Assembly: GCA_020072965.1 (NCBI GenBank) | Contig: JAIQFY010000010.1 | Span: 108,243 to 172,242 of the forward strand | Reading direction: 5' to 3' | DNA length: 64,000 bases | Source: Terriglobia bacterium | GTDB taxonomy: Bacteria > Acidobacteriota > Terriglobia > JAIQFV01 | Shown here: positions 1-64,000 of the stretch, one piece after another | Layout: each line of letters begins with the position of its first letter | How positions within the stretch are numbered: position 1 is the first letter of the stretch | Notes under the pieces: generated by a model | Seen by the model: the letters and a program-made list of their open reading frames with translations, nothing else | Database searches by the model: none | Told to the model about the DNA's origin: nothing | Program-made: the position numbers and the translations under genes

Positions 1-1527
1 CCCTCCCTGCAGGTACCCTCCAATGGTGGTCCGGACAACCACGGGACATTTGAAACTGTTGTTGGAACGCCAACGGATCGTCGCCAGTTCGTTGCGAAGC
101 TGCATGTAAGCAGGCCAGATGTAATCAAAAAACTGGATCTCGACGACGGGCTTCAAGCCTCGCGTTGCCATCCCGATTGCACGCCCGACAATGTTGGCTT
201 CCGCAAGCGGTGAATTGAAAACTCGATGCCCCCCAAACTTACGTTGAAGCCCATAGGTTACCTTGAAGACACCGCCCTTGCCCTTCAACTGTTCCAGTTT
301 TTCCTCGTGGCTACAATCGGCTACGTCTTCTCCAAAAACCACGATTCGTTCATCCCGGGCCATTTCAGATTTCAGGCAGGCGTTGAGCAAATCAACCATT
401 GTCCTGGGCTCGCCTGACGGGTGCGGCTCCGTGCAGAAGGCCTCGGAGGTGGGGTCGACGTCCGGGGAATAGACGAAGGAATAGACCGATTCCCGCGAGG
501 GCATTTCCGCCCCAAGCGCTCGATCGACGTCCGCTTGAATCAGGGCGTCAACTTCGTCTTTGAGCGCCTCGATCTCGCCTGCCGTCAAAACCCCCTCGTC
601 GATCAATTTCATTGCCAACCGGGTGATGGGATCACGTTGCGCCTCCTCGGACCGCTCCTGGGGAGTCTTGTAGGCCTGCTCGTCGTCCGAAAGCGAATGA
701 GAGTAGGGCCGGACAACGCGGGCATGCACGAGTGATGGACCGCGACGCTCCCGAGTGTAAATGACGGCACGCCGCATGACGTCATAACAGGCCGCCGCTT
801 CACTCCCATCAACCTCCTCCACGTAGAGGTTTGGAAAGTCACGAACCAATCGCGAGATGGATCCCCCCGCGGTTTGTACGTCCACCGGGACCGAAATTGC
901 GTAACCGTTATCTTCGACCAGGTAGAGGACTGGAAGCTTCAGATTGCATGCCGTGTTCAACGATTCCCAGAACTCTCCCTCGCTGGTGGTCCCCTCACCC
1001 AATGAAACGTAAGTCACCTCATCAGAGTGGAAGTTTTCCACACGCGATTTCAAATCACCTATCCGGGGGATGCGACAACTCGCCTCGGCACAGCCGACCG
1101 CTTGCAAGCATTGAGTGCCCGTGGGAGAGGACTGGGTGACGATGTTCAGCCGCTTGCTTCCCCAGTGGGAAGGCATCTGCCGCCCTCCCGAATTGGGGTC
1201 GTCAGCAGCGCCTACGGCTCCCAAAAGCATTTCATAAGGGGTCATACCCAACGCCAGACACAGGGCACGATCACGATAATAGGGATAGAACCAGTCGTAG
1301 CCGGCGCGCAAATGCATGGCCGCCGCGACGAGGGGCGCTTCATGCCCGGCACCACTGATCTGAAAGTAGATCTTCTGCTGCCGCTTCAGCTGGATCTCCT
1401 TGTCATCAAGGCGCCGGGACAGAAGCATGGTCCTATAAAAGAGGAACCACTGCTCCTTCGTCAATCCATTCCACGAGCTGCCGTGTGATTTTACTTTCGA
1501 CCGGGTCTCAATTGAAGCTTTCGACAT
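1..1527 (-). CDS. Partial: 2-oxoacid (branched-chain/pyruvate-type) dehydrogenase E1 component, fused alpha/beta subunits, TPP-dependent; runs off window start
   Basis: Manual reverse-complement translation from ATG at 1527 (RBS GAGGAG upstream) gives a continuous ORF to position 1: [10 protein letters not shown]...[11 protein letters not shown]...[11 protein letters not shown]... (E1 alpha features), followed by ...[34 protein letters not shown]... (E1 beta features). It is not in the ORF track because there is no stop inside the window. Confidence 0.8.
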
Positions 1528-1576
1528 TCAACTCCTCACGCCAGGGTGGCCGACTGGTCGCCCCCTAAGGATTCCC

Positions 1577-3640
1577 CTAACTTGCCTTTTTGGTGCTTTG
1601 GTATTCGACAATCCTACCCGCGATGGCGCTGGCGGCGACCGTATAAGGGCTCGCCAGGTAGACCTGACCCGGGCCACTGCGACCCGGAAAATTCCGGTTC
1701 TGCGAGCTCACGCTGACCTCGTCTTTCCCCTTCGACGCACCGGGGCCTGCATTGATGCATGCCCCACAACTCGGCTCAATAATCTGCGCCCCGACTTGCT
1801 GAAAGAGCCGCGTGTAGCCTTTCTGCTCGGCGTAGTTACGGGTCTCCTGGGAGCCAAACTGGATGTAACACTGCACTTCCGGGGCCACGTGCCTGCCCTG
1901 GGCAAGCGCCTCCCTGAAAACGCTGGCATACATGTCCATATCTTCGTTCTTGCCTGCCGTACAGGAGCCGCCGTAGGCAATGTCAATTTTCACTTCCCCC
2001 TGGAGTTCATCAATGAAGACCCCGTTCCCGGGATCTCCCGGCAGTGCCACCATCGGGCGAAGTCGGCTGGCATCGATTTCGATGACGGTGGCATATTGAG
2101 CGCCAGGGTCACCGGACCACCCCGCACAGTACATCTCAGCCTTGGACCTCGGCATCCCCCGCCTCTCCACCAGGAAGTCCACCACTTTCTGGTCAGGCGC
2201 CACGATTCCCGTGAACCCGCCAATCTCCGCCGCCATGTTAGTCATGGTCGCTCGCTCGTCCACCGAGAGCGCTTCAATCGCCTCGCCCGAGTACTCGATC
2301 ACTTTGCCCAGGGCGTCTCCATTCTTCACGTAGGGCATACGGAGGATCTCGAGAATCATATCTTTGGCTGTAACGTTATCGGGTTTCCTTCCATGAATGA
2401 CAATCTTCACGGTCTCCGGGATGCGGACGCGAACATCCTTCGTAATCCAGGCATTGAAGACGTCCGTTGTGCCGATCCCAAAAGCGATGCAGCCGACTGC
2501 CCCGCTGTGCGGAGTGTGACTGTCGCTGCCCACCACCACCTGGCCGGGGAGCGCGTAGCTCTCCAGAACCTTGCTGTGGCAAATCGCCTCACTTCCTTTT
2601 CGATCGGTTAATTCCCCGTGGACACGAATCCCCTGAACTTCGGCAAACGCCTGTTGTTTTCGCTTCAACTCGAAGGCTAGATCGAGGAGTCCCATCTTGA
2701 CCCGTTCCACCGGCATCACCTCATCCAGGAACGTCAGATGATCCCGGAAGAAGAGAATCGATGAAGGGTCGTTCACTCGTTCATTCTTTCCAACTAACTG
2801 CTCAAAGAAGATCGCTGCCATGGGAGTGACATACTCATGGCTGAACCGCAAATCCGCTCTCACAAATCCCGAATCGCCGGGCTTCACTCCAGAGACACCG
2901 ATTTTATTCGCTGCCAGATCGGCGACCATGTGCTTTGCAAAGATCTTCTCGGCGAGTGTCATCGGTCTCGATTGCGTATCGAGGGCTGGCAGGGATACCT
3001 GACCCTGAATGCGCGCCACATTAAAGTTGAAAAGCCCTCCAAACTCGACAATCTGCCTGGTAATCTCATCCTCACCGCGCGTGAATTCCTCGAGCGGAAT
3101 TTCCTCGCCCTGCCGGATCTTCCCGATGACATCAAAATTGGTGGTCACATACAATCCGAGGTTCTGGCAATTCTGTTTGTAAATCCGCTCGATATTCTCC
3201 GCCACGATGACTTGAATACCGGCGCACATCTCAGCGTAAGGGGACTGTTCCCGACTGGAGCCCTTTCCGCGGCGCTTCCCCGCCACCGCAGCGACGAATC
3301 CGCCCCCCCTTACAGAACCCCGGGTGACTGGAAATTCCTCGCGGCTGTTGCCCCCCTCCGTCGCAGTGCATTTCAAACCCAGATAAGGAAAATCTCCCAG
3401 GGTTTCGTCGAAGTAATAGCAAATGTAGGCCGGAGTAATCTCATCCGTGGAAATGTTATCGCGCAACCTAAGGGAAGGGTTCCAATCCAGGTCCTCCCCC
3501 CCCAACTGCATTTTCAAGAGCTTGGAGTCTTCTGTGAGAAAGAGAATTCGGCCTTCCAGCCGGACGCGCGGAGGGCGCCTTGTCACTTTACGGGTGAGTA
3601 ATGAAGAAATCATCTCGATGACCCTTAAAAGGAAATCCAA
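1577..3640 (-). CDS. Aconitase/3-isopropylmalate dehydratase family protein, fused, swivel (LeuD-like) domain N-terminal to the catalytic (LeuC-like) domains
   Basis: 687 aa. N-terminal region NISTDEITP... is LeuD/aconitase swivel-like. Then GSDSHTPHSGAVGCIAFGIGTTD (Fe-S ligand region) and a C-terminal SQNRNFPGRSG aconitase signature. The true start may be an internal Met. Confidence 0.75.
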   Translation of the reverse strand: MDFLLRVIEMISSLLTRKVTRRPPRVRLEGRILFLTEDSKLLKMQLGGEDLDWNPSLRLRDNISTDEITPAYICYYFDETLGDFPYLGLKCTATEGGNSREEFPVTRGSVRGGGFVAAVAGKRRGKGSSREQSPYAEMCAGIQVIVAENIERIYKQNCQNLGLYVTTNFDVIGKIRQGEEIPLEEFTRGEDEITRQIVEFGGLFNFNVARIQGQVSLPALDTQSRPMTLAEKIFAKHMVADLAANKIGVSGVKPGDSGFVRADLRFSHEYVTPMAAIFFEQLVGKNERVNDPSSILFFRDHLTFLDEVMPVERVKMGLLDLAFELKRKQQAFAEVQGIRVHGELTDRKGSEAICHSKVLESYALPGQVVVGSDSHTPHSGAVGCIAFGIGTTDVFNAWITKDVRVRIPETVKIVIHGRKPDNVTAKDMILEILRMPYVKNGDALGKVIEYSGEAIEALSVDERATMTNMAAEIGGFTGIVAPDQKVVDFLVERRGMPRSKAEMYCAGWSGDPGAQYATVIEIDASRLRPMVALPGDPGNGVFIDELQGEVKIDIAYGGSCTAGKNEDMDMYASVFREALAQGRHVAPEVQCYIQFGSQETRNYAEQKGYTRLFQQVGAQIIEPSCGACINAGPGASKGKDEVSVSSQNRNFPGRSGPGQVYLASPYTVAASAIAGRIVEYQSTKKAS

Positions 3641-3770
3641 TCCTTTCTGAAAGCTCTATTATACCCAATTTGCTGAAAACAGCGGGAGGACTTGCCTGTG
3701 GTCCGTGGCCGTACCGAACAAATCGGGAGCGCTTACGAAGCCTCCTGATATTTGCGTTACGACAGAAAAA

Positions 3771-5039
3771 TCAACCGAAAGGATGATCAATGGACGGGCT
3801 CGGTGGTGTGAACATCCGGGCACCGTTTACGGTCAAGAACATACAGTCTTCCAGACGGATGCCAAATTCGCCATGTAGGTAGATGCCCGGTTCATTGCTG
3901 AACGTCATTCCCGCTTCAATCTTTCTCCGATTTCCGTTAACCAGGTAGAACCACTCATGACCATCCAGCCCGATGCCGTGTCCCACGCGGTGAGTGAATT
4001 CTTTATAGCCCGGACCGAACCCCGCCTCCTCGATCACCTTGCGGGCGGCAGCATCCACGGCTTGACATTCAACGCCGGGTTTGGCGGCTTCGAGGGCCAC
4101 TTGTTGGGCCTTTTGGACAATCCCCCACACTTTTCTTTGTTTGTCAGAAGGTTTTCCAAACACAACGGTCCGAGTGATGTCTGAGGAATAGCCCTCGACG
4201 CGACACCCGCCGTCGGCCAGGACGGCTTCACCCAGTTTCAACCTCTGGGGTACAGAGGAGCCGTGGGGGAACGCTGAGTTCTCGCCAAAAAGAACCAACG
4301 CTCCACCCGGAGCGCCCAGGGCACGATGAGCCGCCGCTATGGCGGAAGACAATTCACCGGGAGTCATGCCTTCATGCAGTGTTTTGAACGCCGTTTCAAA
4401 CGCTTTCAATGTGATCTGATTCGCCAGCGTCATCAAATCCAGTTCATGGCGGGACTTGACACTACGGCATCGGGCGGATACCTCGGCTGAACAAGGGACA
4501 AGTCGAAGCGCCGGAGCGGCCTTTGAAATCCCATCGCTCTGAAAAAAACGGACCTGTTCTTCAATACCAAGCGTTCCGCTAGAGGCATTCCGGTCTTTCA
4601 AAACCTGCGCAATCAAGGCATATGGGGATTCATCCTCTTCCCAGGAACGGATGTCCTTCCCGAATCGAATGAGTTCCTCGGCCCGGGCTCGTTCAAATGC
4701 AGGCGTCACCCATGCGATTTCCCCTTTAGCCGGGATGATCAATCCAAACGTGCGTTCGCTCTGACCCCACTCCATACCGGCAAAGTAGCGCATCGAAGAT
4801 CCCCCAGCAATGTACACAGCGTCGATACGCGCATCACGCATGCACTGCCGGGCCCGCTCCTGTCGCGCCAGATACTCCTCGGAATCAATCCCCTTGATGT
4901 CTGTCGTCATTGACTTGAGACTCTTGATTTCATCCTGGGCAGCCGGCGGCAGGGGGTAGGCTTCAGTTTGATCATTCATTGATGCCCAGGCAAAGGCAGC
5001 TGCACCCAATTTGAAGAATTCGCGACGATCCAGGCACAT
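3771..5039 (-). CDS. M24 family metallopeptidase (Xaa-Pro aminopeptidase/prolidase-like), Tat-exported
   Basis: Twin-arginine motif MCLDRREFFKLGAAAFAWA at the proposed start (ATG 5039, AAGGAG RBS 7 nt upstream). C-terminal M24 metal-ligand block HRVGHGIGLDGHE...SNEPGIY. Confidence 0.75.
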   Translation of the reverse strand: MCLDRREFFKLGAAAFAWASMNDQTEAYPLPPAAQDEIKSLKSMTTDIKGIDSEEYLARQERARQCMRDARIDAVYIAGGSSMRYFAGMEWGQSERTFGLIIPAKGEIAWVTPAFERARAEELIRFGKDIRSWEEDESPYALIAQVLKDRNASSGTLGIEEQVRFFQSDGISKAAPALRLVPCSAEVSARCRSVKSRHELDLMTLANQITLKAFETAFKTLHEGMTPGELSSAIAAAHRALGAPGGALVLFGENSAFPHGSSVPQRLKLGEAVLADGGCRVEGYSSDITRTVVFGKPSDKQRKVWGIVQKAQQVALEAAKPGVECQAVDAAARKVIEEAGFGPGYKEFTHRVGHGIGLDGHEWFYLVNGNRRKIEAGMTFSNEPGIYLHGEFGIRLEDCMFLTVNGARMFTPPSPSIDHPFG

Positions 5040-5221
5040 ATTTGAATGTCTCCTTGGAAGCCCTTCCAAACTCGGAGGAAATACGAACACAGCCCAGTGA
5101 TCAGGCCGCATCGATCAACTCATAACACCTTTGTGGTAGGTGCAACGGTCAGTTCCCTGCGAGGTCCACGACCCCGCGGTTTATACACCCGGGAAGGAAG
5201 GTGAATCGGGAACGACCCGGA

Positions 5222-6412
5222 CTATTCGCTCAACACCAATTTGGCGATGGTCTGAAGTTGCATGTTTGACGTGCCCTCGTAAATCTGTCCAATCTTGGCG
5301 TCGCGATAGAATTTTTCTACCGGATAGTCTTTCGTGTAACCATATCCGCCAAGGAGCTGAACGGCCATCGAGGTGACCCTTTCAGCCATCATCGAGGAAA
5401 GGTATTTGGTCATCGCAGCTTCTTTCACGAAGGGGACGCCTGCGTCGCGCATCCGGGCCGAGTTATAAGTCAGCGTGCGGGAACACTCGATGTCGATCGC
5501 CATCTCGGCCAACTGGAACTGGACCGCCTGGAACTGAGAGATCTCCCTTCCGAACGCGTGTCGTTCCTTCGTGTACGCCAATGCCGCTTCATACGCCCCC
5601 TGGGCCAGCCCGGTCATTTGCGCCCCGATCCCAATCCGCCCTTCGTTCAAAGTCTCTATGGCAATCTTGTACCCGATGCCCACCTTGCCCAGCACGTTTT
5701 CCTTGGGGACGATACAATCGTCGAGCAGCAACTCGCATGTCGATGAGGCCCGGATGCCCAGCTTGTCCTCTTTCTTCCCCACCGTAAACCCCTGGAAACC
5801 CTTCTCAATGATAAAAGCAGTGATCCCCTTATAGCCGGCAGGGGGATTTGCATTGGCAAAGAGGATGAAGACATCCGCTTCCTTAGCGTTTGTAATCCAG
5901 AGCTTCCGGCCATTGAGGATGAAATGGTCGGGACGCTCCTCGGCCCTCGTGGTGAGGGCAAACGCATCGCTGCCCGAAGTGGCTTCACTCAGGGCATAAG
6001 CGCCCACACTCCCCTTGGCCAAACGGGGGAAGTATTTCTTCCGTTGTGTTTCATTGGCCCAACGTAGAAAAACGTTGTTGACCAGGGTGTTCTGAACATC
6101 GACGATGACTCCGATCGAGGGATCCACTCGAGATAGTTCCTCCACCGCCAGGACCGCCATGAAAAAAGACCCGCCTGCGCCGCCATACTCTTCCGGAATC
6201 TCAATTCCCATGATTCCCAGCTCGAAAAACTCCTTCAGGAGGTCCTTTTGAAACGCCCCTTCCTCGTCCATTTTCTTGACTAAAGGCTTCAGGCGCGCTT
6301 CCGCAAATTCTCTTACCGTGGAGCGGAACAGGGACTCATCCTCCGAGAATGACGTCACTGGCGGGCGAGCTGAAACATTTTCCTTCATGGCATTGGTTGA
6401 CATTGGCTTCAT
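5222..6412 (-). CDS. Acyl-CoA dehydrogenase (short/branched-chain type)
   Basis: 396 aa. Full-length similarity to ACAD family (YALSEATSGSDA..., C-terminal GGYGYTKDYPVEKFYRDAKIGQIYEGTSN). Adjacent to E1 and the aconitase-like gene, suggesting branched-chain catabolism. Confidence 0.85.
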   Translation of the reverse strand: MKPMSTNAMKENVSARPPVTSFSEDESLFRSTVREFAEARLKPLVKKMDEEGAFQKDLLKEFFELGIMGIEIPEEYGGAGGSFFMAVLAVEELSRVDPSIGVIVDVQNTLVNNVFLRWANETQRKKYFPRLAKGSVGAYALSEATSGSDAFALTTRAEERPDHFILNGRKLWITNAKEADVFILFANANPPAGYKGITAFIIEKGFQGFTVGKKEDKLGIRASSTCELLLDDCIVPKENVLGKVGIGYKIAIETLNEGRIGIGAQMTGLAQGAYEAALAYTKERHAFGREISQFQAVQFQLAEMAIDIECSRTLTYNSARMRDAGVPFVKEAAMTKYLSSMMAERVTSMAVQLLGGYGYTKDYPVEKFYRDAKIGQIYEGTSNMQLQTIAKLVLSE

Positions 6413-6620
6413 CCTCTAGCTTGAAAATCCTTCCACAGGCTCTCGAACAGTCTCTAAACAGGTGCGCAAATAAAGCTGAGAAAATCTAAATGAAAGCAAT
6501 CCGAATGGCAAGGTATTTCCGTGAGTGCTGCGCGCGCTTCATCGCCCTCGCGGTTTGTTAGGGGCGCTCAGGTGCAAAGCCGGTTTTTCACAGGGAGCCA
6601 TCTTCTCCTTTGACGGGGGC

Positions 6621-7466
6621 CTAATTCATCAGCGCCATCCCATTCTCGGCGGAATACAACCAGGAGAGCACCTGCTCCCGGTCGGGGGCTTCCGGGTCCA
6701 GCGCAAGATATCTTCTGAAGCCCGCCGACGCCTTACGGTAATGTTTGAGTTGAAGGTGCATGAATGAGAGATTTCGAATCTCGGTTGCGTCCTCCGGAGA
6801 AATGACAAGCATCAATTCAATGACCGCCAGCGACTTTTCTGCGACGCCGGTACTGGAAAAGATGTGTTTCAGATTATTGAGCATCCGAAAAAGAATCTGT
6901 TTCTTGCTGACCGGCTGAAGGAAGGCACGTTGAAACTCCGAGGATCCGCTGGACATTTCGGCCCAACGGGACCGGCAATCCTCCACGGTCATGAGCGTTC
7001 CTGCATGGTACGGATCGATGAGCATCTCGTCGAAGGGATCGTCGAGTTTCACGAGGAAATGGCCCGGCAAACCCACGCCAACAATATCCAAACCGATGCG
7101 CCGTGCTATCTCCATGTAAACTAAGGATAAAGTAATAGGGATTCCCGTCTTCCGGTCCAATACGTCATTCAGATAACTGTTCCTCGGATCATAGTAATTG
7201 TCCGCGTTTCCCTTGAAGCCCTGCTCTTTGAAGATAAACCGATTAAACGCCTCGATACTTTTTACAGTACAGGGGCTCTCAAGCGGAAGGCAGGAGCTGG
7301 CTCCAATAGCCATCTCGTCGAGGCGATCCAGATAGTCCTGAACCCGCAACGCAGGATATTCGCTCCGGGCGATCGTCAGGGCCCCCAGCGCTAAATTGAT
7401 CTGCCCTTCATCTCTGGAGACTATGGATCGAAACGCATCGATCACGCTTTGTTGTAAATCAGGCAT
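6621..7466 (-). CDS. Transglutaminase-like/SirB1(YchA)-family protein with C-terminal TPR-like region
   Basis: 281 aa. Resemblance to the SirB1 N-terminal/transglutaminase-like superfamily (GLPGHFLVKL...DPY) plus a helical repeat C-terminus. Family assignment by recollection only. Confidence 0.5.
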   Translation of the reverse strand: MPDLQQSVIDAFRSIVSRDEGQINLALGALTIARSEYPALRVQDYLDRLDEMAIGASSCLPLESPCTVKSIEAFNRFIFKEQGFKGNADNYYDPRNSYLNDVLDRKTGIPITLSLVYMEIARRIGLDIVGVGLPGHFLVKLDDPFDEMLIDPYHAGTLMTVEDCRSRWAEMSSGSSEFQRAFLQPVSKKQILFRMLNNLKHIFSSTGVAEKSLAVIELMLVISPEDATEIRNLSFMHLQLKHYRKASAGFRRYLALDPEAPDREQVLSWLYSAENGMALMN

Positions 7467-7688
7467 TGGGCATTATTGTAACAATTTTTCGGATTTCTTT
7501 CAGTCAACCCCGGAAATGAAGCCAGAAGCCTCATCTAAATCGGTTTGATCACCCTTCCCCCGGGGACACGACGGCTGGAAAAAACTGAAGACAGGGGATA
7601 TAATTGCGAATGAATCGCACATTAAGGGCAATCACGTGGAGGGCGTTTATGACGACTCCATGCGCAAGTTCAGGAGGGCGTAATCGAA

Positions 7689-8351
7689 ATGTCTCTGTTA
7701 GGTGAGAAGGAACAGGTAATCGTAAGCGAGCAATTTCAAAGGCTCGAGAATCCTGTGAGGATGATCCACTTTACCCAGGGCTTGATGTGTGACACCTGTC
7801 CCGAGACCCAGCGCCTCCTCGAAGACCTGGCATCCCTGTCTGACAAGGTCACCCTTGAGGTCCATAACTTTGCGATTGAACAAGAACTGGCGGCGCAGTT
7901 TCAGGTGGCTCGAGTCCCTGCAACTGTTATACAGACAGAGAAGGATTTTGGAATTCGGCTTTACGGGTTGCCTTCGGGTTACGAATTTGCTTCTCTATTG
8001 CACGCCATCCTGGCCGTGTCCCGTTCCGCCACCGAGTTGTCGGAGGAATCAAAGACCCTACTCCGATCCGTTACCACTCCTACTCACATCCAGGTGTTTG
8101 TGACCCCCACCTGACCGTATTGCCCCGCGGCCGTGAAGCTCGCGTACGAACTGGCAATTGAGAACGACTACATCACCTCGGACATGGTGGAAGTTTCAGA
8201 ATATCCGGATCTGATCCGCAAGTATCAGGTTCGAGGAGTTCCGAAAACCGTGGTGAACGATACCGTTGAGTTTGTTGGCGCTCTTCCGGAAGCAGAGTTT
8301 GTCGCGCAGGTTCTAAGAGGGGTAATCCCGGCCGGTTTGGAAAACAGGTAG
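7689..8351 (+). CDS. Two-domain thioredoxin-fold protein disulfide oxidoreductase (PDO/glutaredoxin-like), predicted selenoprotein with in-frame TGA (Sec) at 8112..8114 giving a UPYC active site
   Basis: Track ORFs 7689..8114 and 8133..8351 are in the same frame and separated only by TGA. Reading through gives ...VFVTPT-U-PYCPAAVKLAYELA..., i.e. a CPYC-type redox motif with TGA at the first Cys. The first domain has a CDTC motif. A SECIS-like hairpin follows. Confidence 0.6.
8115..8160 (+). promoter_or_regulatory. Candidate bacterial SECIS hairpin downstream of UGA 8112
   Basis: ccguaUUGCCcCGCGgccgugaagcuCGCGuacgaacuGGCAA: nested stems with a GU-containing apical loop about 15-25 nt after UGA. 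Not validated by folding. Confidence 0.3.
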
Positions 8352-8533
8352 GTGGGAGGGGACGAAAACTCGAAGGAGGAAGGCGTCCTCTCACAGCGCC
8401 TGCCATCTTCCCCTCTTCTTAACACCGCGTCTTTGATGTTGCCATGACCGCATGTACTGACCGAAGGGTGCAGGCTCACACCCGCGAATGGCCGGAAAAT
8501 CCTCAGGAACAGAGAGCTGGGCCCGATCCCACC

Positions 8534-10444
8534 CTATTCCCCCGCAGGCTGTTCAGCCCCCGGAAATTGAGAGCCGAAGGCGGTCACCAAGGGCAGACCG
8601 GGAAGTGTCTCCAATGGCATAACCTCCTGTCTAACCTCGTCGTACCCATCTGGGAGATCGCCATTGTCTGGACGAAAATACCGCCAATAGTTGGGACGCA
8701 CGGAAGCGATGAGCTCTTTTCGCGTCTTGGTTTTGAGCGGTTTTCCGATGTAGATCTTGCCCATCCGCTCCAGGATCTTTTCCGGGATGGCGCCCGCAAA
8801 CATGAACAAAGGGTATTTGAAATTCGGCCCATTCAGCTTCCGTAATTTGACAAGCCACATGATCAGCGAACCAAGGCGCCAGACAGTCGGGGCCCACCAG
8901 CTGTAATTGCCCGGACGCACGTTCATCTTCCAGCACTTCATCATGAGTTGCCATTGCAGAGGGGAGAGCTGGCGCGTTTCGGTCACGCCCTGCTTATCTG
9001 CCATGCGCGTATCATGCAAAGGGGTAAAAATCGAAGGGATGAGGAAGGCGAAGACGTGACGGCGCTCCATCTCATAAACCAGATCGAGCGTCGCTTTGAC
9101 ATCCTCGTCCGTTTCGCCGGGGTTGCCCACAATCAGAGTCATGGCGGGAAACCAGTTGTTCTCGTTCAAGACCCGAAGCCCTTCCAGGATAATGCTCGGC
9201 CAGTCTTCGATGGGAAAAGGGACCGCTTTGCTCGGCATGATCTGTTTCGCCATGCGGACTGATCCTGTTTCCAAGCCAATCAAAGGAATCAGTGCTTTCT
9301 TCTGGGGATGACTGCTGAGGTACGGGAAATGGATGGGGCTCTTGGGCAAAAGGAGATTAGAGAGTTCTCTAATCAAGGTCGGATCGACGACGGCCGGGGC
9401 AATAGTGCAATGACTCAGCAGATGATGCTCGACCCCGGGCGTGTTGACGACCTCGCTAAAGAGGCCGACCAATGCTTCCCGATTCGGGAAGTAGAAAGGG
9501 ACATTGGTGTGAACCTGTCCCCAGATGAACATATCCTCGGTTGCAAGCGAGATTTGCTTGTTTCCGTTCCGGACATTCGCCCGGACTGATTTCAAGATGT
9601 TCTCCTTGGGTAGGTCGATTTGCGGATTCAAATCGGGAACACAAAACTGACATCTTCGCCCGCAGCCGGTGGTCATTTCGACGACACCGAAGGTCGTGCG
9701 CTTTTCAGGCGCAAGAATGGTCGAACCGTCCTTCGGATGTGCAACATCGACCTGCCGGGGGAGGGATTCTCCTCTGACGGCCTGATCGAATAACCTCACC
9801 GTATCTGCTGATTCGCTCCGCCCTTCGATGACGCAGTCAATGCCAAGCTCCTCGTATGAATCCGTCTTAACGACTTGCCAGCCGCCTGATCCACCCACAA
9901 TAACCTTGAATTGGTCCCGATAGGGACTTGCTTTGATCTTTGCAAAAAGGGCTCGCGCATAGTGGGAGTTGATGGGCATTTTCGAAGATCCGAACATCGA
10001 GGTATAGACCCCTGCTGCAAACGTCACTCCCAGGGGATTGTGAGTGGAGACCGCGACGACGCGGGTGTTTGGCCCGATGAATTTTTCCAAGTCGTCAGGG
10101 TAGCAAGCGACAACCTCATCCGGTCCGTAGCTCCGAAGCAAAGAAGCTTCAACCAGTCGCACACCGGCTGGCATGGTACGGGCGGAACCATCCTCGTTGT
10201 GCTCCACCTCGCGCCAATGGGGGTACTTGTCGTTAAGGAACCGCTCCATCCAAATGGGTAAAGATGCCATCATCATCTGAATAAAATAGCCGGCATGGTC
10301 AATGGTCTCAGACAGAGGCGCCGATAAGACAATCAGCCTCCCCCCATCGATCGGGGCCGATGATTGAAGGACTTGCGCCACATTGTGATGGGACGTTTCG
10401 AGCGGTATTCCATTTCCATTGCTCTTCCGAGTTTTTAGACCCAT
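8534..10444 (-). CDS. B12-binding domain radical SAM protein (with long C-terminal extension)
   Basis: Radical SAM CxxxCxxC motif TTGCGRRCQFCV. N-terminal Rossmann-like B12-binding region. Start proposed at ATG 10444 with a strong GGGAGGAG RBS; the track ORF extends to 10498. Confidence 0.75.
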   Translation of the reverse strand: MGLKTRKSNGNGIPLETSHHNVAQVLQSSAPIDGGRLIVLSAPLSETIDHAGYFIQMMMASLPIWMERFLNDKYPHWREVEHNEDGSARTMPAGVRLVEASLLRSYGPDEVVACYPDDLEKFIGPNTRVVAVSTHNPLGVTFAAGVYTSMFGSSKMPINSHYARALFAKIKASPYRDQFKVIVGGSGGWQVVKTDSYEELGIDCVIEGRSESADTVRLFDQAVRGESLPRQVDVAHPKDGSTILAPEKRTTFGVVEMTTGCGRRCQFCVPDLNPQIDLPKENILKSVRANVRNGNKQISLATEDMFIWGQVHTNVPFYFPNREALVGLFSEVVNTPGVEHHLLSHCTIAPAVVDPTLIRELSNLLLPKSPIHFPYLSSHPQKKALIPLIGLETGSVRMAKQIMPSKAVPFPIEDWPSIILEGLRVLNENNWFPAMTLIVGNPGETDEDVKATLDLVYEMERRHVFAFLIPSIFTPLHDTRMADKQGVTETRQLSPLQWQLMMKCWKMNVRPGNYSWWAPTVWRLGSLIMWLVKLRKLNGPNFKYPLFMFAGAIPEKILERMGKIYIGKPLKTKTRKELIASVRPNYWRYFRPDNGDLPDGYDEVRQEVMPLETLPGLPLVTAFGSQFPGAEQPAGE

Positions 10445-11175
10445 TTCTTCTCCTCCCGGAGATGGATTTCTGCGTACACCCGGTTCACCGGCTCTCACTT
10501 AATGAAAAACCAGGACACAGTCAAACAGGACTTCCCTCGAAATTACCCGAGGGAACGGCGTAATTCCTGTAGGAATTGACGAATCTTACATTCTTTTCCG
10601 GGTGAAAGCACGGAAAATTCGAGTATTGGGGTTTTTCTCGGGAGTAGATAACGCATTGAGTTCTGAGGAATTCGGATCGTAAAACGGTACGGTCGTCAGG
10701 GGCGTGCAAATAAGAAGCGGGTCCCGCATCGTCCTTGTAGATTCATGTGGGGCTCGATGCTGGTTGTCTTGCCTGACCCAGTATTCCTCCATTTCGAAGA
10801 AGATTCACTCGCTCCGAGATTCTGCAGCCGTCTTCTTGAACCTCCCAATCAAATGAACTTCGGAAAGTCACTAAAACACCGTCTTGAATTGCGATTGTGG
10901 AACTTGGAGAGCCTTCGCAGTAGTCAGAATCTTGAAGACAAAGGCCACAAACAAAGGCCACAAAAGGATGCGCCGGCATTTGGATCTGGAGTTTCTTTCA
11001 CAGCGACGTGGCTTGACTCCCACCCGAATCTTTTGTTACCTTGAGCAACGGTCAAAGGCATTCGGAGGCCTCCCCCCATTTCATTGTCCTCGAGCGCGAC
11101 GATGCTGAATCTTAAAGTCATGACATGCAAGCTTCCAAGGGCTTTGAACAATCACACTAATTTCAGGGTGGCCCA

Positions 11176-11862
11176 TTGAAGGCCTATCATTGGAGCCTCT
11201 TCCATTCTCATTCTGCGCCCCCCACAATGGCTCCTTGTCCACAGGACTTTAGTCCAAAGGAATGGGCGATCATCCGTAAATGTCGCACTCCTCGGCAGGT
11301 CCAGGAGTTCCTGCGCAATCTTCCATACAACTGGGAAAAGGAAACCCTGCGAACCTTTCGACAGGTGGCTCGCCATGGATCGGCCCATTGTCTTGAAGCT
11401 GCCCTGGCTGCAGCCACGATCATGGAACAGCATGGTTATCCCCCCGTGTTGCTCGATCTGGAGTCCAAGGACAATCTGGATCACGTCCTTTTTTTGTACC
11501 GCCAACATGGACATTGGGGGACGGTAGCCAAGTCGCGCGATGCCGGGTTGCACGGCCGCAAGCCGGTATTCCGGTCGATCCGGGATTTGGTGATGAGTTA
11601 CGTCGAACCTTATGTCGATTTCACCGGGCGGATCACGGGATACGGGGTGACTGATTTGAATAAACTCGTCCCCCGCTGCAACTGGCGCCTTTCAGAACGG
11701 AACATCTGGGTGGTGGAACGCGCGCTCATACACATGCCCCACAAGAAAATCAAAACCTCCACTGCACGTTTCAGGCGCGCGTTGAAGCGCTACCTCAATT
11801 TCAAAAAACGATTTCCTCACCGCCAAGCAACCTATTATAGAAACCGGCATCAGTGGTTATGA
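11176..11862 (+). CDS. Hypothetical protein (basic C-terminus)
   Basis: 228-aa ORF, TTG start in track; internal ATG at 11227 is an alternative start. No family recognised. Confidence 0.4.
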   Translation: MKAYHWSLFHSHSAPPTMAPCPQDFSPKEWAIIRKCRTPRQVQEFLRNLPYNWEKETLRTFRQVARHGSAHCLEAALAAATIMEQHGYPPVLLDLESKDNLDHVLFLYRQHGHWGTVAKSRDAGLHGRKPVFRSIRDLVMSYVEPYVDFTGRITGYGVTDLNKLVPRCNWRLSERNIWVVERALIHMPHKKIKTSTARFRRALKRYLNFKKRFPHRQATYYRNRHQWL

Positions 11863-12026
11863 GACGGATAAACAAAGGTCTCCGAACCGTTGGTACCCCT
11901 TCAAGAGCCGGGAGCATGAAAACCTCGTGAGGAACACACCGTGATGGAGGACACGAGGACACCTTGACACCTGTGCCTTTTCATGTAGAATATCACCCTA
12001 TTTTTGAGGGGGGGCGTGCATACTGA

Positions 12027-12383
12027 ATGGAAAAGAAGCGTCTCGAGTATTACAAGAAGAAACTTGAAACCAAGTATTCAGAGCTGACGCAAACCGTTTC
12101 GAAAGTGGAGCATTACGGACGAGAAGTGGATGAAGAGCCAAGTCAGGATATTGCCGACAAGGCTTCCAATTCCTATGAGAAGGAATTTCTGTTTAGTTTG
12201 ACAAACAATGATCGTTATGTCCTTCAGCTTGTCCAGGAGGCGCTGGCGCGAATCCGCGAAGGATCCTTCGGTCACTGCATTGTTTGCGAAGAGGAAGTAC
12301 AACAAAAACGGCTTGAGGCCGTCCCGTGGGCGCGTCACTGTATCGAATGTCAGGAAAAGCAGGAACAGGGACTCTTGAATTGA
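12027..12383 (+). CDS. DksA/TraR family C4-type zinc-finger protein
   Basis: 118 aa. Coiled-coil N-terminus and C-terminal CxxC-x17-CxxC (CIVCEEE...CIECQEK). GAGGGGGGG RBS. Confidence 0.7.
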   Translation: MEKKRLEYYKKKLETKYSELTQTVSKVEHYGREVDEEPSQDIADKASNSYEKEFLFSLTNNDRYVLQLVQEALARIREGSFGHCIVCEEEVQQKRLEAVPWARHCIECQEKQEQGLLN

Positions 12384-12410
12384 GCCCATTCGGACTCAGG
12401 GCTGACAATT

Positions 12411-13274
12411 CGTGTTTGCCGGTTCACTTCTATACTCTTCAGGAGGGTCGTCTTCGAACCGAGTAGTGATTGCACTCAAAACCTACCGCCGACCCCCCTG
12501 TGGAGGACCCTACTCCCCCCCGTCCTGGATTCACTCTTTTCGGTTTTACTCCCCGCCCACTGCGACCTCTGCCACGGACTGATTTCGCGAGCCTTTGACT
12601 CCACCGTCTGTGCTCGATGCTGGTCGAGCTTGCAACTGCTGAATGGTAATCTTTGCGACCTTTGTGGCAACCCCATCATCGCGACACTCGTCCCTCCCGG
12701 ATGGCGGTGCGGCCGATGCCGCCGCGGTCTCCATGAATTTGATTACTGTCGATCCTACGCGTTGTACGAGGACACGGTGCGGGAGGTGTTGCATCGATTC
12801 AAGTACGGCAGGCGGGCAAGATTGGGGGTTCGTCTGGCGCGATTGCTCTCACAAGCCTGGGCGCTCTATCCCCGTTTTCAGGAGGCCGAAGTGATTCTCC
12901 CGATGCCCCTTCACCGGCGACGAGAAAAAGAGCGGGGTTTCAATCAGTCCGGAATTCTGGCAAAATACCTGTCGGGGATGATTGGTCGGCCAATGGAATC
13001 AAGGGCCGTAGTCCGGATTCGAAACACCCCCTCGCAAACGGGCTTAAGCCCCCGACAGCGCCGACTGAACGTGTCGCAATGCTTTGAGGTCAGAAAACCC
13101 GCAGCTGTTCGGGGAAAGGCATGCCTGGTCATTGATGACGTTTTTACGACAGGGGCGACGTTAAATGCAATGGCCCGGGTTTTGAAAGAAGAAGGGGCCA
13201 CCAAAGTTTTGGCCCTGACGCTGGCTCGCGTTTCCCCACGCGCGGCGATCGGGGCGGCAAAGAAAGCGGCCTGA
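12411..13274 (+). CDS. comF: ComF/GntX family phosphoribosyltransferase-domain protein
   Basis: N-terminal Cys-rich region (CDLCHG...CARC...CDLCG...CGRC) and PRTase motif [13 protein letters not shown]. Start uncertain: the frame is open from 12405, and 12630 is the first ATG. Confidence 0.65.
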
Positions 13275-13284
13275 CAAGCGATTT

Positions 13285-13872
13285 ATGATTAGCGCAAAGT
13301 CTCATGACCGGACCCATGGGGAGATTCCCAGACCCCGGAGCGAGCCAAGCCGTTCAACCTTTATGCACACTCCCGTTCTGGTCTTGAATGCCACTTACGA
13401 ACCCATCAATATCTGCGCCGCCCGGCGTGCACTCGTCCTGGTCTTAAAGGGTGTGGCCCGCGCCGAAGAGGAACACCCGCGGTTCATTAAATCCCCAACC
13501 TTCAGTATCCGCGTTCCTTCTGTAATCCGGTTGTTGGAGTTTCGTCACATCCCCCGACAATCGCGGGCCTTGTCAAGAAAGAACATTCTGTTGCGCGACC
13601 GGAATACCTGCCAGTACTGTGGGGGGGTATTTCCACCCAATGAACTCACTCTCGACCATGTGATCCCGCGCTCGCGAGGCGGCGCTTCATCCTGGGAAAA
13701 CCTGGTCGCCTGCTGCAAGGGTTGCAATCATAAGAAAGGGAACTCAACCCCCGCGGAATCAGGCCTCCATTTGTTTCGAGAACCCCGCTCCTTTAATCTC
13801 CACACAAGCCGCCAGTTGATGCGTATGATTGGTCCCTCCGATGAACATTGGAGAAAATACCTGTTCTATTGA
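13285..13872 (+). CDS. HNH endonuclease family protein
   Basis: CQYCGG...[13 protein letters not shown]...[18 protein letters not shown] motif. Alternative ATG at 13363. Confidence 0.7.
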
Positions 13873-14177
13873 CCCGGTAGGTCATGCGGGTCGCCACCGT
13901 TCATCGCAATCCGGTCCCCTATTCTAACGAGTACAAATTACCTGCGCGGATCCATGGGGGGCGTCGTGTAGCTTGGCCCTCATGCAAAGAAACCGGCGAT
14001 ACTCAATTCTCGCCGGCCCCTTAAAACGTCAAAATTCAATGGATTAATACAAACGTCGGAATTCGAGTTACATGGGGTAATTGTGGATTCTGCGTGGTAG
14101 AGGCGTCCCCCGAGGCGGACGCCCCTACATTGAATCACGCACGATTTTGTAAACTTTTCAATAACGTTGGGATTAGT

Positions 14178-15200
14178 TCACTTCGCAGGCGGTGGTGCGG
14201 ATGCTTTTGAAGCACTCTCAAGAATACGCTTCGAGAAGTAGTTTGTGATCTTCGCTTCATCCCGGGTATCTTCGATGAAGGCATCAGTGAGAAGGCGGTC
14301 CTTTTGCTCGAATAGATCATTCCGGACGGTGGTTTGAACCCGAGGATCTGACAAATCGTGTTGTCCTCCCTTTTCGATTTCAAACAGCTTGATGATCAGG
14401 TAACCCTGTTTTGACCTGATCAAATCGGAGGTCTCGCCAACCTTCAACGCCGTCATTGCAGCCTTGAATGCCGGATCGGTCTTGGCAAGGTCAGCATCTG
14501 ACACAAAAGTAATCTGTCCGCCCGGGGAATTGGGCGTGGAGTCGTCGGATCGCTGCTGAGCCACGGTGGTAAATTCTTCACCCGAACGGATGCGGTTGAG
14601 CACCGCCTGGGCAAACTCCTTCAACTTTGCTTCATCGGGGGCATTCGCAATGAGAATGTGGGCAAAGCGGTATCCTGGGGGAAAATTAAAGTTCGCCTTG
14701 TTTTTCTGATAGTAATCCGAGATTTGACCATCTGTAATCGAAATCTTGGCGGTTATTTCCTTGTTCTTCAGCTTGTCGATGGTGATTTTCTTCTGCAAAT
14801 CGTGCTTCAGTTCATCCAGCGTGTAGTCCTGATCTTTCAGTGATTTCTGAAACTCCTCTGCGGTACTCCGGCTCTTCAATTCGGTCAAGCGATTCTCAAC
14901 CTCGGTCTCCGTGGCGTTCAACCCCAACTTGGCCGCCCGCTCCAGAAGGATCTGGTCATTGATCATGCTTGTCAGGATGTTCAGCTTCAGGCTGTTGATC
15001 TGGTCCTCGGAGTATTGCACCGTTTGGCCTTTAATGCTCCGTAGATACACGCGATCTACTTCGTTCTCGCTGATCTCCTTCCCATTGACGGTGGCCAACA
15101 CTCCCCGGCCAGGGCTATTCTTTCGACTGCATGCGGGAATTAATATCATGAGGACTGCGACCAAGGCCGCCAGACCGAATTGCCACTTTAATCGATTCAC
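14178..15200 (-). CDS. SurA-like periplasmic chaperone/parvulin-type peptidyl-prolyl isomerase, lipoprotein
   Basis: GTG start at 15200 with AAGGAG RBS. Signal plus lipobox LIPACS. SurA N-domain-like region and a parvulin domain (FAHILIANAP...GGQITFVS). Confidence 0.7.
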   Translation of the reverse strand: MNRLKWQFGLAALVAVLMILIPACSRKNSPGRGVLATVNGKEISENEVDRVYLRSIKGQTVQYSEDQINSLKLNILTSMINDQILLERAAKLGLNATETEVENRLTELKSRSTAEEFQKSLKDQDYTLDELKHDLQKKITIDKLKNKEITAKISITDGQISDYYQKNKANFNFPPGYRFAHILIANAPDEAKLKEFAQAVLNRIRSGEEFTTVAQQRSDDSTPNSPGGQITFVSDADLAKTDPAFKAAMTALKVGETSDLIRSKQGYLIIKLFEIEKGGQHDLSDPRVQTTVRNDLFEQKDRLLTDAFIEDTRDEAKITNYFSKRILESASKASAPPPAK

Positions 15201-15605
15201 ACGCTTCTCCTTTGGAATTGATTCACACCCCACAGCGGCGGGCCCTCTTAGTATAAAGGAACCTGCCGATGTTACCATGCAGCATTCCATCCATAAAACA
15301 ACTTTTTCGTCCGCAACGGCAAACCGATCCGCTGATCGTCAGCTCCCGCGAGTACTGGGAGCGGCCGCTGCAAGCGAGCTTCTGTGGAGAGATCCACCTT
15401 GTAAAGGAGGCCATACTCGGGGATGAACCCGGGCCGTTTCGATACAAGTTGGGCATTGCAGTCTGGGGCCGAATGAGGATTCTGGCACTTTATCGCGGTC
15501 GGCCCCTATCCGGGTTTCCCTTCAGGAATTCAAATTACCGATTGTCAAGGTTCCTGCTTCTCGCTATAATGGCGGGCTTTCGAAGGTTCCCCGGAGGATA
15601 GTTGT

Positions 15606-15797
15606 ATGGCCAGAGTTTGCGACATTTGCGGCAAGAAACCCGTGTCCGGGCATCGAATCAGTCATGCCCACAATCTGACGAATCGACGGTGGCTGCCGAA
15701 TCTGCATCGGGTCCACGCGGTAGTAAAAGGGACCCGCACGACAATTCGGGCCTGCACCCGGTGTATCAGGTCCAACCGGGTCGTAAAGGCAGCCTGA
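15606..15797 (+). CDS. rpmB: 50S ribosomal protein L28
   Basis: [33 protein letters not shown] is the canonical L28 N-terminus. GGAGGA RBS. Confidence 0.85.
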
Positions 15798-15978
15798 GCG
15801 TCATCTCAACCACTCGGGAGAGCCTCAAACGACCAGGATTCAGTAATTTGAGAGTCCGATGAAGTCCCAACCACGAGGCAAGCCGACCAGGGTTCATTCG
15901 CTTTTCAAGACTTCATTCTACCCTGCTGAGCACCCCCCAAAGTCTTCAAACTCACCAATGGACAGGCGCACCGCCTCG

Positions 15979-16356
15979 TCAGGCCAGCGCAATGACATCA
16001 ATCTCCACGCGGGCATCCTTGGGAAGGCGGGCCACTCCAACTGTTGAGCGGGCCGGTCGATTCTCCCGGAAAAACCTCCCGTAGACTTCATTCATCCTGG
16101 GAAACTCACTGATATCGACCAGGAAAACAGTCGTCTTGATGACCTTATCCAGGCCGCTTCCCGCCGCCACGAGGACCCCTTCGAGGTTTCGTAGCACCCG
16201 CTCAGTCTGCATCGAGATATCCCCCTCGACCATCTGCTGTGTCTGGGGGTCCAATGGAATTTGTCCAGAGGCGAAAACCATCCCGTTCACTTTAATGGCT
16301 TGAGAATAGGGGCCAATGGCCTGGGGAGCGTCCGTTGTTTGGATGACTTCTTTCAT
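15979..16356 (-). CDS. ridA: RidA/YjgF family reactive-intermediate deaminase
   Basis: 125 aa, TDAPQAIGPYSQA...ARSTVGVARLP. Confidence 0.85.
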   Translation of the reverse strand: MKEVIQTTDAPQAIGPYSQAIKVNGMVFASGQIPLDPQTQQMVEGDISMQTERVLRNLEGVLVAAGSGLDKVIKTTVFLVDISEFPRMNEVYGRFFRENRPARSTVGVARLPKDARVEIDVIALA

Positions 16357-16418
16357 GCCCTGTTACTCCTTTGAAGGATGATGGAATCCCCGGGAGGAAA
16401 CCGCCTCAGGCAGCGGAA

Positions 16419-18611
16419 TCATCCGGAGGGCCGTTCGGAGATGGCAGAACTGGGTCTTAGGATCCGTTCTACCTCAAAGACATTGTCAATCTTTTTTAGC
16501 GATCCGATCAATTTCTCGAGATGGCGTTTGTCGCTGATGTCCAGAGTCACATCGATGGTCGCGTTTTGATCCGGATAGGTCCTGGCCTCGATGTTTCGGA
16601 TATTGGATCTCGTATCAGAGATGACCGAAGTCACTTCAGCCAGCAAGCCCTGACGGTCTTCTCCGTGAATGGCCAGCCGGACGGTGTACGCCTCCTCGGC
16701 CGTCCCCCGCCACTCCACATCGATCTTTCGCTCAACATCGTAAATCAGGTTCTGAACGTTCGGACAATTCTTGGCATGGACCGCGATCCCCTTCCCCCGC
16801 GTGATATATCCGACGATTTCTTCGCCGCGGATCGGATTGCAGCATCTCGCGCGATAGACCAGCAGGCCGTCCACCCCTTTCACCTCGATCGAATCGGAAC
16901 TGGAGATCCCGAATACTTTTTTGACCACCGAGGTAAGCTTGGAATCTTTGACCGCGGTCACTTCGTCAAAGACCTTGTCCGGGATCAGTTTCGCCAGCAG
17001 GTGCCGCGCCGAGATTTTGCCGATCCCCATGCCCGCATAAAGATCATCAACCGAATGGCATCCATATTCCGCGGCGACGGGGCCGATGTCGATTTCATCA
17101 ATCGTTTTCTTCAGGTTCACGCTGAAATTGCGGGCCTCTTTTTCGAGCAACCGCTTGCCGACGTCAATGGCCCGCTCTCGTTGCTGCACGTTCAGCCAGT
17201 GACGGATTTTGTTACGGGCTTTGGACGTTTTGACCCAGGAAAGCCAGTCCCGGCTCGGCATATGCCCCGACTGAGTGAGGATTTCCACGATGTCCCCGTT
17301 GCGCAGCTTATACCGCAATGGAACGATCCGCCCATTGACCTTCGACTGGACGCACTGGTTTCCCACGTCGGTGTGGATCGCATATGCAAAGTCGACGGGT
17401 GTCGCCTCGCGCGGGAGAATGACGACTTTCCCTTTGGGGGTAAAGGTGTACACCTCCTCCGGATAGAGGTCGATCTTGAGGGTGGAGAGGAACTCGCCGG
17501 GGTCCCGCATATCCTGCTGCCACTCCACCAGTTGACGCAGCCAGTTGATGCGCGAATCCTCGTCTTGATCCACCGTGCGCCCCTCTTTGTATTTCCAGTG
17601 CGCCGCAATCCCCATCTCCGCGATGCGATGCATCTCCTGCGTCCGAATCTGGACCTCGAACGCCTGTCCGGTCGAACTGATAACTGAGGTGTGCAACGAC
17701 TGATACAGGTTGGGCCGGGGCATGGCAATATAATCCTTGATCCGTCCCGGCACCGGACGCCAGGCGTTGTGAATGATGCCGAGTGCGCCGTAACAATTGC
17801 GAATAGAGTCGGTGATGATCCGGACAGCCAGCAGATCGTAAACCTGATCCAGGGTAATGCGTTGCCGCTTCATCTTTTGATAGATGCTGAAGATACGTTT
17901 TATGCGGCCCTGCAGTTGGACCGGAATTTCACTCTCCTTCATTTTCTCCGTCACCATCGACTGAACTTCCGACAGGAACGCCTCGTTCACCTTCCGTTTC
18001 TTTTCCACCTGGTCCTTCAGGTCCCCATAGATGCTGGGCTCGAGGAAGCTGAATGACAGGTCCTCCAACTCGCCGCGCATCTTCCCCATGCCCAGGCGAT
18101 GAGCAATAGGGCCGTAGATTTCCATTGTTTCTCGGGCGATGCGCTCCTGCTTATCCGGGGGAAGATGCTGCAAGGTCCGCATATTGTGCAAACGGTCGGC
18201 GAGTTTTACCAGGATGACGCGGATGTCGTCGACGATTGCGAGCATCATCTTGCGAAAGTTCTCGGCTTGCCGTTCTTCCGCCGAGGTGAACTGGATCTTG
18301 CTCATCTTCGTGACCCCATCCACGATGTGAGCCACCTCAGGACCAAATTTCTCCTCGACGGCTTTAAGCGGTGTCCCGGTATCCTCGACGATGTCGTGAA
18401 GGAGTCCGACACATACGCTCTTCGGGTCCAGTTTCATCTCTGCAAGGATGGCTGCCACCGCCAGGGGGTGGGAGAGATAGGGGTCCCCTGACGACCGCTT
18501 CTGGCCTCGGTGCTGCGCGGCAGCAAACTCGTAGGCCTTCTGAAGCAGGGAGAGGTCGTCGTCGGGACGATACTCCCGGACCTTGACCAGAATGTCGTCG
18601 AAAGAGGTCAT
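16419..18611 (-). CDS. rel: Bifunctional (p)ppGpp synthetase/hydrolase RelA/SpoT (Rel)
   Basis: 730 aa. HD hydrolase domain (HRGQKRSSGDPYLSHPLAVA), synthetase domain, TGS and C-terminal ACT. Confidence 0.9.
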   Translation of the reverse strand: MTSFDDILVKVREYRPDDDLSLLQKAYEFAAAQHRGQKRSSGDPYLSHPLAVAAILAEMKLDPKSVCVGLLHDIVEDTGTPLKAVEEKFGPEVAHIVDGVTKMSKIQFTSAEERQAENFRKMMLAIVDDIRVILVKLADRLHNMRTLQHLPPDKQERIARETMEIYGPIAHRLGMGKMRGELEDLSFSFLEPSIYGDLKDQVEKKRKVNEAFLSEVQSMVTEKMKESEIPVQLQGRIKRIFSIYQKMKRQRITLDQVYDLLAVRIITDSIRNCYGALGIIHNAWRPVPGRIKDYIAMPRPNLYQSLHTSVISSTGQAFEVQIRTQEMHRIAEMGIAAHWKYKEGRTVDQDEDSRINWLRQLVEWQQDMRDPGEFLSTLKIDLYPEEVYTFTPKGKVVILPREATPVDFAYAIHTDVGNQCVQSKVNGRIVPLRYKLRNGDIVEILTQSGHMPSRDWLSWVKTSKARNKIRHWLNVQQRERAIDVGKRLLEKEARNFSVNLKKTIDEIDIGPVAAEYGCHSVDDLYAGMGIGKISARHLLAKLIPDKVFDEVTAVKDSKLTSVVKKVFGISSSDSIEVKGVDGLLVYRARCCNPIRGEEIVGYITRGKGIAVHAKNCPNVQNLIYDVERKIDVEWRGTAEEAYTVRLAIHGEDRQGLLAEVTSVISDTRSNIRNIEARTYPDQNATIDVTLDISDKRHLEKLIGSLKKIDNVFEVERILRPSSAISERPSG

Positions 18612-18639
18612 CTGTGAATTATACGCAGTTTATCGAGGA

Positions 18640-18740
18640 AATTCCAAAAACCAAATGCCTGAAGCAAAGTCCAGACATCAAAATCCAAATTCCAAACAAA
18701 CTCCAGAACCCAAAAACCAAAGACGAACCCGCCGAAGAAT
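18640..18740. repeat. Low-complexity CCAAA/CAAA-rich tract in the rel upstream region
   Basis: ccaaaaaccaaatgcc...caaaatccaaattccaaacaaactccagaacccaaaaaccaaag. Seen directly. Confidence 0.4.
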
Positions 18741-18890
18741 CCGCCGGACAACAACTTCGGCTCAATTCCCTCAATTGCACTCCCATGGCTCGACTGCGAA
18801 CGCCTCTTGCGGAGTGAGTCTGGTTTTCTGAAATCATTCGGGATTTGCTTCTTGCCTGGAATTCGGACGGTCCATTTGAGAATTAAACGC

Positions 18891-18935
18891 ATAAAAAAAG
18901 CCCTGCTCCGCAGCTCTCGCTGAGGACCAGGGCTC
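18891..18935 (-). terminator. Rho-independent terminator ending the tonB-exbB-exbD-exbD-TPR transcription unit
   Basis: Minus-strand GCCCTG...(loop)...CAGGGC stem followed by TTTTTTT, immediately downstream of the TPR gene stop. Confidence 0.6.
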
Positions 18936-18957
18936 TCTTCAATGCCGGGGTGTCCGA

Positions 18958-19764
18958 TTACTGTGTTGCTTGTCCGGGTGCCGGCGGCAGCTGTTCTTTC
19001 TTGAACTTGATATCTTTAGCCTTCTGGAACCACTTGTCGGCCTCATTCAAGTCCGCTTCGCGTGCGGCCGCATCCGATTCCATGTCCGCTTTCTGCCGGT
19101 AGAGCAGGTTCAGATAGGCCATCGCGTCATCGTAGTCCGGATTGATTTCCACGGCCTTTTTCAGTGCGGCGAGCCCATCATCCACGGACGCACTATATTG
19201 CTCCCTGAAGGGATCGCGTTCCTTCGGGGGCAAGGGGTCTTTCGCGGGCAGGTTATTCAGCCTATTGACGCGGGCTTCCATGTTTGCCTTATAAGACAAG
19301 GTCCAGTCGACTACCCCGATTGAGTAGTAAGGTTCGGCATTGCCGGGCTCGATTTCAGTCCGCTTCTTGTACCATTTCTTGGCTTCGTCAAACTTTCCCA
19401 TATTGAAATAAATCGAAGCGATTCCGGCGATGCTGCTGTTATTCTGGGGGTCAGCGTTGAGCACTTCCTGAAAGGCTCTAATGGCCTCTTCGCCCGTCCG
19501 TTTATTCTCTTCCGACTCCACCCCGGGTACATACTGCGTGGCATAGGCCGTGGCAAGATAGAGTTTCGCGTTGGTCAACGCCGGGTCCAGAGCGACCGCC
19601 TCTTTGAAATAATCGACCGCCGCCTGGTATTTCTGATCCCGATAAGCCCGAACCCCCTTGTTCAGTCGATCGCGGGCCTTGAGCCGACTGCACGCCATGG
19701 ACCCGAACATAAGGACAATAATACCCACTAAGATTGCAGTTTTCTTCCAATTCCGAGAATTCAT
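18958..19764 (-). CDS. TPR-repeat lipoprotein
   Basis: ATG 19764 with GGAGG RBS. Signal plus lipobox (MFGSMACS). Multiple TPR-like repeats. Last gene of the TonB cluster. Confidence 0.6.
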   Translation of the reverse strand: MNSRNWKKTAILVGIIVLMFGSMACSRLKARDRLNKGVRAYRDQKYQAAVDYFKEAVALDPALTNAKLYLATAYATQYVPGVESEENKRTGEEAIRAFQEVLNADPQNNSSIAGIASIYFNMGKFDEAKKWYKKRTEIEPGNAEPYYSIGVVDWTLSYKANMEARVNRLNNLPAKDPLPPKERDPFREQYSASVDDGLAALKKAVEINPDYDDAMAYLNLLYRQKADMESDAAAREADLNEADKWFQKAKDIKFKKEQLPPAPGQATQ

Positions 19765-19891
19765 CCGACTGCCTCCGGTGTATGAACGTTTAAGCTTCAA
19801 AGAGGGCGCCATGGGCATTGGTTTTGCCTCTCTGAACAGGAAGGTACAGGAGATTGGGAAGCACAAAAAAATGCCCCCTCGTCCCTCTCAA

Positions 19892-20323
19892 CTACTGCCC
19901 CATCTGGATCTTCTCAGTGATCAGTCCAATCTTGTCGACGCCAGCTCCCTTGGCGATATCAATAATGCGGATGATTTTGTCGAACAAGGTTGAGTCGTCG
20001 CCCTTGACAAACATGACGCGCTCACTGCGGGTCTTGAAAATATCATCCAGCCGGGGACCCAGCGTATCCCACGTGGTGGGTTCCTGATTGATTTTCAGCA
20101 GGCCCTCCTTGTCGATGACCACCACGATCGTCCGTTTATCATCCGGTGGCGTCGCCTGCGCCTTTGGATCCTTCGGCGGTTGGGGAACCAACGCGTCTAA
20201 CCCTTTCGAGATGATCGGTGTGATCACGAGAAAGATGATGATCAGGACCAGCAGAATGTCGATCATCGGCGTCATGTTGATGTCCGACTTCGGGCCGTGG
20301 CCCGTTCCAACTCCCATTGCCAT
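19892..20323 (-). CDS. exbD: Biopolymer transport protein ExbD/TolR
   Basis: 143 aa, INMTPMIDILLVLIIIF TM helix plus periplasmic domain. Confidence 0.8.
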   Translation of the reverse strand: MAMGVGTGHGPKSDINMTPMIDILLVLIIIFLVITPIISKGLDALVPQPPKDPKAQATPPDDKRTIVVVIDKEGLLKINQEPTTWDTLGPRLDDIFKTRSERVMFVKGDDSTLFDKIIRIIDIAKGAGVDKIGLITEKIQMGQ

Positions 20324-20584
20324 GGCGTTTCCTCCAGCAAAGATTAGGTTCGGGTGGGCATCAACATCAGTGCGTCTACTTGAATTGACCCCACTGACTG
20401 CCGGAGGTGTCCTTTAAACTCTCCGACATGACCACCCAATCAGCTCTGTCTCTTGGCGGGCGCTTAATTCACTCTTGAGCGCTCACCTCATTTAACTCGA
20501 CGGTCTCAAAGCTGTCCCTGGTTCAATAGGATAACTCGAAAGAGGAACAGCGCCGTAACCGCAAAAAAACGGCCGTCCTGCCCG

Positions 20585-21061
20585 TCACTGACCACCGGCA
20601 GGTGGTTTACCCTTTTTCTCTTCTTCCTTCTCCGTTATCAATCCCAGCGAATCGACACCCGCAGCACGCACTTCATCGACAACCGCAGCCACATCTCCAT
20701 ACTTCGCACGGCGGTCGCTCTTCACATAAACGGTCTTGTCCCCCGCTTTTCGCTCGAGCAGGTCTTTGACCTTCTGAGTGATGGCATCCTTCTTGACCTC
20801 ATCCGAGCCCAGGAAGTATCGCCCATCGCGCTGGACCGCGATGAGAATGGCATCGTCCTTGTCACCTTCCTTCATTTCGCGTGGATTCTTGGCCTTGGAT
20901 AAATCGACCGACACGCCGTGTTGCAACATGGGCGTCACCACCATGAAGATGATCAGCAACACGAGCATGATGTCAACCATCGGGGTGACGTTGATGTCGC
21001 TCTTGACCGAGCTCTCCCTTGTATCTGCACCGCCCAGGAAAGGCATAGTTAACCTCCTCAA
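20585..21061 (-). CDS. exbD: Biopolymer transport protein ExbD/TolR (second copy)
   Basis: 158 aa, INVTPMVDIMLVLLIIF. Confidence 0.8.
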   Translation of the reverse strand: MRRLTMPFLGGADTRESSVKSDINVTPMVDIMLVLLIIFMVVTPMLQHGVSVDLSKAKNPREMKEGDKDDAILIAVQRDGRYFLGSDEVKKDAITQKVKDLLERKAGDKTVYVKSDRRAKYGDVAAVVDEVRAAGVDSLGLITEKEEEKKGKPPAGGQ

Positions 21062-21106
21062 AAAGATGTCAATTCAAAGCCTGTGTTGCACCATCTTCCG
21101 AGAGGC

Positions 21107-21838
21107 CTATCGCTTCCCGCCGCGACGCTTCAAAAAGAAGTCAATCAGTTCGGATGAGGAATTGTCCATCTCAACAGCGAAGGCTTCCACCTTGCCAGTG
21201 AAGTAATTGAATGCCATCACGGCCGGAATTGCCACCAGCAGACCGAATGCGGTGGTCACGAGGGCCTCAGAAATTCCGCCCGCGACTGCCGACAAACCTG
21301 TTGCCTTTTCCGTCGAAATCCCCTTGAAGGCGTTGATGATGCCGACGACCGTTCCGAACAAGCCGACGAAGGGAGAGACTGAACCGATGGTTGCCAGTCC
21401 GGAGAGTCCACGCTTCAGCTCCGCATTCACGATGGCAGCGGAGCGCTGAAGGGCCCGTTTTGACGCATCAATTTCCTCTCCCGGAATTTCTGTGCTCGCT
21501 TGATGGGCCTCGAATTCCTGCAACCCGGTAATGAGTACCTTGGCCAGGTGGCTCTTCTTGTTCTGTTCGCAAACACTGATCGCCTCTTCAATTTTGCCTT
21601 CCTTCAGGCAGCCAGCCACGGCGGGAGCAAAATCACGCGATTGCTTGCGCGCCGAGGAATAAGTAAACCAGCGGTCAATCATCACCCCAATCGACCAGGC
21701 CGACATGATGAAGAGAATCACCACGACGGCTTTTGCAGGAACGCCCATCTGCTTCCACATGCTGACCAGATCAAAGCCCACCTCACCCTGCATGAGCAGG
21801 AGTGCTAACAAATTAAGTTTGGAAAAGACGAGAAGCAT
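21107..21838 (-). CDS. exbB: MotA/TolQ/ExbB proton channel
   Basis: 243 aa, three TM segments, conserved C-terminal half of ExbB/TolQ. Confidence 0.8.
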   Translation of the reverse strand: MLLVFSKLNLLALLLMQGEVGFDLVSMWKQMGVPAKAVVVILFIMSAWSIGVMIDRWFTYSSARKQSRDFAPAVAGCLKEGKIEEAISVCEQNKKSHLAKVLITGLQEFEAHQASTEIPGEEIDASKRALQRSAAIVNAELKRGLSGLATIGSVSPFVGLFGTVVGIINAFKGISTEKATGLSAVAGGISEALVTTAFGLLVAIPAVMAFNYFTGKVEAFAVEMDNSSSELIDFFLKRRGGKR

Positions 21839-21949
21839 AAATTAACCTTCCTCCTAAGGATAGTTAAGAACGATTGGTTGTTGAGCGCCCGCTCCGCGCA
21901 CCTCCCTCGTTCGGGCTGCGATGCGCGAAACAAGCGGCGATTCCCTTTC

Positions 21950-22708
21950 CTAACCACCGGTCAGGGAGAAATTTACGGTAATGGTGGTGATGACCTCGAC
22001 CGGTTCTCCATTCAGCAGGGTCGGCCGGTACCGCCACTGCTTGACCGCGTCCAAGGCCGACTGGACGAGCAGAGGATGTCCCTGGATCACGGTGAGATTC
22101 TCCACCGTCCCTTGTTTGGAGATGACGGCTTCCAGGACCACGGATCCCTGAATGCGGGCCGACTTCGCCAGAGGGGGATACGCCGGCCGGGGCGACGAGA
22201 TCAAATTCGCCTGCTGGACATTTCCACCCACCCGAATCCGCTGCACCGGCTTGGGAGCCTCGATCTTGGGAGGCGGCGGGGGCGGGGCCGAGGCGCTCTT
22301 GGAGATCAGTCCCCCGATCACGCCTCCGACCGAACCTCCGACCATACCACCTTCAACACCCCCGACCACACCGCCCGTACTCGGCGGGGGCGGGGCGTCT
22401 TCCACAATCTTTGCTATTTCTTTAGGGATCTCCTTCGGCGTTTGAAGCTGTCCCTCAACAATCTGCGAAACAATCTTCTGCACCTTCACCATGGTGGCAG
22501 CCGGTGGTGGAGGGGGCGGGGGCGGCGGCGGCGGGGCCGTCAACAGGAAGGTCAACAGTTGTTGTTTAGGCAGTGCTTCGGTGTATATCAGTGGGATAAG
22601 GATCAAGATCGCAATCACCACTGTGTGAATTACCATCGACAGGACAACCGTAACGGGTTTTTTCGTCGCCTCAGTGGTTCCCCCCGATTCGACGAGATGC
22701 TCAAACAT
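21950..22708 (-). CDS. tonB: Energy transducer TonB
   Basis: N-terminal TM anchor, long poly-proline spacer (PPPPPPPPPPP... and PPPPPPK), C-terminal TonB domain (RPAYPPLAKSARIQGSVVLEAVI...GEPV). Confidence 0.75.
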   Translation of the reverse strand: MFEHLVESGGTTEATKKPVTVVLSMVIHTVVIAILILIPLIYTEALPKQQLLTFLLTAPPPPPPPPPPPAATMVKVQKIVSQIVEGQLQTPKEIPKEIAKIVEDAPPPPSTGGVVGGVEGGMVGGSVGGVIGGLISKSASAPPPPPPKIEAPKPVQRIRVGGNVQQANLISSPRPAYPPLAKSARIQGSVVLEAVISKQGTVENLTVIQGHPLLVQSALDAVKQWRYRPTLLNGEPVEVITTITVNFSLTGG

Positions 22709-22737
22709 GCGGTCTCCCTCCCTTCAAATCAAAAAAT

Positions 22738-22755
22738 ACACACAAAATAATGTGT
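22738..22755. promoter_or_regulatory. Candidate operator palindrome upstream of tonB
   Basis: ACACAcaaaataaTGTGT inverted repeat about 20 nt upstream of the tonB RBS. Function unknown. Confidence 0.15.
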
Positions 22756-23084
22756 CCTAACAAAAAAAGTTCAAAGACAGCGCCCGTCTCGAACCAGGGG
22801 ACGGGTGATGCATCGAACGGCACAACCTATGATTACAGCAGTATGGAGTCTCTTCTAGGCCTTGGAAAACAAAATCGTATAGGTATGCTTCGAGGAAACC
22901 TGACTTCGCGAATGAATATGGTGCTGGAACAACCGTCTGAGATTTCAAATCGTATGCCTTTCAATTTGGCTTGTCAATCGAGTTCTCCTCCGGCCGGGCA
23001 GCCACCCCGACCCGATCTCTTTCTACCCCCCTTGCCCTCTCGACCCCCCGGAAAGGAGCCGTCATATCGGTTTCTATTTCCGCG

Positions 23085-24290
23085 TTACCGAGCCGCCGCG
23101 GCCGCCTTGACAGCCTGCTTCCTCCCGGCCCGATATTCCACCCACCCCAAAACAATAGGGGCCGCTATGGCGATGGAGGAGTAGGTCCCGATCAAGATGC
23201 CCACAACGAGGCAGAAGGCAAAACCGTGAATCACTTCACCTCCAAAAAGGAACAACGACATCACCGTCAGGAAAGTCAGCCCTGAGGTCAGAATCGTTCG
23301 GCTCAGCGTCTGATTGATCGACAGATTGACGATTCGCGCCAGGGGCTCGCGCCGCATGAGCTTCACATTCTCGCGAATCCGGTCAAACACCACGATGGTG
23401 TCGTTCATGGAATAACCAATCAGGGTCAAGAACCCCGCGATCACCGTCAAGGTGATTTCCTTGTTAAACAAGGAAAAGAAACCAATGGTGATGATGACAT
23501 CATGAAACGTGGCGATGACGGCGGCCACGCCATAAATTGTCTCAAACCGGAAAGCAATATAGATCAGCATTCCTGCCAGCGCGTATAAGGAAGCCTGCAA
23601 TGCCTGCCGGCGCAAGTCTTTCCCTACCTTGGGCCCTACCACCTCTGAGCCCCCAACGGCGTAATCAGAAAGATAGAAGCTATTGCTGAGGGCCCCGGCC
23701 AACTCCCTGCTGATGCCCGCTCCTGAGACCAACTCATCCATCGAAGCGACCAACCCGCCGTGCAAATCCCTGTACTTGATGATCCGATCTGCCGCATCCT
23801 TGTAAAATTCCTGAGCTTGAGTTTGCCCCTTGGAAGGCGCCATCTTCAGCGGATCCAAGGCGATCATCCGGTCCGCGAAGGTGGCCGGCCCCACATTGTT
23901 CAAATCCAGCTTGCCCTCCGCCGCGGGAGTACTCGGATAAATGGCTTTCAAAGTCGCCAGAATGCCCTGCCTGCCGCTATCGATATCCTGCTGAGACTCA
24001 CCCGAGAGGTCGAGGCCAATCATCACTCCATGGTTTGTCTGCAGGCCGAACTGCTGTATTGAATTCTCTCCCGTCACCCGCCGTTTCAATTCAGTTCGGA
24101 TTCGTTCAATGGGGGGCTGGTCTTTGAATTTGACAACAACATTCGTCCCACCCCGAAAATCGATGCCGTACCGGGGACCGCCTCTCACGATAAGCGAAAT
24201 GATCCCTGCCACACTCAGGACCAAGGAGAGACCGATTAAAACCCACTTGTACTTGAGAAAATCAAAATTTGGATTGTGAAAAAATTCCAT
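23085..24290 (-). CDS. secF: Protein translocase subunit SecF
   Basis: 401 aa, SecD/SecF family membrane topology with an extended periplasmic loop. Confidence 0.85.
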   Translation of the reverse strand: MEFFHNPNFDFLKYKWVLIGLSLVLSVAGIISLIVRGGPRYGIDFRGGTNVVVKFKDQPPIERIRTELKRRVTGENSIQQFGLQTNHGVMIGLDLSGESQQDIDSGRQGILATLKAIYPSTPAAEGKLDLNNVGPATFADRMIALDPLKMAPSKGQTQAQEFYKDAADRIIKYRDLHGGLVASMDELVSGAGISRELAGALSNSFYLSDYAVGGSEVVGPKVGKDLRRQALQASLYALAGMLIYIAFRFETIYGVAAVIATFHDVIITIGFFSLFNKEITLTVIAGFLTLIGYSMNDTIVVFDRIRENVKLMRREPLARIVNLSINQTLSRTILTSGLTFLTVMSLFLFGGEVIHGFAFCLVVGILIGTYSSIAIAAPIVLGWVEYRAGRKQAVKAAAAAR

Positions 24291-24397
24291 CGGGCCTCAG
24301 ACTCCTTCGCCGGTCGAGCTTCCAAACTTCGATCATCTCATTGAAGTTAGACACCGATCAAAATCTGGAAGTTCCAAAATTTTCAAAGATTAACAAC

Positions 24398-26014
24398 CTA
24401 AATACTCAAGGTGGCACCGCGCGGCTGATTGCTGACGTGCCAGTCAAAAATCAACCGGGACACATAGACTGCTGTAAACACATTGGCGGCCAGTCCGACC
24501 GTCAGGGTGACGGCGAAACCTTTGACGGGGCCGGTCCCGAACAAAAACAGGAAAAGTGCAGAAACGATGGTGGTTACATGGGTATCGATGATTGTCCGGA
24601 AGGCATTGCCGAAACCGCGGTCAATTGCCGACACGACGTTCTTTCCCAGGCGTAGCTCCTCGCGAATGCGCTCAAAAACGAGAACATTCGAGTCCACCGC
24701 CATGCCGATGGTCAAAATTACCCCCGCAATCCCGGGCAAGGTCAGGGTAGCTCCAAAGTAAGCCAGGGCAGCAAGAAGAATAATCAGATTGAAGAACAAA
24801 GCTGTCACCGCGTTGACACCGGACAATTTGTAATAAATCACCATGAAAATGACCACTAAAACAAGCCCTACGATCGACGCCAGGATGCCCTCGCGAATGG
24901 AGTCGTTGCCGAGCGAAGGACCCACAGTGGCCTTTTGAAGGTACTTCAGACTTGCCGGCAAGGCGCCCGAGCGCAACACCAGGGCCAACTCTTCGGCCTG
25001 GACCTGACTGAAGTTGCCGGTAATCTGGCCGGAGTCGCTGATCTGGCTTTGTATTTCAGGAGCGGATTGAATCTTGCGGTCAAGAACAATGGCAAGCTGT
25101 TTGTGCAGATTTTGCTGGGTGACCTGGGAGAATCGAACCGCACCGGCATTGTTCAATGTGAACCCCACCGCGGGCCGACCATTCTCGTCCAATTGAGGTC
25201 GAGCACCCTTCAGGTCGCGGCCTGTGATCGAGGCGATGCGATCGACGTAGTAATATTGTTCTGACGAGGGTTGGCCCGGTGCGGACTTCTCCACCGATTT
25301 CAACAGTTCCATGTCGGGAGGGACCGTGTTTCCGTGAGCCGCCATTGCCGCCTGCTGCGTAGGGAACGGGCCATCCTTGACGATTTTCAACTCCAGGATC
25401 GCGGGTTGGCCGATTACGCGGTCCACCTTCTCGGGATCATCCACCCCCGGCAGTTGGACCAGAACTTCGTAGGAACCTGCGGACCGTTCTTGAATGACGG
25501 GTTCAGTGACTCCCAGGGCATCGATCCGGTTGCGAAGCGTCTGTACCGTTTGCTTCACGGCTTCCGAGCGCAGCTCGGATCCCACCGACGGCTTCATCCC
25601 CAGGGTAAAGCCGCTGACATCGCCTGCCAATGAAGAGAGGTCCCAGGAAACAGCAAATTTGTCGTTAAACATTTCCCGGAAGTCGGCGGCGCGCGAGGAG
25701 TCAATCCCCCGGACCTCGATGTGGTCCAGATCGCGTTTTCGCAGATCGGCCGAGGTGATTTGGCGGTTCAATAGCTCGGTCCGAATCAATTCGATGGTCT
25801 GATCCGTCTCGGCATTGAGGGCATCATCCGTCATGACCTGGATGATGAGATAGGTGCCGCCTTTCAGATCCAGGCCGAGGTGGATCCGCTCAGTGAAATT
25901 CTGTTTGATTGCGCTCCACGATACCGGGGCGTGGGGATACCCGATGAAGCCATAGAGGCAGCCAACGATGATCAAACCGTAAATAAGGGCTTTCCATTTC
26001 AAATTCTTGTCCAT
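24398..26014 (-). CDS. secD: Protein translocase subunit SecD
   Basis: 538 aa, SecD family. Confidence 0.9.
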   Translation of the reverse strand: MDKNLKWKALIYGLIIVGCLYGFIGYPHAPVSWSAIKQNFTERIHLGLDLKGGTYLIIQVMTDDALNAETDQTIELIRTELLNRQITSADLRKRDLDHIEVRGIDSSRAADFREMFNDKFAVSWDLSSLAGDVSGFTLGMKPSVGSELRSEAVKQTVQTLRNRIDALGVTEPVIQERSAGSYEVLVQLPGVDDPEKVDRVIGQPAILELKIVKDGPFPTQQAAMAAHGNTVPPDMELLKSVEKSAPGQPSSEQYYYVDRIASITGRDLKGARPQLDENGRPAVGFTLNNAGAVRFSQVTQQNLHKQLAIVLDRKIQSAPEIQSQISDSGQITGNFSQVQAEELALVLRSGALPASLKYLQKATVGPSLGNDSIREGILASIVGLVLVVIFMVIYYKLSGVNAVTALFFNLIILLAALAYFGATLTLPGIAGVILTIGMAVDSNVLVFERIREELRLGKNVVSAIDRGFGNAFRTIIDTHVTTIVSALFLFLFGTGPVKGFAVTLTVGLAANVFTAVYVSRLIFDWHVSNQPRGATLSI

Positions 26015-26187
26015 GGGGCAATCATACCTTCCCGTTATAATCTCTTGAACTCTCGAAGCTCAACTTCCGACTTACTTTAACCTCGCAGGAACACTAATCC
26101 ATTGTCCTTGACTCGAGCTGTTCTGCGCGTCGGGGGGGGTGACTCTTGAAGCCTGACGCCCGGTGCTGTGGGCGGTCCACTGTCCAA

Positions 26188-26508
26188 TTACTCCTGGGCA
26201 TCCTCGGGAGATTGCTTGCCCACCACCGCACTCTTGAGCATGCGCACTTTCACCTGATCGGCCACGCGAAGCGACACCGTGCTATCGTCCAAGCTCACGA
26301 TGGTTCCATACATTCCGCCCGAAGTAATCACCTTGTCGCCGGACTTGAGGTTTGAGAGCATTTCGCGGGTTTTCTTTTGCCGTCGCTGCGCGGGGAGGAT
26401 GAGGAGGAAGTAAAAAATAAAGCCAATTGCGATCAGTGGGAGAAAACCAACTAACGTAGAACTACCGCCTGACGCTTGGGCCAGTAAATTCAAAATCGCA
26501 CTACTCAA
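26188..26508 (-). CDS. yajC: Preprotein translocase subunit YajC
   Basis: 106 aa, single TM, YajC signature LKSGDKVITSGGMYGTIVSLDD. Confidence 0.8.
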   Translation of the reverse strand: MSSAILNLLAQASGGSSTLVGFLPLIAIGFIFYFLLILPAQRRQKKTREMLSNLKSGDKVITSGGMYGTIVSLDDSTVSLRVADQVKVRMLKSAVVGKQSPEDAQE

Positions 26509-26640
26509 TGGGCATTCCTCAAGTCAGATGGGATTTGGGATTTCAAACAGGACTGTTTCGGGTCGTGTGCGGGTAATGCGCTTCGCAGCCAATCCCGGGG
26601 CGGAACCTGTCGTCTCCCCCGAAACGGGAACAGCGGAACT

Positions 26641-27789
26641 TCAATCCGACGTCCCTGATTGTCTCCACTCCGACAGGAATTGCGTCGCGAACTCTGCGAA
26701 GCGAGAAGACGCAATAGATTGCCTGATTCGCTCCATAGTGTCAAGATAAAAGTAGAGGTTATGGTAGGTGTTGAGCACTGCCGAGAGTACTTCATTTTGA
26801 TGGTAAAGGTGGCGCAAATAGGCCCGAGAATATCTCTTGCAGACGAAACATCCACACCGCTCGTCGATCGGTTTTTCGCTCTCCTTATGGACCTCATTTT
26901 TGATGACAATATGCCCGTCGTGGGTGAACAGCCACCCATTCCGGGCATTCCGCGTGGGCAAAACACAATCGAACATATCGATACCACGGCGGACACCTTC
27001 GACCAAGTCTGCAGGGGTTCCCACCCCCATCAGGTACCGGGGGCGATCCCAAGGCAGAAACGGAGTTGTGGCTTCAACCATTTCAAACATTTTCTCTTTT
27101 GATTCTCCGACGCTGAGCCCTCCGATGGCATACCCGGGAAATTCCATCGCGAGCAACCGGTCCACGCAATCCTTGCGCAAATCGGCATAAACGCTGCCTT
27201 GGACGATGCCGAACAAGGCCTGGTTTGCCCTCTCATCGGATTGCTGGCGCCCGGCGAGGTAATTCCTACATCGTTCGGCCCAACGCACCGTCATCAGCAT
27301 CGATTGTTTGGCATGTTCGTGAGGGCAGGGAAAGGGAGTGCACTCATCAAAGCACATGATAATGTCAGATCCGAGGTTCATTTGGACTTCTACGGAGCGT
27401 TCCGGCGAGAAAAAATGGGATGAGCCATCATAGTGAGATCGGAAGCGAACCCCCTCCTCGGTTATTTCCCGCAAGTCGCTCATTGAAAAGACCTGGAATC
27501 CCCCGCTGTCGGTCAGCAGGACTCGCGGCCAGGAAATGAACTGGTGGAGCCCTCCCATTTGGCGAATGAGGTCATCGCCGGGACGCAGATACAAATGGTA
27601 GGTGTTGGCCAGAATGACCCGGACATCCAGCTCTTCGAGCTGTTCCTGTGTGAGCGCCTTCACGGTCCCCGCCGTGCCCACCGGCATGAACACGGGCGTT
27701 TCGATCTCCCCGTGAGGCGTGGTGATTCTTCCCAGGCGCGACGCGCCGTCCATGTGGAGGATTTCAAAACTAAACTTGTGCGGCATCAA
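26641..27789 (-). CDS. tgt: Queuine tRNA-ribosyltransferase (tRNA-guanine transglycosylase)
   Basis: 382 aa, Tgt family including Zn site CCFVCKRYSRAYLRHL. Classic tgt-yajC-secD-secF order. Confidence 0.9.
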   Translation of the reverse strand: MMPHKFSFEILHMDGASRLGRITTPHGEIETPVFMPVGTAGTVKALTQEQLEELDVRVILANTYHLYLRPGDDLIRQMGGLHQFISWPRVLLTDSGGFQVFSMSDLREITEEGVRFRSHYDGSSHFFSPERSVEVQMNLGSDIIMCFDECTPFPCPHEHAKQSMLMTVRWAERCRNYLAGRQQSDERANQALFGIVQGSVYADLRKDCVDRLLAMEFPGYAIGGLSVGESKEKMFEMVEATTPFLPWDRPRYLMGVGTPADLVEGVRRGIDMFDCVLPTRNARNGWLFTHDGHIVIKNEVHKESEKPIDERCGCFVCKRYSRAYLRHLYHQNEVLSAVLNTYHNLYFYLDTMERIRQSIASSRFAEFATQFLSEWRQSGTSD

Positions 27790-27978
27790 ATGGACCTACG
27801 CTCTCCACCTACCCTAGCATTCAAATCGCATACGCTTTGCGGGATTGGTGTCCGGCTATCAAGGTGAAGTTTCGGGGCGGTGTCTCCACCATACTACTCT
27901 TCCACGAAAAAGCGCTCCTGTTCGAGGAGCGCTTTTTGATTCCTGCTGCACGAAGGAGTGTCCAAGCAGACAATCGAG

Positions 27979-28716
27979 TCATTTCTTAAAAGAAGCAGAT
28001 ACGACCACGAATAATGTAAATATCCCCCACAAGATAATAGGTCCAATCAGGGCCTTCTTGAAGGCGAGTTTCTTTGACACTGCTACCAATCCGATTCCCA
28101 AGACAATGATATACCACACCCAAAAGAGATCGAGGGTCTTCCCAAAAGCATGAGCTATCTTATTTTCTGAGGGGAAGAGCCATGCCAAATTGGATAAGAC
28201 TACGTCTGATGGGTCGCCTAATTCAGTGGGCTGTCTTACGAACAGAACAGGGATTGCCAGGAGGGTCCTGAGGGCAAATACCATGTCCGCGTATAAACGC
28301 ACCGAGAACACTTTCTTGAAAGTTGTCTCGGCCCCAAAAATGAAATTGGTTACTGCGAACAGGATCCCGGACGAAATTAGGGCAATAACTGGAGTAAGTA
28401 CAATCGCTCCTGCGTAATAGAATATTTTGGTGACCTTGACTATCGAATTCAGCCGATCTTCCGGCGGTTCAGGTTGCCCTGCCCGCTGAATCTGATCAAG
28501 CATCAATCCACCCACGTCGACCTTCAAGAAATAAACATAGACCGCAACTACTCCAAGAACCAGAAGGAGAACCAGGGGCACAATCCAGTCCGGCTTGCGG
28601 TTGATGTCTTCAAAAGTAGCTTTCGGGGAAAAGAACACTCCAATGATTCGTTCCAAGGGGCTCTTTGTTGGTTCCGCTGAAACAGGTGATGTGCTACCCG
28701 GAATTTCCTGACTCAT
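27979..28716 (-). CDS. Yip1-domain family membrane protein
   Basis: 245 aa, five predicted TM helices, Yip1-like. Confidence 0.55.
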   Translation of the reverse strand: MSQEIPGSTSPVSAEPTKSPLERIIGVFFSPKATFEDINRKPDWIVPLVLLLVLGVVAVYVYFLKVDVGGLMLDQIQRAGQPEPPEDRLNSIVKVTKIFYYAGAIVLTPVIALISSGILFAVTNFIFGAETTFKKVFSVRLYADMVFALRTLLAIPVLFVRQPTELGDPSDVVLSNLAWLFPSENKIAHAFGKTLDLFWVWYIIVLGIGLVAVSKKLAFKKALIGPIILWGIFTLFVVVSASFKK

Positions 28717-28755
28717 AGAACTCTCCTTTTGAGATTTTTATTTCACCAAACATTT

Positions 28756-29760
28756 TTACTTAATCGCGAGTTGGGCGGCGTCTTTGAACTTGAAGCAGGC
28801 CGACCAATGGGTCGCCGAAATTGTTTCCCGGGGAGGTTCGCCCGCCGCGCAGGCGGCATCGGCAATCGGGCACCGAGGATGAAATCGACAACCACTGGGA
28901 ACCTTGACCGCGGAAGGTATCTCCCCTCGTAGTACGAGCCGGCTTGATTTTGGTTTCGGGTCAGGTTCCGGAACCGCCGAGAGCAACGCTCTCGTGTAGG
29001 GATGCGCGCTCCGGGTGAAGACTTCCTCGGTGGTTCCCTCTTCCACGATCTTCCCGAGATACATGACGGCAATCCGGTCGCACAGGTGTGCCACGACGGG
29101 AAGGCTGTGAGAGATGAAAAGGAAGGTGAGCTGAAACTGATCCCTCAAGTCGGCAAGTAAATTGAGGATCTGGGCCTGGACCGAGACATCGAGGGAGGAG
29201 ACCGGCTCGTCGGCGACAATAAACTTGGGCTTGAGCGCAATGGCGCGCGCGATGGCAATGCGCTGCCGCTGGCCTCCGCTGAATTCGTGCGGAAAGCGAT
29301 CCAGCACATCCGGCTCGAGCCCCACCGTCTCCAGCAACACTCTCAAGCGTTCCTCGATTTCCGTTTTCTTGCAGATGTGATGGACAATAAACGGCTCGGC
29401 CAGCGTGGTCCGAATGCGCAGACGGGGATTGAGCGAGGAGTAGGGGTCCTGAAAAATGATCTGCATGGATCGACGTTTTCGGCGGAGGCTTTCGCGATCG
29501 AGCGAAAACAGATTCTCAAGATCGAAAATAACCTCTCCCGAGGTGGGTTCAATCAAGCGCAACACCAGTCGCCCTGTGGTCGATTTTCCGCATCCCGACT
29601 CCCCCACCAGCCCAAAAACCTCTCCCCCTTGAATGGAGAAGTTAATGTCGTCCACCGCATGGACAAACTCCTTCCCCCTTCCAAACAACAGGTGGCTGTC
29701 CGCAGGAAAGTACTTCTTCAATTGATTGACTTGAAGCAAAGCATTATTTTCTGCCATCAA
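28756..29760 (-). CDS. ABC transporter ATP-binding protein, oligopeptide/dipeptide (OppF/DppF-type) with C-terminal Opp domain
   Basis: Walker A GESGCGKST, signature LSGGQRQR, Walker B, C-terminal HPYTRALLSAVPEP. No permease or SBP genes adjacent. Confidence 0.85.
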   Translation of the reverse strand: MMAENNALLQVNQLKKYFPADSHLLFGRGKEFVHAVDDINFSIQGGEVFGLVGESGCGKSTTGRLVLRLIEPTSGEVIFDLENLFSLDRESLRRKRRSMQIIFQDPYSSLNPRLRIRTTLAEPFIVHHICKKTEIEERLRVLLETVGLEPDVLDRFPHEFSGGQRQRIAIARAIALKPKFIVADEPVSSLDVSVQAQILNLLADLRDQFQLTFLFISHSLPVVAHLCDRIAVMYLGKIVEEGTTEEVFTRSAHPYTRALLSAVPEPDPKPKSSRLVLRGEIPSAVKVPSGCRFHPRCPIADAACAAGEPPRETISATHWSACFKFKDAAQLAIK

Positions 29761-29855
29761 GGTATATAGTCGCGAATTAGCCTGTTTGTCGCCCTTCTGA
29801 CAATCCGTTTTGACTTACGCGAAGTCCTTCGGTCTTTTCCTGGCACCCTCACAAT

Positions 29856-29928
29856 TGCTCACTGCTCACTGCCCACCGCCCACTGCTCGCTGTCCACCGC
29901 CCACTGCTCGCTGTCCACCGCCCACTTT
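29856..29928. repeat. Tandem 21-mer repeat (CCACCGCCCACTGCTCGCTGT x2.7) preceded by a GCTCACTGCTCACTGC motif
   Basis: Seen directly between the two ABC ATPase genes. A related GCTCACTGCTCACTGC motif recurs at about 33500-33520 downstream of the Smr gene. Confidence 0.6.
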
Positions 29929-29929
29929 C

Positions 29930-30997
29930 CTACCGGCACAAGACACACCGTGCCCAATGTCCTTCTCCGACCGGATACAGCGGGGGATCGAGTCCTTTGC
30001 ACTCCTCCAGTCGAACCGGGCAGCGGGGCTCGAATTTACACCCGGGAGGCAGAGCCAGCAGATTCGGAACTGTTCCGGGGATGGCATCCAATTTCCGCGT
30101 CGGCAGCGTGCCCGGCCGAATCGTCGGGAGGGAGCGCAACAACCCCTGCGTGTAAGGGTGCCGCGGATTTGAGAAAATCTCCGAGACCGGGGACTGTTCC
30201 ACAATTTTTCCTGCATACATCACCGCCACTTCATCTGCCACTGCGGCGATGACTCCCAGATCATGAGAGATAAAGAGCATGGAGAGCGCAAACCGCTCGC
30301 GCATGGACTGGAGCAGTTCCAGGATCTGTGCCTGGACTGTCACGTCCAGCGCCGTCGTGGGCTCATCGGCGATCAGAAGTTGAGGATGACACACCAGGGC
30401 CATCGCAATCATCACGCGCTGACGCAACCCTCCGGAGAGCTGGTGCGGATATTCCCGGGCGCGGCGGGGGGCATCCGGAATAGAAACGGCCTCCATGGCT
30501 TCGATGGCCTGGCTCCAGGCGTCCCGTCGACGCACTTTAGAATGGGCACGGACCGTCTCAGCAATCTGCTCGCCGACAGTGAAGACCGGATCCAGGGCCG
30601 TCGAGGGTTCCTGAAAAACCATGGCAATCTCAGCACCCCGGACCTTGCGCATTTCGCGCTCCGGGATCGAGAGGAGCTCCACGGCCTGCGATGGCGAATT
30701 CTCCGCGGATTTCCCGGGGCTGAAATTTCCACCCAGCTTTCGGGAATGAAACAGAATTCTGCCACGCTCGATGCGTGCCGGCGGCTGCAGCAATCGCAGG
30801 ATCGACAGAGCGGTGACTGTCTTGCCGCATCCGGATTCTCCCACCAGGCCGAGCGTCCGCCGGGCAGAGATCTTAAATGACACGTCATCCACCGCCCGCA
30901 CGGTACCTTCCGGGGTGTCAAACACCGAGCGCAGATTCTCCACGGTAAGAAGATCGGAATTCATTCGGAAGTTGGAAGTATCCTGCCGCGCGTTCAA
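29930..30997 (-). CDS. ABC transporter ATP-binding protein, oligopeptide/dipeptide (OppD/DppD-type)
   Basis: GESGCGKTVT, LSGGLRQR, C-terminal RHPYTQGLLRSLP. Confidence 0.85.
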   Translation of the reverse strand: MNARQDTSNFRMNSDLLTVENLRSVFDTPEGTVRAVDDVSFKISARRTLGLVGESGCGKTVTALSILRLLQPPARIERGRILFHSRKLGGNFSPGKSAENSPSQAVELLSIPEREMRKVRGAEIAMVFQEPSTALDPVFTVGEQIAETVRAHSKVRRRDAWSQAIEAMEAVSIPDAPRRAREYPHQLSGGLRQRVMIAMALVCHPQLLIADEPTTALDVTVQAQILELLQSMRERFALSMLFISHDLGVIAAVADEVAVMYAGKIVEQSPVSEIFSNPRHPYTQGLLRSLPTIRPGTLPTRKLDAIPGTVPNLLALPPGCKFEPRCPVRLEECKGLDPPLYPVGEGHWARCVLCR

Positions 30998-31323
30998 GCG
31001 CAGGAATCACGCGTTATCTTATCGCGAAATGGAAGCCCCGCAAGGGAAATCTCACCTGCAAATGAATCCTGGGTAGCTTACCAATGGAGTCTGTGCCGAC
31101 AAGCGCAAGAAACAATCCATCATTAGGGGGCCAGGAATACAGGAAGGGGAAAACCTTAAATCGGAACAGAATTTGAGATCCCGCAAGGGAGGGCTCTCCG
31201 TCGGCAACCGTTTTCCCGGTTTCCTGGCTTCCTAATAAATTCTGGTCTTGGTTCCGGCTTGTCTGGATAATGGTAATCTCTTATGCATTTCCTGTAGTTT
31301 TTCTGTCTTCATAAATGAATCTT

Positions 31324-31332
31324 TGGTAGAAT
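31324..31332 (+). promoter_or_regulatory. Candidate extended -10 element (TGgTAGAAT) upstream of nuoB
   Basis: AT-rich region 31240-31360. TGnTAGAAT 31 nt upstream of ATG 31363. No clear -35. Confidence 0.2.
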
Positions 31333-31362
31333 CACCCTTCTCTCAAGAAAGAAGAAGAGGAA

Positions 31363-31914
31363 ATGCCAATAATAACAACGCAGGAAAAGGACATCGCCCC
31401 GGGAGGAAATCCGTTTGTTGAGCAAAATACGGAGTTTGGAGCCGGGGTGGTCACCACCTCATTTGACAAGGTGGTCAATTGGGCACGGAGGTCGTCCATC
31501 TGGCCGATGACTTTCGGCCTGGCGTGTTGTGCGATCGAAATGATGGCGATGGGGGCCTCCCGTTATGACATTGCTCGGTTTGGGGCGGAGGTCTTTCGCG
31601 GCTCACCGCGACAATCGGACTTGATGATCGTGGCCGGCCGAGTCTCAAAGAAAATGGCACCGATCGTGCGCCAGCTGTATGATCAAATGCCGGAACCGAA
31701 GTGGGTTATCTCCATGGGAGTGTGCGCTACGGCGGGCGGCATCTTCAACAATTACGCCATCGTGCAGGGAGTCAACCAGGTGGTGCCGGTGGATGTGTAT
31801 ATCCCCGGATGCCCGCCACGGCCCGAACAGCTCATTTATGGAATCATGAAGCTGCAGGAGAAGATCGATCGGCAGCGCGGGAGCTTCAAGGACCTTCTTC
31901 CTTTTGGGGGTTGA
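31363..31914 (+). CDS. nuoB: NADH-quinone oxidoreductase subunit B (NuoB / 20 kDa subunit), orphan copy
   Basis: 183 aa, N2 cluster ligands [10 protein letters not shown]...GVCATAGG...CPP. Confidence 0.85.
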
Positions 31915-32005
31915 GTCTCTCAGGTTATTAATCGGGTTGTGATTGGCGGTGCGGCTTCTCCAGCAAAGCTCTTTCCCCTTCCTCAATCTCGAATAGAATG
32001 CCCCC

Positions 32006-32032
32006 TTGCCCTCGACTTCCATCTGTTATAAT
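32006..32032 (+). promoter_or_regulatory. Candidate sigma70-like promoter for the Sec-peroxiredoxin gene
   Basis: TTGCCC-(15)-TATAAT about 58 nt upstream of ATG 32091. Confidence 0.25.
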
Positions 32033-32090
32033 CTACTTGCGCTCTCACAATAATTTACAGGCCTGACCAGAAAATTCAGGAGGGAGTTCT

Positions 32091-32528
32091 ATGTTGTCAA
32101 TCGGAGAGAAGGCCCCCGACTTCAAAGTGAAGACCCATGAGGGAAAGGAACTTTCGCTGGGCCAGTTTGCGGGGAGCAAAGTGGTCCTGTGGTTCTACCC
32201 CAAGGCTGACACCCCCGGCTGAACCAACGAAGGCAAAGGATTCCGTGATCGAATCCGAGAGTATGACGCAAAGAACATGAAGATCCTTGGAATCAGTTTT
32301 GATACGGTCGAGGAAAATGCCGCGTTTGCAAAGAAATTTCAGTTTCCCTTCCCCCTATTGTGCGACACTGACCGGAAAATAGGATTGGCTTATGGGGCCT
32401 GCGAATCGGTTCGGGATGAACACGCCAAGCGAATTTCATATGTGATTGGTGAAGACGGTAACATCCTTCAAGCCTATCCCAAAGTCGATGCCGCGCGCCA
32501 TCCGCAAGAAGTGCTGGAGAAGCTCTAG
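32091..32528 (+). CDS. Peroxiredoxin PrxQ/Bcp family, predicted selenoprotein with TGA (Sec) at 32220..32222 replacing the peroxidatic Cys
   Basis: Manual translation from ATG 32091 (AGGAGGGA RBS): MLSIGEKAPDFKVKTHEGKELSLGQFAGSKVVLWFYPKADTPG-U-TNEGKGFRDRIREYDAKNMKILGISFD... continues in frame into track ORF 32277..32528. FYPKADTPGxT is the Prx active-site motif with TGA at the Cp position. A possible resolving Cys is retained (LLCD, ACES). Confidence 0.7.
32238..32256 (+). promoter_or_regulatory. Candidate SECIS hairpin for Prx UGA 32220
   Basis: GGAUUC-cgugauc-GAAUCC stem-loop starting 15 nt after UGA. Apical loop contains GU. Confidence 0.35.
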
Positions 32529-33364
32529 TAGAATACCTTTTCGAGAAATAAACCGAACGGGGGCGCGGTCCACTCGGCCGGCTTTGGAGAGGGTTTGTAG
32601 AAGAAAGAACTAAATTCATCCCGAGTGCAGTTCCCTGCGCTCAATTCCACCATGCTCCCAACCAGGCGTCGGACCATCTTCCACAGAAATCGATCGGCGC
32701 GGATGTGAAAGGTCAACAGCCGGGCGTAACAAGGCCGGGTAATGCGGATCTCTCTCCACTCGCACTCATCCACGACGCACTGAAAGGAACGCTCTTCCTC
32801 TTCATCCGGATCACAAAAAGAGCGGAAGCTGTGCCTCCCGACCACGAGCTTTGCCGCCTCCTGGAGGAGGGGGAGTTTGATCTCGCGCCTTGGACACCAG
32901 GCGTGACGCCGCAGGAAGGGAGAGTAGCTTTCAACGATCTGATAGCGGTAGCTGCGAGAGCGCGCATCATGGCGAGCATGAAAATTCAGAGGAACGAATG
33001 CAGCGTGTGATACCGTCAGGTCCGCAGACAATCCGTTGTTCAGTTCCCGCATAATCTTTTCCGCCGACCACTGCCGTGGATCCTCCGTGTGATCCCCGGC
33101 ATGAAAAGGCGCTTTCAAGAGCGGGATATCGCGAGAGGCGGACTTTTCCGGCGGAGGGTCCCCATGAATGACGGCATTCACAACCTGGGCCTCGGCATGG
33201 ACGCCCCGGTCGGTTCGACCTGCCGCAATGATCCGCGGCTTTTCTTTCAGAACATCAATCATTGCCGACAGCAGCTGACCCTGGACCGTGCGAACGTCCT
33301 TTTGGATCTGCCAGCCATAGAATCGCGTACCTTCATAGGCAACCGTGAGCTTCAGGTTTCTCAT
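32525..33364 (-). CDS. truA: tRNA pseudouridine(38-40) synthase TruA
   Basis: 279 aa, catalytic AAGRTDRGVHAEAQV motif. Confidence 0.8.
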   Translation of the reverse strand: MRNLKLTVAYEGTRFYGWQIQKDVRTVQGQLLSAMIDVLKEKPRIIAAGRTDRGVHAEAQVVNAVIHGDPPPEKSASRDIPLLKAPFHAGDHTEDPRQWSAEKIMRELNNGLSADLTVSHAAFVPLNFHARHDARSRSYRYQIVESYSPFLRRHAWCPRREIKLPLLQEAAKLVVGRHSFRSFCDPDEEEERSFQCVVDECEWREIRITRPCYARLLTFHIRADRFLWKMVRRLVGSMVELSAGNCTRDEFSSFFYKPSPKPAEWTAPPFGLFLEKVFY

Positions 33365-33505
33365 ATTAGTGTAAATCGGAAATCTTCATGGATGCTGCTT
33401 TGAGAAAGGGTGCGCCTATTGGAACCCCTACATTTTTATCCCTGTTTTTCACTGGCACCCGACGCCTGGCACCCCGCACACTTTTCACCACCCACCGCTC
33501 ACTGC

Positions 33506-33913
33506 TCACTGCTCCTTCAACACCACCCACGTCGCGCCCCACCCTCCTGCCTCCGGCCTCGCATCTCTGAAAGACGCCACCAGCGGATGCTTTGAGAGCA
33601 CCGATCGGACTATCTCACGCTGAACCCCAATCCCCCGGCCGTGGACGATTCGCATCCTGCGAAATCCTTTCTCGTGAGCCTCCCGGAGGTATTCTTCAAG
33701 GACGACCTTTATTTCTTTTGGTGAAAAAGTATGGAGATCGATGGAATCTTCGATAGGAATGGTGATGGGCTCTCGGGAGGAGAAGGCCTCCCCCTCATGA
33801 TTTTGGAGTTCCACCTTCTGGGCTCCCGTCTCTGGCTTCTGACTTCCGGCTTCTGACTTCTGACTTCCCTTCTCAGGGAAGAAAGACCCCACAGGTTTGG
33901 ATTTTTTGTTCAA
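33506..33913 (-). CDS. Smr domain protein with low-complexity N-terminal linker
   Basis: C-terminal Smr domain (IDLHTFSPKE...RIVHGRGIG). The N-terminal GSQKSEAGSQKPETGAQK tract is encoded by an (AGAAGTC)n heptamer array. Confidence 0.65.
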   Translation of the reverse strand: MNKKSKPVGSFFPEKGSQKSEAGSQKPETGAQKVELQNHEGEAFSSREPITIPIEDSIDLHTFSPKEIKVVLEEYLREAHEKGFRRMRIVHGRGIGVQREIVRSVLSKHPLVASFRDARPEAGGWGATWVVLKEQ

Positions 33914-33922
33914 GTGAGATTC

Positions 33923-35521
33923 CTAGATCACAATGGCTTCCTGGTACTCACCGAACTCGCGGCGCATGGCGTCGGAGATTTCCCCGACAGTGGCATAGGC
34001 TTCTACTGCATTGAGGATTGGCGGCAGAAGATTCTTCCGGGGATCTCGCGCTGCCGCCTCGATCTCCCTCAAAGCGAGATCCACCTTGCTTGTATCCCGC
34101 TCCGCTCTCACAGCGGCGAGGCTCTTCTTCTGTTGCTCTTCCAGGGCGGGGTCGACCCGGAGGATAGAAAATGGTTTTTCGTGATCTGACACAAAGGCAT
34201 TGACTCCGACCACAGTCTGGTCTTTCGATTCGATGGCGCGCTGGTACTGGTAGGCCGATTCCTGAATTTCTCTCTGAACAAATCCCGTTTCAATGGCCTG
34301 AAGCATGCCTCCCATCTTCTCGATCCTCGCGACATACTCTTCCGCGCGCCGTTCGATTTCATTAGTCATCGACTCGATGAAATATGAACCGCCGAGGGGA
34401 TCCACGACATCGGCAACCCCGCTCTCCTGGGCGATGACCTGCTGGGTGCGCAGGGCCAGCAACGCGGATTCTTCCGTGGGGAGGGCCAAGGCTTCATCGC
34501 GGGAATTGGTATGGAGTGATTGTGTACCTCCGAGCACAGCGGCCAATGCCTGCAATGCTACTCGGACCACGTTGATCTCGGGTTGTTGCGCCGTCAGCGT
34601 GGCGCCCGACGTTTGAGAGTGAAATCGCAGCATCCAGGATTTGGGCTTGCGCGCCCCGAAGCGGTCGCGCATCAACCTCGCCCACATCCGGCGAGCCGCC
34701 CTGAACTTTGCCACCTCTTCAAGGAGATTATTGTGCGCGTTGAAGAAAAAGGAGAGGCGCGGAGCGAAGAGGTCAACGTCCAAACCCGCCTCGACCGCCG
34801 CCTTCACATAGGTGATTCCATTCATCAGGGTGAATGCCACTTCTTGAACCGCGGAGGAGCCGGCCTCGCGGATATGGTATCCGCTGATTGAAATCGTGTT
34901 CCATTCCGGCAGGTGCTTGGCACAATATTCGAAAATATTCGCGACCACCCGAAGAGAATGCCGGGGAGGGTAGATATAAGTCCCCCGTGCAATGTATTCC
35001 TTCAAGATGTCATTTTGCACCGTGCCGGAAAGCTTCTCAGGCGGCACGCCTTGTTTCTTCGCCACCCCGATGTACAGCGCCAGCAGGATCGCCGCCGTGG
35101 AGTTAATGGTCATGGAAGTGGAGACCTTGTCGAGCGGGATGCCATCAAACAAGGTTTCCATATCTCGCAGCGAATCAATCGCCACTCCCACTTTCCCTAC
35201 TTCGCCCGATGCCAGGGGATGATCCGAGTCGAGCCCGATCTGGGTAGGCAGATCAAAAGCCACCGACAAGCCCATCTGACCCTGTGAAAGAAGAAATTTA
35301 TACCGCCGGTTGGATTCGGCGGCTGAGCCGAACCCGGCGTACTGGCGCATGGTCCAGAAACGACCCCGGTACATGTTGGGCTGGATGCCGCGGGTGAATG
35401 GAAACTCGCCCGGCGGACCCAGTGAATTTCCGGCATCAAAGCCTGACAGGTCGTCTGCGTCGTAAAAGGGTTTCAGCTCGATGTGGGAAGTGGTTTCGAA
35501 TTTGGGTTTGCGTTCAGTCAT
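33923..35521 (-). CDS. Methylmalonyl-CoA mutase family, catalytic (large, N-terminal TIM-barrel) subunit without B12-binding domain
   Basis: 532 aa, [24 protein letters not shown]... is MCM/ICM-like. B12-binding subunit not in window. Confidence 0.85.
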
Positions 35522-35613
35522 TGCTGGTCCCTGATAAAAAAAGAGGACGTCGAATCAATGTATACTTCAGGGTTGCCCTCCCGGGGTCGGGAGGCCCGGC
35601 GGCGAGGGCCTGA

Positions 35614-35910
35614 CTACTGTTTCTTTTTCACGGCCCGAGCCCGCAGAAGCGAACTCACCGCGAAGGTCAGTAAAAGGACGGCAAACCCTGCGGAAGTGTA
35701 AAACCGAATGCCGGACGAAGGGATTTCCGGAGTGTAATCTTTATATTCCTTCCACGCCGCGGCGGCGGCGCTAAACCCCAGCATGAAAAAAAAGAGGCTC
35801 ATGAACTGATGAAGAATGATCTTGAGCGAGCGGACGAGACCGGCAAAGGAATGCTTTAGTATCCTCCACATGATCTCAAGTATGTTAGGGAGAAAGCGAC
35901 GGGAAGTCAA
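35614..35910 (-). CDS. Hypothetical small membrane protein
   Basis: 98 aa, two hydrophobic segments. No family. Confidence 0.3.
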   Translation of the reverse strand: MTSRRFLPNILEIMWRILKHSFAGLVRSLKIILHQFMSLFFFMLGFSAAAAAWKEYKDYTPEIPSSGIRFYTSAGFAVLLLTFAVSSLLRARAVKKKQ

Positions 35911-35964
35911 ATAAGCCGCGACCGCCGGGCGGCCGCAGCTTGAGACGGAGAAGGCTTCGGGCTT

Positions 35965-38900
35965 CTAACGAGACGATTTCCCCACTGCCAGTGGCGAGCC
36001 GTCATCCCCAAAGAAGCTGAGCGCAGCGACGGAGGCCTCGGTGCCGATATTCAAGAAAATGAATTGGGTTTGATAGCCTCCCCCATCGGCGATTTGAGGA
36101 AAGATGATCGGGAAGGGGACAGGACGAGCCAGATCAGCGACTGGAAAGGTCGTCAGCAAAAAATCCCCACGCGCGGTGTTCAGCGAACGCATAGTCAGTG
36201 CCACGAAGCTGGCAGGAGCACTCATATCCAAGACCCCCTTGAAATCATCGGGAAGATCTGAAATCAACTCTCCCACAAACATTGCGGCGTGACCATTGGC
36301 ATTGAGATTCAAGAAGGCGAGACCCTTGCCGGCCGGGGTCCTGCCATCAAGGTGAAAAGCACTCAGGGCGATCGGGTCGGCGCCACTCTGGGGAAATGCA
36401 ATGGCTAAACCTGTGTCGTGGCCGTTCGATTTGTCAATGTAAATCCGCGCATGATTAGTCGGAAGGGCCGATGGAATTCCGGATTCCGTTACCAGGATTC
36501 CCCCCTGCGTGAGACCGAAAATCCCCGCACCGACCGGGACCTGGCTTCCTTGATTAGCTGTCACCCGGATCCAGCCCGAATTCACCGTGGGCGGTGAGCC
36601 GTCAGTTTGAAGCACAAAGATCCCCCCTGGTTTTATGGTATACGCAAAGGAGGAGCCCGAATTCCCAATGACCGGCCGGACCACACGCGGCGCCCCATCG
36701 TCTGCAAAAAGCTGAATGTTTCCGGTTTCGTCCAACCCCGAAGTGTTCAGCAAAACGACTGTCGACTGGTATCCGCCTCCATCAACTACATGTGCAAAGA
36801 AGAGCTCAGTTTCAGACGCAGTTTTCGTCAAATCGGCGATGGGAGTGGTGGTGATGAGCGTTTCACCCCGCTGATTCGTGGTTAACCGGAGGGCGACGAT
36901 GGAGAGCGGCTGGTCACTCCCGATTTCAAGGGAGCCAAATTTCGTGACTGTTGGAAAATCCGCGGCTAACTGAAAATCGGGGGCGACGTCATGAAGTTGG
37001 TCAATGAATTTGGAGAGGTGTGTACCAGCGGCGAGCACGCTGTGGCCCGAGGCCAACAGCTGACCGGCGGCATCCCGCAAGGTGAATGATACATTGGCCG
37101 CGTTCCCGCCGGGGTTTACGAGGGCGAATCCGGTGTCGATGCTAATGCTCGCTGCATCAGGATGATCAGATTTGGACGGTACACTGGTACGGTAATCGAT
37201 GAAGATCCGAGCCGCTGTTGTCGGCGGGGACACTGGAACACCCGCCTCAGTCACTACATGGCCGTTCTGTTCAAGACTAAACACGGCGGTCCCAACGAGT
37301 AATCCACTACCTGAACCCACGTCTACCGTGACATAGCCGGCTTGAACAAAGCCTGCCCCTTCCCTGGTGAAAACGGATTGCGCTCCGCCATCTATAAGAT
37401 TCATAGCGATCTGAGCATTAGCGGCCGGGCAGGAATTCAGGAGGACCGCATCGGGCGCCACAACATCGGGCTTTCCGTCTCCGTTGATGTCGCTAACTCC
37501 AATGAATGCGGAAGAGATGCCAAGGCTATAATCCACGGGGTTCTGTAAAGTGCCATCCCCGTTCCCCAAGAGGATCGAGACACTGGAGTTCAAATTAGCC
37601 ACTGCCAGATCGAGCTTGCCATCCCCATTGAAGTCACCGATCGCGAGGGAGCCGGCACTCGAAATGTCACCAAAACTAACCGGAGCCTGGAACGTCCCAT
37701 CCCCATTCCCCCTAAGGAGGACCACGCTACCGCTGAGGTTCATAAATGAGCGTCCCACGGCCAGATCGAGAATCCCATCTCCATTGAAGTCCCCTACGGC
37801 AATCTGCCCGGGCGAGATTCCCACTTCAATGGATCCAGCGTCCTGGAAGGTCCCATCCCCGTTTCCCCTGAGAAGCGCCACAAATCCAAGGCCTCCGACA
37901 CTGTTGCCGGAATCAATGACCGCCAGATCAGGAATCCCGTCGCCGTTGAAGTCTCCTGTCACGGCTGACGCCCCGGGATTTGTACCCGCAAGGTTATGGA
38001 TTGGCGGCTGAAACGTGCCATCCCCGTTCCCCAGTAAAATGGTGACATCCCCGCGCTGCGAGAAAAAGTTGTGCACCACCTGGCTGGGGTTCACTACCGC
38101 CAAATCGAGCATACCGTCGTTATTGAAATCTGAAACGACAATGTAGAAAGGATTTGATCCCGCCGCAATTTTCGAGGAAGCCTGAAAAGTGCCATCCCCG
38201 TTCCCCAACAGAATTGAAATGTCTTTGGAGGTGAAATTACTCACCACCAGATCCGTCTTTCCATCCCGGTTGAAATCGCCCGCGGTAACGAACACCGGAC
38301 TCGATCCGACAGGATAAGTCGATGGTGTTCGAAAAGAGCCGTCGCCATTCCCCAACAAGATTGCCAGCGTATCCGAACCCCGATTAGGCACTGACAGATC
38401 GGGTATTCCATCACCGTTCAGATCTGCCAGCCAGAATCGTCCCGGGCCTGATCCCGTGCTGTAGTTCACCGCACTTTGAAAAGTCCCGTCGCCCTTCCCA
38501 ACCAAAATGGCGAGGGTGTCGTTGGAGATGTTTGCTGCCGCCAAGTCGCGTTTCCCATGCCCCGTAAGATCCCCCACGGCAACAAACACGGAATTAAACG
38601 GCAGACTGATGGCCATCGGAGGCCGGAAGGAGCCATCGCCGTTTCCTAACATGACTGAAGAATCCGCCACCAGATCGAGATTGCCGTCGCCGTTGAAGTC
38701 GCCCGGGATGACGAATCCGAACGCGGTTCCAGGGCTGTCTATCGGGGCTTGAAAGGTACCATCTCCTTTGCCGAGCAAAATCGAGACCCTCCCATTCGGA
38801 CCCCGGACGGCGAGATCCGTTGTGCCGTCACGATTGAAATCGCCAGCAGCAAAAGGGATGGCTGCAGCGGCACCAACGCCAGGCCCATTCCGGAAGGTGC

Positions 38901-39627
38901 CATCGCCATTCCCCAACAAGATGAATACTGATTCCAGGCTCACTCCGGCGATCACCAAGTCTGCGATTCCATCGCCATTAAAATCTGCGGCGACCAGCGA
39001 GGAGGGAAACGTCGCCAGGGTGGTATCTGAAGTTGTCTGAAAGGTGCCATCACCGTTTCCCAGAAATACAGAGACACTCTTTGAGAATTGGTTTGCCACA
39101 ACAAAATCGAGTTTACCGTCCCGGTTGAAGTCGCCGGTCACGACGGAGTTCGGTCCGATGCCAGCCTGGTAGTCCGCGGCCGCCCCGAAGGAGCCATCAC
39201 CTTTACCCAGAAGGATCGACACATCGTTGTCCCGCTGATTCACCACCACCAAGTCGGGCTTGTTGTCCCCATTAAAATCTCCAATGGCCACGGACACCGG
39301 ATCGGATCCGACGCCATAATTCACAGCGGCCTGAAAGGTCCCATCCCCTTTCCCGAGCAGGATGGAAACATTGTTGGAACCGAAATTGACAGCGACGAGG
39401 TCTCCCTTGCCATCTCCGTTGAAGTCACCTATGGCCACGAATACAGGGGTAGCGCCGGCAATGAAATCGGGTTTCACTGAGAAACTTGGAGTCGTGCAGG
39501 CAATGGCGGCAGCAAGGAGGTTCCGTCCAACAATACCAGAGAGACTCACCATCATGAGCAGGACATACCAAAGCGTCCAGGAATGAAGACCAAGGTCCTT
39601 TCCGGTCTTATTGCTCACTTCTTTCAC
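35965..39627 (-). CDS. Large secreted FG-GAP/VCBS-repeat (integrin-alpha-like beta-propeller) protein with duplicated C-terminal domain
   Basis: 1220 aa. Signal peptide. About 17 repeats of GDFNGDGKxDLvv.N..sn.VSILLGNGDGTFQ. C-terminal ~450 aa contains two copies of an unidentified ~190-aa domain, each ending ...TTPIADL / ...TTFPVADL. Confidence 0.8.
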   Translation of the reverse strand: MKEVSNKTGKDLGLHSWTLWYVLLMMVSLSGIVGRNLLAAAIACTTPSFSVKPDFIAGATPVFVAIGDFNGDGKGDLVAVNFGSNNVSILLGKGDGTFQAAVNYGVGSDPVSVAIGDFNGDNKPDLVVVNQRDNDVSILLGKGDGSFGAAADYQAGIGPNSVVTGDFNRDGKLDFVVANQFSKSVSVFLGNGDGTFQTTSDTTLATFPSSLVAADFNGDGIADLVIAGVSLESVFILLGNGDGTFRNGPGVGAAAAIPFAAGDFNRDGTTDLAVRGPNGRVSILLGKGDGTFQAPIDSPGTAFGFVIPGDFNGDGNLDLVADSSVMLGNGDGSFRPPMAISLPFNSVFVAVGDLTGHGKRDLAAANISNDTLAILVGKGDGTFQSAVNYSTGSGPGRFWLADLNGDGIPDLSVPNRGSDTLAILLGNGDGSFRTPSTYPVGSSPVFVTAGDFNRDGKTDLVVSNFTSKDISILLGNGDGTFQASSKIAAGSNPFYIVVSDFNNDGMLDLAVVNPSQVVHNFFSQRGDVTILLGNGDGTFQPPIHNLAGTNPGASAVTGDFNGDGIPDLAVIDSGNSVGGLGFVALLRGNGDGTFQDAGSIEVGISPGQIAVGDFNGDGILDLAVGRSFMNLSGSVVLLRGNGDGTFQAPVSFGDISSAGSLAIGDFNGDGKLDLAVANLNSSVSILLGNGDGTLQNPVDYSLGISSAFIGVSDINGDGKPDVVAPDAVLLNSCPAANAQIAMNLIDGGAQSVFTREGAGFVQAGYVTVDVGSGSGLLVGTAVFSLEQNGHVVTEAGVPVSPPTTAARIFIDYRTSVPSKSDHPDAASISIDTGFALVNPGGNAANVSFTLRDAAGQLLASGHSVLAAGTHLSKFIDQLHDVAPDFQLAADFPTVTKFGSLEIGSDQPLSIVALRLTTNQRGETLITTTPIADLTKTASETELFFAHVVDGGGYQSTVVLLNTSGLDETGNIQLFADDGAPRVVRPVIGNSGSSFAYTIKPGGIFVLQTDGSPPTVNSGWIRVTANQGSQVPVGAGIFGLTQGGILVTESGIPSALPTNHARIYIDKSNGHDTGLAIAFPQSGADPIALSAFHLDGRTPAGKGLAFLNLNANGHAAMFVGELISDLPDDFKGVLDMSAPASFVALTMRSLNTARGDFLLTTFPVADLARPVPFPIIFPQIADGGGYQTQFIFLNIGTEASVAALSFFGDDGSPLAVGKSSR

Positions 39628-39716
39628 CTCCGATTACTCAGAACTTCACTCGTCAAACAAACCAATTCTAGCACTTTGGTCTCCGACTATTCGGATCTCG
39701 ATCGCAAGGTGATCCA

Positions 39717-42380
39717 CTACCTTGCGTTTTTCCCCACTGCCATGCTCGAGCCGTCGTCTCCAAAGAAGTTGAGCGTTGTGCTGGCCCCGCCTGTCGCGCT
39801 CAGCAGAATAAACTGAGTCGTGAATCCTCCACCGGCGGCGATTTGAGGGAAGATCATAGGGCTTGGGGCAGGCTGATTCACGTCCGCGATTGGAAAAGTG
39901 GTCAACAGAAAATCTCCGCCCGTGGCACTGAGTGAGCGAAGAGTGAGCGCCGCGAAGGGAGTCGCCGGGAGGAATATCGTTGGTAGTGAAGTGACATCCA
40001 AAACTCCGGTGAAGCCCTCGGGCAGGGATGCAATGAAAAACTGGTTGGCAAACTTAGCCGCATGTCCGTTGGGGTCGAGATCCAGGCTCCCCGTCGCGAC
40101 CGGCGTGATCCCATCCGCTTCAAATGCCGTGATCGAAGCATGAAGAGGCACACTCCCGGCAATGGCGATGGCCACCCCCGTGTTGTGCCGGTTCGTCAGA
40201 TCAACGTAGAGGCGTGCATGAGTGGTTAGATTTGCCGAGGGGATACCGGACTCGGTGACGAGATTACCAGCTCTCCGGAGACTGAATATCCCAGCGCCGA
40301 CCGGGGTCGTGGTCCCGGAATCTGGTGTAAGCTGGACCGAGCCTGCATTCACGAATTGCGGCGATCCGTCGGTCTGAAAGATGAAAACTCCCTCCGGGGG
40401 GATCAAGTATGGGAACGAGGATCCCGACGAACCGTTGATCGCATTCACCGATAGAGGAGAACCGGAATCGCTGAAGATTTTCAGATTCCCCGTCTCCACC
40501 CCCTCGGAGGTGTTCAGGAGCACCAGGGTCGTCCGGTAACCCCCTCCATCCACCAGTTGAGGAAAGGAAAGAGGATCTTGCGACGGGGCCTTGGTCAAAT
40601 CCGCGATGGGTGTGGTTGTCAGTAGCGTTTCCGATTGCTGGTTGGTAGTCAACCGCAACGCCACGATGGACATCGGTTCTTCGCTCGTGATCTCCAAAGA
40701 CCCAAATCCAACCTCAGTCGGAAAGTTCGGCGGCACAACCAAGCCGGGAGCCAGCTCAGTAATGAAGTTTGCCAGGTGAGCTTTTGAGGGGAGAGTTATA
40801 GCGCCTGAAGCCAGGACTTTCCCTTGTGAATCCCGTAACTTCAAGGCGATCTGAGCCGTATTTGTCCCAAGGTTAACCACGGCGAGCCCCGTGTTGACAC
40901 TGATTGCGCCTGAGCTCTCCTGATTGGACTTCGAAGGGACTACATTTCGATAATCAATAAAAATCCGGGCATCCAAAGTCGGGGGGGAAGCGGGGACGCC
41001 CGCCTCACTGACCACCACACCGTTCTGAACAAGGCTGAACACGGCAACTCCGTATGGCGCACTTCCCGAATTCGTATCAACGGTTGCGTAGCCTGCCTCA
41101 ACATTGCCGATTCTACCCAGCGTCGAAAGGGTGCCCGATCCTCCTGCCGTAACGGCGAGGGTCACGGAGCTCTTCGGGGTCAGGCAGGTGCTCAGATCAA
41201 TGTAAAGGTTGTTGAGAGAAGAATTGAACGCCGCCAAGTCGGGCTGTCCATCCCCGTTGAAGTCACCACTGATGAGGGAGCGCCCACCCACAGCGGCACT
41301 TAGGGTTGGGCCGATCTTAAAAGTCCCGTCCCCGTTCCCCCATAGAACTGAAACGTCCTTGGTGAATTGGTTGATCCCCGCCAAATCCGTTTTGCCATCT
41401 CCATCAAAGTCAGCCGTTACAAACGGACTCAGGCCGGCGGTGGCAAGATCTATCACAGGGGCCTGAAATGTTCCATCCCCATTGCTGAGTAAAACGGAAA
41501 TGACGCTGGCCTTCGACGCCGCTAGGTCGGTCTTCCCATCCCCGTTGAAATCGCCCGTTGCAACCAGTCCATCAAAACTGGATCCACCCAAGAAGCTCGA
41601 ACCTGGTTGGAAAGTCCCATCACCTTTCCCAAGCAAAATCGAGATCTCGCTGGTGGTCGCCACGGCCAAGTCTGTCTTCCCGTCACCATTAAAATCACCG
41701 GCAGCCAACGATTTGGGGGAAGACACAATCCCAATGTCCTGCGATGGCTGAAAAGTCCCGTCGCCCTTCCCCAGAATGATCGACACCCCTGTGAAACTGA
41801 CTACAGCCAAATCGAGTTTGTTGTCCTTGTTAAAATCGGCCACTGCTACATAGATCAAGATCGACCCCGGCACAAACACCAAAGGAGATTGGAAGGCGCC
41901 ATCACCTTTCCCAAGCCAAATCGAAACGGTGCTGGGACCTTGGAAATGTATGCTGCCGCCATTCTCAATCAGGACCAGATCCACCTTTCCATCCCCGTTA
42001 AAATCCCCCACGGCAGCGGAACTCACACTTCCTCCGCGAGTGTCCGAGTTGATGGGCAAGCGGAATGTTCCATCGCCGTTGCCGAGAAGGACAACAACAG
42101 AGAATGCGAGTGAGTTGATGTTGCCCCTATGGCTGAATCCAATGACATCGGAAATTCCATCCCCATTAAGGTCTCCAGCCACCACGAAAGAATCTCCTAA
42201 GTTGAGGTTAACGGTGGGAGCACCTAGAAAACCTGGGGTTGTGCACCCACTGGAGGCGTGCAATACCGATATTGGACCGTTGCATAATGCAAGAAGATAG
42301 ATGCTGAGTACCAACATGAAAGGAAAAAATTCGAAGGAACGGCGGCTTTTGTTCAGTATAGTCATTGCTGTGCACCTCAA
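39717..42380 (-). CDS. Large secreted FG-GAP/VCBS-repeat protein, tandem paralog of 35965..39627
   Basis: 887 aa. Same repeat type (GDFNGDGKTDLA...SILLGKGDGTFQ). Same C-terminal duplicated domain and C-terminal tail (NFFGDDGSSMAVGKNAR versus SFFGDDGSPLAVGKSSR). Confidence 0.8.
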   Translation of the reverse strand: MRCTAMTILNKSRRSFEFFPFMLVLSIYLLALCNGPISVLHASSGCTTPGFLGAPTVNLNLGDSFVVAGDLNGDGISDVIGFSHRGNINSLAFSVVVLLGNGDGTFRLPINSDTRGGSVSSAAVGDFNGDGKVDLVLIENGGSIHFQGPSTVSIWLGKGDGAFQSPLVFVPGSILIYVAVADFNKDNKLDLAVVSFTGVSIILGKGDGTFQPSQDIGIVSSPKSLAAGDFNGDGKTDLAVATTSEISILLGKGDGTFQPGSSFLGGSSFDGLVATGDFNGDGKTDLAASKASVISVLLSNGDGTFQAPVIDLATAGLSPFVTADFDGDGKTDLAGINQFTKDVSVLWGNGDGTFKIGPTLSAAVGGRSLISGDFNGDGQPDLAAFNSSLNNLYIDLSTCLTPKSSVTLAVTAGGSGTLSTLGRIGNVEAGYATVDTNSGSAPYGVAVFSLVQNGVVVSEAGVPASPPTLDARIFIDYRNVVPSKSNQESSGAISVNTGLAVVNLGTNTAQIALKLRDSQGKVLASGAITLPSKAHLANFITELAPGLVVPPNFPTEVGFGSLEITSEEPMSIVALRLTTNQQSETLLTTTPIADLTKAPSQDPLSFPQLVDGGGYRTTLVLLNTSEGVETGNLKIFSDSGSPLSVNAINGSSGSSFPYLIPPEGVFIFQTDGSPQFVNAGSVQLTPDSGTTTPVGAGIFSLRRAGNLVTESGIPSANLTTHARLYVDLTNRHNTGVAIAIAGSVPLHASITAFEADGITPVATGSLDLDPNGHAAKFANQFFIASLPEGFTGVLDVTSLPTIFLPATPFAALTLRSLSATGGDFLLTTFPIADVNQPAPSPMIFPQIAAGGGFTTQFILLSATGGASTTLNFFGDDGSSMAVGKNAR

Positions 42381-42775
42381 AACCAGAGTGTTATTGAAAC
42401 CGAGATCGCTCCGGGCGCTATACCATTCAGAGGAGGGGTCAATGAGGTTTAGGTCGGATGGGTGGTCTGATGACTTAAGTCAAGGGGGATTGCCCAGAGT
42501 TGCGATTCTTGGGAGACCGAATCTGGCGCTGAAGCCTCAACAGCCCCGGCCTACAAATCAATTCTCGACCGCTTCCCAGAAAAAGTCAAAGGATTACTGA
42601 GAGATAATACCCTTATGCACAGTAGATTGAGGAGAGTGAGCATGCCCGGACAATCAACCTCAGAATCCGCTCACCCTTGCATGACACGCATTTGATCAAT
42701 TCGGGATTGTTACGAATTCTCCCTTCGTGCCTGAACAGCGAGCCCGAATCTCCTTACTGATGCGGCATCCGGGCC

Positions 42776-44320
42776 TTATTTCTCCAGCTTCAGCTTTTCA
42801 CCAAACGGTTTTTCCAGCCCGTGCTTGGCGGCAGCGAGGGCGCCGCGGGTATCCTCTCCTAGTTGCACCGCACCAGCATACTCGCGAACAGCGCTTTCAC
42901 GTTCGCCTTCCAGGTCGAAGAGCCGCCCCAGGTACACATGCGACCAGGCCTTGGTGGCGTTGTCGGCATTCTTGTCCTGAAGCGCCTGCTCGAAATAAGA
43001 CCTCGCGTCTTCAAGATTCCGCTGCATGCTGCAGGCAACGCCCAGCCCATAGAGCGCTTTTGACCGCAAATCCGCATCCGACTCGGCGATTTGTTTAAAG
43101 ATTTTCTTAGCCGATTCGTACTTTTCTTCGCTGATCAGGTCTTCAGCCTCATCCAGCTTCTTTTCATTCTCGGTCCGTGGGCGCTTGGGAGGCGCCGGGG
43201 TGGGTGGGACCGGAACCAGAGCGAGCGAGGCGGCATACTTCTTTTCGGCCTCGATGTCGATTGATTCCACCATGTCGCCCAGGGCCTCCCGGATCCCTTG
43301 TTCTCCCTTTTCAAACTCTTGAAACTGAGTGTAGAAATGCTTGATTAGAAAAAATCCTGAGGCGGCATTCCGCGTGAGTTCGTCATCGGCTTTGGCCGCC
43401 GGAAGTTTTCGCATACGGAGCTCCGCCGCACGGATCACGCACTCGATCGCGTAGAGCACGAAATCCTTTCTAAACTGGGGATCGAGGTTGGGATTCTTCG
43501 ATGCCACCTCCATCAATGCTTGCTTGTGAAAAAACCGGTTGGCATATTTCAGGCTCAGCGGATCGAGGACAAAATGCAAGAATTGATGCCGGATTTCATC
43601 CAGGTTGGCCCGTGGCGCGGGACTGATGACCAAATAGTAATCCTCGCCGTAATTGCGCGCCAGGGCCGCAGAACTGGCTCCGAGCATATCAATCGCGATC
43701 GAGTAGCGGCGTCCCAGATAGGAGGAAGAGGGCAGCCGGAGGTAGGCCTCGGTTTGCTGAACGGTCCGCATGATGGGGGCCTGTTGTGCCTCTATATAGG
43801 CTTCTATCGTCGGCTGGGCATTTCCCCAAAGCTTCTCTAAATGAGTTGCTTCGTAAAATTCCTTTACCAGGGGCTGAAATTCCTCGATGGGCAGCACATC
43901 GGGAGGCAGCTTGTCATGGCTCCAGACGAAACGCCATTTCGGAGGCTGATCGAGCACCAGCGCCAGCGACACGTATCTGGACAACTCCGCACTGCGGTCG
44001 GGTCCCTCCTGATGCGACACATAAAATTGTTTCAGCTTCTCACGCAGTTCGGCCGGAAGATCTTTATCGATCGCGTTTTGAACCTGCTGACGGACCGCGG
44101 CGACGCCAGGAGTGCCTGCCGAGCCAAAACCAAATCCCGCGGCGTGGAGTGCCGACAGCACTGTGAACAGGCGGACGTCACCATCCAGGGTAATCATCGA
44201 CTGCTGTGCGCACAGCGGAGAAACAAGTAGCAATCCCAGGTACGCTATCTTCCCGATCAACCGGGTGGCCCATTCAACGGTTTGTGAACTCATTCGACCT
44301 TTCCATCCCCTCCCGAGCAT
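42776..44320 (-). CDS. Secreted protein with C-terminal TPR repeats
   Basis: 514 aa. Signal-like N-terminus. Pro-rich linker (VPVPPTPAPPKRPR). C-terminal TPR units. Confidence 0.55.
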   Translation of the reverse strand: MLGRGWKGRMSSQTVEWATRLIGKIAYLGLLLVSPLCAQQSMITLDGDVRLFTVLSALHAAGFGFGSAGTPGVAAVRQQVQNAIDKDLPAELREKLKQFYVSHQEGPDRSAELSRYVSLALVLDQPPKWRFVWSHDKLPPDVLPIEEFQPLVKEFYEATHLEKLWGNAQPTIEAYIEAQQAPIMRTVQQTEAYLRLPSSSYLGRRYSIAIDMLGASSAALARNYGEDYYLVISPAPRANLDEIRHQFLHFVLDPLSLKYANRFFHKQALMEVASKNPNLDPQFRKDFVLYAIECVIRAAELRMRKLPAAKADDELTRNAASGFFLIKHFYTQFQEFEKGEQGIREALGDMVESIDIEAEKKYAASLALVPVPPTPAPPKRPRTENEKKLDEAEDLISEEKYESAKKIFKQIAESDADLRSKALYGLGVACSMQRNLEDARSYFEQALQDKNADNATKAWSHVYLGRLFDLEGERESAVREYAGAVQLGEDTRGALAAAKHGLEKPFGEKLKLEK

Positions 44321-44453
44321 TTACCCTACGTCAGGCGGCGAAGATCATACGCTGAAAAGCCTCGCAAATATTCCCTGAAATTGCAAGCCTCACTTCCGCC
44401 ATTTACATTCCAGACGTAGAACAAGTGGCCCAATATGATAAGATAAACTCAGT

Positions 44454-45029
44454 ATGCGAAAAGGGTTGAAATCCGCACCGGTTCTACTCGCCATCGTCCT
44501 GTTGATGTCATGTGGAGGGAGGCAGGATAAGAGGCTCGCTCAGAACATCGAATCACTCCAAATCGCGGATGTGGCGGAAACGGACCTGAAAGTCAGTTCA
44601 TTCCATCCGCACGGAAAAGACGAAGCCATCCTGGTGGCGGATGTTCACACGGCATTCCTCATGAAACGGAATTCGCGGGGGGAATGGGAGATTCAATCCG
44701 TCCGCATGGGCGATCGCAATTGGGAGGACGCGAAGGATTTTGCCCGGGCACTAAACCAGGTGCGGCTCGAACGCGTCAAGAGAGATTTCGAGAAAATTGC
44801 GAATGCCCTCGAAAAGTACCAGGCCCAGACAAAAACCTTGCCCGCCATCAAGGGGATCGGCCCCCTTGTGGATCTCTTGTTCCCGACCTATCTGGCAGAA
44901 GCAGTGCGGGTCGATCCCTGGGCAACAGAATATGACTACCAACTCAGCACACCCACTTCATACGTCCTGATTTCCGCTGGGCCGGACCGCAAGTTTGGGA
45001 CTGGCGACGACATCCGGTTCGAGCATTAA
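44454..45029 (+). CDS. Lipoprotein with C-terminal type II secretion pseudopilin GspG-like domain
   Basis: Lipobox LLMSCG. C-terminal DPWATEYDYQLSTPTSYVLISAGPDRKFGTGDDIRFEH resembles the GspG C-terminal fold motif but lacks a prepilin leader. Confidence 0.5.
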   Translation: MRKGLKSAPVLLAIVLLMSCGGRQDKRLAQNIESLQIADVAETDLKVSSFHPHGKDEAILVADVHTAFLMKRNSRGEWEIQSVRMGDRNWEDAKDFARALNQVRLERVKRDFEKIANALEKYQAQTKTLPAIKGIGPLVDLLFPTYLAEAVRVDPWATEYDYQLSTPTSYVLISAGPDRKFGTGDDIRFEH

Positions 45030-45187
45030 ACGGACGCGGACAAACACGGAACACACGGAGAAGTAATAACAGCTATCCATGGATTTGAACCTTGTCGTTG
45101 TACGGACCAGCCAAAATGCAAACCGGCTGGCGATGACAAGAGTCAGGTCAGGCCAGCCGGAATAACATTCTTAATCCCGCCGGAACC

Positions 45188-45778
45188 TCAAGGAAATTTC
45201 GTCACGGCGTCCACGACCTGCTGATCGGGCAAAAGCTTGCCTTCCACGTTTTCCCAGAGGATTTTCCCGTCTGTTCCCACCAGAAAGTACGTTCGCTTGG
45301 CCACCACGGAATGGATTCCCGGGACGTTGATTTCATGTTCGATGTGATAGTCCTTCACCACCTTGCGTTCCATATCACTCAGCAGAGGAAAGGGCAGACT
45401 CAGACTTTCTCTGAATTTATCCTGGGAAAAGGGTGTGTCGGTGCTGATTCCCCACACTTCGATGTTCTTGGCCTTTAACTTTTCATAATTCTCTCTGAAC
45501 CCAGAGAGCTCGGTCGTTCAACCCCCGGTGAAATCGAAAACATAAAAGGCCAGAAGGACCTTTTTTTTGCCGCGCATGTCACTCAATTTCATCGGGGTGA
45601 GTTTGGCTCCGGAGGGGAGGGCAAAGTCCGGTGCTGCGTCTCCCACCTTGGGGGGTTGCTCGCCGGTACTGACGGGAGGGGACGCACTTTGAGCTACTAA
45701 GGCTAATGTGGCCATCAGCATTACAGCCACAAAAAGGGACAAAACTAGAAACGTTTTTTTCATTGATTCCTTCCTCAA
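45188..45778 (-). CDS. Exported AhpC/TSA-family peroxiredoxin, predicted selenoprotein with TGA (Sec) at 45518..45520 at the peroxidatic position
   Basis: Track ORFs 45518..45778 and 45188..45457 are in the same frame. Reading through gives signal peptide ...[51 protein letters not shown]... The Prx FxxDFTxVCxTE motif has TGA in place of Cys. Confidence 0.7.
45491..45508 (-). promoter_or_regulatory. Candidate SECIS hairpin for UGA 45518
   Basis: mRNA: UGA acgaccgag CUCUCUG-gguu-CAGAGAG. 7-bp stem, GGUU apical loop 17 nt downstream of UGA. Confidence 0.4.
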
Positions 45779-45865
45779 GAAACGAGATTCGGACCGATTT
45801 CTGTTAGGGTCACCGCACTATAGCCAATCTCTCAACAACATGCAAGAGACGAATGTGAAGCGTCC

Positions 45866-46876
45866 TTATCCCTTGGTGGCGATACCTTCGAGTTTCCTGA
45901 GGTTGGAGGGGTCTCCCATCGCGATCAGGCAGTCGCCGGCCCCGATGCGTGTCTCCGAGGTGGGGTTGAACACCATGTTTCCATCCGCCTTCTTCATCGC
46001 CAGCACAATGACGTTCAATTCCTGGCGAATCCCGGAATCCTGCAGGGTTCGATCGGAAAGGGCGCAACCCTTGCTGATAGGAATCTCCTCGATTGCGAGG
46101 TTTAATTTCTCAGCGCCCATGGTCGAGGTCGCCACATCAAGAAAATCATAGACGTTGGGTCGAAGCATCGCTTGGGCAATCCGGTGTCCTGTGAAAATGT
46201 AAGGGGAGATGACCTCAGTCGCCCCGGCGCGCCGTAATTTTTCCTCTGCGTCTTCTTCGCTTGCCCGCGCGATGATAGGCAAATCTTGTCTCAGGCCGCG
46301 CGCTGTTAGCGTGACATAAACGTTGTCGGCATCGGAGGTAATGACACTGATTAACCCCCTCGCCCGCTCGATACCTGCATCTTTCAACACCGTCTCTTTG
46401 GTGGAGTCTCCCAGGATGACCAGGGCGCCCTCTTCTTGCATCCGGTTTGCCTTGGCCTCGTCTCTTTCAATGACCACAAAAGTGACGGAGTGCAAGCGGA
46501 ACTCCTTCGCCACCCGCCGGCCCACACGACCTGCTCCACAGATGATGAAATGATCTTTGAGCTGTTGAATTTCCTTTTCCATGCGCCTCCGTCCCAGTAT
46601 TGTGTGAACTTCCAGGCTGATGAAATACTGCACCAAACTGGTCACCGTAAACCCCGCGGCCCCGATCCCGAGCACCACGATGACTACCGTGAGCAATTTG
46701 CCCGCCGGGCTAATCTCGAGAATGCCGTCGTAGCCCAGCGTGGTCACGGTGATGACCGTGACGTAAAAGCTTCGACCATAGCTCCAGCGCTCAATGAAAT
46801 GAAATCCCAGCGTCCCGATGCCATTTACGATCAGCATCAGGAGGAGGATGAGGTAGATTCTGTAAGATAACTTCAA
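45866..46876 (-). CDS. Potassium channel with RCK (TrkA-N/TrkA-C) domains
   Basis: 336 aa. Two TM plus pore helix with TTLGYDG filter-like motif. GAGRVG Rossmann (RCK_N) and C-terminal RCK_C. Confidence 0.8.
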   Translation of the reverse strand: MKLSYRIYLILLLMLIVNGIGTLGFHFIERWSYGRSFYVTVITVTTLGYDGILEISPAGKLLTVVIVVLGIGAAGFTVTSLVQYFISLEVHTILGRRRMEKEIQQLKDHFIICGAGRVGRRVAKEFRLHSVTFVVIERDEAKANRMQEEGALVILGDSTKETVLKDAGIERARGLISVITSDADNVYVTLTARGLRQDLPIIARASEEDAEEKLRRAGATEVISPYIFTGHRIAQAMLRPNVYDFLDVATSTMGAEKLNLAIEEIPISKGCALSDRTLQDSGIRQELNVIVLAMKKADGNMVFNPTSETRIGAGDCLIAMGDPSNLRKLEGIATKG

Positions 46877-47060
46877 GGTTGGATCCCGGCCTGATGAACT
46901 GCCTGATGAGCGGGATGGTAAGGGAAGGCCCTCCCTGCGTCAACTCAAAACTCGAGGCCTTGTTGCTTGCACTGCGGGGCTATGCTATAAACGAATTCAG
47001 GTGTCGGGTGTCCGGTGCCAGGTGCCAGAAAGTTGGAAACACGAGTGAGAGGCCGGGAAC

Positions 47061-47158
47061 AGAAGTCGGAAGTCAGAGGTCGGAACGTAGAGTCGAAAAG
47101 GCAGATATTCCAGGGATTGTACTTCGGACTTTGAACTTTGAACCTTGAACTTTGAACT
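47061..47158. repeat. Heptamer tandem arrays (AGAAGTC)n and (TTGAACT)n; inverted copy of the 50187..50373 element
   Basis: agaagtcggaagtcagaggtcgg ... ttgaactttgaaccttgaactttgaact seen directly. It is the reverse complement of the arrays at 50187-50373. Confidence 0.6.
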
Positions 47159-47189
47159 GGATTTCTTGGGCTTTGGACTCTTCTAAATC

Positions 47190-47894
47190 ATGAAAGTTCA
47201 AGTTCTTTACTTCGCCTACTGTCGTGACCTGATGGGTCGGGAGCGCGAGTGGTTGACTCTTGATGACAGCGCGCGCGTTTCGGACCTGCTGGCAAAGTGT
47301 CTTTCTGAGAAGCCTGCCCTGGAACCGCTCCGCCGGAACCTTCTCGTTGCAGTCAACCAGGAATATGCCCAATCCGATCAGCTTCTTGCGGATGGTGATG
47401 AAGTTGCCCTCTTTCCCCCGGTCAGTGGTGGCGCTGTGGAGGTCGAGGCCCTTCGGGATTTCTATGCCGTCACACACACGCCGATCGATTCTGCCCAAGT
47501 CATCCAGGCGTTGAAACGGCCCGAGGACGGGGCGGTCGTGGTCTTCGATGGGATTGTTCGCAACAACTCCCGCGGCAAGCGGACGAGGTACGTGGAATAT
47601 CACGGGTACGAGCCCATGGCGCTGAAGAAAATTCGTGAAATCGGCGAACGGATCAAATCCATGTGGGACATCGACGGTGTTGCCATTACCCACCGGCTCG
47701 GCCATTTGGACATCGGGGAATCGAGCGTGCTGATTGTGGTAACTTCGGCCCACCGCAAAGCTGCGTTTGATGCCTGCCACTACGCCATTGATCTCCTCAA
47801 GAAGACCGTTCCGATTTGGAAGAAAGAGTGCTTTGAGGACGGCGAAATGTGGATTGAAGGCGATGTGCCGGTAAAAGCCTGCCGCGAGCACTGA
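47190..47894 (+). CDS. Fused molybdopterin synthase MoaD-MoaE (MoaX-like)
   Basis: N-terminal ~81 aa MoaD ending ...LFPPVSGG, directly fused to MoaE (FDGIVRNNSRGK...HRLGHLDIGE...VPIWKKE). Confidence 0.8.
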   Translation: MKVQVLYFAYCRDLMGREREWLTLDDSARVSDLLAKCLSEKPALEPLRRNLLVAVNQEYAQSDQLLADGDEVALFPPVSGGAVEVEALRDFYAVTHTPIDSAQVIQALKRPEDGAVVVFDGIVRNNSRGKRTRYVEYHGYEPMALKKIREIGERIKSMWDIDGVAITHRLGHLDIGESSVLIVVTSAHRKAAFDACHYAIDLLKKTVPIWKKECFEDGEMWIEGDVPVKACREH

Positions 47895-48098
47895 TTGGAA
47901 GGGCCAGCCTTCCTCCGGGAGGTTTTTTTGCCGTTCGGGTTATTTTGGCTCCGCTTCTGAACCAACGCTCCCCCAGTTTACGGCATCCAAGGTGAATGAA
48001 AAAGTCGATTAGGGAGAGTCGCGAGCCAGGAGCGAAGTCAGGGCTCCTGTCCGACCGGCCTCTGAAGGTTTCCTCCATGCAACCAGAAAACCTCGCCA

Positions 48099-49121
48099 AT
48101 GATTAAACAGATGGCTCCCTCCCACTCAGCACCAGTGGCGGTGAACCGCCTGGTCCGCTGCACCTTTTGTTCTTTTATCCTCCTTTCAATATTCGGTGGG
48201 ACGAAGATCCTTCTTTGTGCCCCTCCGCAAGCCGGCCCAGGCGGCGCAAAACAGTTGCAGGAAAGGGCGGCACCAGGCCAGGAAACCCCAACGGCGCGAT
48301 TCAAAGTGGACGTCAACTTGACCGTGGTTTACGCCACCGTGACTAATCCGAACGGGTGGGTGGACCGGAGTTTGACGCGTGAAGACTTTGAGCTTAAAGA
48401 AAATGGACAGAAGCAGGAGATAGCATTCTTCAGCCGGGAGTCCGAATTGCCCTTGAGGGTTGCCTTGCTGGTGGATTCAAGTCTGAGCACGGCTCGCGAC
48501 CTGAAATTCGAATCCGAGGCGGCAATCCGGTTCTTCCGGTCGGTACTGCGGCCGCAGGATGGGGGCTCCGTATTTGAGTTTTCATACGATGTCCACCAGC
48601 TCACCAACTATACCAACGACATCGAGGCCTTATCGCGAGGGATCAGGGCCATTTCCCCAGAGACCGCCACCTCTCTCTTTGACGCTATATACCTGGCCTC
48701 CGACACGCTGAAGTCCCGCAAGCAGAAGAAGGTCATGGTCATCGTCTCGGACGGGGCAGATACCACGAGCAAGATCAGCTATGCGCAGGCGCTTCGGGCC
48801 GCCAACGAAGCCGAAGCCATCATCTTTTCGGTCATCATCATGCCGGTGAAGAGTGACGCCGGCAGGGCGCTGGGCGGTGAGCATGCCCTGATGACGCTTT
48901 CGGAAGAGACTGGCGGAATGTCGTTTTTCCCTAATACCATTACCGAGCTGGATAGCATCTACTCGAAAATCAGCGAGGAGTTGCGCACTCAGTACACGCT
49001 GGGATTTTATTCCACGGTCAATGCGCCCTCAACTCAACTGCGGCGCATCACGCTCACAACCCGCAATCCCCGCCTCACGGTCCGAACCCGTCGAGGGTAC
49101 TTCTCTAAACCGGGCTCGTAA
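48099..49121 (+). CDS. von Willebrand factor A (VWA) domain protein, secreted
   Basis: Signal-like N-terminus. VWA MIDAS region LLVDSSLSTARD. Ends NPRLTVRTRRGYF. Confidence 0.7.
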   Translation: MIKQMAPSHSAPVAVNRLVRCTFCSFILLSIFGGTKILLCAPPQAGPGGAKQLQERAAPGQETPTARFKVDVNLTVVYATVTNPNGWVDRSLTREDFELKENGQKQEIAFFSRESELPLRVALLVDSSLSTARDLKFESEAAIRFFRSVLRPQDGGSVFEFSYDVHQLTNYTNDIEALSRGIRAISPETATSLFDAIYLASDTLKSRKQKKVMVIVSDGADTTSKISYAQALRAANEAEAIIFSVIIMPVKSDAGRALGGEHALMTLSEETGGMSFFPNTITELDSIYSKISEELRTQYTLGFYSTVNAPSTQLRRITLTTRNPRLTVRTRRGYFSKPGS

Positions 49122-49401
49122 TTTCAAACGTTTCCCGCAATTATTTCTACCCCGGGACGATTTCGCGGCTATAATCCAACTTCGGTTAGAGACGACCTTT
49201 CAACCTGAATTTCGAAATGTGAACACCGATGAGTGCGCCGGGTTGGCGGGGTGCCGCGAGAATGGTGCGGCTCCGGAAGCAGGATGTCTGATCTACCCTT
49301 CACGACGACTCGGATTACGGGTCCCCACGGCCACCCAACGGGGACTAGACACCGAAGGTTTCCTTCTATTTCCTGGATTCGAGGACTAATCATTTTCCAC
49401 T

Positions 49402-50184
49402 ATGCTTCCCTATCTTGAAACGGCGCTGGACGCGGCGAGGGCAGCCGGCGATGTTCTCCTGCGCTCCTACGAAAAACCCAAGGATATCGAGTACAAGGGC
49501 GATGTCGACCTGGTCACGGAGGTCGATCGCGCCTCGGAGCAACTCATTCTCGAAAAGATCCTTGGGCAGTATCCCACCCATGCCATTGTGGCGGAGGAAA
49601 GCGGTCTCCGGAAGTCCGATTCAGAATATCGCTGGATCATTGATCCCCTGGATGGCACAACCAACTACGCTCACAATTTGCCCCTGTTTTCAGTCTCCAT
49701 CGCGCTGGAATACCGGAAAGAGATCATCGTGGGTGTCGTCTACGACCCGGTTCGGCCCGAGCTTTTTTTCGCCGAGAAGGATCGGGGGGCCTACCTGAAC
49801 GGCAAACCCATTTCGGTATCTACCGTCGACAATCTGGGCCGCTCTCTGCTTGTGACCGGTTTCCCGATCCGCAAGCGGGAAGAAGCGGAAACTAATTTGC
49901 AGGTCTTTCGGGCTTTCACCATGCGCGGGCAAGGGGTCCGCCGGCTCGGAAGTGCCGCCCTCGATATCTGCTACGTTGCCTGTGGACGCTTCGAAGCGCA
50001 TTGGGAGTTCCGTCTTCATGCCTGGGATACTGCCGCAGCCAGCCGGATTCTCTTAGAGGCAGGAGGACGCATCACCGATTTTGGAGGTCAACCGTTCGAT
50101 CCGTTCGGAACCGAAACTCTCGCAACCAACGGCAGAATCCACGAGTCCATGATGCAAGTGCTGGCGCCCTTTCGAGATAAGTAA
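49402..50184 (+). CDS. suhB: Inositol monophosphatase family protein (SuhB-like)
   Basis: 260 aa, motifs EESG, WIIDPLDGTTNYAHNLP, WDTAAA. Confidence 0.85.
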   Translation: MLPYLETALDAARAAGDVLLRSYEKPKDIEYKGDVDLVTEVDRASEQLILEKILGQYPTHAIVAEESGLRKSDSEYRWIIDPLDGTTNYAHNLPLFSVSIALEYRKEIIVGVVYDPVRPELFFAEKDRGAYLNGKPISVSTVDNLGRSLLVTGFPIRKREEAETNLQVFRAFTMRGQGVRRLGSAALDICYVACGRFEAHWEFRLHAWDTAAASRILLEAGGRITDFGGQPFDPFGTETLATNGRIHESMMQVLAPFRDK

Positions 50185-50186
50185 GG

Positions 50187-50373
50187 AGTTCAAAGTTCAA
50201 GGTTCAAAGTTCAAAGGCCAAAGTCCAATGAAAATCTAGTTCAAGGTTCAAAGTTCAAAGTTTAAGGTACCGTTTCGACCCTGACTTCCGACTTCTGACT
50301 TCCGACTTCTGACTTCTGACTTCTGGCTTCTGACTTCTGGCTTCTGACTTCTGGCCTCCAGCCTCCGGCTTGT
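50187..50373. repeat. Two adjacent heptamer tandem arrays: (AGTTCAA)~11 at 50187-50265 and (GACTTCT)~13 at 50283-50373
   Basis: agttcaaagttcaaggttcaaagttcaaaggccaaagtccaa... and gacttccgacttctgacttccgacttctgacttctgacttctggcttctgacttctgg... Period 7 verified by eye. Confidence 0.7.
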
Positions 50374-50400
50374 AGTCCCTGGCCACCGACAGCTAACAAA

Positions 50401-50763
50401 ATGGCAGACCGTATCCTTACCCTGATTCCGGACATGTTCTTTGCGGCCAAGGTGGAAGAGACTGCAAAGCACCTGGGGATTCCACTCGTTACCCTCCTGT
50501 CGGAAGCCTCCCTGATTATGGAAGTGAAACGAGAAAGCCCATCGATCGTCATCATCGATCTGAATTTCGACGTCAACAGGTCACCAGAAGTCATCAAAAC
50601 AGTCAAGGAGGCGTGCAGCCCCCATCCCATCCGCGTGTTGGCCTTTTTTTCTCACGTTCAGGAAGATTTAGCTGATTCCGCCCGGAGGGCGGGGGCCTTC
50701 GTGGTGGTCCCGAGATCCTATTTTTCCAAACACCTCCTTGAGATACTCCAGGGAAATTTCTAG
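50401..50763 (+). CDS. Hypothetical protein, possible degenerate receiver-like (CheY-fold) domain
   Basis: 120 aa. Alternating beta/alpha pattern with an IIDLNF Asp pocket-like motif, but lacks the conserved Lys. Weak. Confidence 0.4.
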   Translation: MADRILTLIPDMFFAAKVEETAKHLGIPLVTLLSEASLIMEVKRESPSIVIIDLNFDVNRSPEVIKTVKEACSPHPIRVLAFFSHVQEDLADSARRAGAFVVVPRSYFSKHLLEILQGNF

Positions 50764-50823
50764 CCCGGGATTTTTAAGGTTTATGTGGTCTCTGACTCAG
50801 CCGGGAAATCGTCATTCTGGATA

Positions 50824-50932
50824 CAGAAGTCGGAAAGTCGGAGATCAGATTGAGAATTCCCAGTTCGAGGCGTCTACGCCGGACCGGGTGCCTTTAATCT
50901 GACATCTGTACTCCGGCTTCTGACTTCGCCGG
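50824..50932. repeat. Partial copies of the GACTTCT-type repeat in both orientations
   Basis: cagaagtcggaaagtcggag (50824-50843) and cggcttctgacttcgccgg (50914-50932). Confidence 0.4.
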
Positions 50933-51012
50933 CATTGTGGTCAAAGATTGAATTTCTTCTGGTCAAATTCAACAAGTCCAGTTTCAGCAAAAAACCAGAG
51001 AGTCCTGTTCCC

Positions 51013-51750
51013 ATGTCTCCCCCACGACGCCGCGTCTTCACCGAAAAAGCTCGCGCTCTCGAGAAGGTTCAGGAAGAAGTAGTTCGATGCCGACGCTGTC
51101 CCCGTCTCGTCGAGTGGCGGGAAAAGGTGGCAAAGGAGAAGGTGGCGCGATATACGGGTCAGCAGTACTGGGGGAAACCGGTCCCGAGTTTTGGGGATCC
51201 CAATGCCCGGTTATGGCTCATTGGCCTTGCCCCTGCGGCCCACGGAGGCAATCGCACCGGACGAATGTTCACGGGAGATCGAAGCGGCGACTGGCTGTAC
51301 CGCACCCTATACAAATTTGGATTCTCGAATCAACCCTCGTCAATCCTTCGGAACGACGGATTGAAACTGATCAACTGTTACATCACGGCATCGGCGCGAT
51401 GTGCGCCGCCTTTGAACAAGCTACTCCCGGGGGAACTCCAAAACTGCCGGCCATTCCTTCGAAAGGAATTGAGTGCTCTGGGGGCAAACGCTCCGGGGAT
51501 GGAACCAGCCGTCGTGATTGCCTTGGGAAAGGTTGCCTTTGATACGTTCTTGAAGACATTCAGCGAACTCGGCGGGCAGCTGCCTCGTCCCCGGCCAAGG
51601 TTCTCACATGGTGTCGAATTTCATCTCTCTACGAAGTTGACACTCATAGCTTCATTCCATCCAAGCCAACAGAATACCTTTACAGGCAAGCTGACCGAGC
51701 CCATGTTCGATCGGGTGTTTAGACGGGCCCGGGAGCTGCTTTCGACCTGA
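51013..51750 (+). CDS. Uracil-DNA glycosylase family 4 (4Fe-4S type)
   Basis: VVRCRRCPRL...GDPNARLWLIGLAPAAHGGNRTGRMFTGDRSG... is the UDG family 4 signature. ATG at 51013; the track ORF starts at 50935. Confidence 0.8.
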   Translation: MSPPRRRVFTEKARALEKVQEEVVRCRRCPRLVEWREKVAKEKVARYTGQQYWGKPVPSFGDPNARLWLIGLAPAAHGGNRTGRMFTGDRSGDWLYRTLYKFGFSNQPSSILRNDGLKLINCYITASARCAPPLNKLLPGELQNCRPFLRKELSALGANAPGMEPAVVIALGKVAFDTFLKTFSELGGQLPRPRPRFSHGVEFHLSTKLTLIASFHPSQQNTFTGKLTEPMFDRVFRRARELLST

Positions 51751-51926
51751 GAGTTCGCCCTCATCCCAATAGATCGAGGTCTCCAGCACCCGACCCTTGA
51801 ATTAAAGGTCTGAGTGACGGCCTCAACAAAATTCCACCTCAACCTCTAAGGGTGGAACCGGCAAATTCACCATTCCCTGATTATTCCTTGCTCTGAGAAT
51901 TTGTTTCTGCCTAGAATGCCCTCACT

Positions 51927-53063
51927 GTGGAGACATTTCAGCGCGCGGCAGACCTCCTGGGTCGGGTAAGGAAAAAGAAACGACTGAACACGGTCGTGTT
52001 TTTCGTGACCTCAATCTGCAATGAGAAATGCCGTCATTGTTTTTACTGGGAGGAGCTGAACCAGCGCGGAGATCTTACCCTGGATCAAATCATGAAAGTC
52101 TCGCAAACCATGCCCAGGATCACCGATCTGTGGATTTCCGGCGGCGAACCGTTCATGCGAAAGGATCTCCCGGAAATCATCGAGACCTTTTATCGAAACA
52201 ATGACGTTCGATGGATCAATCTTCCTACTAACGGCCTCTTTAAAGACCGGGCGCATGAGTGGCTCGACCGCGTTTTACGCCGGTGCCCCGAGCTGCATAT
52301 CGATTTGAATGTCAGTCTGGACGGGTTTCAAGCGACACACGAGCGGATCCGAGGCGTCCCCCGTTGTTATGAGAAAACGGTGGAAATGATCCGAAGCCTG
52401 CCCCCGCTCGTCGGAGAGCACCGCCAGCAGCTTCGCGTCAACGTGAACACCTGTTTAAACGGGGACAACTGCATGGAATTGATCGAGTTCATGAAGTTTG
52501 TCTTTGAGGAACTGCCAGTGGACGGACAGTATCTTCAACTTATCCGTGGAAATCCGATGGACCCGGAAATGAAGACCATCCCGCTTCAGGCGCTCCGGGA
52601 GATTTACGACTTTGCACGGGTACTTTATGAGAAATATTCGGAGCGTATGTTTCGTCACCTGGGGGGTCTTTCGAAGGGACTGGCCAAGACGGCATACGTG
52701 GGCACACTGGCGCTTCACAACAAGATCCAATATGCCAACTACCTCGAGTCGACCCGATGGCCCATGGCTTGTACTGCGGGCGAGACGTTCTGCGTGATTG
52801 ATTATAACGGCGACGTCCGCGCCTGCGAACTTCGTGGCAAATTAGCCAATCTTCGGGATTACGATTATGATTTCTCGAAGTTCTGGTCAGATCGGCGTCG
52901 GCAAAAGGAGCTGAATCAGATCGTGTGTGATCAGTGCTGGTGCACGCACGTCTGCAATATTCATGATTCCCTGCGATATGCCCCCAAAGTCCTTCTCTAT
53001 GACATTCCTACCACGTTCGTTGATACCCGCCCGGGCGCCGCAGCCCAAAAACACTTCCACTAG
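51927..53063 (+). CDS. Radical SAM protein with C-terminal Cys-rich (SPASM-like) region
   Basis: FFVTSICNEKCRHCFY (CxxxCxxC). C-terminal CELRG...CDQCWCTHVCNIHD. Specific family not recognised. Confidence 0.7.
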   Translation: METFQRAADLLGRVRKKKRLNTVVFFVTSICNEKCRHCFYWEELNQRGDLTLDQIMKVSQTMPRITDLWISGGEPFMRKDLPEIIETFYRNNDVRWINLPTNGLFKDRAHEWLDRVLRRCPELHIDLNVSLDGFQATHERIRGVPRCYEKTVEMIRSLPPLVGEHRQQLRVNVNTCLNGDNCMELIEFMKFVFEELPVDGQYLQLIRGNPMDPEMKTIPLQALREIYDFARVLYEKYSERMFRHLGGLSKGLAKTAYVGTLALHNKIQYANYLESTRWPMACTAGETFCVIDYNGDVRACELRGKLANLRDYDYDFSKFWSDRRRQKELNQIVCDQCWCTHVCNIHDSLRYAPKVLLYDIPTTFVDTRPGAAAQKHFH

Positions 53064-53184
53064 CTGGACGCACGCCCAAGGCCAGAGATGAGGAGGGGCA
53101 AAAACCTGGCGGACCGCCTCCAAAGCAAACTCTTTCCATCCGCGGGAGATCCGGGATGCCAAACAAAATTGGATTTGTAACAGT

Positions 53185-53676
53185 TTAAAAAAGAATCTTT
53201 CGGGCAGAAAATCGTTTGTGAAGAAATGAATCGAGCCCCCAGGTCCGGCCGGCATGGGCCGACAGAAAGATCAGAAAGAGCAGGGCGGGGCAAAAGTGTT
53301 CCAGGTTGGCGCCGAGGTATCTCCACAACGGCCAATGGGGTTGATAACCCGTGGAGAAAGCTAAAGCCATCATGTAAATGAATCCAAAAATTGACGCCAG
53401 ACCGACGCCAGCCCCCAACACCAGGGATAAACCAATTAAGGTTTCACTGACCCCAACGAAGTAACCGAAGAAGCTGGCATGTGGAAGCACTAGACTCTGA
53501 AGGACCGGTCTGAAAAACGGATAGGCGGAGTCTTTGATGAAGCTGTGGAGGTAATGCTGAAGACCGCCGTTCGCAAAAGCCGGCGTCGCCAGTTTATACT
53601 GGCCGAAGAACAAAAAGAACGCTCCCAGGATGATACGGCAAAACACCAGGGTTTTTCGCCCTGCCCCTCGCTCCAT
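53185..53676 (-). CDS. DoxX-family membrane protein
   Basis: 163 aa, four TM helices, DoxX-like. Confidence 0.55.
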   Translation of the reverse strand: MERGAGRKTLVFCRIILGAFFLFFGQYKLATPAFANGGLQHYLHSFIKDSAYPFFRPVLQSLVLPHASFFGYFVGVSETLIGLSLVLGAGVGLASIFGFIYMMALAFSTGYQPHWPLWRYLGANLEHFCPALLFLIFLSAHAGRTWGLDSFLHKRFSARKILF

Positions 53677-54002
53677 ATCGCCTCCCGCAACTGTGTATTT
53701 CCTGGCCTGCTCCCTGGACTCCCGGAATATTGAGCCACCCCGGTTACAAACCCATTTTCCCGCTGAAGACTACGCATAATCCGGCCTCAGTTCAAGCCCT
53801 AATGAGACCGCATCGTCGACCCCCAAATGAGGTCCGCATGGGTTAATGGCGGAATCACGGTCTCTCCAAGCTGACGAAGCTGGGACAGATTAGGATACCT
53901 CGGCGGAGTGGAGAAGGGTCCCTACGATTTCCTGTTCATCAGCCACAAAGGCTTTACAACCCAAGGGGGCGTCGCTAGAATGAGATCTTCTAGAAAACGT
54001 CC

Positions 54003-54992
54003 ATGACATCGACCCTGTATGACGTCGGCATTATTGGCGCAGGACCCGCAGGCTTGGCCTGTGGCATCGAAGCCACTAAATTAGAGCTCAGCCACGTCAT
54101 CATCGAGAAAGGTTGCCTCGTCAATTCCCTCGCCCATTATCCGATCAACATGGTGTTCTTTACGACCCCTGAACTGCTCGAAATCGGGGGCTTGCCCTTG
54201 ATATCCGCGCACGAGAAGCCCACCCGACTGGAAGGCCTGAAGTACTACCGGCGTGCCGTGGAGACATATCACTTGAACGTCCATCAGTACGAAAGAGTGG
54301 AGGGTGTGTCGGGGTTCAATGGAGACTTTAGTATTCGCACCCGGGAACGCCTGGGTCAGAGTAGAAGTTACAAAGCCCGCAAACTGATCGTGGCGACAGG
54401 GTATTACGACAACCCGAACCGGCTGGGGATCCCCGGCGAAGACCTTCCAAAGGTGTCGCATTACTACACTGAAGCGCATCCCTATTACGACCAGGAGGTG
54501 GCCGTGATCGGGGGGCGCAACTCCGCGATTGAGACGGCCTTGGATTTATTTCGAAATGATTCCCACGTGACCCTGATCTACCGCGGCGCGGAGTTCAGCA
54601 ACTCGGTCAAGTATTGGATCAAGCCGGACATAGAAAACCGCGTCAAGCGAGGTGAAATCAAGGTGCATTTTAATACTCAGGTGATCGCCATCAAGCCGGA
54701 CGCTGTCGTCATCCAGAATTCCAATGGGAAAGTGGAGCTCAAAAATGACTTTGTGTTTGCCTTGACGGGCTACCGGCCAGACGAATCCTTCTTGCGATCG
54801 ATGGGGATTGAATTGAGTCCCATCGATTTGAAACCCACTCTCCATCCGGAATCATTCGAAACAAACGTTCCGGGCGTCCACATGGCGGGATCGATTGTCG
54901 CCGGGCTCAAGAACAACGAGATCTTCATCGAAAACGGACGATTCCACGGAAAAGTAATCCTCCAATCCATCGCCCGTTCACTGCGAGGCTGA
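54003..54992 (+). CDS. YpdA-family FAD/NAD(P)-binding putative (bacilli)thiol-disulfide reductase (thioredoxin-reductase-like, no CxxC)
   Basis: 329 aa. N-terminal GIIGAGPAGL dinucleotide motif. Second Rossmann GGRNSAIETALDL. Overall YpdA/TrxB-like architecture. Confidence 0.65.
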   Translation: MTSTLYDVGIIGAGPAGLACGIEATKLELSHVIIEKGCLVNSLAHYPINMVFFTTPELLEIGGLPLISAHEKPTRLEGLKYYRRAVETYHLNVHQYERVEGVSGFNGDFSIRTRERLGQSRSYKARKLIVATGYYDNPNRLGIPGEDLPKVSHYYTEAHPYYDQEVAVIGGRNSAIETALDLFRNDSHVTLIYRGAEFSNSVKYWIKPDIENRVKRGEIKVHFNTQVIAIKPDAVVIQNSNGKVELKNDFVFALTGYRPDESFLRSMGIELSPIDLKPTLHPESFETNVPGVHMAGSIVAGLKNNEIFIENGRFHGKVILQSIARSLRG

Positions 54993-54995
54993 CCC

Positions 54996-55445
54996 ATGAC
55001 TCTACAGGAACGCATCCAAAAAGACATTCAGGACGCCATGCGCGCCAAGGATTCACTGCGGCTGGATGCCCTGCGCATGATGAAAGCCGCCGTTAAGAAC
55101 AAAGAGGTCGAGAAAATCAAGCCGCTCGATGAGAATGAGTGTCTTCAGGTGTTCGCAACGTTGATCAAGCAACGTAAAGATTCCATTGAGCAGTTCACCA
55201 AGGGTGGACGACTGGAGTTGGCCGCCAAGGAAGCGGCTGAAATCAAAATCATCGAAGAGTACATGCCCGCTGCAGCAACCGCCGAGGAAATGGAGACGGC
55301 GGTTGCGGACGCGATTTCGGAAACGGGAGCTTCTACTCTAAAAGACATGGGTGCGGTGATGAAGATGGCGATGGCGAAGTTCGCGGGAAAACCTGTGGAT
55401 GGAAAAGCCGTGAGTGAGTTGGTGCGCCGAAGGCTGGCCTCCTGA
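54996..55445 (+). CDS. GatB/YqeY domain protein
   Basis: 149 aa. Typical YqeY sequence (RLDALRMMKAAVKNKEVE...EIKIIEEYMP). Confidence 0.8.
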   Translation: MTLQERIQKDIQDAMRAKDSLRLDALRMMKAAVKNKEVEKIKPLDENECLQVFATLIKQRKDSIEQFTKGGRLELAAKEAAEIKIIEEYMPAAATAEEMETAVADAISETGASTLKDMGAVMKMAMAKFAGKPVDGKAVSELVRRRLAS

Positions 55446-55516
55446 GGCTCTTTGCGGCAACTCGTTCAGCCGGAGTTTGCTACACATGAATCTTGTCATT
55501 CAATCGGGGAGGATCC

Positions 55517-56383
55517 ATGAAAAAGTCTCGCCTGCTTCTGACCGTCGTAATCTTCCTGGGCCTGTGGTTACTGCCGCCCAATCATCTCCCGGCGCAAAAG
55601 GAAGAGGCCCAAAAAGTGGGCAAGGAAATCACGAAACGGGCCCGCCGCATCGCGGGAAAGGACCGACTGGACGGCGTTCTCTCCGGACGAACCCGCGTCC
55701 TGGACCTGACTTATCCCCTGAATGCACAGACCCCTTATTGGCCGGCCCCGAACTACGAGCCCTTAAAGCATGAATTTTTTGCCACCCTCGAAAAGGATGG
55801 TGTCCTTTCAGGGAGGTATTGTGCGCCGGAGCACCTGGGGACCCACGTGGATGCCCCGAACCACTTTGAACGAGGGGGAATTCCCCTCGACAAAATCGCG
55901 CTGGATGATCTGTTCGGTTATGCCGTGGTGATCAATGTCCGGGGAAAAGCGGCTTCCAATCCCGATTATCGAGTCTCTCCTGCCGACCTTCAGGAATGGG
56001 AGCGGAAGAATCACGAGATTCCGGATGGCGCTATCGTGCTCGCGTACACCGGCTGGGGAGAGCGGGTCGAGAATCTCGAGCAATATCAGAACAAGGATTC
56101 TCAGGGAGTCATGCACTTTCCGGGTTGGTCAACCGAGGCGGTGGATTTTCTCCTTCGCGCCCGCAACATCAATGCCATTGGCATGGACACCCTTTCGATG
56201 GACTACGGACCCTCGAAGGATTTCGCCGTCCACCATCTGCTGATGAGCGCCGGAAAGTATGGTCTCGAAAACGTCGCGCATCTCGATCAAATGCCTCCGC
56301 GCGGCGGTTTCTTGATCGTTTCTCCCATCAAGATTGAAGGGGGCAGCGGCGGCCAGGCCCGGATCTATGCGCTGATTGAATGA
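55517..56383 (+). CDS. Cyclase family protein (kynurenine formamidase-like), secreted
   Basis: Signal peptide. HxGTHxDAPxH motif (HLGTHVDAPNHF) of the putative cyclase family. Confidence 0.75.
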   Translation: MKKSRLLLTVVIFLGLWLLPPNHLPAQKEEAQKVGKEITKRARRIAGKDRLDGVLSGRTRVLDLTYPLNAQTPYWPAPNYEPLKHEFFATLEKDGVLSGRYCAPEHLGTHVDAPNHFERGGIPLDKIALDDLFGYAVVINVRGKAASNPDYRVSPADLQEWERKNHEIPDGAIVLAYTGWGERVENLEQYQNKDSQGVMHFPGWSTEAVDFLLRARNINAIGMDTLSMDYGPSKDFAVHHLLMSAGKYGLENVAHLDQMPPRGGFLIVSPIKIEGGSGGQARIYALIE

Positions 56384-56384
56384 C

Positions 56385-56582
56385 GTCGTAGTAACGACTT
56401 CAGTCGTTACTCCTCCCCAATCCGTGCACAGAGAATGCTTACACTTCAAGCAACGACTGAAGTCGTCACTACCCCCGCCACTCCAACACATCGTAGTAAC
56501 GACTTCAGTCGTTGCTCCTGTCAGATCCGGAGATAGAAATCTCCCAGGTTTTACTTGACGACTGAAGTCGTCACTACACTAG
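56385..56582. repeat. REP/BIME array: four palindromic REP units (GTAGTAACGACTTCAGTCGTTAC) in alternating orientation
   Basis: Units at about 56385-56416, 56447-56474, 56489-56520 and 56554-56582, each an imperfect hairpin AACGACT-N-AGTCGTT. Confidence 0.7.
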
Positions 56583-57178
56583 TCATCCCAACCCTTTCCA
56601 AAGTCCCGGGGTGGGTAAGTAATCCAATTCTCACGCAACCACTGCCGACCATAAGATTCCTTGTAGCTATCCACACTTGACCAGGGCCATTCAAAGGGAT
56701 CCGAAACATAGCCATGTTTTACAGGATTATAATGAATGTAATTCAGAGCCCGGTAAAAATGCCTCGTATCCCGAATCATCCGGTCCTCAAACTTGTACCA
56801 GACCCGTCGTTGTCCATCCAAGCCATCCTCTAGATTCCATTCCCTTGACGTCGCACCATGAAGTTGCTTCAGAACGGCTGAAACAAGGTCGAGCGAAGAA
56901 ACGTCAACGAGAAGGTGATAATGGTTTGGGAGGATTACCCACCCTGAAACATCGGCTTCGACCGAATCCATAGACTCCAACAAGCGCGCTTCAAATTCGG
57001 TCAGGCGCTCTGGAGTGTCCATAACAGGAGCATGCTCGAAATTCGCTGCTGTGATCAAGTATTCACCTGCCATGCGAAACGGGTGTGGAGGGGCATGAAG
57101 CGGGTACCCGCGCTCGCGGCGCTGACGCAAGATCACTTCCCTCTCAAGAATTGTCATCCGGCGATATAGATAAGACAT
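56579..57178 (-). mobile_element. REP-associated tyrosine transposase (RAYT; IS200/IS605 TnpA-like, Y1 HuH)
   Basis: 199 aa, HuH motif ILPNHYHLLV and catalytic Tyr region RALNYIHYNPVKHG. Flanked on both sides by REP palindromes. Confidence 0.8.
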
Positions 57179-57258
57179 AATTGTTTAGGCCCGATGTCCT
57201 CTCCATCAGTCAATGCCAGGGTGTCTGCGGCAACGTGGCGAGGTCTTCGCCTTGTTTA

Positions 57259-57311
57259 TGTAGTAACGACTTCAGTCGTTAAGGCGTAACGACTAAAGTC
57301 GTTACTACGTC
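57259..57311. repeat. REP pair forming a long inverted repeat upstream of the RAYT gene
   Basis: GTAGTAACGACTTCAGTCGTTAaggcgTAACGACTAAAGTCGTTACTAC. Confidence 0.7.
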
Positions 57312-58815
57312 ACACCCTCCTCCGATACATCACCTGAATTCCTTCCCGCCAGTTTTCGTTGAGGCCCACTTTGATCACCTCGATCTCCGGAGGGAGATAT
57401 TTGAGTATTCCTTCAGTGGTGGAGTGGAAGCGAAAGGCCGGAGAGACGACGTATAAGACCGGCGGGCGGGGTCCGACTTTGACCCCGGAGAAATATCCCT
57501 GCCGCTCGAAGTCGCCACGCTCGTGATGCCACTTGACCCGTGTCCAATAGTCCAGCGCCTGAAGGGGTAAATTGATATCCTCTGCAACCTTCAATTCGAT
57601 CACCGCCAATCGACGATCGCGCGTAAGGGTCAGGATATCGATGACTCCTCGATCCAGTCCGGAAAACGCCGGGACCTGCGGATACACGAAGCCGGGATCA
57701 AGGTTGAAGTGGATCTGTCGAATGTCAGATAACACCAGCGACTCCAGCCAGCGTTCTGATTGAAGGCGGTAGTAGGGGTGCCTGGGAGCAGGTGATCGCG
57801 GACATCGGATCGCCTGCAATTCACTGAGGAGGGAGGAGAGTTCTTCGTCCAAACCCTTTTTATATGCCCTCTCCATCGAGCCCACCCCGTAATTGACCCT
57901 CGACAGTTTTTCTTCCCCCAGCCGGGCAAATTCCAGGCCATGAAAACGGATAGAGAAGAGCCTCGAAGCCGGCCGATGAACGATCTCAACCAAGTCCAAT
58001 CTGGAGCGGATCGGCGCGGGCAAAGCATCGAAAGGAATCTGCTCATAACGCAGCGGGACCTGGTCGACGCGCGACAACTTCGTTTCCACGTTGCCGTAGT
58101 CCGCAAGGTCAACCGGAGTCACCATACGGGGGTCTTCTCCGTATTCCAGGAGATCCAACCGAAGCCCTGCGCTTTGTAGGTAGGCCGCCCGAGTCGCCAT
58201 TGTGTAGCTTCTTCCTTCCGGAACGAGCAGTTTGAGCCCCACGACAGGCCGCCTGTCCGGATCTGTGCGCAACTGGTTCATCCAAATCAAGGCAAAGCTC
58301 AAACAGGCATCCACCGTAGACTGGTCCTCTGCGGGATTGACTCCGAAAACCGCCCAGCGACAGTTCCTCTCCACTCCGATTCCACGGCAAAAATGCTCGG
58401 AAAAGGACCGGCTGAGATCTTTCGCTGAAATCATTCTCTCGATCCGGATTTCGGGACAATGGGATCGAAGTATCTGGAGGATTTGACCCGGAAATCTCCG
58501 CCTAGAGGCCTTTCTTTCAACCAGTAACGCTGAGGAGACCAAGGCGTCGAATTCCAGATTGAAGGGAGGAGCGCCGCCATATGCTACCTGCAGAACCAGC
58601 CGGTCGTTTTCGCACTCTTCCAGGCTTATGACTCGCCGCGTGATGGATTGATCGGAGTTCCAAAGGGTGAAGAGGAGTTTTCCGAACTGAATTTCGAAAC
58701 AAAAATGAGAATCCTCAAGCTTAAGCAGACCGGCACGAGGATCACAAATAATCGTACTGGGATGCGACAGCAGGAACAACTCAAGCGTGTCCTTGAGTGC
58801 AATTAAACTATTCAT
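57310..58815 (-). CDS. Hypothetical protein with C-terminal PD-(D/E)xK-like nuclease motif
   Basis: 501 aa, no family recognised. C-terminal GVIDILTLTRDRRLAVIELKVAED fits the D...ExK restriction-endonuclease-fold pattern. Confidence 0.5.
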   Translation of the reverse strand: MNSLIALKDTLELFLLSHPSTIICDPRAGLLKLEDSHFCFEIQFGKLLFTLWNSDQSITRRVISLEECENDRLVLQVAYGGAPPFNLEFDALVSSALLVERKASRRRFPGQILQILRSHCPEIRIERMISAKDLSRSFSEHFCRGIGVERNCRWAVFGVNPAEDQSTVDACLSFALIWMNQLRTDPDRRPVVGLKLLVPEGRSYTMATRAAYLQSAGLRLDLLEYGEDPRMVTPVDLADYGNVETKLSRVDQVPLRYEQIPFDALPAPIRSRLDLVEIVHRPASRLFSIRFHGLEFARLGEEKLSRVNYGVGSMERAYKKGLDEELSSLLSELQAIRCPRSPAPRHPYYRLQSERWLESLVLSDIRQIHFNLDPGFVYPQVPAFSGLDRGVIDILTLTRDRRLAVIELKVAEDINLPLQALDYWTRVKWHHERGDFERQGYFSGVKVGPRPPVLYVVSPAFRFHSTTEGILKYLPPEIEVIKVGLNENWREGIQVMYRRRV

Positions 58816-59280
58816 CGGAGCAACCGAGGGGGATCGGGGGTGGGTTCAAGAACGTGGTAACCCGTGTATGATATCGCGAAGATGTTCTCCATCAAAGAGG
58901 AAACTTCTTCCGCATCCACGAATCGGAGTCTACAGCTCTCCTGCTGAAACCGACCTCCCGCAAAGACGCCATGCTGCAGAGCAAACCTCGGAATCAGAGG
59001 GACACGTGAGGAGGCCAGTTCCTCCTGATTTTAGGCGGTTCAATCCATTTAGGCAGGCGCCATGACGGGGGGGGGTTCTTTGATCGCAATTCGGGTCTGA
59101 GGCGAGGTGTAGAGTGAAGTGTAATTACCAAGAAAAAATGGCAGGCAGGCGATACATCTGCATGTCCTGATTCGCTACCTTCAAGGGCGACTCATTTTGG
59201 ATGCAGCGATACTCCTTCGTGGTTCGAGCTAAGGCCGAAAAAAGATAAAAAATCGATTGTCCGGAGAGAGAAAGCGCGGC

Positions 59281-61389
59281 TTACGCTTCCTCCTCTTCCT
59301 CCTCCTTACCAGCCCTTGCGGCCTTTGCGGCTTCTATGATCTTCTGGGATATCTGAGCCGGGACGATATCGTAATGTGAGAATTCCATGGCGTAGGTGCC
59401 CCGGCCCTGTGTTGCTGATGTGAGGACAGGCGCGTAGGTCAACATCTCGGCCATGGGAACCTGGGCCTTAATAATCTGGTTGCCTGCACGAGAATCCATG
59501 CCCTGGATACGTCCCCGGCGTGAATTCAGGTCCCCCATCAAATCTCCCGCATACTGCTCGGGAGCAATGATCTCCACATTCATAATGGGTTCGAGCAGGA
59601 CGGGCCTGGCCTGCTCCATCGCCTTCTTGAAGGCCAGTGAGCCGGCAATCTTAAAAGCCAGTTCCGACGAGTCGACGTCGTGATAGGAGCCGTCGTAAAG
59701 GATGGTCCTGAAATCTACGACCGGATAGCCGGCTAGAAAACCGCGGGAGGCAGCGTCGATGATCCCCTTCTCCACCGCCGGGATGAAATTGCGGGGGATG
59801 GATCCTCCGAAGATCTCATTCACAAACTCGAAGCCCTGTCCCCGGGGGAGCGGTTCCATCTTGATTTTGCAGTCTCCGTATTGCCCGTGACCTCCGGTCT
59901 GCTTCTTGTGACGGCCCTGCGCATCCGCTTTCCCGACGACGGTCTCCCGGTAGGGTACTTTGGGGGTTTTCAACTTGACTTCCACCTGATAACGCCGTTT
60001 CAGCCGGGACACGATGATTTCGATGTGTTGCTGACCCGTGCCCGAAAGCAGCAATTCATGGGTTTGCGGATCGCGGCTGAATCGGAGGGCAAGATCTTCC
60101 TCAAGGATTCTGTGGATGGCGGTACCGATGCGGTCTTCATCCTGACGCGACTTCGGTTCGATCGCAAACGCGATGGCGGGCTCAGGGAATTTGACCGGCC
60201 GGTAATAAATCGGATGCGCTTTGTCCCCCAAGGAGTCTCCGGTCAAGGTATCTTTTAGTTTGGCGACCGCCCCAATATCTCCAGCCCTCAACTCGGGAAC
60301 CGCAGTTGTATTTTTTCCCTGGAGCACGCCAATGTGGGCCATCTTTTCGGACGATCCGCGGGTAAAGTTATGGACGGTGGCATCGTTCTTCAGAATTCCC
60401 GAGTACACCCGAAAGTAGGTGACCCGGCCTGCAAACGGGTCGGCCACTGTCTTGAAGACAAACATCGAAAGCGGCTCGTCTTCCGCCACCTTGCGGATGA
60501 TCTCCTCTTCCCATTGAGGCGATACATGCCCCACCACGGGTCGCGCGTTGGCCGCGGGCATGTAGGCGACAACCGCATCAAGAAGATTTTGAGCACCGAT
60601 ATTGTAAAATCCCGATGCACACAGGACGGGCACGATGCGGCGCTCCAGGATGGCCTGTATCAGACCCTTTTCAAGATCCTCTACCGGCAAGGTTCCCTTT
60701 TCAAAAAACTCCTCCATCAGGGCATCGTTCCCCTCGGCAACCTGTTCCACAAGCGCCTCGTGCGCCTTTTGCGCGGCATCCTGCAATTCCGGCGGGATGG
60801 CACTCTCCGTCGCCTTGCCGCTGCCTGAGGTGTCATAAAGGTAAGCCTTCATACAGATGAGATCGATGACTCCTCGAAACACTTTTTCCACGCCGATGGG
60901 AAGTTGAATGGCCACCGGAGTGCGTCCAAAATTCTGCCGGATCGATTCCAGGGAGCGCTCAAAACTGGCGCGCTCCCGATCGAGTTTGTTCATGATGATG
61001 AGGCGGGGGAGGTTGAATTCATCGGCAAACGACCATACCTTTTCGGTCTGCACTTCCACGCCGGCCACGGCATCAACGACCACCACTGCCCCATCAGCCA
61101 CCCGCAACGCCGCCCGCGTGTCGTTGATGAAGAAGCCATACCCCGGGGTGTCGAGGAAGTTGATCTTCGTCTTGTTCCATTCCGCGTAGGCGAGGGAAGT
61201 ACCGATGGTAATCTTCCGCTCGATTTCCTCTTCGTCATAGTCAGTGACCGTGGTCCCGTCGTCGACGCGACCCAGCCGGTTGACCATTCCCGAAGTAAAT
61301 AAAAGCCCGGAGACAATTGAGGTCTTGCCTGAACTTCCATGTCCCACAAAACAGAGATTGCGAATGCTTCCCCCCTCGTAGACCTTCAC
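59281..61389 (-). CDS. Elongation factor G paralog (EF-G2-like) with non-canonical switch II and poly-Glu C-terminus
   Basis: 702 aa, five-domain EF-G architecture. P-loop GHGSSGKTS. G3 DTPGYGFF (Tyr instead of the catalytic His of DxPGH). NKLD. Tail KEEEEEEA. Confidence 0.8.
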   Translation of the reverse strand: MKVYEGGSIRNLCFVGHGSSGKTSIVSGLLFTSGMVNRLGRVDDGTTVTDYDEEEIERKITIGTSLAYAEWNKTKINFLDTPGYGFFINDTRAALRVADGAVVVVDAVAGVEVQTEKVWSFADEFNLPRLIIMNKLDRERASFERSLESIRQNFGRTPVAIQLPIGVEKVFRGVIDLICMKAYLYDTSGSGKATESAIPPELQDAAQKAHEALVEQVAEGNDALMEEFFEKGTLPVEDLEKGLIQAILERRIVPVLCASGFYNIGAQNLLDAVVAYMPAANARPVVGHVSPQWEEEIIRKVAEDEPLSMFVFKTVADPFAGRVTYFRVYSGILKNDATVHNFTRGSSEKMAHIGVLQGKNTTAVPELRAGDIGAVAKLKDTLTGDSLGDKAHPIYYRPVKFPEPAIAFAIEPKSRQDEDRIGTAIHRILEEDLALRFSRDPQTHELLLSGTGQQHIEIIVSRLKRRYQVEVKLKTPKVPYRETVVGKADAQGRHKKQTGGHGQYGDCKIKMEPLPRGQGFEFVNEIFGGSIPRNFIPAVEKGIIDAASRGFLAGYPVVDFRTILYDGSYHDVDSSELAFKIAGSLAFKKAMEQARPVLLEPIMNVEIIAPEQYAGDLMGDLNSRRGRIQGMDSRAGNQIIKAQVPMAEMLTYAPVLTSATQGRGTYAMEFSHYDIVPAQISQKIIEAAKAARAGKEEEEEEA

Positions 61390-61659
61390 GCGTAACTCCT
61401 TTCAGGACAGGTAGATTTGAGAACGGTTTTGAGAGATGACGGTAAGAGCAAGTATTCTTGAGCGAGTGAAAAGCCAGCATCCTACCATAGGAATTCCGAA
61501 CGATTCAACCGAAATGGGACAGCGATTCACCATCCTCCGGGGCCTATGCGAGGTGGATTGTTTAATTGAGTTTTCAGGGTAAATCGGTACAATCAGGGCG
61601 CTTCAGCTAGCTCATCGCTCAAGGCGCCAGCGATCTCGAATCAGGAATCCGCCAGTCCC

Positions 61660-62283
61660 ATGCAGGAAACCTTTCAAAAAATAGTCCACCTTTTTGTACT
61701 TTATGGATACTGGACGGTATTCTTCGGTGTCATGCTTGAAAATGCGGGACTCCCGGTTCCGGGGGAATCCGTCCTGCTGGTGGCCAGTTTTCTGGCTGCC
61801 CATAGTGGCGCGGTCAATCTGAAGATCGAGGGGATCATCATCGTTGCCATCTGTGGCGCGACCTTGGGAGACAACCTCGGTTACTGGGTTGGTCGCCGCG
61901 GGGGCCGCCCCTTCCTCAATCGGCATGCCAGGCACTTTTTCATCCGGAAACATCACATCGAGCAAGCCGAGCGCGTCTTCCACCGCTATGGAGCCTGGAC
62001 GGTTTTCTTTGCGCGGTTCATCACCGGACTTCGCGTCGTGGCCGGACCTTTTGCGGGGGTGCTCCACCTGCCCTGGTCGCGATTCCTGCTCTTCAATTTT
62101 TCCGGGGCAGTGCTGTGGACCACGGCAATCTCGTTAGTGGGATATTTCTTTGGGAGTCAATGGCTCCTCCTCTTGAAAATCATCAAACAGTTCGACCTGA
62201 TCGTCCTCGCTATTCTTATCCTTCTCACGGGTTTCCTTTACCTGCGGCATCGTGTCAGGCGCCGAAAAGAGACCTCGCCCTGA
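61660..62283 (+). CDS. DedA/SNARE-associated family membrane protein
   Basis: 207 aa, DedA signature (ENAGLPVPGE...GDNLGYWVGRRGG...FFARF). Confidence 0.8.
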   Translation: MQETFQKIVHLFVLYGYWTVFFGVMLENAGLPVPGESVLLVASFLAAHSGAVNLKIEGIIIVAICGATLGDNLGYWVGRRGGRPFLNRHARHFFIRKHHIEQAERVFHRYGAWTVFFARFITGLRVVAGPFAGVLHLPWSRFLLFNFSGAVLWTTAISLVGYFFGSQWLLLLKIIKQFDLIVLAILILLTGFLYLRHRVRRRKETSP

Positions 62284-62295
62284 CAAATCTCCCGC

Positions 62296-62901
62296 TCACT
62301 CTCGTTTCTTTAGAATTCTGTCCTGCATCGAATTCAAGAGTTTGTTGGCTGTGTCATCCAGGCACTGTTGAATTCCCTGAACTACGGCAGCCACCGTGCG
62401 GACAGTAATCGGGCGAGAGCACTCTTCTTCCCCGCGCCAAAGGCCCTGGCCGGTCCTGGCGTCCACCAGTTCGACCTCCAAGGCCACTTCGGCCGACACC
62501 TGCTTGCCCCGATCCGCTTCCTCGAAGCGTCGCAATCGACCCCGCAGTTTATAGTCGGCCTTCTCGATATCCCGGGTGCTGCTAACGTTGGCATAGGCAG
62601 CGGAGTCCTTTAAATGGTGAAGAAAATAATTCGTCACCAGGTCGACTGGCGGGCTGGTCCACCGCTCGTATTCGTAGTAATTCACTTCGTTTTCATTCTG
62701 TCGGTAGAGGATGCGGTCCTCCTGGAGCACGCGGTTGGCGCGGAAGCGGTCAACCATTATGACCTTGGAAATCACCGCCTCACCACTGGAGTGGACATGC
62801 GGAGACTCCACAATGTAATAGTGGGTCTTGGGGAGCCCACCACAGCCCACTGACACTGCGAGAACCAGCATGAGGAACGCTGTCGCTAGCCTTTTGTTCA
62901 T
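62296..62901 (-). CDS. ABC-type transport auxiliary lipoprotein (PqiC/DUF330-like)
   Basis: Lipobox VSVGCGG. ~200 aa. Adjacent to MlaD/MCE gene. Confidence 0.55.
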   Translation of the reverse strand: MNKRLATAFLMLVLAVSVGCGGLPKTHYYIVESPHVHSSGEAVISKVIMVDRFRANRVLQEDRILYRQNENEVNYYEYERWTSPPVDLVTNYFLHHLKDSAAYANVSSTRDIEKADYKLRGRLRRFEEADRGKQVSAEVALEVELVDARTGQGLWRGEEECSRPITVRTVAAVVQGIQQCLDDTANKLLNSMQDRILKKRE

Positions 62902-63006
62902 CCGTAGCTCTCCTGCCGGAAATGATCTGGTAGACGTCGGATTTCCGGTTGTCCCCGGAAAGGCGTCTGCGACGTCCTTCCGGAATAAAGAATTCTCTCA
63001 CCGGTC

Positions 63007-63984
63007 TTACTTGGGCACCTTCCGGTCGGGCATGGGTTTTACTCGAACCAGGCTGAACGGACGCTGTTTAATGGTCCCAGTGAACTCCGCGAGGTTTTCC
63101 GAGCTGCGTCGAAAGTTCTCTATCATGGCATCGATGTCGCTGCGGTTGGATGCCAGAGCGGAGCCTATCTCTTCCATTAATTTTCGCGCCTGGAGCAGCG
63201 TCGTTTCCAGTTCGGCGAGGTCTTTCTTAATCTGGGGTCGATCTTCAACCACGGTGCCGTCAAGGTGGCTGACCAGCGCATCGAGTTTCGATGTTGCTTT
63301 CCGGATATCATCCATCAAAGGATCCAGTTTCCTGGAGGTCGACTGCAGGTTGGAGGTGATGGCGTCAATCCGCGGCGAATTTTGACCGATCAAGGAATTG
63401 GTTCGCTCAAGCGCTTCCGAAAAATTCTTCCGGTTTCTTTCATTCGTTACCTCGTTCAAATTCGACAACAGCAAATCAGCCCGCGAAGAAATCTGGTTGA
63501 TGTTCTTATCGAGGTCATTCATCAACTTCTGGGCATTGTCAGAAAGCCCATTGAACTTTGTTAGTAACGCGCTGAACTCGGGGGTCTCCTCTGAGTGGAT
63601 GGTGTCGCCCGGCTTAAGCGGAGGCGAGGTCTTGTTTCCGGGGCTGATCTCAATGTAGTTTTCCCCCAGTGCATTGAGCGAGGCCAGCCGCGCGATGCTG
63701 TCGGTCTTCAGGGGAACTCCCTGGCGCAGCCGCAACTCCACTTCGATGAGGGAAGGATCCTGGGGTGCGATATGGACACCGGCGACCTTCCCGACTTTGA
63801 TCCCTCCAAAGCGCACGACGCTGTCGCTTTCAAGTCCTCCGGCAAACTTGAAATAGGTCCTGTACTCCTCGCTGTTGGGGCGGAAGGGGTTGTAGTGAAT
63901 CATCATGGAGATGGCCACAATCAGAATCGCGCCCGCCGCCATTACCAGAATCCCTACCTTCACCTCATCGGATCTTTTTGCCAT
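63007..63984 (-). CDS. mlaD: MCE/MlaD family protein (outer membrane lipid asymmetry/Mce transporter substrate-binding component)
   Basis: N-terminal TM. MCE domain (YRTYFKFAGGLESDSVVRFGGIKVGKV). Long helical C-terminus. Confidence 0.8.
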   Translation of the reverse strand: MAKRSDEVKVGILVMAAGAILIVAISMMIHYNPFRPNSEEYRTYFKFAGGLESDSVVRFGGIKVGKVAGVHIAPQDPSLIEVELRLRQGVPLKTDSIARLASLNALGENYIEISPGNKTSPPLKPGDTIHSEETPEFSALLTKFNGLSDNAQKLMNDLDKNINQISSRADLLLSNLNEVTNERNRKNFSEALERTNSLIGQNSPRIDAITSNLQSTSRKLDPLMDDIRKATSKLDALVSHLDGTVVEDRPQIKKDLAELETTLLQARKLMEEIGSALASNRSDIDAMIENFRRSSENLAEFTGTIKQRPFSLVRVKPMPDRKVPK

Positions 63985-64000
63985 GGTCTGTCCCTCATCC

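Follow-up and report, generated by a model that had tools for sequence, protein, structure and literature searches.

A protein disulfide oxidoreductase gene of a Terriglobia bacterium with an in-frame TGA predicted to encode selenocysteine

We describe a gene from an uncultured bacterium of the Acidobacteriia/Terriglobia that is annotated as a truncated thioredoxin-like gene and that, in our assessment, very probably encodes a two-domain selenoprotein of the protein disulfide oxidoreductase (PDO) family. It occupies positions 7689-8351 of the 64-kb stretch of DNA that we analysed, which we refer to as the window. We are highly confident that these positions constitute one gene in which UGA specifies selenocysteine (Sec) at an active site. 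This conclusion is based on observations of the reading frame, the family membership and the alignment of the Sec codon with Cys, on a TGA and a hairpin that are both conserved, and on purifying selection past the TGA. From these we infer that Sec is actually inserted and that SelB binds the mRNA; the redox partners put forward below are likewise inferred.

Gene layout and protein family

Direct translation of the plus strand gives an ORF (7689-8114) that starts with the ATG at 7689 and consists of 141 codons closed by the TGA at 8112-8114. Past this TGA, the same frame continues for 78 further codons (PYCPAAVKLAYELAIEND..., beginning PYCPAAV) up to a TAG at 8349-8351, and the translated context around the TGA is ...THIQVFVTPT-*-PYCPAAVKLAYELA. 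The ORF list for the window breaks the locus in two, i.e., 7689-8114 (141 aa) and 8133-8351 (72 aa, with a GTG start). Public gene calls contain the same split: the public record (P0001), a 141-aa "thioredoxin family protein", is exactly the 141-aa product, and in relatives' gene calls the C-terminal part is given as a separate 72-aa (or 66-aa) gene.

An earlier, sequence-only reading of this DNA had proposed that two same-frame ORFs are parted by one TGA, that read-through gives TPT-U-... in a protein whose first domain carries CDTC, and that an ORF caller would truncate or split the gene. These proposals are confirmed: the frame runs on to the TAG, the translated context agrees exactly, CDTC is present as C34-D-T-C37, and both the ORF list and the public calls divide the gene. 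The features of the locus, together with those of a second TGA-containing gene discussed below, are listed in Table 1.

Table 1. Positions, within the window, of features of the PDO-family gene and of a second gene with an in-frame TGA
Feature	Position	Strand	Details
Full CDS, PDO-family predicted selenoprotein, 220 residues	7689..8351	+	141 codons, UGA=Sec142, 78 codons, TAG
Promoter-like TGGAAA-17 nt-TATAAT	7576..7604	+	10/12 consensus positions; ~85 nt 5' of the start codon; consensus match alone
Shine-Dalgarno-like AGGAGG	7672..7677	+	11 nt ahead of ATG 7689; read from the sequence
N-terminal redox motif C34-D-T-C37, first thioredoxin-fold unit	7788..7799	+	C34 and C37 invariant in 20/20 aligned sequences
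In-frame TGA read as selenocysteine (residue 142; predicted)	8112..8114	+	First position of the C-terminal U-P-Y-C motif (8112-8123)
SECIS-like hairpin CGCGGC [CGUGAA] GC-U-CGCG	8126..8144	+	6 bp, bulged U8140, C8126-G8144
Mechanical 72-aa ORF, GTG start	8133..8351	+	C-terminal part of the PDO protein, no separate gene
BCP/PrxQ peroxiredoxin, 145 residues	32092-32528		In-frame TGA 32220-32222; PF00578 117.6 bits across the TGA

In the Terriglobia clade, the gene is flanked by a transglutaminase-like/TPR gene upstream and a radical-SAM gene downstream, both on the opposite strand. Because of this orientation, we read the PDO gene as monocistronic. Given that it is apparently monocistronic, its redox partners are proposed by analogy alone.

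When U is read as C, the product matches the NCBIfam model TIGR02187 ("PDO_seleno_TRX") with a score of 260.6 bits against a curated cutoff of 185 (E=8e-78), and the match spans residues 6-210, corresponding to profile positions 2-208 of 209. The Pfam family Thioredoxin_3 also matches, in two stretches. Full-length alignments to PDOs of solved structure (1A8L, 1J08, 2AYT/2YWM and 2HLS) have E-values from 2.9e-49 to 4.7e-25 and support, at the level of sequence, the presence of two thioredoxin-fold units in one chain of ~220 residues. The Pyrococcus furiosus PDO (1A8L) aligns over residues 3-210 (E=2.9e-49), with the TGA opposite the first Cys of its CPYC. The N-terminal domain of AhpF (1HYU, 1ZYN) aligns more weakly (E=1e-7 to 2e-9). 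The possibility that the product is AhpF was also considered and rejected: the product is below the cutoffs of TIGR03140 (84.5 versus 502.9 bits) and TIGR03143 (102.5 versus 687.65), and the chain ends at residue 220. Since the product stops there and TIGR03140 is far below its cutoff, the protein is a homolog of AhpF's N-terminal domain, and AhpF itself is excluded.

A database search returned 7,377 homologs. In all 19 of 19 full-length homologs (45-55% identity), the column of the TGA holds Cys, within an almost invariant VTPT-C-PYCP, and C145 is invariant in the homolog alignment alongside C34 and C37. The sequence-only reading had located the TGA at the first Cys of the CxxC in the second domain, and homologs indeed have Cys, and no gap, at this position. 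Its prediction of a UPYC selenoprotein is supported by this Cys column, by the conserved TGA, by the hairpin and by the name of TIGR02187.

Conservation of the TGA and of a downstream hairpin

The same TGA and the same gene order are found with three 141-aa orthologs (P0011, P0029 and P0057, at 87, 84 and 80% identity, respectively), and the TGA is kept in the Terriglobia relatives L001, L007, L009 and L067. The assemblies carrying it are independent, as they derive from several samples and from different sources (ENA, NCBI, JGI and Logan). Based on the Nei-Gojobori method and clade relatives, dN/dS is 0.04-0.37 in the 78 codons after the TGA, versus 0.07-0.18 before it. These low downstream values indicate that the part after the TGA is under protein-level selection in this frame. 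In the clade alignment of the codons between the TGA and the GTG at 8133, the PYC codons differ only synonymously, and the PAA codons are invariant because they are inside the frozen SECIS stretch. Elsewhere in the window, TGA is an ordinary stop: it ends 15 of 38 long, non-overlapping ORFs, so the codon is not reassigned genome-wide.

We also scanned one genome per GTDB species (the species representative) for DNA that encodes T-P-T-TGA-P-Y-C-P. Among the 120 matches listed, at least ~115 are further family genes with the same TGA, while ~3-5 matches are not true; in the true family genes, the TGA is flanked on either side by long in-frame coding sequence. Among the matches listed, carriers of Sec-PDO are mostly Chloroflexota (Anaerolineae, Chloroflexia and Dehalococcoidia), and further carriers are Acidobacteriota (Terriglobia, Blastocatellia, Vicinamibacteria and Solibacteraceae) and Methylomirabilota/Rokuibacteriota. 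These listed matches also contain Bacillota, among them the cultured Sulfobacillus thermotolerans Kr1 (CP019454.1), Alicyclobacillus mengziensis S30H14 (NZ_CP071182.1) and A. tolerans BL-1, as well as Ignavibacteria, Dormiibacterota, Gemmatimonadota and Nitrospiraceae.

The SECIS-like hairpin downstream of the TGA (Table 1) has a 6-nt apical loop (8132-8137, CGUGAA), in which G8133 and U8134 are at positions 2 and 3. The UGA is separated from the loop by 17 nt, and the GU is 21-22 nt after the UGA. Folded as an isolated 25-mer, the hairpin has an energy of -7.7 kcal/mol and accounts for 82% of the ensemble. The published bSECIS model, as given in a passage of PMC13188914, specifies an apical loop of 3-9 nt, an upper stem of 4-16 bp, 16-37 nt between UGA and loop, and an MFE of at most -7.5 kcal/mol. 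The same passage gives, for the loop, a G at position 1 or 2 that is often followed by G or U. The window's hairpin lies within these constraints, with an energy that is barely under the threshold and a 6-bp stem that is split 2+4 by the bulge. The window's hairpin thus resembles the bSECISearch consensus (Zhang & Gladyshev 2005, as summarised in PMC13188914) in the 6-nt loop, the G followed by U, the 17-nt spacing and the energy of -7.7 kcal/mol. However, its stem of 2 bp, a bulged U and 4 bp differs from this consensus in that there is no continuous upper stem of at least 4 bp.

Taken as a single sequence, the region is not unusually stable: folding 8112-8175 and shorter pieces gave z-scores of -0.34 to -0.82 relative to dinucleotide shuffles, which are non-significant. 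A search of Rfam gave no match to a SECIS model, with zero matches at the gathering threshold and only chance-level matches at E<=10. Since the z-scores of the lone sequence are non-significant, the significance of the hairpin comes from comparative evidence alone.

Within the clade, this evidence consists of a lack of change. When codons for the same amino acid are compared in five Terriglobia sequences, synonymous variation is found at 1 of 7 in the hairpin versus 88 of 116 outside (Fisher p=0.0018). A stretch of 23 nt (TGCCCCGCGGCCGTGAAGCTCGC) is identical in the window, L001, L007 and L009, and in L067 a single base of the loop is changed. Covariation is absent from the Terriglobia clade itself, in which the hairpin is simply invariant.

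Beyond the clade, we compared the Sec genes with 117 Cys-form homologs from metagenomes that have the motif TPT-C-PYCP. As the measure, we used the best single hairpin with its loop 20-27 nt downstream of the codon's first base. Hairpin energies average -10.4 kcal/mol for the 115 Sec genes among the matches listed versus -6.4 for the 117 Cys genes (Mann-Whitney p=5e-19), a gap that is present in every shared GC bin. The loop contains GU in 90% of Sec genes versus 41% of Cys genes. Among the 115 Sec genes from the matches listed, the loop starts at +20 in 68 and at +25 in 27. Of the Sec set, 81% have energies of -8 or lower; the window's own hairpin belongs to its weak tail and is within the range of the Cys controls.

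The largest structural class has covariation in a stem pair (G-C in 17, A-U in 8 and C-G in 1), and the observed score was reached in 0 of 500 shuffles. Overall, the hairpin occurs in at least three registers or classes, i.e., with loops of 5 or 6 nt at +20 and of 3 nt at +25. The classes GCGAGC[CGUGNN]GCUCGC, CCGGGC[CGUGC]GCCUGG and GGCCA[GGU]UGGCC lie over differing amino-acid sequences. Several sequence classes and registers over different amino acids are what is expected from selection on the shape of an RNA, not on its sequence. Other analyses detected less. RNAalifold, applied to an ungapped alignment of 117 sequences, found almost no structure, and the longest uninterrupted stem anywhere is a statistic that does not separate Sec genes from Cys genes. 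A competing stem near TGC-CCN codons is common to both sets. Relative to synonymous-codon shuffles, the MFE is shifted modestly (mean z of -0.71 versus -0.06 in a control region).

The sequence-only reading had also anticipated a stem-loop with a GU-containing loop within ~30 nt of the TGA, and had advised folding it and comparing it with bacterial SECIS constraints. A hairpin of this description is present, it agrees with the constraints at -7.7 kcal/mol and its synonymous sites are frozen, although it is weak when judged alone (z of -0.34 to -0.82).

Selenocysteine decoding and alternative explanations

Family and tRNA scans found no selA, selB, selD or tRNA-Sec (selC) within the 64-kb window. 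The family scans of 37 other window ORFs recognized no sel gene, and the tRNA scans, which covered the window and 29 loci, recognized no tRNA-Sec. An EF-G at 59281-61389 was considered as a potential selB and rejected, because it has only a weak G-domain match (45.8 bits versus a cutoff of 242). In two Chloroflexota loci (L037 and L066), a selA homolog is located ~5 kb or less from the Sec-PDO gene (tblastn E=2e-91 and 8e-85, respectively; the query was an E. coli SelA sequence).

A scan of the window for in-frame TGAs with coding-like codon usage on both sides yielded three sites (8112, 32220-32222 and 54990). The TGA at 54990 was rejected as a recoded site, as it is an ordinary stop and the next gene's ATG follows in frame. 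The remaining site is in a BCP/PrxQ peroxiredoxin gene (Table 1), where the TGA takes the place of the peroxidatic Cys in FYPKADTPG-C-T, a position that is Cys in 12 of 12 homologs (59-65% identity). It is followed by the hairpin GGAUUC[CGUGAUC]GAAUCC, whose loop starts 21 nt past the UGA. That the window has two independent genes with TGA at a catalytic Cys and a CGUGA-type loop behind it is an argument for the presence of the Sec-decoding trait. These data suggest that this Terriglobia lineage uses UGA for Sec and invests selenium in cytoplasmic thiol-redox/antioxidant enzymes, namely a Sec-PDO and a Sec-peroxiredoxin.

It is important to consider whether the locus might instead be a pseudogene, or whether a Cys codon (TGC or TGT) was turned into TGA by an error in sequencing or assembly, in which case the gene would be dead or a Cys form. 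Only one base change parts TGA from TGC or TGT, and the public annotation does present a truncated 141-aa protein. However, an error or decay at this one site is at odds with the same TGA in independent assemblies (ENA, NCBI, JGI and Logan), in orthologs at 80-87% identity and, among the matches listed, in at least ~115 further species, and also with purifying selection that continues in frame downstream (dN/dS of 0.04-0.37). We therefore regard this explanation as effectively refuted and assign it a negligible probability. A true split would mean that the TGA is a real stop and that the 141-aa unit and the 72-aa unit starting at GTG 8133 are two polypeptides, as the two genes in the gene-caller output and the GTG start 18 nt past the TGA would have it. 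Yet the 72-aa product would be without any of the U/CxxC motif, and the clade alignment has only synonymous differences in the PYC codons and none in the PAA codons; the start of the 72-aa ORF past the motif and this codon conservation make a split gene not credible. By eye, no Shine-Dalgarno motif is evident ahead of 8133. A split also offers no reason for a stop to be exactly at the catalytic Cys column, and does not account for the fact that GU-loop hairpins are commoner in TGA forms than in Cys forms. We consider it exceedingly improbable.

A further alternative is that the UGA is indeed read through but without Sec, either by near-cognate insertion of Trp or Cys or because UGA is reassigned throughout the lineage. 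The lack of detected Sec machinery in the 64-kb window and the thermodynamically unremarkable local hairpin are in keeping with this idea. However, reassignment conflicts with the 15 of 38 long window ORFs that TGA terminates, and the location of the codon on a redox Cys is the signature of Cys/Sec pairs. Moreover, the sole other candidate TGA that is flanked on both sides by coding sequence, that of the BCP peroxiredoxin, is likewise on a redox Cys, the synonymous sites of the hairpin are frozen, and selA is close to the gene in the relatives with the same TGA in which it was found (L037 and L066). Read-through without Sec is thus very unlikely, and decoding of the UGA as Sec is the reading that we adopt in what follows.

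Predicted function and comparison with known systems

As a selenoprotein, the product would be a 220-residue cytoplasmic protein disulfide oxidoreductase of the PDO / AhpF-N-terminal-domain family (TIGR02187), with two predicted thioredoxin-fold units that have CDTC in the first and U-P-Y-C in the second. We expect that the UGA at 8112-8114 would be decoded as Sec by SelB and Sec-tRNA(Sec), and that the mRNA hairpin at 8126-8144 would recruit SelB, presenting G8133 and U8134 in its apical loop. At thioredoxin-fold CxxC sites in general, the N-terminal Cys is the attacking nucleophile. Sec would stand in for this Cys in the C-terminal CxxC and, if it acts likewise, may form a selenenylsulfide with C145 or with a substrate as the catalytic intermediate.

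Characterised family members offer an analogy for the electron flow. An NAD(P)H-dependent, thioredoxin-reductase-like flavoenzyme might keep the PDO reduced, and BCP-type or OsmC-type thiol peroxidases, or other disulfide substrates, might receive electrons from the PDO. In AhpF, the homologous N-terminal domain relays electrons to AhpC. In Sulfolobus solfataricus, electrons pass from NADPH via thioredoxin reductase to PDO and from there to the peroxiredoxins Bcp1, Bcp3 and Bcp4, which are thereby regenerated; the thiol-transferase activity of the PDO is carried by its C-terminal CXXC (PMC7465337).

The surroundings of Sec-PDO genes in Chloroflexota also bear on function. Downstream on the same strand there are often genes for OsmC-like proteins (at least 18 loci) and for a TlpA-like redoxin with a WCPPC motif (at least 15 loci), and the preceding gene resembles an ECF-type sigma factor in at least 21 loci; these identities were assigned by eye from motifs, with no HMM. 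Such neighbours are in keeping with a function under peroxide or disulfide stress.

A YpdA-family flavoprotein disulfide reductase is encoded at 54003-54992 of the window (TIGR04018, 447.7 bits). This reductase is a possible candidate for the electron donor to the PDO. The Sec-BCP gene (32092-32528) is 24 kb from the Sec-PDO gene, and one could imagine that the two proteins form a relay, with selenium at both thiol-transfer steps, in an aerobic soil acidobacterium. Electrons would then pass from NAD(P)H to a TrxR-like flavoenzyme, possibly the YpdA-family protein at 54003-54992, and on to PDO(U142), BCP(U44) and peroxide. The PDO, BCP and YpdA-family genes do not share an operon, and we consider this relay unlikely. 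If it did exist, it would be a selenium version of the Sulfolobus NADPH/thioredoxin reductase/PDO/Bcp system, and the many Sec-PDO genes of Chloroflexota, Acidobacteriota and Methylomirabilota would point to an Se-dependent antioxidant pathway that is widespread among soil bacteria.

Among known systems, the PDOs of archaea and thermophiles (P. furiosus 1A8L, P. horikoshii 1J08, A. aeolicus 2AYT/2YWM, A. pernix 2HLS and that of S. solfataricus) resemble the window's protein in having two thioredoxin-fold units in ~220-230 residues, an N-terminal CxxC and a C-terminal CPYC. Unlike it, they have Cys where the window's protein is predicted to have Sec, and they are from (hyper)thermophiles. In addition, 1A8L has an insertion after the "AIEN" segment that the window's protein does not have. 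For archaeal members, disulfide reductase, oxidase or isomerase activity with reduction by a thioredoxin reductase is described, as is the reduction of Bcp peroxiredoxins by the thioredoxin reductase/PDO pair of S. solfataricus (PMC7465337), whereas the activity of the window's protein is putative.

The N-terminal domain of AhpF (1HYU, 1ZYN and 4O5Q) is similar in its homologous double thioredoxin fold, whose second unit has a redox-active CxxC and shuttles electrons from the thioredoxin-reductase-like module to the peroxiredoxin. However, the window's protein is a stand-alone chain of 220 residues without a FAD/NAD(P)H domain, and it differs from AhpF in that both of its units have a CxxC-type motif.

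The closest comparison is with the known seleno-PDOs. The PDO family is named as a UxxC selenoprotein in the literature (PMC1794560, PMC9312934 and PMC13188914), and passages of PMC9312934 and PMC13188914 attribute seleno-PDO to Kryukov & Gladyshev 2004. Organisms for which it has been reported are Carboxydothermus hydrogenoformans and Symbiobacterium thermophilum (PMC1794560), and a 2026 review classes the family among selenoproteins "predicted with high confidence" (PMC13188914). The current name of NCBI's TIGR02187 model itself contains "seleno". Because the family was already known to include selenoproteins, our result is an annotation correction and not a discovery. The public record is wrong in giving a truncated 141-aa "thioredoxin family protein" where the correct product is predicted to be a 220-residue selenoprotein, and the same annotation error recurs in more than 100 species-level genomes among the matches listed.

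The window's gene differs from known seleno-PDO genes in its host, which is an uncultured Acidobacteriia/Terriglobia MAG as opposed to a thermophilic anaerobic Firmicute or Symbiobacterium, and from most known family members in its bulged and weaker SECIS stem. It shares with known seleno-PDOs the HMM family, a UxxC in which a single predicted Sec per protein replaces the first Cys of the C-terminal CPYC, and a SECIS hairpin that directly follows the UGA inside the coding region. It is thus an additional, mis-annotated member of a known selenoprotein family, for which both the family and the recoding mechanism are already established.

A candidate second selenoprotein gene

The window probably contains a second selenoprotein gene beside that of the selenocysteine-containing protein disulfide oxidoreductase (Sec-PDO), namely one encoding a BCP/PrxQ peroxiredoxin. 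Its in-frame TGA occupies the peroxidatic Cys column of the motif FYPKADTPG-C-T, a column that holds Cys in all homologs compared (12/12). A hairpin, GGAUUC[CGUGAUC]GAAUCC, lies 3' of this codon, with its loop starting 21 nt past the UGA; its energy of -6.6 to -7.1 kcal/mol slightly misses the -7.5 kcal/mol threshold of the published bacterial SECIS model. The protein has Lys in place of the usual resolving Cys, five residues after the peroxidatic position. Gene callers would overlook such a gene or cut it short.

Another TGA, at 54990, was considered as a read-through site and rejected as a mimic only: it is the stop of a YpdA-family gene, followed by the in-frame ATG of a YqeY-like gene.

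Coordinates of the features (window numbering unless a locus is named)
Feature	Location	Strand	Basis or detail
BCP/PrxQ peroxiredoxin, 145 residues	32092-32528	+	PF00578, 117.6 bits; in-frame TGA 32220-32222
Putative bacillithiol disulfide reductase, YpdA family	54003-54992	+	TIGR04018, 447.7 bits vs cutoff 339.9
YqeY-like gene	54996-55445		ATG in frame with TGA 54990
Large radical-SAM protein, 636-654 aa across clade	8534-10498	-	Pfam Radical_SAM, 35 bits over ~50 residues
Radical-SAM counterparts in relatives	L001:10856-12766; L007:3707-5617; also L067
FG-GAP/VCBS-repeat protein, 1220 aa	35965-39627	-	PF13517, 368 bits, 12 repeats
FG-GAP/VCBS-repeat protein, 887 aa	39717-42380	-	PF13517, 181 bits, 5 repeats
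selA homolog, Anaerolineaceae	L037:4394-5716	-	tblastn
selA homolog, Leptolinea	L066:5496-6722	-	tblastn
Example neighbours of Sec-PDO, Chloroflexota	L082 +227..+656; L048 +284..+872; L106 -1600..-991		offsets from TGA

Genes accompanying Sec-PDO

The YpdA-family protein, a TrxR-like flavoenzyme, could be the electron donor of Sec-PDO; its gene is 46 kb from the Sec-PDO gene and shares no operon with it. Across the whole Terriglobia clade, the conserved convergent neighbour of Sec-PDO encodes a large protein whose match to Pfam Radical_SAM is faint or partial. Elsewhere in the window, two very large FG-GAP/VCBS-repeat genes adjoin each other.

Among the matches listed in our scan of species-representative genomes for TPT-TGA-PYCP, Chloroflexota loci have recurrent neighbours, whose identities are by-eye motif assignments. 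An ECF-type sigma factor gene precedes Sec-PDO at 21 loci, and at 18 loci Sec-PDO is followed, in the same orientation, by a gene for an OsmC-like protein. A TlpA-like redoxin that is anchored in the membrane and carries WCPPC is a neighbour at 15 loci. In two Chloroflexota genomes (L037 and L066) the Sec-PDO gene lies within ~5 kb of a selA homolog, detected by tblastn with an E. coli SelA query at 41-45% identity (E=2e-91 and 8e-85).

Two loci with the TGA are atypical. In L097, whose TGA lies on the minus strand (reverse-complement index 1499), the stretch VHLQVLVTPT-TGA-PYCPRAVRLA is followed by 477 codons of unrelated sequence, and L068 has only 37 family-like codons before the TGA. Frameshift, decay or misassembly may account for these two copies.

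Breadth of the PDO family

Our homolog search yielded 7,377 family proteins, and the named top homologs come from metagenome-assembled genomes of Acidobacteriota, Calditrichota, Zixibacteria, WOR-3, Latescibacteria and Xenobia. Many of the source organisms are probably mesophiles. If this is true, the PDO family is far wider than is held by a 2020 review, according to which PDOs are known only from thermophiles (PMC7465337).

Follow-up and report, generated by a model that had tools for sequence, protein, structure and literature searches.

Three probable selenoprotein genes with UGA at catalytic positions of thiol-redox enzymes in an uncultured Terriglobia bacterium

Introduction

Selenocysteine (Sec, U) is found in place of catalytic cysteine in thiol-redox families, two of which bear directly on the genes described here. 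PrxU of Eubacterium acidaminophilum is the type example of the Sec-containing peroxiredoxin (Prx) family. Computationally recognized members of this family (motif TxxU) were listed by Zhang et al. in 2006 and in a 2026 review (PMC13188914), in which the TIGR02187-type family is also entered as a UxxC selenoprotein family. In Sulfolobus, the peroxidases Bcp1, Bcp3 and Bcp4 are re-reduced by the C-terminal site of a protein disulfide oxidoreductase (PDO) and not by thioredoxin (PMC7465337). Both selenoprotein families, as well as Sec use in Acidobacteria, are already published, and the genes reported below are additional members of these described families.

Here, we analyzed DNA of a metagenome-assembled, uncultured Terriglobia bacterium (Acidobacteriota), covering about 80 kb of its genome: the window, that is the whole 64,000-nucleotide stretch under study, and about 15 kb of adjoining contig sequence. 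Three genes in the window, termed G1, G2 and G3, compare closely with the described systems. G1 resembles the TIGR02187 UxxC family (Carboxydothermus hydrogenoformans ABB15282.1) in its score above the cut-off and its two thioredoxin-fold units, while G2 and G3 share with the Sec peroxiredoxins (PF00578) the AhpC/TSA fold, a UGA at the peroxidatic position and a hairpin inside the open reading frame (ORF). As in SECIS/SelB recoding of Escherichia coli fdhF, the hairpins in the window lie directly 3' of the UGA and within the ORF. The Sulfolobus solfataricus chain of NADPH, thioredoxin reductase, PDO and Bcp likewise has its counterpart in the window, where G1 is a PDO and G2 and G3 are peroxiredoxins of the BCP type, and the closest solved relatives of the latter two include S. 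solfataricus Bcp1 and Bcp4 (3DRN, 3HJP). Judging from the sequence and its homologues, we assign a probability of roughly 0.9 to the reading that the window holds three genuine selenoprotein genes, each with one UGA decoded as selenocysteine instead of stop.

Results

TGA codons at the catalytic positions of three thiol-redox genes

A preliminary description of this DNA had proposed TGA at the catalytic cysteine of three thiol-redox genes, and we were able to locate all of them and to align each TGA to the active-site Cys of solved or database homologues (Table 1). G1 scored 260.6 bits against the NCBIfam model TIGR02187.2 (PDO_seleno_TRX; equivalog cut-off 185), spanning profile positions 2-208 of 209. 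Its residues 3-210 align with the Pyrococcus furiosus PDO 1A8L (E = 2.9e-49), which puts the TGA on the first Cys of the C-terminal CPYC site; a full-length alignment was also obtained with 1J08, and two thioredoxin-fold units are present. The translated active sites read CDTC in the N-terminal and UPYC in the C-terminal unit.

The two peroxiredoxins matched Pfam AhpC-TSA (PF00578, cut-off 26 bits) almost equally well, with 117.6 bits (E = 4.3e-34) for G2 and 118 bits (E = 3.1e-34) for G3, and alignment to solved structures placed their TGAs on the peroxidatic Cys of the BCP structures 3DRN and 5ENU (G2) or the BCP/PrxQ structures 2YWN and 2CX3 (G3). The G2 motif PKADTPGU fits the active-site pattern PxxxTxxC/U in its PxxxTxxU form, and at U+5, where many Sec homologues of G2 carry a Cys, the protein has none. 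In the G3 motif VFDFTGGU, the canonical active-site Pro is absent and replaced by Val; the motif keeps Thr and U, and the protein also retains the conserved Arg (R157), which is invariant in alignment A2. This Val-for-Pro exchange is common to all Sec forms of the G3 subfamily; among the 120 best database matches, 15 have this Val, and 13 of these carry Sec. Orthology to PrxU itself was considered and rejected for both proteins, as they reached only 43.6 (G2) and 59.9 bits (G3) against NCBIfam NF040737, which has a cut-off of 270 bits.

The N-terminal sequence features of G3 predict an exported protein, and hydrophobic N-termini also occur in its homologues in A2. The upstream end of this gene, previously set at 45778, had to be corrected: that position corresponds to an in-frame upstream TTG, and the start used by gene callers is the ATG at 45763, which is preceded by the ribosome-binding site GAGGAAGGA. 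A six-frame scan of the window revealed no other credible TGA-interrupted gene.

Table 1. Genes, in-frame UGA codons and associated elements in the window (window coordinates)
Feature	Position	Strand	Details
G1, two-domain protein disulfide oxidoreductase (PDO type)	7689..8351	+	ATG 7689 to TAG 8351; 220 codons, 220 aa
Sec-UGA of G1 (probable)	8112..8114	+	Codon 142; context FVTPT-U-PYC; first Cys of C-terminal CPYC site replaced
Putative SECIS of G1	8121..8144	+	From folding; loop starts 18-22 nt after UGA
G2, PrxQ/BCP-type peroxiredoxin	32091..32528	+	ATG 32091 to TAG 32528; 145 codons, 145 aa
Sec-UGA of G2 (probable)	32220..32222	+	Codon 44; peroxidatic position; context PKADTPG-U-T
Putative SECIS of G2	32238..32256	+	GGAUUC / CGUGAUC / GAAUCC; stem 6 bp; loop starts 21 nt after UGA
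G3, BCP-like AhpC/TSA peroxiredoxin, predicted to be secreted	45188..45763	-	ATG 45763 to TGA 45188; 191 codons, 191 aa
Predicted Sec-type signal peptide of G3	45689..45763	-	Cleavage before QS; basic N-terminus, hydrophobic core, small-residue motif
Sec-UGA of G3 (probable)	45518..45520	-	Codon 82; peroxidatic position; context FDFTGG-U-T
Putative SECIS of G3	45491..45508	-	CUCUCUG / GGUU / CAGAGAG; stem 7 bp; loop starts 16 nt after UGA

Hairpins downstream of the TGA codons

Folding recovered the hairpin reported earlier downstream of each TGA, at a spacing of 16-22 nt across the three genes, though none was significant when compared with shuffled sequence (z = -0.96, +0.25 and -0.47). We then applied a bacterial SECIS (bSECIS) model built on the published consensus, which demands a loop of 3-9 nt, a G in the first two loop positions, a spacing of 16-37 nt and a minimum free energy (MFE) of at most -7.5 kcal/mol. 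The G1 hairpin passed; its MFE form has the loop AGC, and an alternative form pairs CGCGGCC with GGCUCGCG, with one C-C mismatch and the loop GUGAA. G3 passed as well (-10.4 kcal/mol). The G2 hairpin, with G at position 2 and U at position 3 of its loop, narrowly missed the model by energy alone (-7.1 kcal/mol). A single-sequence hairpin is weak evidence, because the same model accepts 14.5% of all TGA trinucleotides present in the window.

Within the PrxQ family, the hairpin is 92.9% paired, versus 35-55% with the pairing slid, and shows compensatory changes, one pair occurring as GC in 40, CG in 14, AU in 4 and GU in 4 cases. In addition, the downstream region of this family folds more stably in Sec than in Cys forms (-14.8 versus -10.4 kcal/mol; Mann-Whitney p = 0.0026). 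The G2 element sits 6 nt downstream of the hairpin conserved in most family members; it is perfectly retained in the six sequences of the window's clade, where the family-wide hairpin is degraded. Homologues of G3 carry hairpins at the same place with differing stem sequences and G(G)UU loops. For G1, four orthologues were compared over the whole gene, and their longest stretch free of nucleotide differences (23 nt, 8121-8143) coincides with the hairpin, which is only suggestive of a SECIS. Taken together, comparative sequence support for putative SECIS elements is good for the PrxQ family, qualitative for G3 and weak for G1.

Decoding machinery and the residue inserted at UGA

SelB consists of EF-Tu-like domains I-III and C-terminal winged-helix domains, without EF-G domains IV or V. 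The ORF at 59281-61389, which had been described as an EF-G paralogue unlike SelB, carries the domains EFG_III, EFG_IV and EFG_C and has no match to the SelB winged helix; it is therefore of the EF-G type, and we rejected it as a SelB candidate. The window also proved free of selA, selB, selD and selC, as had been stated: a search of the window plus about 15 kb of adjoining contig gave none of the three sel genes and no tRNA-Sec, the window contained no tRNA gene of any kind, and none of 40 ORFs compared with Pfam matched a SelA, SelB or SelD domain. Similarly, no tRNA-Sec was present in the 109 loci fetched for comparison. Since Acidobacteria are documented to use Sec (PMC1794560), as is Occallatibacter riparius, a cultured Terriglobia member (PMC12013277), we expect the four genes elsewhere in the genome.

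By analogy with known bacterial recoding, we infer that SelB binds the window hairpins: SelB-GTP carrying Sec-tRNA(Sec) would attach to the coding-sequence hairpin 16-22 nt downstream of the UGA and, competing with release factor 2, deliver its cargo to the A site of the ribosome. For all three genes, the TGAs, their placement on catalytic residues, their conservation and the translation of the downstream part are demonstrated, and the inserted residue would almost certainly be Sec.

Insertion of another residue is improbable. A selC* tRNA(Cys)-UCA working with a SelB-like factor (selB*) can decode UGA at a Sec position as Cys, and the allo-tRNAs of Acidobacteria are possible nonsense suppressors (Mukai et al., PMC5389517). 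However, selC* was reported from Firmicutes, Thermodesulfobacteria, Nitrospirae and Proteobacteria and not from Acidobacteria (PMC5389517), and allo-tRNAs have Ser or Ala identity, either of which would inactivate a catalytic Cys/Sec site. The conserved hairpin after the UGA suits SelB-type delivery, and Terriglobia have documented Sec use. Nor has the genetic code been reassigned, because TGA remains the most frequent ordinary stop in the window, ending 17 of 42 long ORFs.

Conservation of TGA and of the downstream coding sequence

Selenocysteine decoding was next weighed against the view that the TGAs are true stops, yielding truncated or split polypeptides (for example 141 and 72 aa for G1) or marking decaying pseudogenes, which we regard as very improbable. 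Public gene calls do break G1, G2 and G3 at the TGA: the record holds a 141-aa 'thioredoxin family protein' for the N-terminal part of G1 and an 81-aa product ending at the TGA for G3 (5 contigs, including one independent Logan assembly), and split G2 fragments are called on 5 contigs. Moreover, GTG or ATG codons lie inside the frame downstream of each TGA. Yet each split product would lack half a thioredoxin fold, in all orthologues the downstream part continues in frame, with no need for a ribosome-binding site or a conserved start, and the stop would have struck exactly the catalytic codon in three of three genes. If premature stops fell at random, the probability of hitting that single codon in genes of 220, 145 and 191 codons would be about 1.6e-7.

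Codon comparison among orthologues likewise argues against decay. The frame stays open past the TGA in all three genes, and purifying selection acts on the codons downstream as strongly as on those upstream. After the TGA, synonymous changes outnumber non-synonymous ones by 28 to 6 between G1 and its orthologue L009, by 29 to 10 between G2 and L013, and by 53 to 10 between G3 and L093. The TGA itself is retained across lineages differing by 12-60% in protein sequence, a persistence not expected of pseudogenes. Orthologues of G1 fall into four types of 80-100% identity, all syntenic and all with the identical 220-codon frame and the TGA, among them L004/L005 (80%), L007 (87%) and L009 (84%). 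For G2, comparison with Cys-containing homologues, as advised in the preliminary description, drew on the best 80 species-representative loci; the codon was TGA in 66, TGC in 9 and TGT in 4 of the 79 nearest homologues that matched the active-site pattern and were counted. For G3, all nine metagenome loci spanning the site have TGA, namely the orthologue L093 (80%) and eight more distant homologues. A further 13 database homologues of G3 are printed with 'W' at this site; at the DNA level, the two that were looked up (loci L105 and L106/L107) both have TGA there.

An origin of the TGAs from TGC/TGT Cys codons, through mistakes of sequencing or assembly or through variation in the population, has a negligible chance of being correct, even though the window is a metagenome assembly and one third-position change turns a Cys codon into TGA. 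The TGA-split genes are identical on 5-7 contigs of separate assemblies. The same TGAs are present in separate assemblies from ENA, NCBI, JGI and Logan, and they recur in dozens of further species as well as in syntenic orthologues with 79-88% identity. Three errors, each on the catalytic codon, would have a chance of about 1e-7. The earlier argument for Sec codons over sequencing errors thus holds, on the grounds of separate assemblies, diverged orthologues, the synonymous bias and the compensatory changes in the PrxQ hairpin.

Discussion

Read as selenoproteins, G1 would act in the cytoplasm as a two-domain disulfide oxidoreductase whose UPYC site forms a selenenylsulfide, G2 would be a cytoplasmic PrxQ/BCP peroxidase and G3 an exported BCP-like peroxidase, the latter two with a peroxidatic Sec that peroxide would oxidize to a selenenic acid, followed by re-reduction through a thiol partner. 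G1 could be the reducing partner of G2, after the archaeal chain of thioredoxin reductase, PDO and Bcp; we infer this partnership by analogy only, because the genes are unlinked, lying, like G3, tens of kilobases apart without conserved linkage.

On a broader scale, it is conceivable, albeit rather doubtful at present, that BCP/PrxQ-type peroxidases in much of Acidobacteriota and Binatia use Sec and not Cys as their catalytic residue by default. If so, the thiol-peroxidase selenoproteome of these abundant soil and sediment phyla would be far larger than the 3-4 selenoproteins per genome credited to Acidobacteria, and most of it would be hidden in public databases, either as two fragments or behind a Trp at the Sec position. 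The exported 'FYV..FTGGU' subfamily of G3 would then represent a mechanistically distinct Prx, combining Sec with loss of an otherwise universal active-site proline.

The window genes also depart from their closest described relatives. Compared with the Pyrococcus furiosus PDO (1A8L), the Cys form of the TIGR02187 family, G1 has U at the first Cys of CPYC and CDTC in place of CQYC at the N-terminal site; its host is of the mesophile type, a soil or peat Terriglobia MAG, and not a thermophile, and unlike the TIGR02187 reference system the gene is publicly annotated as a truncated 141-aa protein. In contrast to E. acidaminophilum PrxU, G2 and G3 are both BCP/PrxQ-like, and G3 further differs from Sec peroxiredoxins with PxxxTxxC/U in its predicted export and in having Val for the conserved Pro. 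Relative to the S. solfataricus chain, the catalytic residues of the window genes would be Sec, and no reductase is tied to G1, G2 or G3. Finally, the hairpins in the window do not resemble the fdhF element in sequence, whereas their loops (GGUU, CGUGAUC, and AGC or GUGAA) share with the bSECIS consensus a G at position 1 or 2.

Three redox genes carry TGA at the catalytic cysteine codon

Six-frame translation of the window with TGA displayed as U, a putative selenocysteine (Sec), revealed three TGAs within redox motifs between long open frames (see table). They lie in G1, a gene for a two-domain protein disulfide oxidoreductase (PDO), in G2, a PrxQ/BCP peroxiredoxin gene, and in G3, a gene for a secreted AhpC/TSA peroxiredoxin with a typical predicted signal peptide at its N-terminus. 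Reading of the DNA and alignment to solved structures confirmed that each TGA occupies the codon of a catalytic Cys, as the preliminary description had claimed. G1 aligned over its whole length with the PDO of Pyrococcus furiosus (1A8L, E = 2.9e-49), its TGA matching the first Cys of the C-terminal CPYC site; a second site in its N-terminal region, CDTC, has ordinary Cys. The TGA of G2 corresponds to the peroxidatic Cys of the BCP/PrxQ structures 3DRN and 5ENU, and that of G3 to the peroxidatic Cys of 2YWN and 2CX3. With Cys replacing U, G1 scored 260.6 bits on the NCBIfam profile TIGR02187.2 'PDO_seleno_TRX' (cut-off 185), and G2 and G3 each showed an AhpC/TSA domain (E ~1e-34). An NCBIfam profile test rejected G2 and G3 as PrxU orthologues. 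Gene callers start G3 at ATG 45763; position 45778, the end coordinate in the preliminary description, is an in-frame TTG. Beyond these genes, the six-frame scan of the window and ~20 kb of flanking contig returned only out-of-frame noise as TGA-interrupted genes.

Features of the window, with positions and strand
Feature	Window positions	Strand	Remarks
G1 (PDO)	7689-8351	+	220 codons; TGA 8112-8114 = codon 142, FVTPT-U-PYC
G2 (PrxQ/BCP)	32091-32528	+	145 codons; TGA 32220-32222 = codon 44, PKADTPG-U-T
G3 (secreted AhpC/TSA)	45188-45763	-	191 codons; TGA 45520-45518 = codon 82, FTGG-U
PrxQ double-hairpin region	32232-32256	+	Columns 13-37 of A1, the alignment of PrxQ-family sequences
Second PrxQ hairpin	32238-32256	+	GGAUUC/GAAUCC; 6 nt farther downstream; perfect in 6/6 clade sequences
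G3 Val-for-Pro motif	45518-45541	-	Loci L093-L102, L105-L107; proteins P0125, P0129, P0134, P0141, P0148, P0149
NuoB-like gene	31363-31914	+	Oxidored_q6, 183 aa
FG-GAP repeat gene, first	35965-39627	-	1220 aa
FG-GAP repeat gene, second	39717-42380	-	887 aa
Pyridine-nucleotide disulfide oxidoreductase	54003-54992	+	329 aa; Pyr_redox_3, 2e-84
YqeY-like gene	54996-55445	+	
EF-G paralogue	59281-61389	-	702 aa
ORF	57310-58815	-	501 aa
ORF	47073-47891	-	272 aa
ORF	11176-11862	+	228 aa

Peroxiredoxins with a TxxU motif (PF00578) are a catalogued bacterial selenoprotein family, with experimental proof in Eubacterium acidaminophilum, and the family of G1 is likewise catalogued (PMC1794560, PMC13188914). 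G1, G2 and G3 are new members of these known families from an uncultured Terriglobia lineage. Public records show all three in split or truncated form, the N-terminal fragment of G1 being deposited as MBZ5535829.1 (141 aa, 'MAG: thioredoxin family protein [Acidobacteriia bacterium] / Terriglobia bacterium'); the fragments should be merged and labelled selenoproteins.

The TGAs are conserved and followed by constrained coding sequence

Standard bacterial Sec insertion is the best-supported reading of the three TGAs. That a tRNA(Cys)-UCA/SelB* system recodes UGA to Cys, or that the allo-tRNAs on record from Acidobacteria (PMC5389517) suppress it, is unlikely, because selC* genes have not been reported from Acidobacteriota (PMC5389517) and a catalytic site occupied by Ser or Ala would be inactive. 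Nor has the code been reassigned, since TGA is the commonest ordinary stop of the long ORFs in the window (17 of 42; G+C ~54%).

The conservation of the TGAs and the selection data speak against true termination, pseudogenes and sequencing error alike. TGA-split fragments of G1, G2 and G3 were found on seven, five and five contigs, respectively, from separate ENA, NCBI and Logan assemblies. Syntenic orthologues of G1 with 80, 84 and 87% identity, one of them in the NCBI assembly GCA_020073085.1, kept both the TGA and the 220-codon frame. Downstream of the TGA, codon changes between all three genes and their orthologues were mainly synonymous and in third positions, with synonymous to non-synonymous counts of 28:6 for G1 (against locus L009), 29:10, 48:15 and 41:23 for G2 (L013, L014 and L015) and 53:10 for G3 (L093). 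Recurrence in separate assemblies, retention of the TGA and purifying-type changes downstream together uphold the initial reading that these are not sequencing errors. The observation in the preliminary description is confirmed, and its interpretation as Sec is supported.

Sec forms dominate among the nearest PrxQ relatives

One genome per bacterial species was scanned for relatives of G2 with a Cys-containing query and search patterns that left the peroxidatic codon out. Among the 80 loci listed (58-88% identity), 79 matched the active-site pattern, with TGA at the peroxidatic codon in 66 and a Cys codon in 13 (TGC in nine, TGT in four). Carriers of the Sec form were mostly Acidobacteriota (Terriglobia, Thermoanaerobaculia, Polarisedimenticolia, Vicinamibacteria and 'Marinacidobacterales'), together with Binatia, and the closest of the listed loci (88%) belongs to another Terriglobia metagenome-assembled genome (MAG). 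Complete Acidobacteriota chromosomes, OZ245365.1 for example, are among the carriers of Sec-PrxQ.

The 9.2-Mb 'Marinacidobacterales' chromosome OZ240210.1 holds four Sec-PrxQ copies (L035, L037, L053 and L087), three of which do not differ over the 75 nt that surround and follow the TGA, suggesting that a selenoprotein gene was duplicated recently. Four MAG records titled Klebsiella pneumoniae, Enterobacteriaceae or Clostridia (L041, L066, L047 and L071) carry Sec-PrxQ genes resembling those of Binatia or Acidobacteriota; these bins are probably mislabelled or contaminated.

Hairpins downstream of the UGA

All three genes have a hairpin after the UGA, its loop beginning 16-22 nt downstream with a G within the first two loop positions. 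The hairpins first described in each gene are therefore present, but none stood out from its shuffles in single-sequence folding. We coded a published model of the bacterial SECIS element (bSECIS; PMC13188914) and ran it on every TGA trinucleotide in the window (2401). G1 and G3 passed and G2 failed on energy only (-7.1 versus -7.5 kcal/mol); since 14.5% of all window TGAs also passed, a hairpin seen in one sequence alone counts for little, and the argument depends on the comparative data. Rfam gave no match in the window at gathering thresholds.

Across 64 distinct Sec-PrxQ sequences, an 8-bp stem with a GUU loop (A1 columns 13-20 and 24-31) was paired in 92.9% of cells, dropping to 35-55% when the pairing was slid. 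One of its pairs varies (GC 40, CG 14, AU 4, GU 4), a Cys/Ser codon change being compensated by a synonymous change of an Arg codon. The downstream sequence also had the more stable fold in Sec forms, at -14.8 versus -10.4 kcal/mol in Cys forms (p = 0.0026). This family-wide hairpin is degraded in six sequences, namely the window, L013, L014, L015, L071 and L076, and its loss in the window's clade is accompanied by Lys or Asn at the U+5 codon. A synonymous GGG-to-GGA change, present in precisely these six sequences, replaces a G-U by an A-U pair and improves the second hairpin. Tried as a family-wide structure, the G2 hairpin was only 61% paired across the 64 Sec homologues, without compensatory changes and barely above slid controls; it is confined to the clade of the window.

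Homologues of G3 form hairpins in the same place with differing stems (CUCUCUG/CAGAGAG, GACCGA/UCGGUC and AUAUC/GAUAU) and G-first loops. In G1, the longest run invariant among four close orthologue types (23 nt, 8121-8143) directly follows the TGA, which is not improbable by itself.

Two Cys-form (TGC) PrxQ genes from Blastocatellia MAGs (L065 and L091, ~2148-2166) retain the GGGUUC...GAAUCC hairpin sequence of Sec forms, which could be a relic of recent Sec-to-Cys conversion or a mere by-product of the G-F-R-D-R-I codons.

The Sec form of G3 goes with Val in place of Pro

Every JGI metagenome locus covering the G3 site, nine in all, had TGA. The conserved Pro of PxxxTxxC was Val in every Sec form of the G3 subfamily seen, and among the best 120 protein-database matches to G3, 104 had the canonical P...C, 13 had V...W and two had V...C (P0144 and P0181). 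The DNA of both homologues looked up (L105 and L106/L107) reads TGA where 'W' is printed, so the printed Trp is a Sec codon that the source pipeline rendered with a different genetic code. Trp stands at the Sec position in public metagenome gene calls (P0125, P0129, P0134, P0149 and others; L105, L106, L107), the pipelines having evidently applied a TGA=Trp code to these short contigs; elsewhere, the same peroxiredoxin genes are split into two fragments. Such misprints and splits conceal selenoproteins from protein-level searches.

Decoding machinery and neighbouring genes

In agreement with the initial reading, the window is devoid of sel genes: no SelA, SelB or SelD domain was detected in 40 window ORFs, including every ORF of at least 300 codons, and ARAGORN found no tRNA gene. 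Contig extensions of ~9 kb to the right (L011) and ~6 kb to the left (L103) likewise held no sel genes, and ARAGORN detected no tRNA-Sec in the 102 related loci, only two tRNA-Arg. The literature lends indirect support: selenoproteins have been listed in Acidobacteria (Zhang et al. 2006, PMC1794560), and among the listed Sec users is a cultured Terriglobia member, Occallatibacter riparius, for which three selenoprotein genes are known (PMC12013277). The GTPase initially described as an EF-G paralogue unlike SelB is just that, its EF-G domains III, IV and C ruling it out as SelB; with all five EF-G domains, it is of the second-copy type and stands alone, away from ribosomal protein operons.

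A solitary NuoB-like gene precedes G2 by 176 nt in the same orientation; its surroundings contain no further complex I genes. A linkage test found it next to PrxQ only in the three closest relatives, and we therefore claim no functional link. The pyridine-nucleotide disulfide oxidoreductase gene, directly followed by a YqeY-like gene, possibly encodes a flavoprotein disulfide reductase. Two adjacent, very large genes encode secreted-looking proteins made almost entirely of FG-GAP repeats. For the ORFs of 501, 272 and 228 aa, Pfam gave nothing at E <= 1e-5; the longest is conserved on further contigs of the same population.

Proposed mechanism and comparison with known systems

Under standard Sec insertion, the hairpin after the UGA would recruit SelB carrying Sec-tRNA(Sec), which would outcompete release factor 2. 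The products would function as their Cys counterparts do, Sec serving as the nucleophile: the peroxidatic Sec of G2 and G3 would cycle via selenenic acid, and a selenenylsulfide would form at the U-x-x-C site of G1. Many Sec homologues of G2 have a Cys at the fifth residue beyond U; G2 itself does not, and would thus need an external or distal resolving thiol.

These findings extend Sec-dependent peroxide defence to one more lineage, an uncultured one of the Terriglobia. They leave the established view of Sec encoding unchanged, and specialists would expect the result. Slightly beyond the catalogue, and short of firm claims, are the prevalence of Sec over Cys in the nearest PrxQ relatives, which bears on the extent of selenium dependence in soil Acidobacteriota, the near-exclusive tie of Sec to Val-for-Pro in the exported G3 subfamily, and the apparent replacement of one SECIS hairpin by its neighbour within an orthologous group.

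A distance of 24 kb separates G1 from G2, and their linkage is not conserved. In Sulfolobus, PDO instead of thioredoxin re-reduces Bcp peroxiredoxins via its C-terminal site (PMC7465337). As G1 is the same kind of protein and has its Sec in that C-terminal site, an electron path from G1 to G2 is plausible by analogy.

Follow-up and report, generated by a model that had tools for sequence, protein, structure and literature searches.

Peroxiredoxins (Prx; PF00578, with TxxU or PxxxTxxU at the active site) are an established family of bacterial selenoproteins, as verified with PrxU of Eubacterium acidaminophilum (PMC13188914). The survey of Zhang et al. from 2006 listed 12 such sequences with selenocysteine (Sec) (PMC1794560, supplementary file 4), and the BCP-type members among them come from Geobacter metallireducens (FYPKDSTPGUTKEANGFRD), Anaeromyxobacter dehalogenans, Syntrophobacter and Syntrophus (PMC1794560). 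The hosts of these examples are anaerobic Deltaproteobacteria and Firmicutes, and the Acidobacteria were already credited with three selenoprotein families in the same survey (PMC1794560). With BCP-type members catalogued by 2006, the Sec-Prx class is an old one, and the gene described here, from a 64,000-nucleotide stretch of DNA of a Terriglobia bacterium that was analyzed as a whole (hereafter the window), adds a member to it. A literature search of incomplete coverage recovered no paper on the acidobacterial and Binatia clade of BCPs to which this gene belongs, on the predominance of Sec in that clade or on its two SECIS registers, and the text of the BSepDB paper makes no mention of Prx.

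The product read through the TGA of this gene shares 37-39% identity, along its entire length, with the Sec-Prx proteins of G. metallireducens and A. dehalogenans (A. dehalogenans_1), with E-values of about 1e-35 and the U in the same column. It shares with them the fold, the subfamily and the context FYPK-x-x-T-x-G-U-T-x-E-x-x-x-F-R-D, at a length of 145 as against 151-156 residues. In contrast to the catalogued Sec-Prx, the window protein is part of a compact 145-residue clade of Acidobacteriota and Binatia, which is devoid of an insertion of approximately six residues before the strand bearing the active-site Arg, and it displays a Cys in place of Ser in the motif PLL-C-D. Sec forms predominate in this clade: of the 80 genomic matches ranked highest, 67 are of this kind. 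The features of the gene, together with those of two other TGA-containing genes of the window, are collected in Table 1.

Table 1. Positions, counted from the first letter of the window, of the predicted Sec-Prx gene, its elements and two further TGA-containing genes
Feature	Coordinates	Strand	Description and basis
Predicted Sec-containing BCP/PrxQ-type peroxiredoxin CDS	32091..32528	+	145 codons from ATG to TAG, with the codon-44 TGA read through; translation and PF00578
Shine-Dalgarno-like AGGAGG	32078..32083	+	7 nt 5' of the ATG; direct sequence reading
In-frame TGA, codon 44, predicted Sec at the peroxidatic position (PKADTPG-U-T)	32220..32222	+	Codon column of homologs and structure alignment
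Codons 45-62, reduced synonymous divergence	32223..32276	+	Overlaps the putative SECIS; dS comparison with L001-L003
Putative SECIS hairpin, type B	32238..32256	+	6-bp stem GGAUUC/GAAUCC, loop CGUGAUC; folding
Codon 91, invariant Cys in PLL-C-D, candidate resolving thiol	32361..32363	+	Cys in 81/81 family members
Codon 114, conserved active-site Arg (AK-R-ISYVIG)	32430..32432	+	Invariant in 81/81 family members; aligned with the Arg of BCP structures (3drn and 5enu)
Protein disulfide oxidoreductase (PDO), two thioredoxin folds, U-P-Y-C	7689..8351	+	TIGR02187 'PDO_seleno_TRX', 260.6 bits (cutoff 185)
Signal-peptide peroxiredoxin, FDFTGG-U-TTE	45188..45763	-	Shares 42% identity with a catalogued Anaeromyxobacter Sec-Prx

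Gene structure, subfamily and active site

Translation in one frame from the ATG at 32091 yields MLSIGEKAPDFKVKTHEGKELSLGQFAGSKVVLWFYPKADTPG-TGA-TNEGKGFRDRIREYDAKNMKILGISFDT...HPQEVLEKL, and the gene terminates in a tandem TAG TAG (32526-32531). The alignment of the related loci indicates that the position of the start Met is common to the homologs, and a simple scan found no sigma-70 consensus promoter upstream. Its upstream neighbor is a lone NuoB-like gene (31363-31914), from which it is separated by a spacer of 176 nt, and the convergent truA (32525-33364) meets its stop codon; the Sec-Prx gene stands alone. A mechanical list of open reading frames breaks this gene into ORFs of 43 (32091-32222) and 83 codons (32277-32528) in the same frame. 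The preliminary description of this DNA, made from the sequence alone, had predicted a PrxQ/Bcp-type protein with TGA replacing the peroxidatic Cys (Cp), in a frame that runs past the TGA into the 83-residue ORF, and a single frame of 145 codons, interrupted only by this TGA, is indeed present.

When the two parts are joined with Cys as a placeholder at codon 44, the product matches PF00578 (AhpC/TSA) with 117.6 bits (cutoff 26; E = 4.3e-34) over positions 1-122 of the 124 in the profile, and PF08534 is likewise matched. The N-terminal piece alone recovers profile positions 1-40 (E = 1.2e-10) and the C-terminal piece alone positions 61-122 (E = 5.1e-11); since each half separately matches its own part of the profile, the TGA lies inside a single domain. 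The preliminary description had named two findings that would speak against its reading, namely a Cp that aligns elsewhere in homologs and 43 upstream codons devoid of similarity to Prx. Neither was encountered, the upstream piece being recognizably Prx on its own.

In terms of structure, the best 15 of 18 matches in the PDB are peroxiredoxins of the BCP/PrxQ type, most of them named BCP, with 3drn in first place (E = 9.4e-22) followed by the BCP of Xanthomonas; the last three of the 18 are longer peroxiredoxins. The best NCBIfam models are Bcp (NF006960; 103 bits, cutoff 140) and PrxQ (NF053650; 96 bits, cutoff 260), both scoring below their equivalog cutoffs. Taken as sequence comparisons, these matches place the predicted protein unambiguously in the BCP/PrxQ subfamily. 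PrxU, a thioredoxin-dependent enzyme with Sec at the peroxidatic position that Sohling and colleagues reportedly verified by experiment in 2001, had been proposed as a further comparison in the preliminary description but proved to be a poor one. The window protein attains only 43.6 bits with the PrxU model (NF040737; model length 233), and as this is below the cutoff of 270 it is not a member; PrxU is longer and, though of the same superfamily, represents a different Prx subfamily. The Prx-SUH model (NF045827), which is built around CxxU, was also rejected, as it gave no match at E <= 0.001 and the motif in the window is TxxU.

The active-site motif PxxxTxxU is realized as P37-K-A-D-T41-P-G-U44, which places the peroxidatic residue at the N-terminal end of helix alpha2, and Thr41 and Arg114 complete the canonical PxxxTxxU...R configuration. 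The Cys-containing BCP/PrxQ proteins (E. coli Bcp; Sulfolobus Bcp1, 3DRN; Xanthomonas campestris BCP, 3GKK/5IIZ) align with it in the thioredoxin fold, in PxxxTxxC and in the Arg. The window protein differs from them in having Sec at Cp and neither of the resolving residues known from these proteins, i.e. the Cp+5 Cys of the E. coli type and the alpha3 Cys of the Xanthomonas type. The position of the former (CxxxxC) is taken by Lys49, which is compatible with membership in the subfamily, since some characterized BCPs are also without the Cp+5 Cys. As for the latter, Ala80 aligns with the position of the mutated Cys84 of 5IPH, and the preceding Ala78-Phe79, of which Phe79 is invariant, with the N-F that precedes it there. 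The Cys at codon 91 has Ser as its counterpart in the BCPs of the PDB and in the second Prx of the window. Cys49 is retained in 11 of 13 Cys-form relatives as against 21 of 68 Sec forms; going by this distribution, the Sec forms may preferentially lose the Cp+5 resolving Cys, which would imply a changed catalytic cycle.

The reading of codon 44

To place codon 44 in an evolutionary context, we scanned for relatives with one genome per species and took the best 80 of at least 504 as loci, which with the window make 81 sequences: a TGA set of 68 (67 loci and the window) and a Cys set of 13 loci. The peroxidatic codon is TGA in 67 of these 80 best relatives and TGC or TGT in the other 13, and the flanking protein is conserved on both sides. 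The TGA forms are spread over Terriglobia, Thermoanaerobaculia, Polarisedimenticolia, Vicinamibacteria, Binatia and the 'Marinacidobacterales'. Because the codon is shared by so many related loci, the placement of the TGA at Cp is far beyond what chance would yield. The same column coincides with the peroxidatic Cys ('tpgCt') of the solved BCP structures and with the U of the catalogued Sec-peroxiredoxins, which bears out the central claim of the preliminary description. Relative to the three closest relatives (L001, JBGQBO01; L002; L003), which are 79-88% identical to the window protein at the amino-acid level, dN/dS is 0.05-0.11 on either side of the UGA, indicating purifying selection on both halves. 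Accordingly, we infer, with a probability of about 0.92, that UGA-44 encodes Sec in place of the peroxidatic Cys of one 145-residue thiol peroxidase of the BCP/PrxQ type.

A split frame could alternatively arise from a nonsense mutation in the catalytic Cys codon of a pseudogene, or from an error of sequencing or assembly, such that fragments or nothing at all would be made. This would agree with the two fragments given by gene callers and with the want of Sec machinery in the 64-kb window. However, the same codon is TGA in 67 genomes of many orders, both sides of it are under the purifying selection noted above, and the Cys-form homologs differ at codon 44 by a single base (TGA versus TGC/TGT). 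Moreover, the split ORFs recur on five contigs on record, of which the two that were read stem from different samples (ENA ERZ27247940 and Logan SRR15677233). The conservation of the TGA and the dN/dS values effectively refute this reading, which we hold to be extremely improbable. The fragments might, in turn, be genuine small proteins, the first of 43 residues ending at UGA-44 and the second of 83 residues arising by re-initiation at the ATG at 32277, which is present and is used by the gene callers. Against this, that ATG has no Shine-Dalgarno sequence ahead of it and its Met is not conserved, being Thr in L001 and Ala in L002. Further, the 18 codons between the UGA and this ATG (codons 45-62) evolve under purifying selection (dN/dS 0.11-0.29) and match both the Prx profile and helix alpha2 of the BCP structures, and neither fragment alone holds a complete Prx active site. 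The chance that two separate polypeptides are made is therefore, in our view, negligible.

It is also conceivable that a residue other than Sec is inserted at the UGA, either Trp or Cys through near-cognate tRNAs or one specified by a genetic code with TGA among its sense codons. The sequence covered contains no recognized Sec machinery, and Sec insertion is itself deduced from comparison, which leaves some room for such a reading. Yet TGA is the ordinary stop of 15 of the 40 Pfam-supported genes of the window and the commonest stop there, from which it follows that the genetic code is standard. The sole alternative residue in the codon-44 column of the homologs is Cys, and a conserved, covarying stem-loop (see below) is restricted to the TGA forms. 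Trp at Cp would, moreover, inactivate a peroxiredoxin, which counts against that version. We therefore consider decoding by another residue highly improbable. Thus, the conserved TGA, the dN/dS values, the unconserved ATG without a ribosome-binding site, the standard code and the recurrent contigs lead us to treat pseudogenization, assembly error, a recoded code and two polypeptides as excluded, and to retain the Sec reading of a single protein.

As anticipated in the preliminary description, conventional gene calling fails at this gene: two public assemblies call it as genes of 43 and 83 residues. A large protein database offers only Cys forms, at up to 66% identity among the matches listed, whereas genomes hold TGA forms of up to 88%. 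Given that callers split the gene and that the Sec form is in the majority among the relatives, annotation systematically understates both the antioxidant genes and the dependence on selenium of Acidobacteriota, Binatia and their relatives, which are abundant in the environment. The 68 TGA and 13 Cys sequences additionally constitute a clean natural set for the constraint on a SECIS that overlaps coding sequence and for Sec/Cys exchange at a peroxidatic site. Neither the annotation nor this comparative data point alters the present understanding of selenoproteins.

Two registers of the downstream stem-loop

Most TGA homologs share a stem-loop, here termed type A, with the consensus GGUUSCGG-GUU-CCGSGACC, an 8-bp stem that starts 9 nt after the UGA and folds with -11.9 kcal/mol. 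It is present with 7-8 pairs in 61 of the 68 TGA sequences as opposed to 1 of the 13 Cys loci. In the 68-sequence alignment 93.1% of the cells of the type A helix are paired, versus 35-55% when the partner columns are slid. Its pair 17-27, which couples the second base of codon 49 with the synonymous third base of Arg52, shows compensatory change (GC 40, CG 16, AU 4), and the observed values were reached by none of 500 shuffles. The codons underlying the element are constrained accordingly: Phe51 is TTC in 63 of 63 TGA sequences, as against eight TTT and four TTC in the Cys forms, and for Gly50 the TGA forms are limited to GGG and GGA; the Cys loci, by contrast, use these synonymous codons freely. 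The contrast in synonymous codons between the two forms gives a Fisher p of 3e-8, and dS relative to L001 is 0.20 in codons 45-62 versus 0.69-0.84 in the remainder of the gene, with a like trend for L002 and L003 (Fisher p = 0.03, 2e-4 and 5e-4 for L001, L002 and L003, respectively); as the Fisher tests count related sequences as independent, all these values overstate significance. A core, GGRUUCCG, varies hardly at all among the TGA loci, irrespective of the hairpin type. We conclude that the TGA-form family possesses a bona fide SECIS.

The window itself departs from this pattern. Its version of type A is broken, with 5 of 8 pairs, i.e. three mismatches, and AUU as its loop, and forcing the fold costs +3.8 kcal/mol. 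Instead, it has a second hairpin, type B; counted from the UGA, its stem starts at 15 nt and its loop at 21 nt, and the second and third loop positions are GU. The preliminary description had pointed to this hairpin; it is there, at the distance given, but it is weak when taken alone and is not the usual SECIS of the family. Its energy is -6.6 kcal/mol for the centroid in context and -5.2 kcal/mol for the isolated 19-nt hairpin; relative to dinucleotide shuffles it reaches z = 0.15, and resampling of synonymous codons produced an equal or better SECIS-like hairpin in 15% of cases (P = 0.15). Since both nulls leave it unremarkable, we rely on comparative evidence. A search of the whole window against Rfam at the gathering threshold, which is uninformative for bacterial SECIS, returned no matches.

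In the SECIS of the E. coli fdhF type, a minimal stem-loop lies about 11 nt past the UGA and exposes a G and a U in its apical loop. The type A element of the family, GGUUGCGG-GUU-CCGCGACC, is comparable to that of fdhF, GGUUGCAGGUCUGCACC, in where it lies and how large it is, and likewise has GU in its loop. The type B hairpin of the window also bears GU in its loop but differs from fdhF in its start at 15 nt, its 7-nt loop and the absence of a bulged U, and it stands in a different register from the usual element of its own homologs. A published criterion for bacterial SECIS calls for a stem-loop shortly after the UGA whose small apical loop includes a G (PMC1088965). Most homologs clearly possess such a stem-loop, supported by covariation. 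Set against it, the window offers a 6-bp stem and the loop CGUGAUC beginning at 21 nt, in a hairpin that is weak on its own by the two nulls just given.

Across the family, one or the other hairpin, type A or type B, is intact in all TGA sequences as against 3 of the 13 Cys loci. Six TGA sequences have the loop G of type A changed to A (the window, L001-L003, L059 and L064), and all six have a perfect 6/6 type B pairing. These six fall at three separate places on a neighbor-joining tree of about 120 sites, built with the SECIS-overlapping residues masked and without support values. The type B stem is identical in the window and L001-L003, although the loops and the rest of the gene gather synonymous change, and in L003, L059 and L064 further pairs bring it to 7-8 bp (-7.6 to -11.0 kcal/mol). 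As a family-wide structure, type B was rejected, with only 60.5% of the cells paired and no compensatory changes.

The hairpin at 32238-32256 might nevertheless be a by-product of coding for G-F-R-D-R-I in a real Sec-Prx gene. SelB would then recognize something else in this clade, for instance the GGRUUCCG core in another fold, or recoding would be inefficient there; the Sec reading of the gene would be unaffected. The 6/6 type B pairing is also seen in two loci of the Cys form, L053 and L079, so that the coding of GFRDRI alone can yield the hairpin. The frequency with which codon resampling equals or beats it, the lack of compensatory pairs in type B and the near-invariance of the core whichever hairpin is present tend in the same direction. 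On the other side are the energetic cost of type A in the window, the perfect and in part extended type B of every sequence that has lost the loop G, at all three positions on the tree, and the invariance of the stem in the window and its closest relatives. On balance we consider the by-product rather unlikely. From these sequence comparisons, the clade of the window probably uses the shifted type B hairpin as a replacement SECIS. A broader and more tentative proposal, which we regard as possible if somewhat short of an even chance, is that the SECIS was remodeled within one ortholog family, the GUU-loop stem of 8 bp being lost and a CGUGAYC-loop hairpin 6 nt downstream serving instead at the three positions on the tree. 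If true, this would represent natural turnover of a SECIS under coding constraint and would inform on how far SelB tolerates variation in position and loop.

A possible mechanism and the other TGA-containing genes of the window

Following the established bacterial Sec pathway, a ribosome at UGA-44 would meet SelB-GTP with Sec-tRNA(Sec) tethered by the stem-loop just downstream. Sec would be inserted in competition with RF2, and translation would go on to the TAG at 32526. In the clade of the window, with type A disrupted by the G-to-A change in the loop and the three stem mismatches, the 6-bp hairpin 6 nt downstream would most likely act as its substitute. By analogy with Prx chemistry, Thr41 and Arg114 would activate the selenolate of U44 for attack on H2O2 or an organic hydroperoxide, giving a selenenic acid. 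As the Cp+5 Cys is replaced by Lys, reduction of this acid would probably proceed via Cys91 or Cys104, or else directly through a reductant of the thioredoxin or glutaredoxin type; the mechanism may be expected to be thioredoxin-dependent, as in the Cys forms of BCP/PrxQ. In this scheme, the insertion of Sec, the choice of hairpin bound by SelB and the resolving step are what we infer, while the integrity of the gene, its family and subfamily, the Sec/Cys column, the selection on both halves and the constraint on the RNA after the UGA are shown by the sequence comparisons.

Neither the 64-kb window (Pfam, about 40 ORFs) nor the approximately 9 kb adjoining it on the right, nor any of 60 related loci, yielded selA, selB or selD. 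The ARAGORN scans were likewise negative, for tRNA genes of any kind in the window and for tRNA-Sec in the 60 related loci. A GTPase (59281-61389) considered as SelB was set aside, as its architecture is that of EF-G, and no public record was found for the gene at the left edge of the window. As the sequence covered thus contains no Sec machinery, the Sec-decoding trait of the organism is deduced from its TGA-containing genes alone. A scan of the window for ORFs split by TGA gave 99 raw candidates, three of which were kept; the others proved to be noise, either out of frame or of low complexity, or else ordinary stops, as in a DksA/TraR-like ORF ending at 12381. On sequence grounds, the PDO and the secreted Prx would lend indirect support to Sec decoding. 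The secreted Prx has a hairpin of its own 9 nt after the UGA, with a 7-bp stem, a GGUU loop and -9.1 kcal/mol (P = 0.008 under a coding-aware null).

Resolving cysteine and coding covariation in the SECIS element

The canonical resolving cysteine of the BCP family, five residues after the peroxidatic position (Cp+5, codon 49), is retained in 11 of the 13 homologs with Cys at the active site versus only 21 of the 68 with predicted selenocysteine (U); the remaining selenocysteine forms have Arg, Ser, Lys or Asn there, with Lys in the gene of the window. A different cysteine, Cys91 in the motif PLLCD, is invariant across all 81 sequences, which comprise the gene of the window and loci L001-L080. 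The resolving step may thus be different in the selenocysteine forms.

Codon 49 also lies within the family-wide type A SECIS, the 8-bp stem-loop that follows the UGA in most TGA homologs. Here, we observed covariation between coding and RNA structure: the residue encoded by codon 49, whether Cys (UGC), Arg (CGC) or Ser (UCC), varies with the third base of Arg52, which is a synonymous choice between CGC and CGG, and because the two change together pair 17-27 of the stem stays intact.

The shifted type B hairpin typical of the clade of the window is still found, as the pairing GGGUUC...GAAUCC at about locus positions 3148-3166, in two loci with a TGC codon from Blastocatellia MAGs (L053 and L079). 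Either both loci switched from Sec to Cys only recently and keep a vestigial SECIS, or the pairing results from the need to encode the peptide GFRDRI. Separately, the 'Marinacidobacterales' genome OZ240210.1 has four copies of the selenocysteine-type gene (L023, L025, L041 and L075), of which L041 has an extra in-frame stop at codon 14 (SV*DHTG) and may therefore be a decaying paralog.

Further predicted selenoprotein genes

The second predicted selenoprotein gene in the window codes for a protein disulfide oxidoreductase built of two thioredoxin-fold units, with CDTC in the first and U-P-Y-C in the second. Its product matches the TIGR02187 model 'PDO_seleno_TRX' with 260.6 bits, above the curated cutoff of 185; the model is equivalent to an established selenoprotein family, the 'AhpF N-terminal domain homolog'. 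Structure downstream of its TGA is unconvincing when taken alone (P = 0.30, coding-aware null of synonymous-codon resampling). The third predicted gene codes for an AhpC/TSA peroxiredoxin (PF00578, E = 3e-34) that carries a signal peptide, has FDFTGG-U-TTE as its active-site motif and shows 42% identity to a catalogued Sec-peroxiredoxin of Anaeromyxobacter. Starting 9 nt past its UGA is a 7-bp stem capped by a GGUU loop (-9.1 kcal/mol; P = 0.008, same null).

Features discussed, in window positions unless locus positions are indicated
Feature	Position	Strand	Remark
Protein disulfide oxidoreductase gene	7689-8351	+	TGA at 8112-8114
DksA/TraR-like zinc-finger ORF	about 12027-12383	+	ends at ordinary TGA 12381-12383
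ComF-like phosphoribosyltransferase gene	12630-13274	+	same frame as preceding ORF
NuoB-like gene (Oxidored_q6, 183 aa)	31363-31914	+	stand-alone; immediately upstream of Sec-peroxiredoxin gene
Codon 49 of Sec-peroxiredoxin gene	32235-32237		Lys
FG-GAP/VCBS repeat protein genes	35965-42380	-	very large tandem pair (1220 and 887 aa)
Secreted-type peroxiredoxin gene	45188-45763	-	TGA at 45518-45520
Type A SECIS, GGUUSCGG-GUU-CCGSGACC	about 3130-3192 in most loci (L004-L080)		columns 13-31 of alignment A1

Other genes of the window

In a mechanical scan the DksA/TraR-like ORF, in frame with the ComF-like gene after it, also resembles a TGA read-through candidate, which we rejected: a redox context is absent and the TGA is ordinary. 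The NuoB-like gene has no other complex I subunits nearby, and the order of this gene followed by the Sec-peroxiredoxin gene is the same in both public contigs examined (n = 2). The FG-GAP/VCBS pair lies downstream of a methylmalonyl-CoA mutase gene.

Follow-up and report, generated by a model that had tools for sequence, protein, structure and literature searches.

The minus-strand gene at 45188..45763 of the 64-kb stretch of DNA analysed here (the window) very probably encodes a genuine selenoprotein of the Terriglobia (Acidobacteriota), an exported BCP/PrxQ-like peroxiredoxin with selenocysteine as its peroxidatic residue. That the locus is a real selenocysteine-encoding peroxiredoxin gene is a conclusion in which, on the sequence data, we place great confidence. 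The gene is complete, running from an ATG at 45763 through the predicted selenocysteine codon, a UGA at codon 82, to a true TGA stop at 45190-45188.

Two minus-strand open reading frames, 45518..45778 and 45188..45457, had been described as lying in frame with each other; both exist and they do share a frame, with a lone TGA (45520-45518) between them. Read-through from the ATG at 45763 gives 191 codons, with selenocysteine (U) as residue 82; the precursor would thus have 191 amino acids and the predicted mature protein about 167. The Shine-Dalgarno-like element GAGGAAGGA (45768..45776, minus strand), apparent on direct reading, is located 4-12 nt upstream of this ATG, and because of its position we prefer the ATG over the mechanically listed TTG at 45778. 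The ortholog proteins start with MKK or MRK at the ATG equivalent to 45763, and those of 72-86% identity are colinear with the window gene from start to stop. Two public assemblies (one in ENA, one in Logan) carry exactly this sequence together with its TGA.

When the U is written as C, the protein matches the Pfam family AhpC-TSA (PF00578) with E=3.1e-34, and the matched residues, 40-169, lie on both sides of the UGA. The match scores 118 bits, where the cutoff is 26, and covers profile positions 1-122 of 124. The sequence-only reading had taken the gene for an AhpC/TSA peroxiredoxin whose peroxidatic residue is encoded by TGA, and had proposed a homolog alignment as a check. In such an alignment the in-frame UGA (45518..45520, minus strand) falls on the peroxidatic cysteine of the TxxC motif, making it TxxU, and it is kept there across several phyla; among the 120 best database homologs, this column is Cys in 104. 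Its description of the motif stands in one part: U does replace Cys, but the resemblance is not to the AhpC/Prx1 type DFTFVCPTE; the actual match is to the BCP/PrxQ type, FYPxxFTxGCTxE.

In every one of the 24 related loci with sequence at this place (L001-L019 and L021-L024), the TGA occupies the same column. It is common to five Terriglobia orthologs, 72-86% identical to the window protein, and to ~20 more distant loci, which belong to MAGs of Dormibacterota, Dehalococcoidia and Bacillota and to unassigned contigs. With one genome scanned per species, orthologs came up in four Terriglobia/Acidobacteriota MAGs (L004-L007, at 72-86% identity), together with seven more distantly related loci from MAGs of Dormibacterota, Bacillota and Dehalococcoidia and from one unidentified bacterium; TGA is present in each. 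A metagenome scan added one close ortholog (L015) and eight loci covering the position, again all with TGA. When databases were searched with the C-terminal half of the protein, each relative at an identity of at least 70% was a fragment of 61-96 amino acids; therefore, all public calls break the gene at the TGA. No full-length Cys ortholog at 70% identity or more to this half was found in the database search, and selenocysteine appears to be fixed in this clade.

The window gene has been treated in the same manner, public gene calls dividing it into ORFs of 81 and 89 amino acids. If those calls were right, the TGA, which is a normal stop in this genome, would be a real stop here too, and the locus would be a pseudogene or two small ORFs. 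We consider this highly improbable. The TGA and the frame around it are kept in more than 20 loci of several phyla, the stretch from the TGA to the nearest codon at which translation could restart is conserved as protein, and neither half by itself would make a functional peroxiredoxin domain. On both sides of the TGA, dN is far below dS (downstream, 0.018 and 0.75 respectively, for the window gene compared with L004). Judged by these rates, both halves of the gene are under purifying selection.

Decoding of the UGA as something other than selenocysteine, either as Trp (genetic codes 4 or 25) or through near-cognate insertion of Cys or Trp, is a further reading. In its favour, 13 of the database homologs are called with W at this position, and neither selA, selB, selD nor a tRNA-Sec was found within the 64-kb window. 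However, in the three homologs that were examined as DNA (L001-L003), the W is in each case a TGA that the gene caller took for Trp. TGA serves as the stop in 12 of the 36 Pfam-supported genes of the window, and all 124 Trp codons of the window are TGG; the genome uses the standard genetic code. A Trp in the peroxidatic position would be expected to abolish catalysis, and it is Cys that the homologs carry there. A conserved hairpin of the bacterial SECIS (bSECIS) type follows the codon, and another gene of the window matches a curated selenoprotein family (both described below). We therefore regard a non-selenocysteine decoding as extremely unlikely. Conservation of the TGA, selection on both of its sides, the standard code and the agreement of two assemblies together make a pseudogene, a sequencing error or a code with UGA as Trp very unlikely.

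The hairpin, CUCUCUG-GGUU-CAGAGAG (45491..45508, minus strand), folds with a 7-bp stem and the loop GGUU. It starts 9 nt past the UGA, just where it had been pointed out from the letters of the sequence. In the published model of bacterial SECIS elements (PMC13188914), the apical loop has 3-9 nt and the upper stem 4-16 bp, a G stands within the first two nucleotides of the loop (most often as GG or GU), the distance from the UGA to the loop is 16-37 nt and the minimum free energy is −7.5 kcal/mol or lower. The window hairpin, with a UGA-to-loop spacing of 16 nt and −9.1 kcal/mol, agrees with this model in four out of four published criteria. SECIS scoring had been proposed as a check, and its outcome is a fit to the consensus bSECIS model with frozen synonymous sites. 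The window has 2401 TGA triplets, and a perfect-stem hairpin with a bSECIS geometry as good as this one or better follows only 1.8% of them.

If the TGA were a real stop, the hairpin would be a by-product of the encoded amino acids, and its stability is indeed ordinary next to that of shuffled versions of the 66-nt segment (z=-0.3). The codons that form the stem-loop, from U+4 to U+9 (CUC UCU GGG UUC AGA GAx), tell against this: among six close sequences they contain 0 synonymous differences out of 82 comparable pairs, while the synonymous difference elsewhere in the gene is 0.53 upstream and 0.48 downstream. They show the lowest synonymous variation of the 155 sliding six-codon segments of the gene, and selection on the amino acids does not explain sites frozen to this degree. 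The stem is invariant in the six close sequences and there is no covariation within the clade; because it never varies there, the argument for a functional RNA in the close clade rests on conservation of the synonymous sites.

More distant Sec homologs also have a hairpin after the UGA, with other stem sequences. In those of the Dormibacterota type, the hairpin is (U)GACCG-AGUUN-CGGUC(A), with its 5' arm in the same alignment columns and G-U-U preserved in the loop; GACCG/CGGUC stands where UCUCUG/CAGAGA does in the window gene. In a group of signal-peptide-bearing proteins with the motif YVLAFTGGU-TKEL (the TKEL group), the hairpin is GGCNUAUCA-GGC-UGAUAUNGCC, and one of its stem pairs is A-U, G-C and C-G across three loci. 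No relevant Rfam family was found, either over the whole window at the gathering threshold or in a permissive scan of 45150-45800; these scans gave only matches to XIST_intron and sR32, at chance level. The XIST_intron match suggested a longer stem, GGCCUUU...AAAGGCC, enclosing the UGA, which was rejected: it is not kept in the orthologs, only the apical hairpin being so.

By best similarity, the predicted protein is a BCP/PrxQ-type peroxiredoxin that falls outside every named equivalog. The best-scoring NCBIfam models are those of BCP subfamilies (E=1e-21 for BCP), but the scores lie under the equivalog cutoffs, with 77.3 of 140 bits for BCP NF006960 and 73.3 of 260 bits for NF053650. The scores for PrxU, an equivalog of characterised Sec-peroxiredoxins (NF040737; 59.9 of 270 bits), and for Prx-SUH (NF045827; 23.5 of 298 bits) are also below cutoff. 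The best solved relative is the Bcp of S. tokodaii, 2ywn (E=7e-25); 2cx3 is an archaeal Bcp as well. With E. coli Bcp (NF006960), 2ywn and 2cx3, the protein has an equal domain length and the motif FTxG(C/U)TxE in common, in addition to their being its best matches. It differs from them in having Sec for Cys and in its NCBIfam score of 77 versus 140 bits and, unlike many BCPs, it has no Cys five residues past the peroxidatic site. In the BCP/PrxQ subfamily the resolving Cys is typically found at that distance from the peroxidatic one, though not universally.

Around the active site, Thr79 of the TxxU motif (45527..45529, minus strand) falls in a nearly invariant column of the homolog alignments. 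Arg157, in the sequence KRTYFLV (45293..45295, minus strand), is in an invariant column, where 2ywn and 2cx3 have their Arg too, as expected of the conserved catalytic arginine of peroxiredoxins. In the homolog alignment, Val75 (45539..45541, minus strand) takes the place of the Pro of PxxxTxxC, a residue described as absolutely conserved in peroxiredoxins (PMC3322552). Every Sec form of the clade has Val at this position, and all the Sec loci have the motif YV(F/L)(D/A)FT(G/P)GU, whereas 104 of the 105 Cys homologs have Pro. Counted over the 120 best homologs, the first and last positions of PxxxTxxC are P and C in 104, V and W in 13 and V and C in one; an exported Cys form with Val does exist (P0061). 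Cys is entirely lacking from the mature protein and from its orthologs; there being no resolving Cys, an external thiol must reduce the selenenic acid. The TKEL group has a conserved C-terminal Cys.

These features could also be accommodated by an exported selenoprotein that acts chiefly as a periplasmic thiol/selenol oxidoreductase or redox relay, similar to ResA or TlpA or handling sulfenic acid or selenium. The Val in place of the canonical Pro, the missing resolving Cys, the scores below all peroxiredoxin equivalog cutoffs and the sub-threshold NCBIfam matches to ResA (52 bits) and to other thioredoxin-fold selenoproteins would all be in keeping with such a function. It is nonetheless unlikely, as the TxxU motif and the catalytic Arg, two peroxiredoxin-specific features, are conserved, a CxxC or UxxC motif is absent, and the strongest matches, to Pfam (3e-34), BCP (1e-21) and Bcp structures in the PDB (7e-25), are all to peroxiredoxins. 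Enzymes without a resolving Cys form a well-established class among the peroxiredoxins, the 1-Cys type. A selenocysteine peroxiredoxin remains the preferred reading.

The N-terminus has the features of a Sec-type signal peptide, predicted on heuristic grounds to comprise residues 1-24 (45692..45763, minus strand) and to be cut before QS. There is a KK in the n-region, a hydrophobic core with a 12-residue Kyte-Doolittle mean of 3.0 and an x-x-A|Q site, and both a twin-arginine motif and a lipobox are absent from the segment. All the Terriglobia orthologs and the TKEL group have an N-terminal extension, of 39 residues in the window protein; the Sec homologs of Dormibacterota and Dehalococcoidia, which begin with ML(P)VG, lack it. 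On these features the protein is probably exported, its most likely location being the periplasm; the sequence-only reading had taken the N-terminus for a signal peptide and the protein for a periplasmic Sec-peroxiredoxin, and the heuristic features behind this are there and are kept in the Terriglobia orthologs.

The hydrophobic segment might instead be an uncleaved signal anchor, tethering the selenocysteine peroxiredoxin domain to the outer face of the inner membrane. Its h-region is long, at ~20 residues, position -3 of the window protein is occupied by Leu, a less than ideal residue for signal peptidase I, and a linker rich in Pro, Ser and Thr follows the segment. On the other hand, there is no positive charge past the h-region, and in the orthologs positions -3 and -1 are taken by the usual small residues, with the cleavage sites SVA|Q, ASA|Q and STA|Q. 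We judge an anchor to be the less probable arrangement, though one with some likelihood, and favour a cleaved signal peptide.

From these elements a mechanism may be proposed. The hairpin 9 nt past UGA-82, with its GGUU loop 16 nt away, would recruit SelB-GTP-Sec-tRNA(Sec) by a presumed binding of SelB, so that Sec is inserted and termination does not take place. The precursor would then be exported via the Sec translocon and cleaved after Ala24, as its sequence predicts. In the periplasm, the U82 selenolate, placed by Thr79 and Arg157, would reduce H2O2 or organic hydroperoxides and turn into a selenenic acid, as membership of the family suggests. Recycling would fall to an external periplasmic thiol, most plausibly a thioredoxin-like protein of the TlpA/ResA/DsbD type that is fed by a transporter of the DsbD/CcdA/ScsB type. 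For this last step there is a precedent in Caulobacter crescentus, whose exported BCP/PrxQ-type peroxiredoxin PprX is reduced with the help of TlpA and of ScsB or DsbD (PMC3322552).

PprX has a BCP/PrxQ-like domain behind an N-terminal signal sequence, acts in the cell envelope and uses a thioredoxin-like reductant; the window protein shares the domain, and its predicted signal peptide would likewise bring it to the envelope, with a presumed reductant of that kind. Compared by description, they differ in that PprX has Cys, the PxxxTxxC motif and a resolving Cys, whereas the window protein has Sec, Val and no resolving Cys. A search of the window and of the syntenic loci found no gene for a redox partner or reductant (thioredoxin-like, DsbD, ScsB or CcdA). 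It is conceivable that the Terriglobia clade and the TKEL group together constitute the first bacterial cell-envelope selenoenzyme peroxidase, in which Sec is fixed, the protein is cysteine-free and of a '1-Sec' type, the active-site Pro, universal otherwise, has become Val and the selenenic acid is recycled by a periplasmic reductant. We put this forward tentatively and give it a little less than an even chance of being correct. If it is true, selenium-dependent antioxidant defence would extend to the periplasm of soil Acidobacteriota. Our coverage of the literature, which is incomplete, brought up nothing specific on an exported or secreted Sec-peroxiredoxin.

Sec-containing peroxiredoxins with a TxxU motif are among the oldest-known and most abundant families of bacterial selenoproteins. 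The first example came from Eubacterium acidaminophilum (Sohling et al. 2001, as cited in PMC13188914); they belong to COG1225/PF00578, have been catalogued (PMC1088965, PMC1794560) and arose repeatedly through Cys-to-Sec conversion (PMC1794560). In common with these known proteins, the window protein has the AhpC/TSA fold, Sec for the peroxidatic Cys in TxxU, a bSECIS hairpin just past the UGA and widespread Cys homologs. Unlike them, it stays below the cutoff of PrxU NF040737 and has a predicted signal peptide, Val for Pro and a Cys-free mature form. Prx-SUH (NF045827) is likewise a peroxidase-like selenoprotein with a thioredoxin fold, but its motif is CxxU, and its model gives the low score listed above. 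The 'peroxiredoxin-like family protein UxxS' (cd02970; PMC13188914) also consists of thioredoxin-fold selenoproteins, with a motif that differs from the TGGU-TTE of the window protein.

The gene joins a long-known class of bacterial selenoproteins. Export and a Cys-free '1-Sec' chemistry are modest departures from that class; more unusual is that export, a 1-Sec design lacking Cys and the exchange of Pro for Val occur together. As Sec-peroxiredoxins and SECIS elements are well established, the general picture is unchanged. The analysis does correct an annotation error, the gene being split in public calls and some of its relatives being given a Trp at the catalytic site, and it adds a clade of probably exported, cysteine-free Sec-peroxiredoxins to the selenoproteome of the Terriglobia, which are abundant soil bacteria. 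It also raises two limited but concrete biochemical points, namely the Val for Pro in the Sec forms and the reduction of a 1-Sec peroxiredoxin in the periplasm.

The gene had been counted as the third predicted selenoprotein of the window, and a check for other TGA-interrupted thiol oxidoreductases had been proposed. Run on the window, this check yielded two, both on the plus strand. The first (at 8112, within 7689..8351, with the motif TPT-U-PYC) scores 260 bits with TIGR02187 'PDO_seleno_TRX', above the curated cutoff of 185. The second (at 32220, within 32091..32528) is a cytoplasmic BCP with the motif FYPKADTPG-U-TNE. Acidobacteria have been recorded as Sec users, with a handful of selenoproteins reported so far. 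The presence of three selenoprotein genes in 64 kb suggests that this lineage uses selenium more than those reports imply.

Apart from these genes, the window is an ordinary chromosomal region, which the closest relatives assign to a Terriglobia bacterium, with genes for aconitase, RelA/SpoT, SecDF, Tgt, methylmalonyl-CoA mutase, EF-G and others. In the orthologous loci the gene order is kept: a TrkA-type K+ channel, the Sec-peroxiredoxin, a T2SSG-like lipoprotein on the opposite strand and a TPR protein. None of these neighbours has a related function. A consensus promoter scan found no promoter, and the lone terminator-like site that was called by a scan was dismissed, as it lies inside the coding region and such sites occur at chance frequency. 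Downstream of the gene, a terminator-like element, CCGGCUGGC...GCCAGCCGG and then UUUGCAUUUU (45113..45160, minus strand), is seen in the centroid fold, its function being a tentative assignment; the consensus terminator scan missed it because its loop is longer than 8 nt. The element suggests that the transcription unit may be monocistronic. The fold of the 3' UTR (45105..45187) has a z-score of -3.8.

Among the 120 best homologs of the Sec-peroxiredoxin, 13 are recorded with tryptophan at the peroxidatic position, within the sequence FTGGWTKEL; they include P0005, P0009, P0014, P0021, P0028, P0029, P0032, P0034 and others. At the DNA level, the tryptophan codon is TGA in all three of the loci examined (L001 to L003); therefore, these are Sec-UGA codons, translated as tryptophan by gene callers on short contigs. 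Members of the FTGGWTKEL group have signal peptides and a C-terminal cysteine, the latter being conserved. They also have a hairpin of their own, in which one stem pair is A-U, G-C or C-G. In public calls the Sec-peroxiredoxin gene is represented by two ORFs, encoding 81 and 89 amino acids, in L025 (ENA ERZ27247940 k141_466079) and L026, assembly copies identical in sequence to window positions 45188 to 45763. In a collection of 5.8 billion proteins, all relatives of the C-terminal half with at least 70% identity are such split-ORF fragments.

The database homolog P0061, a 334-residue protein from a JGI metagenome, has valine at the position of the proline of the PxxxTxxC motif, with the cysteine present ('AFYVHDFTGGCTTELKC'); it is the only one among the homologs found to combine the two. 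P0061 is predicted to be exported and contains a C-terminal extension of about 170 residues. A further cysteine, six residues downstream, is a possible resolving cysteine.

The Sec-peroxiredoxin coding region itself contains, on the minus strand at 45544 to 45564 and about 25 nucleotides upstream of the Sec-UGA, a hairpin that resembles a terminator: AAAAGGTCCTTCTGGCCTTTT with a T-rich tail behind it. Such hairpins occur at chance level (one found versus 1.2 expected), and its conservation in orthologs is only partial. The 3' untranslated region, at 45105 to 45187 of the same strand, is unusually structured: its minimum free energy of −35.7 kcal/mol corresponds to z = −3.8 relative to shuffled sequences. 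A GC-rich stem of nine base pairs, then UUUGCAUUUU, forms part of this region.

Two further selenoprotein candidates with an in-frame TGA are on the plus strand. The cytoplasmic BCP/PrxQ-type peroxiredoxin at 32091 to 32528 (FYPKADTPG-U-TNE, TGA at 32220 to 32222) keeps the motif proline, is preceded by an AGGAGG-like ribosome-binding site and scores 103 bits against NCBIfam BCP, below the cutoff of 140; the hairpin GGAUUC-CGUGAUC-GAAUCC lies 15 nucleotides 3' of its UGA. For the thioredoxin/glutaredoxin-like candidate at 7689 to 8351 (TPT-U-PYC, TGA at 8112 to 8114), a simple perfect-stem scan after the UGA yielded a weak hairpin of −2.8 kcal/mol and nothing stronger, while the minimum free energy fold has a longer, imperfect stem.

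Between 47073 and 47894 two long ORFs overlap, one on each strand. The plus-strand ORF (47190 to 47894) is a ThiS-MoaE fusion in public calls on the same sequence. Its minus-strand counterpart (47073 to 47891), which had no Pfam match in this analysis, has conserved tblastn matches in syntenic loci; these probably reflect the conservation of the MoaE gene to which it lies antisense.
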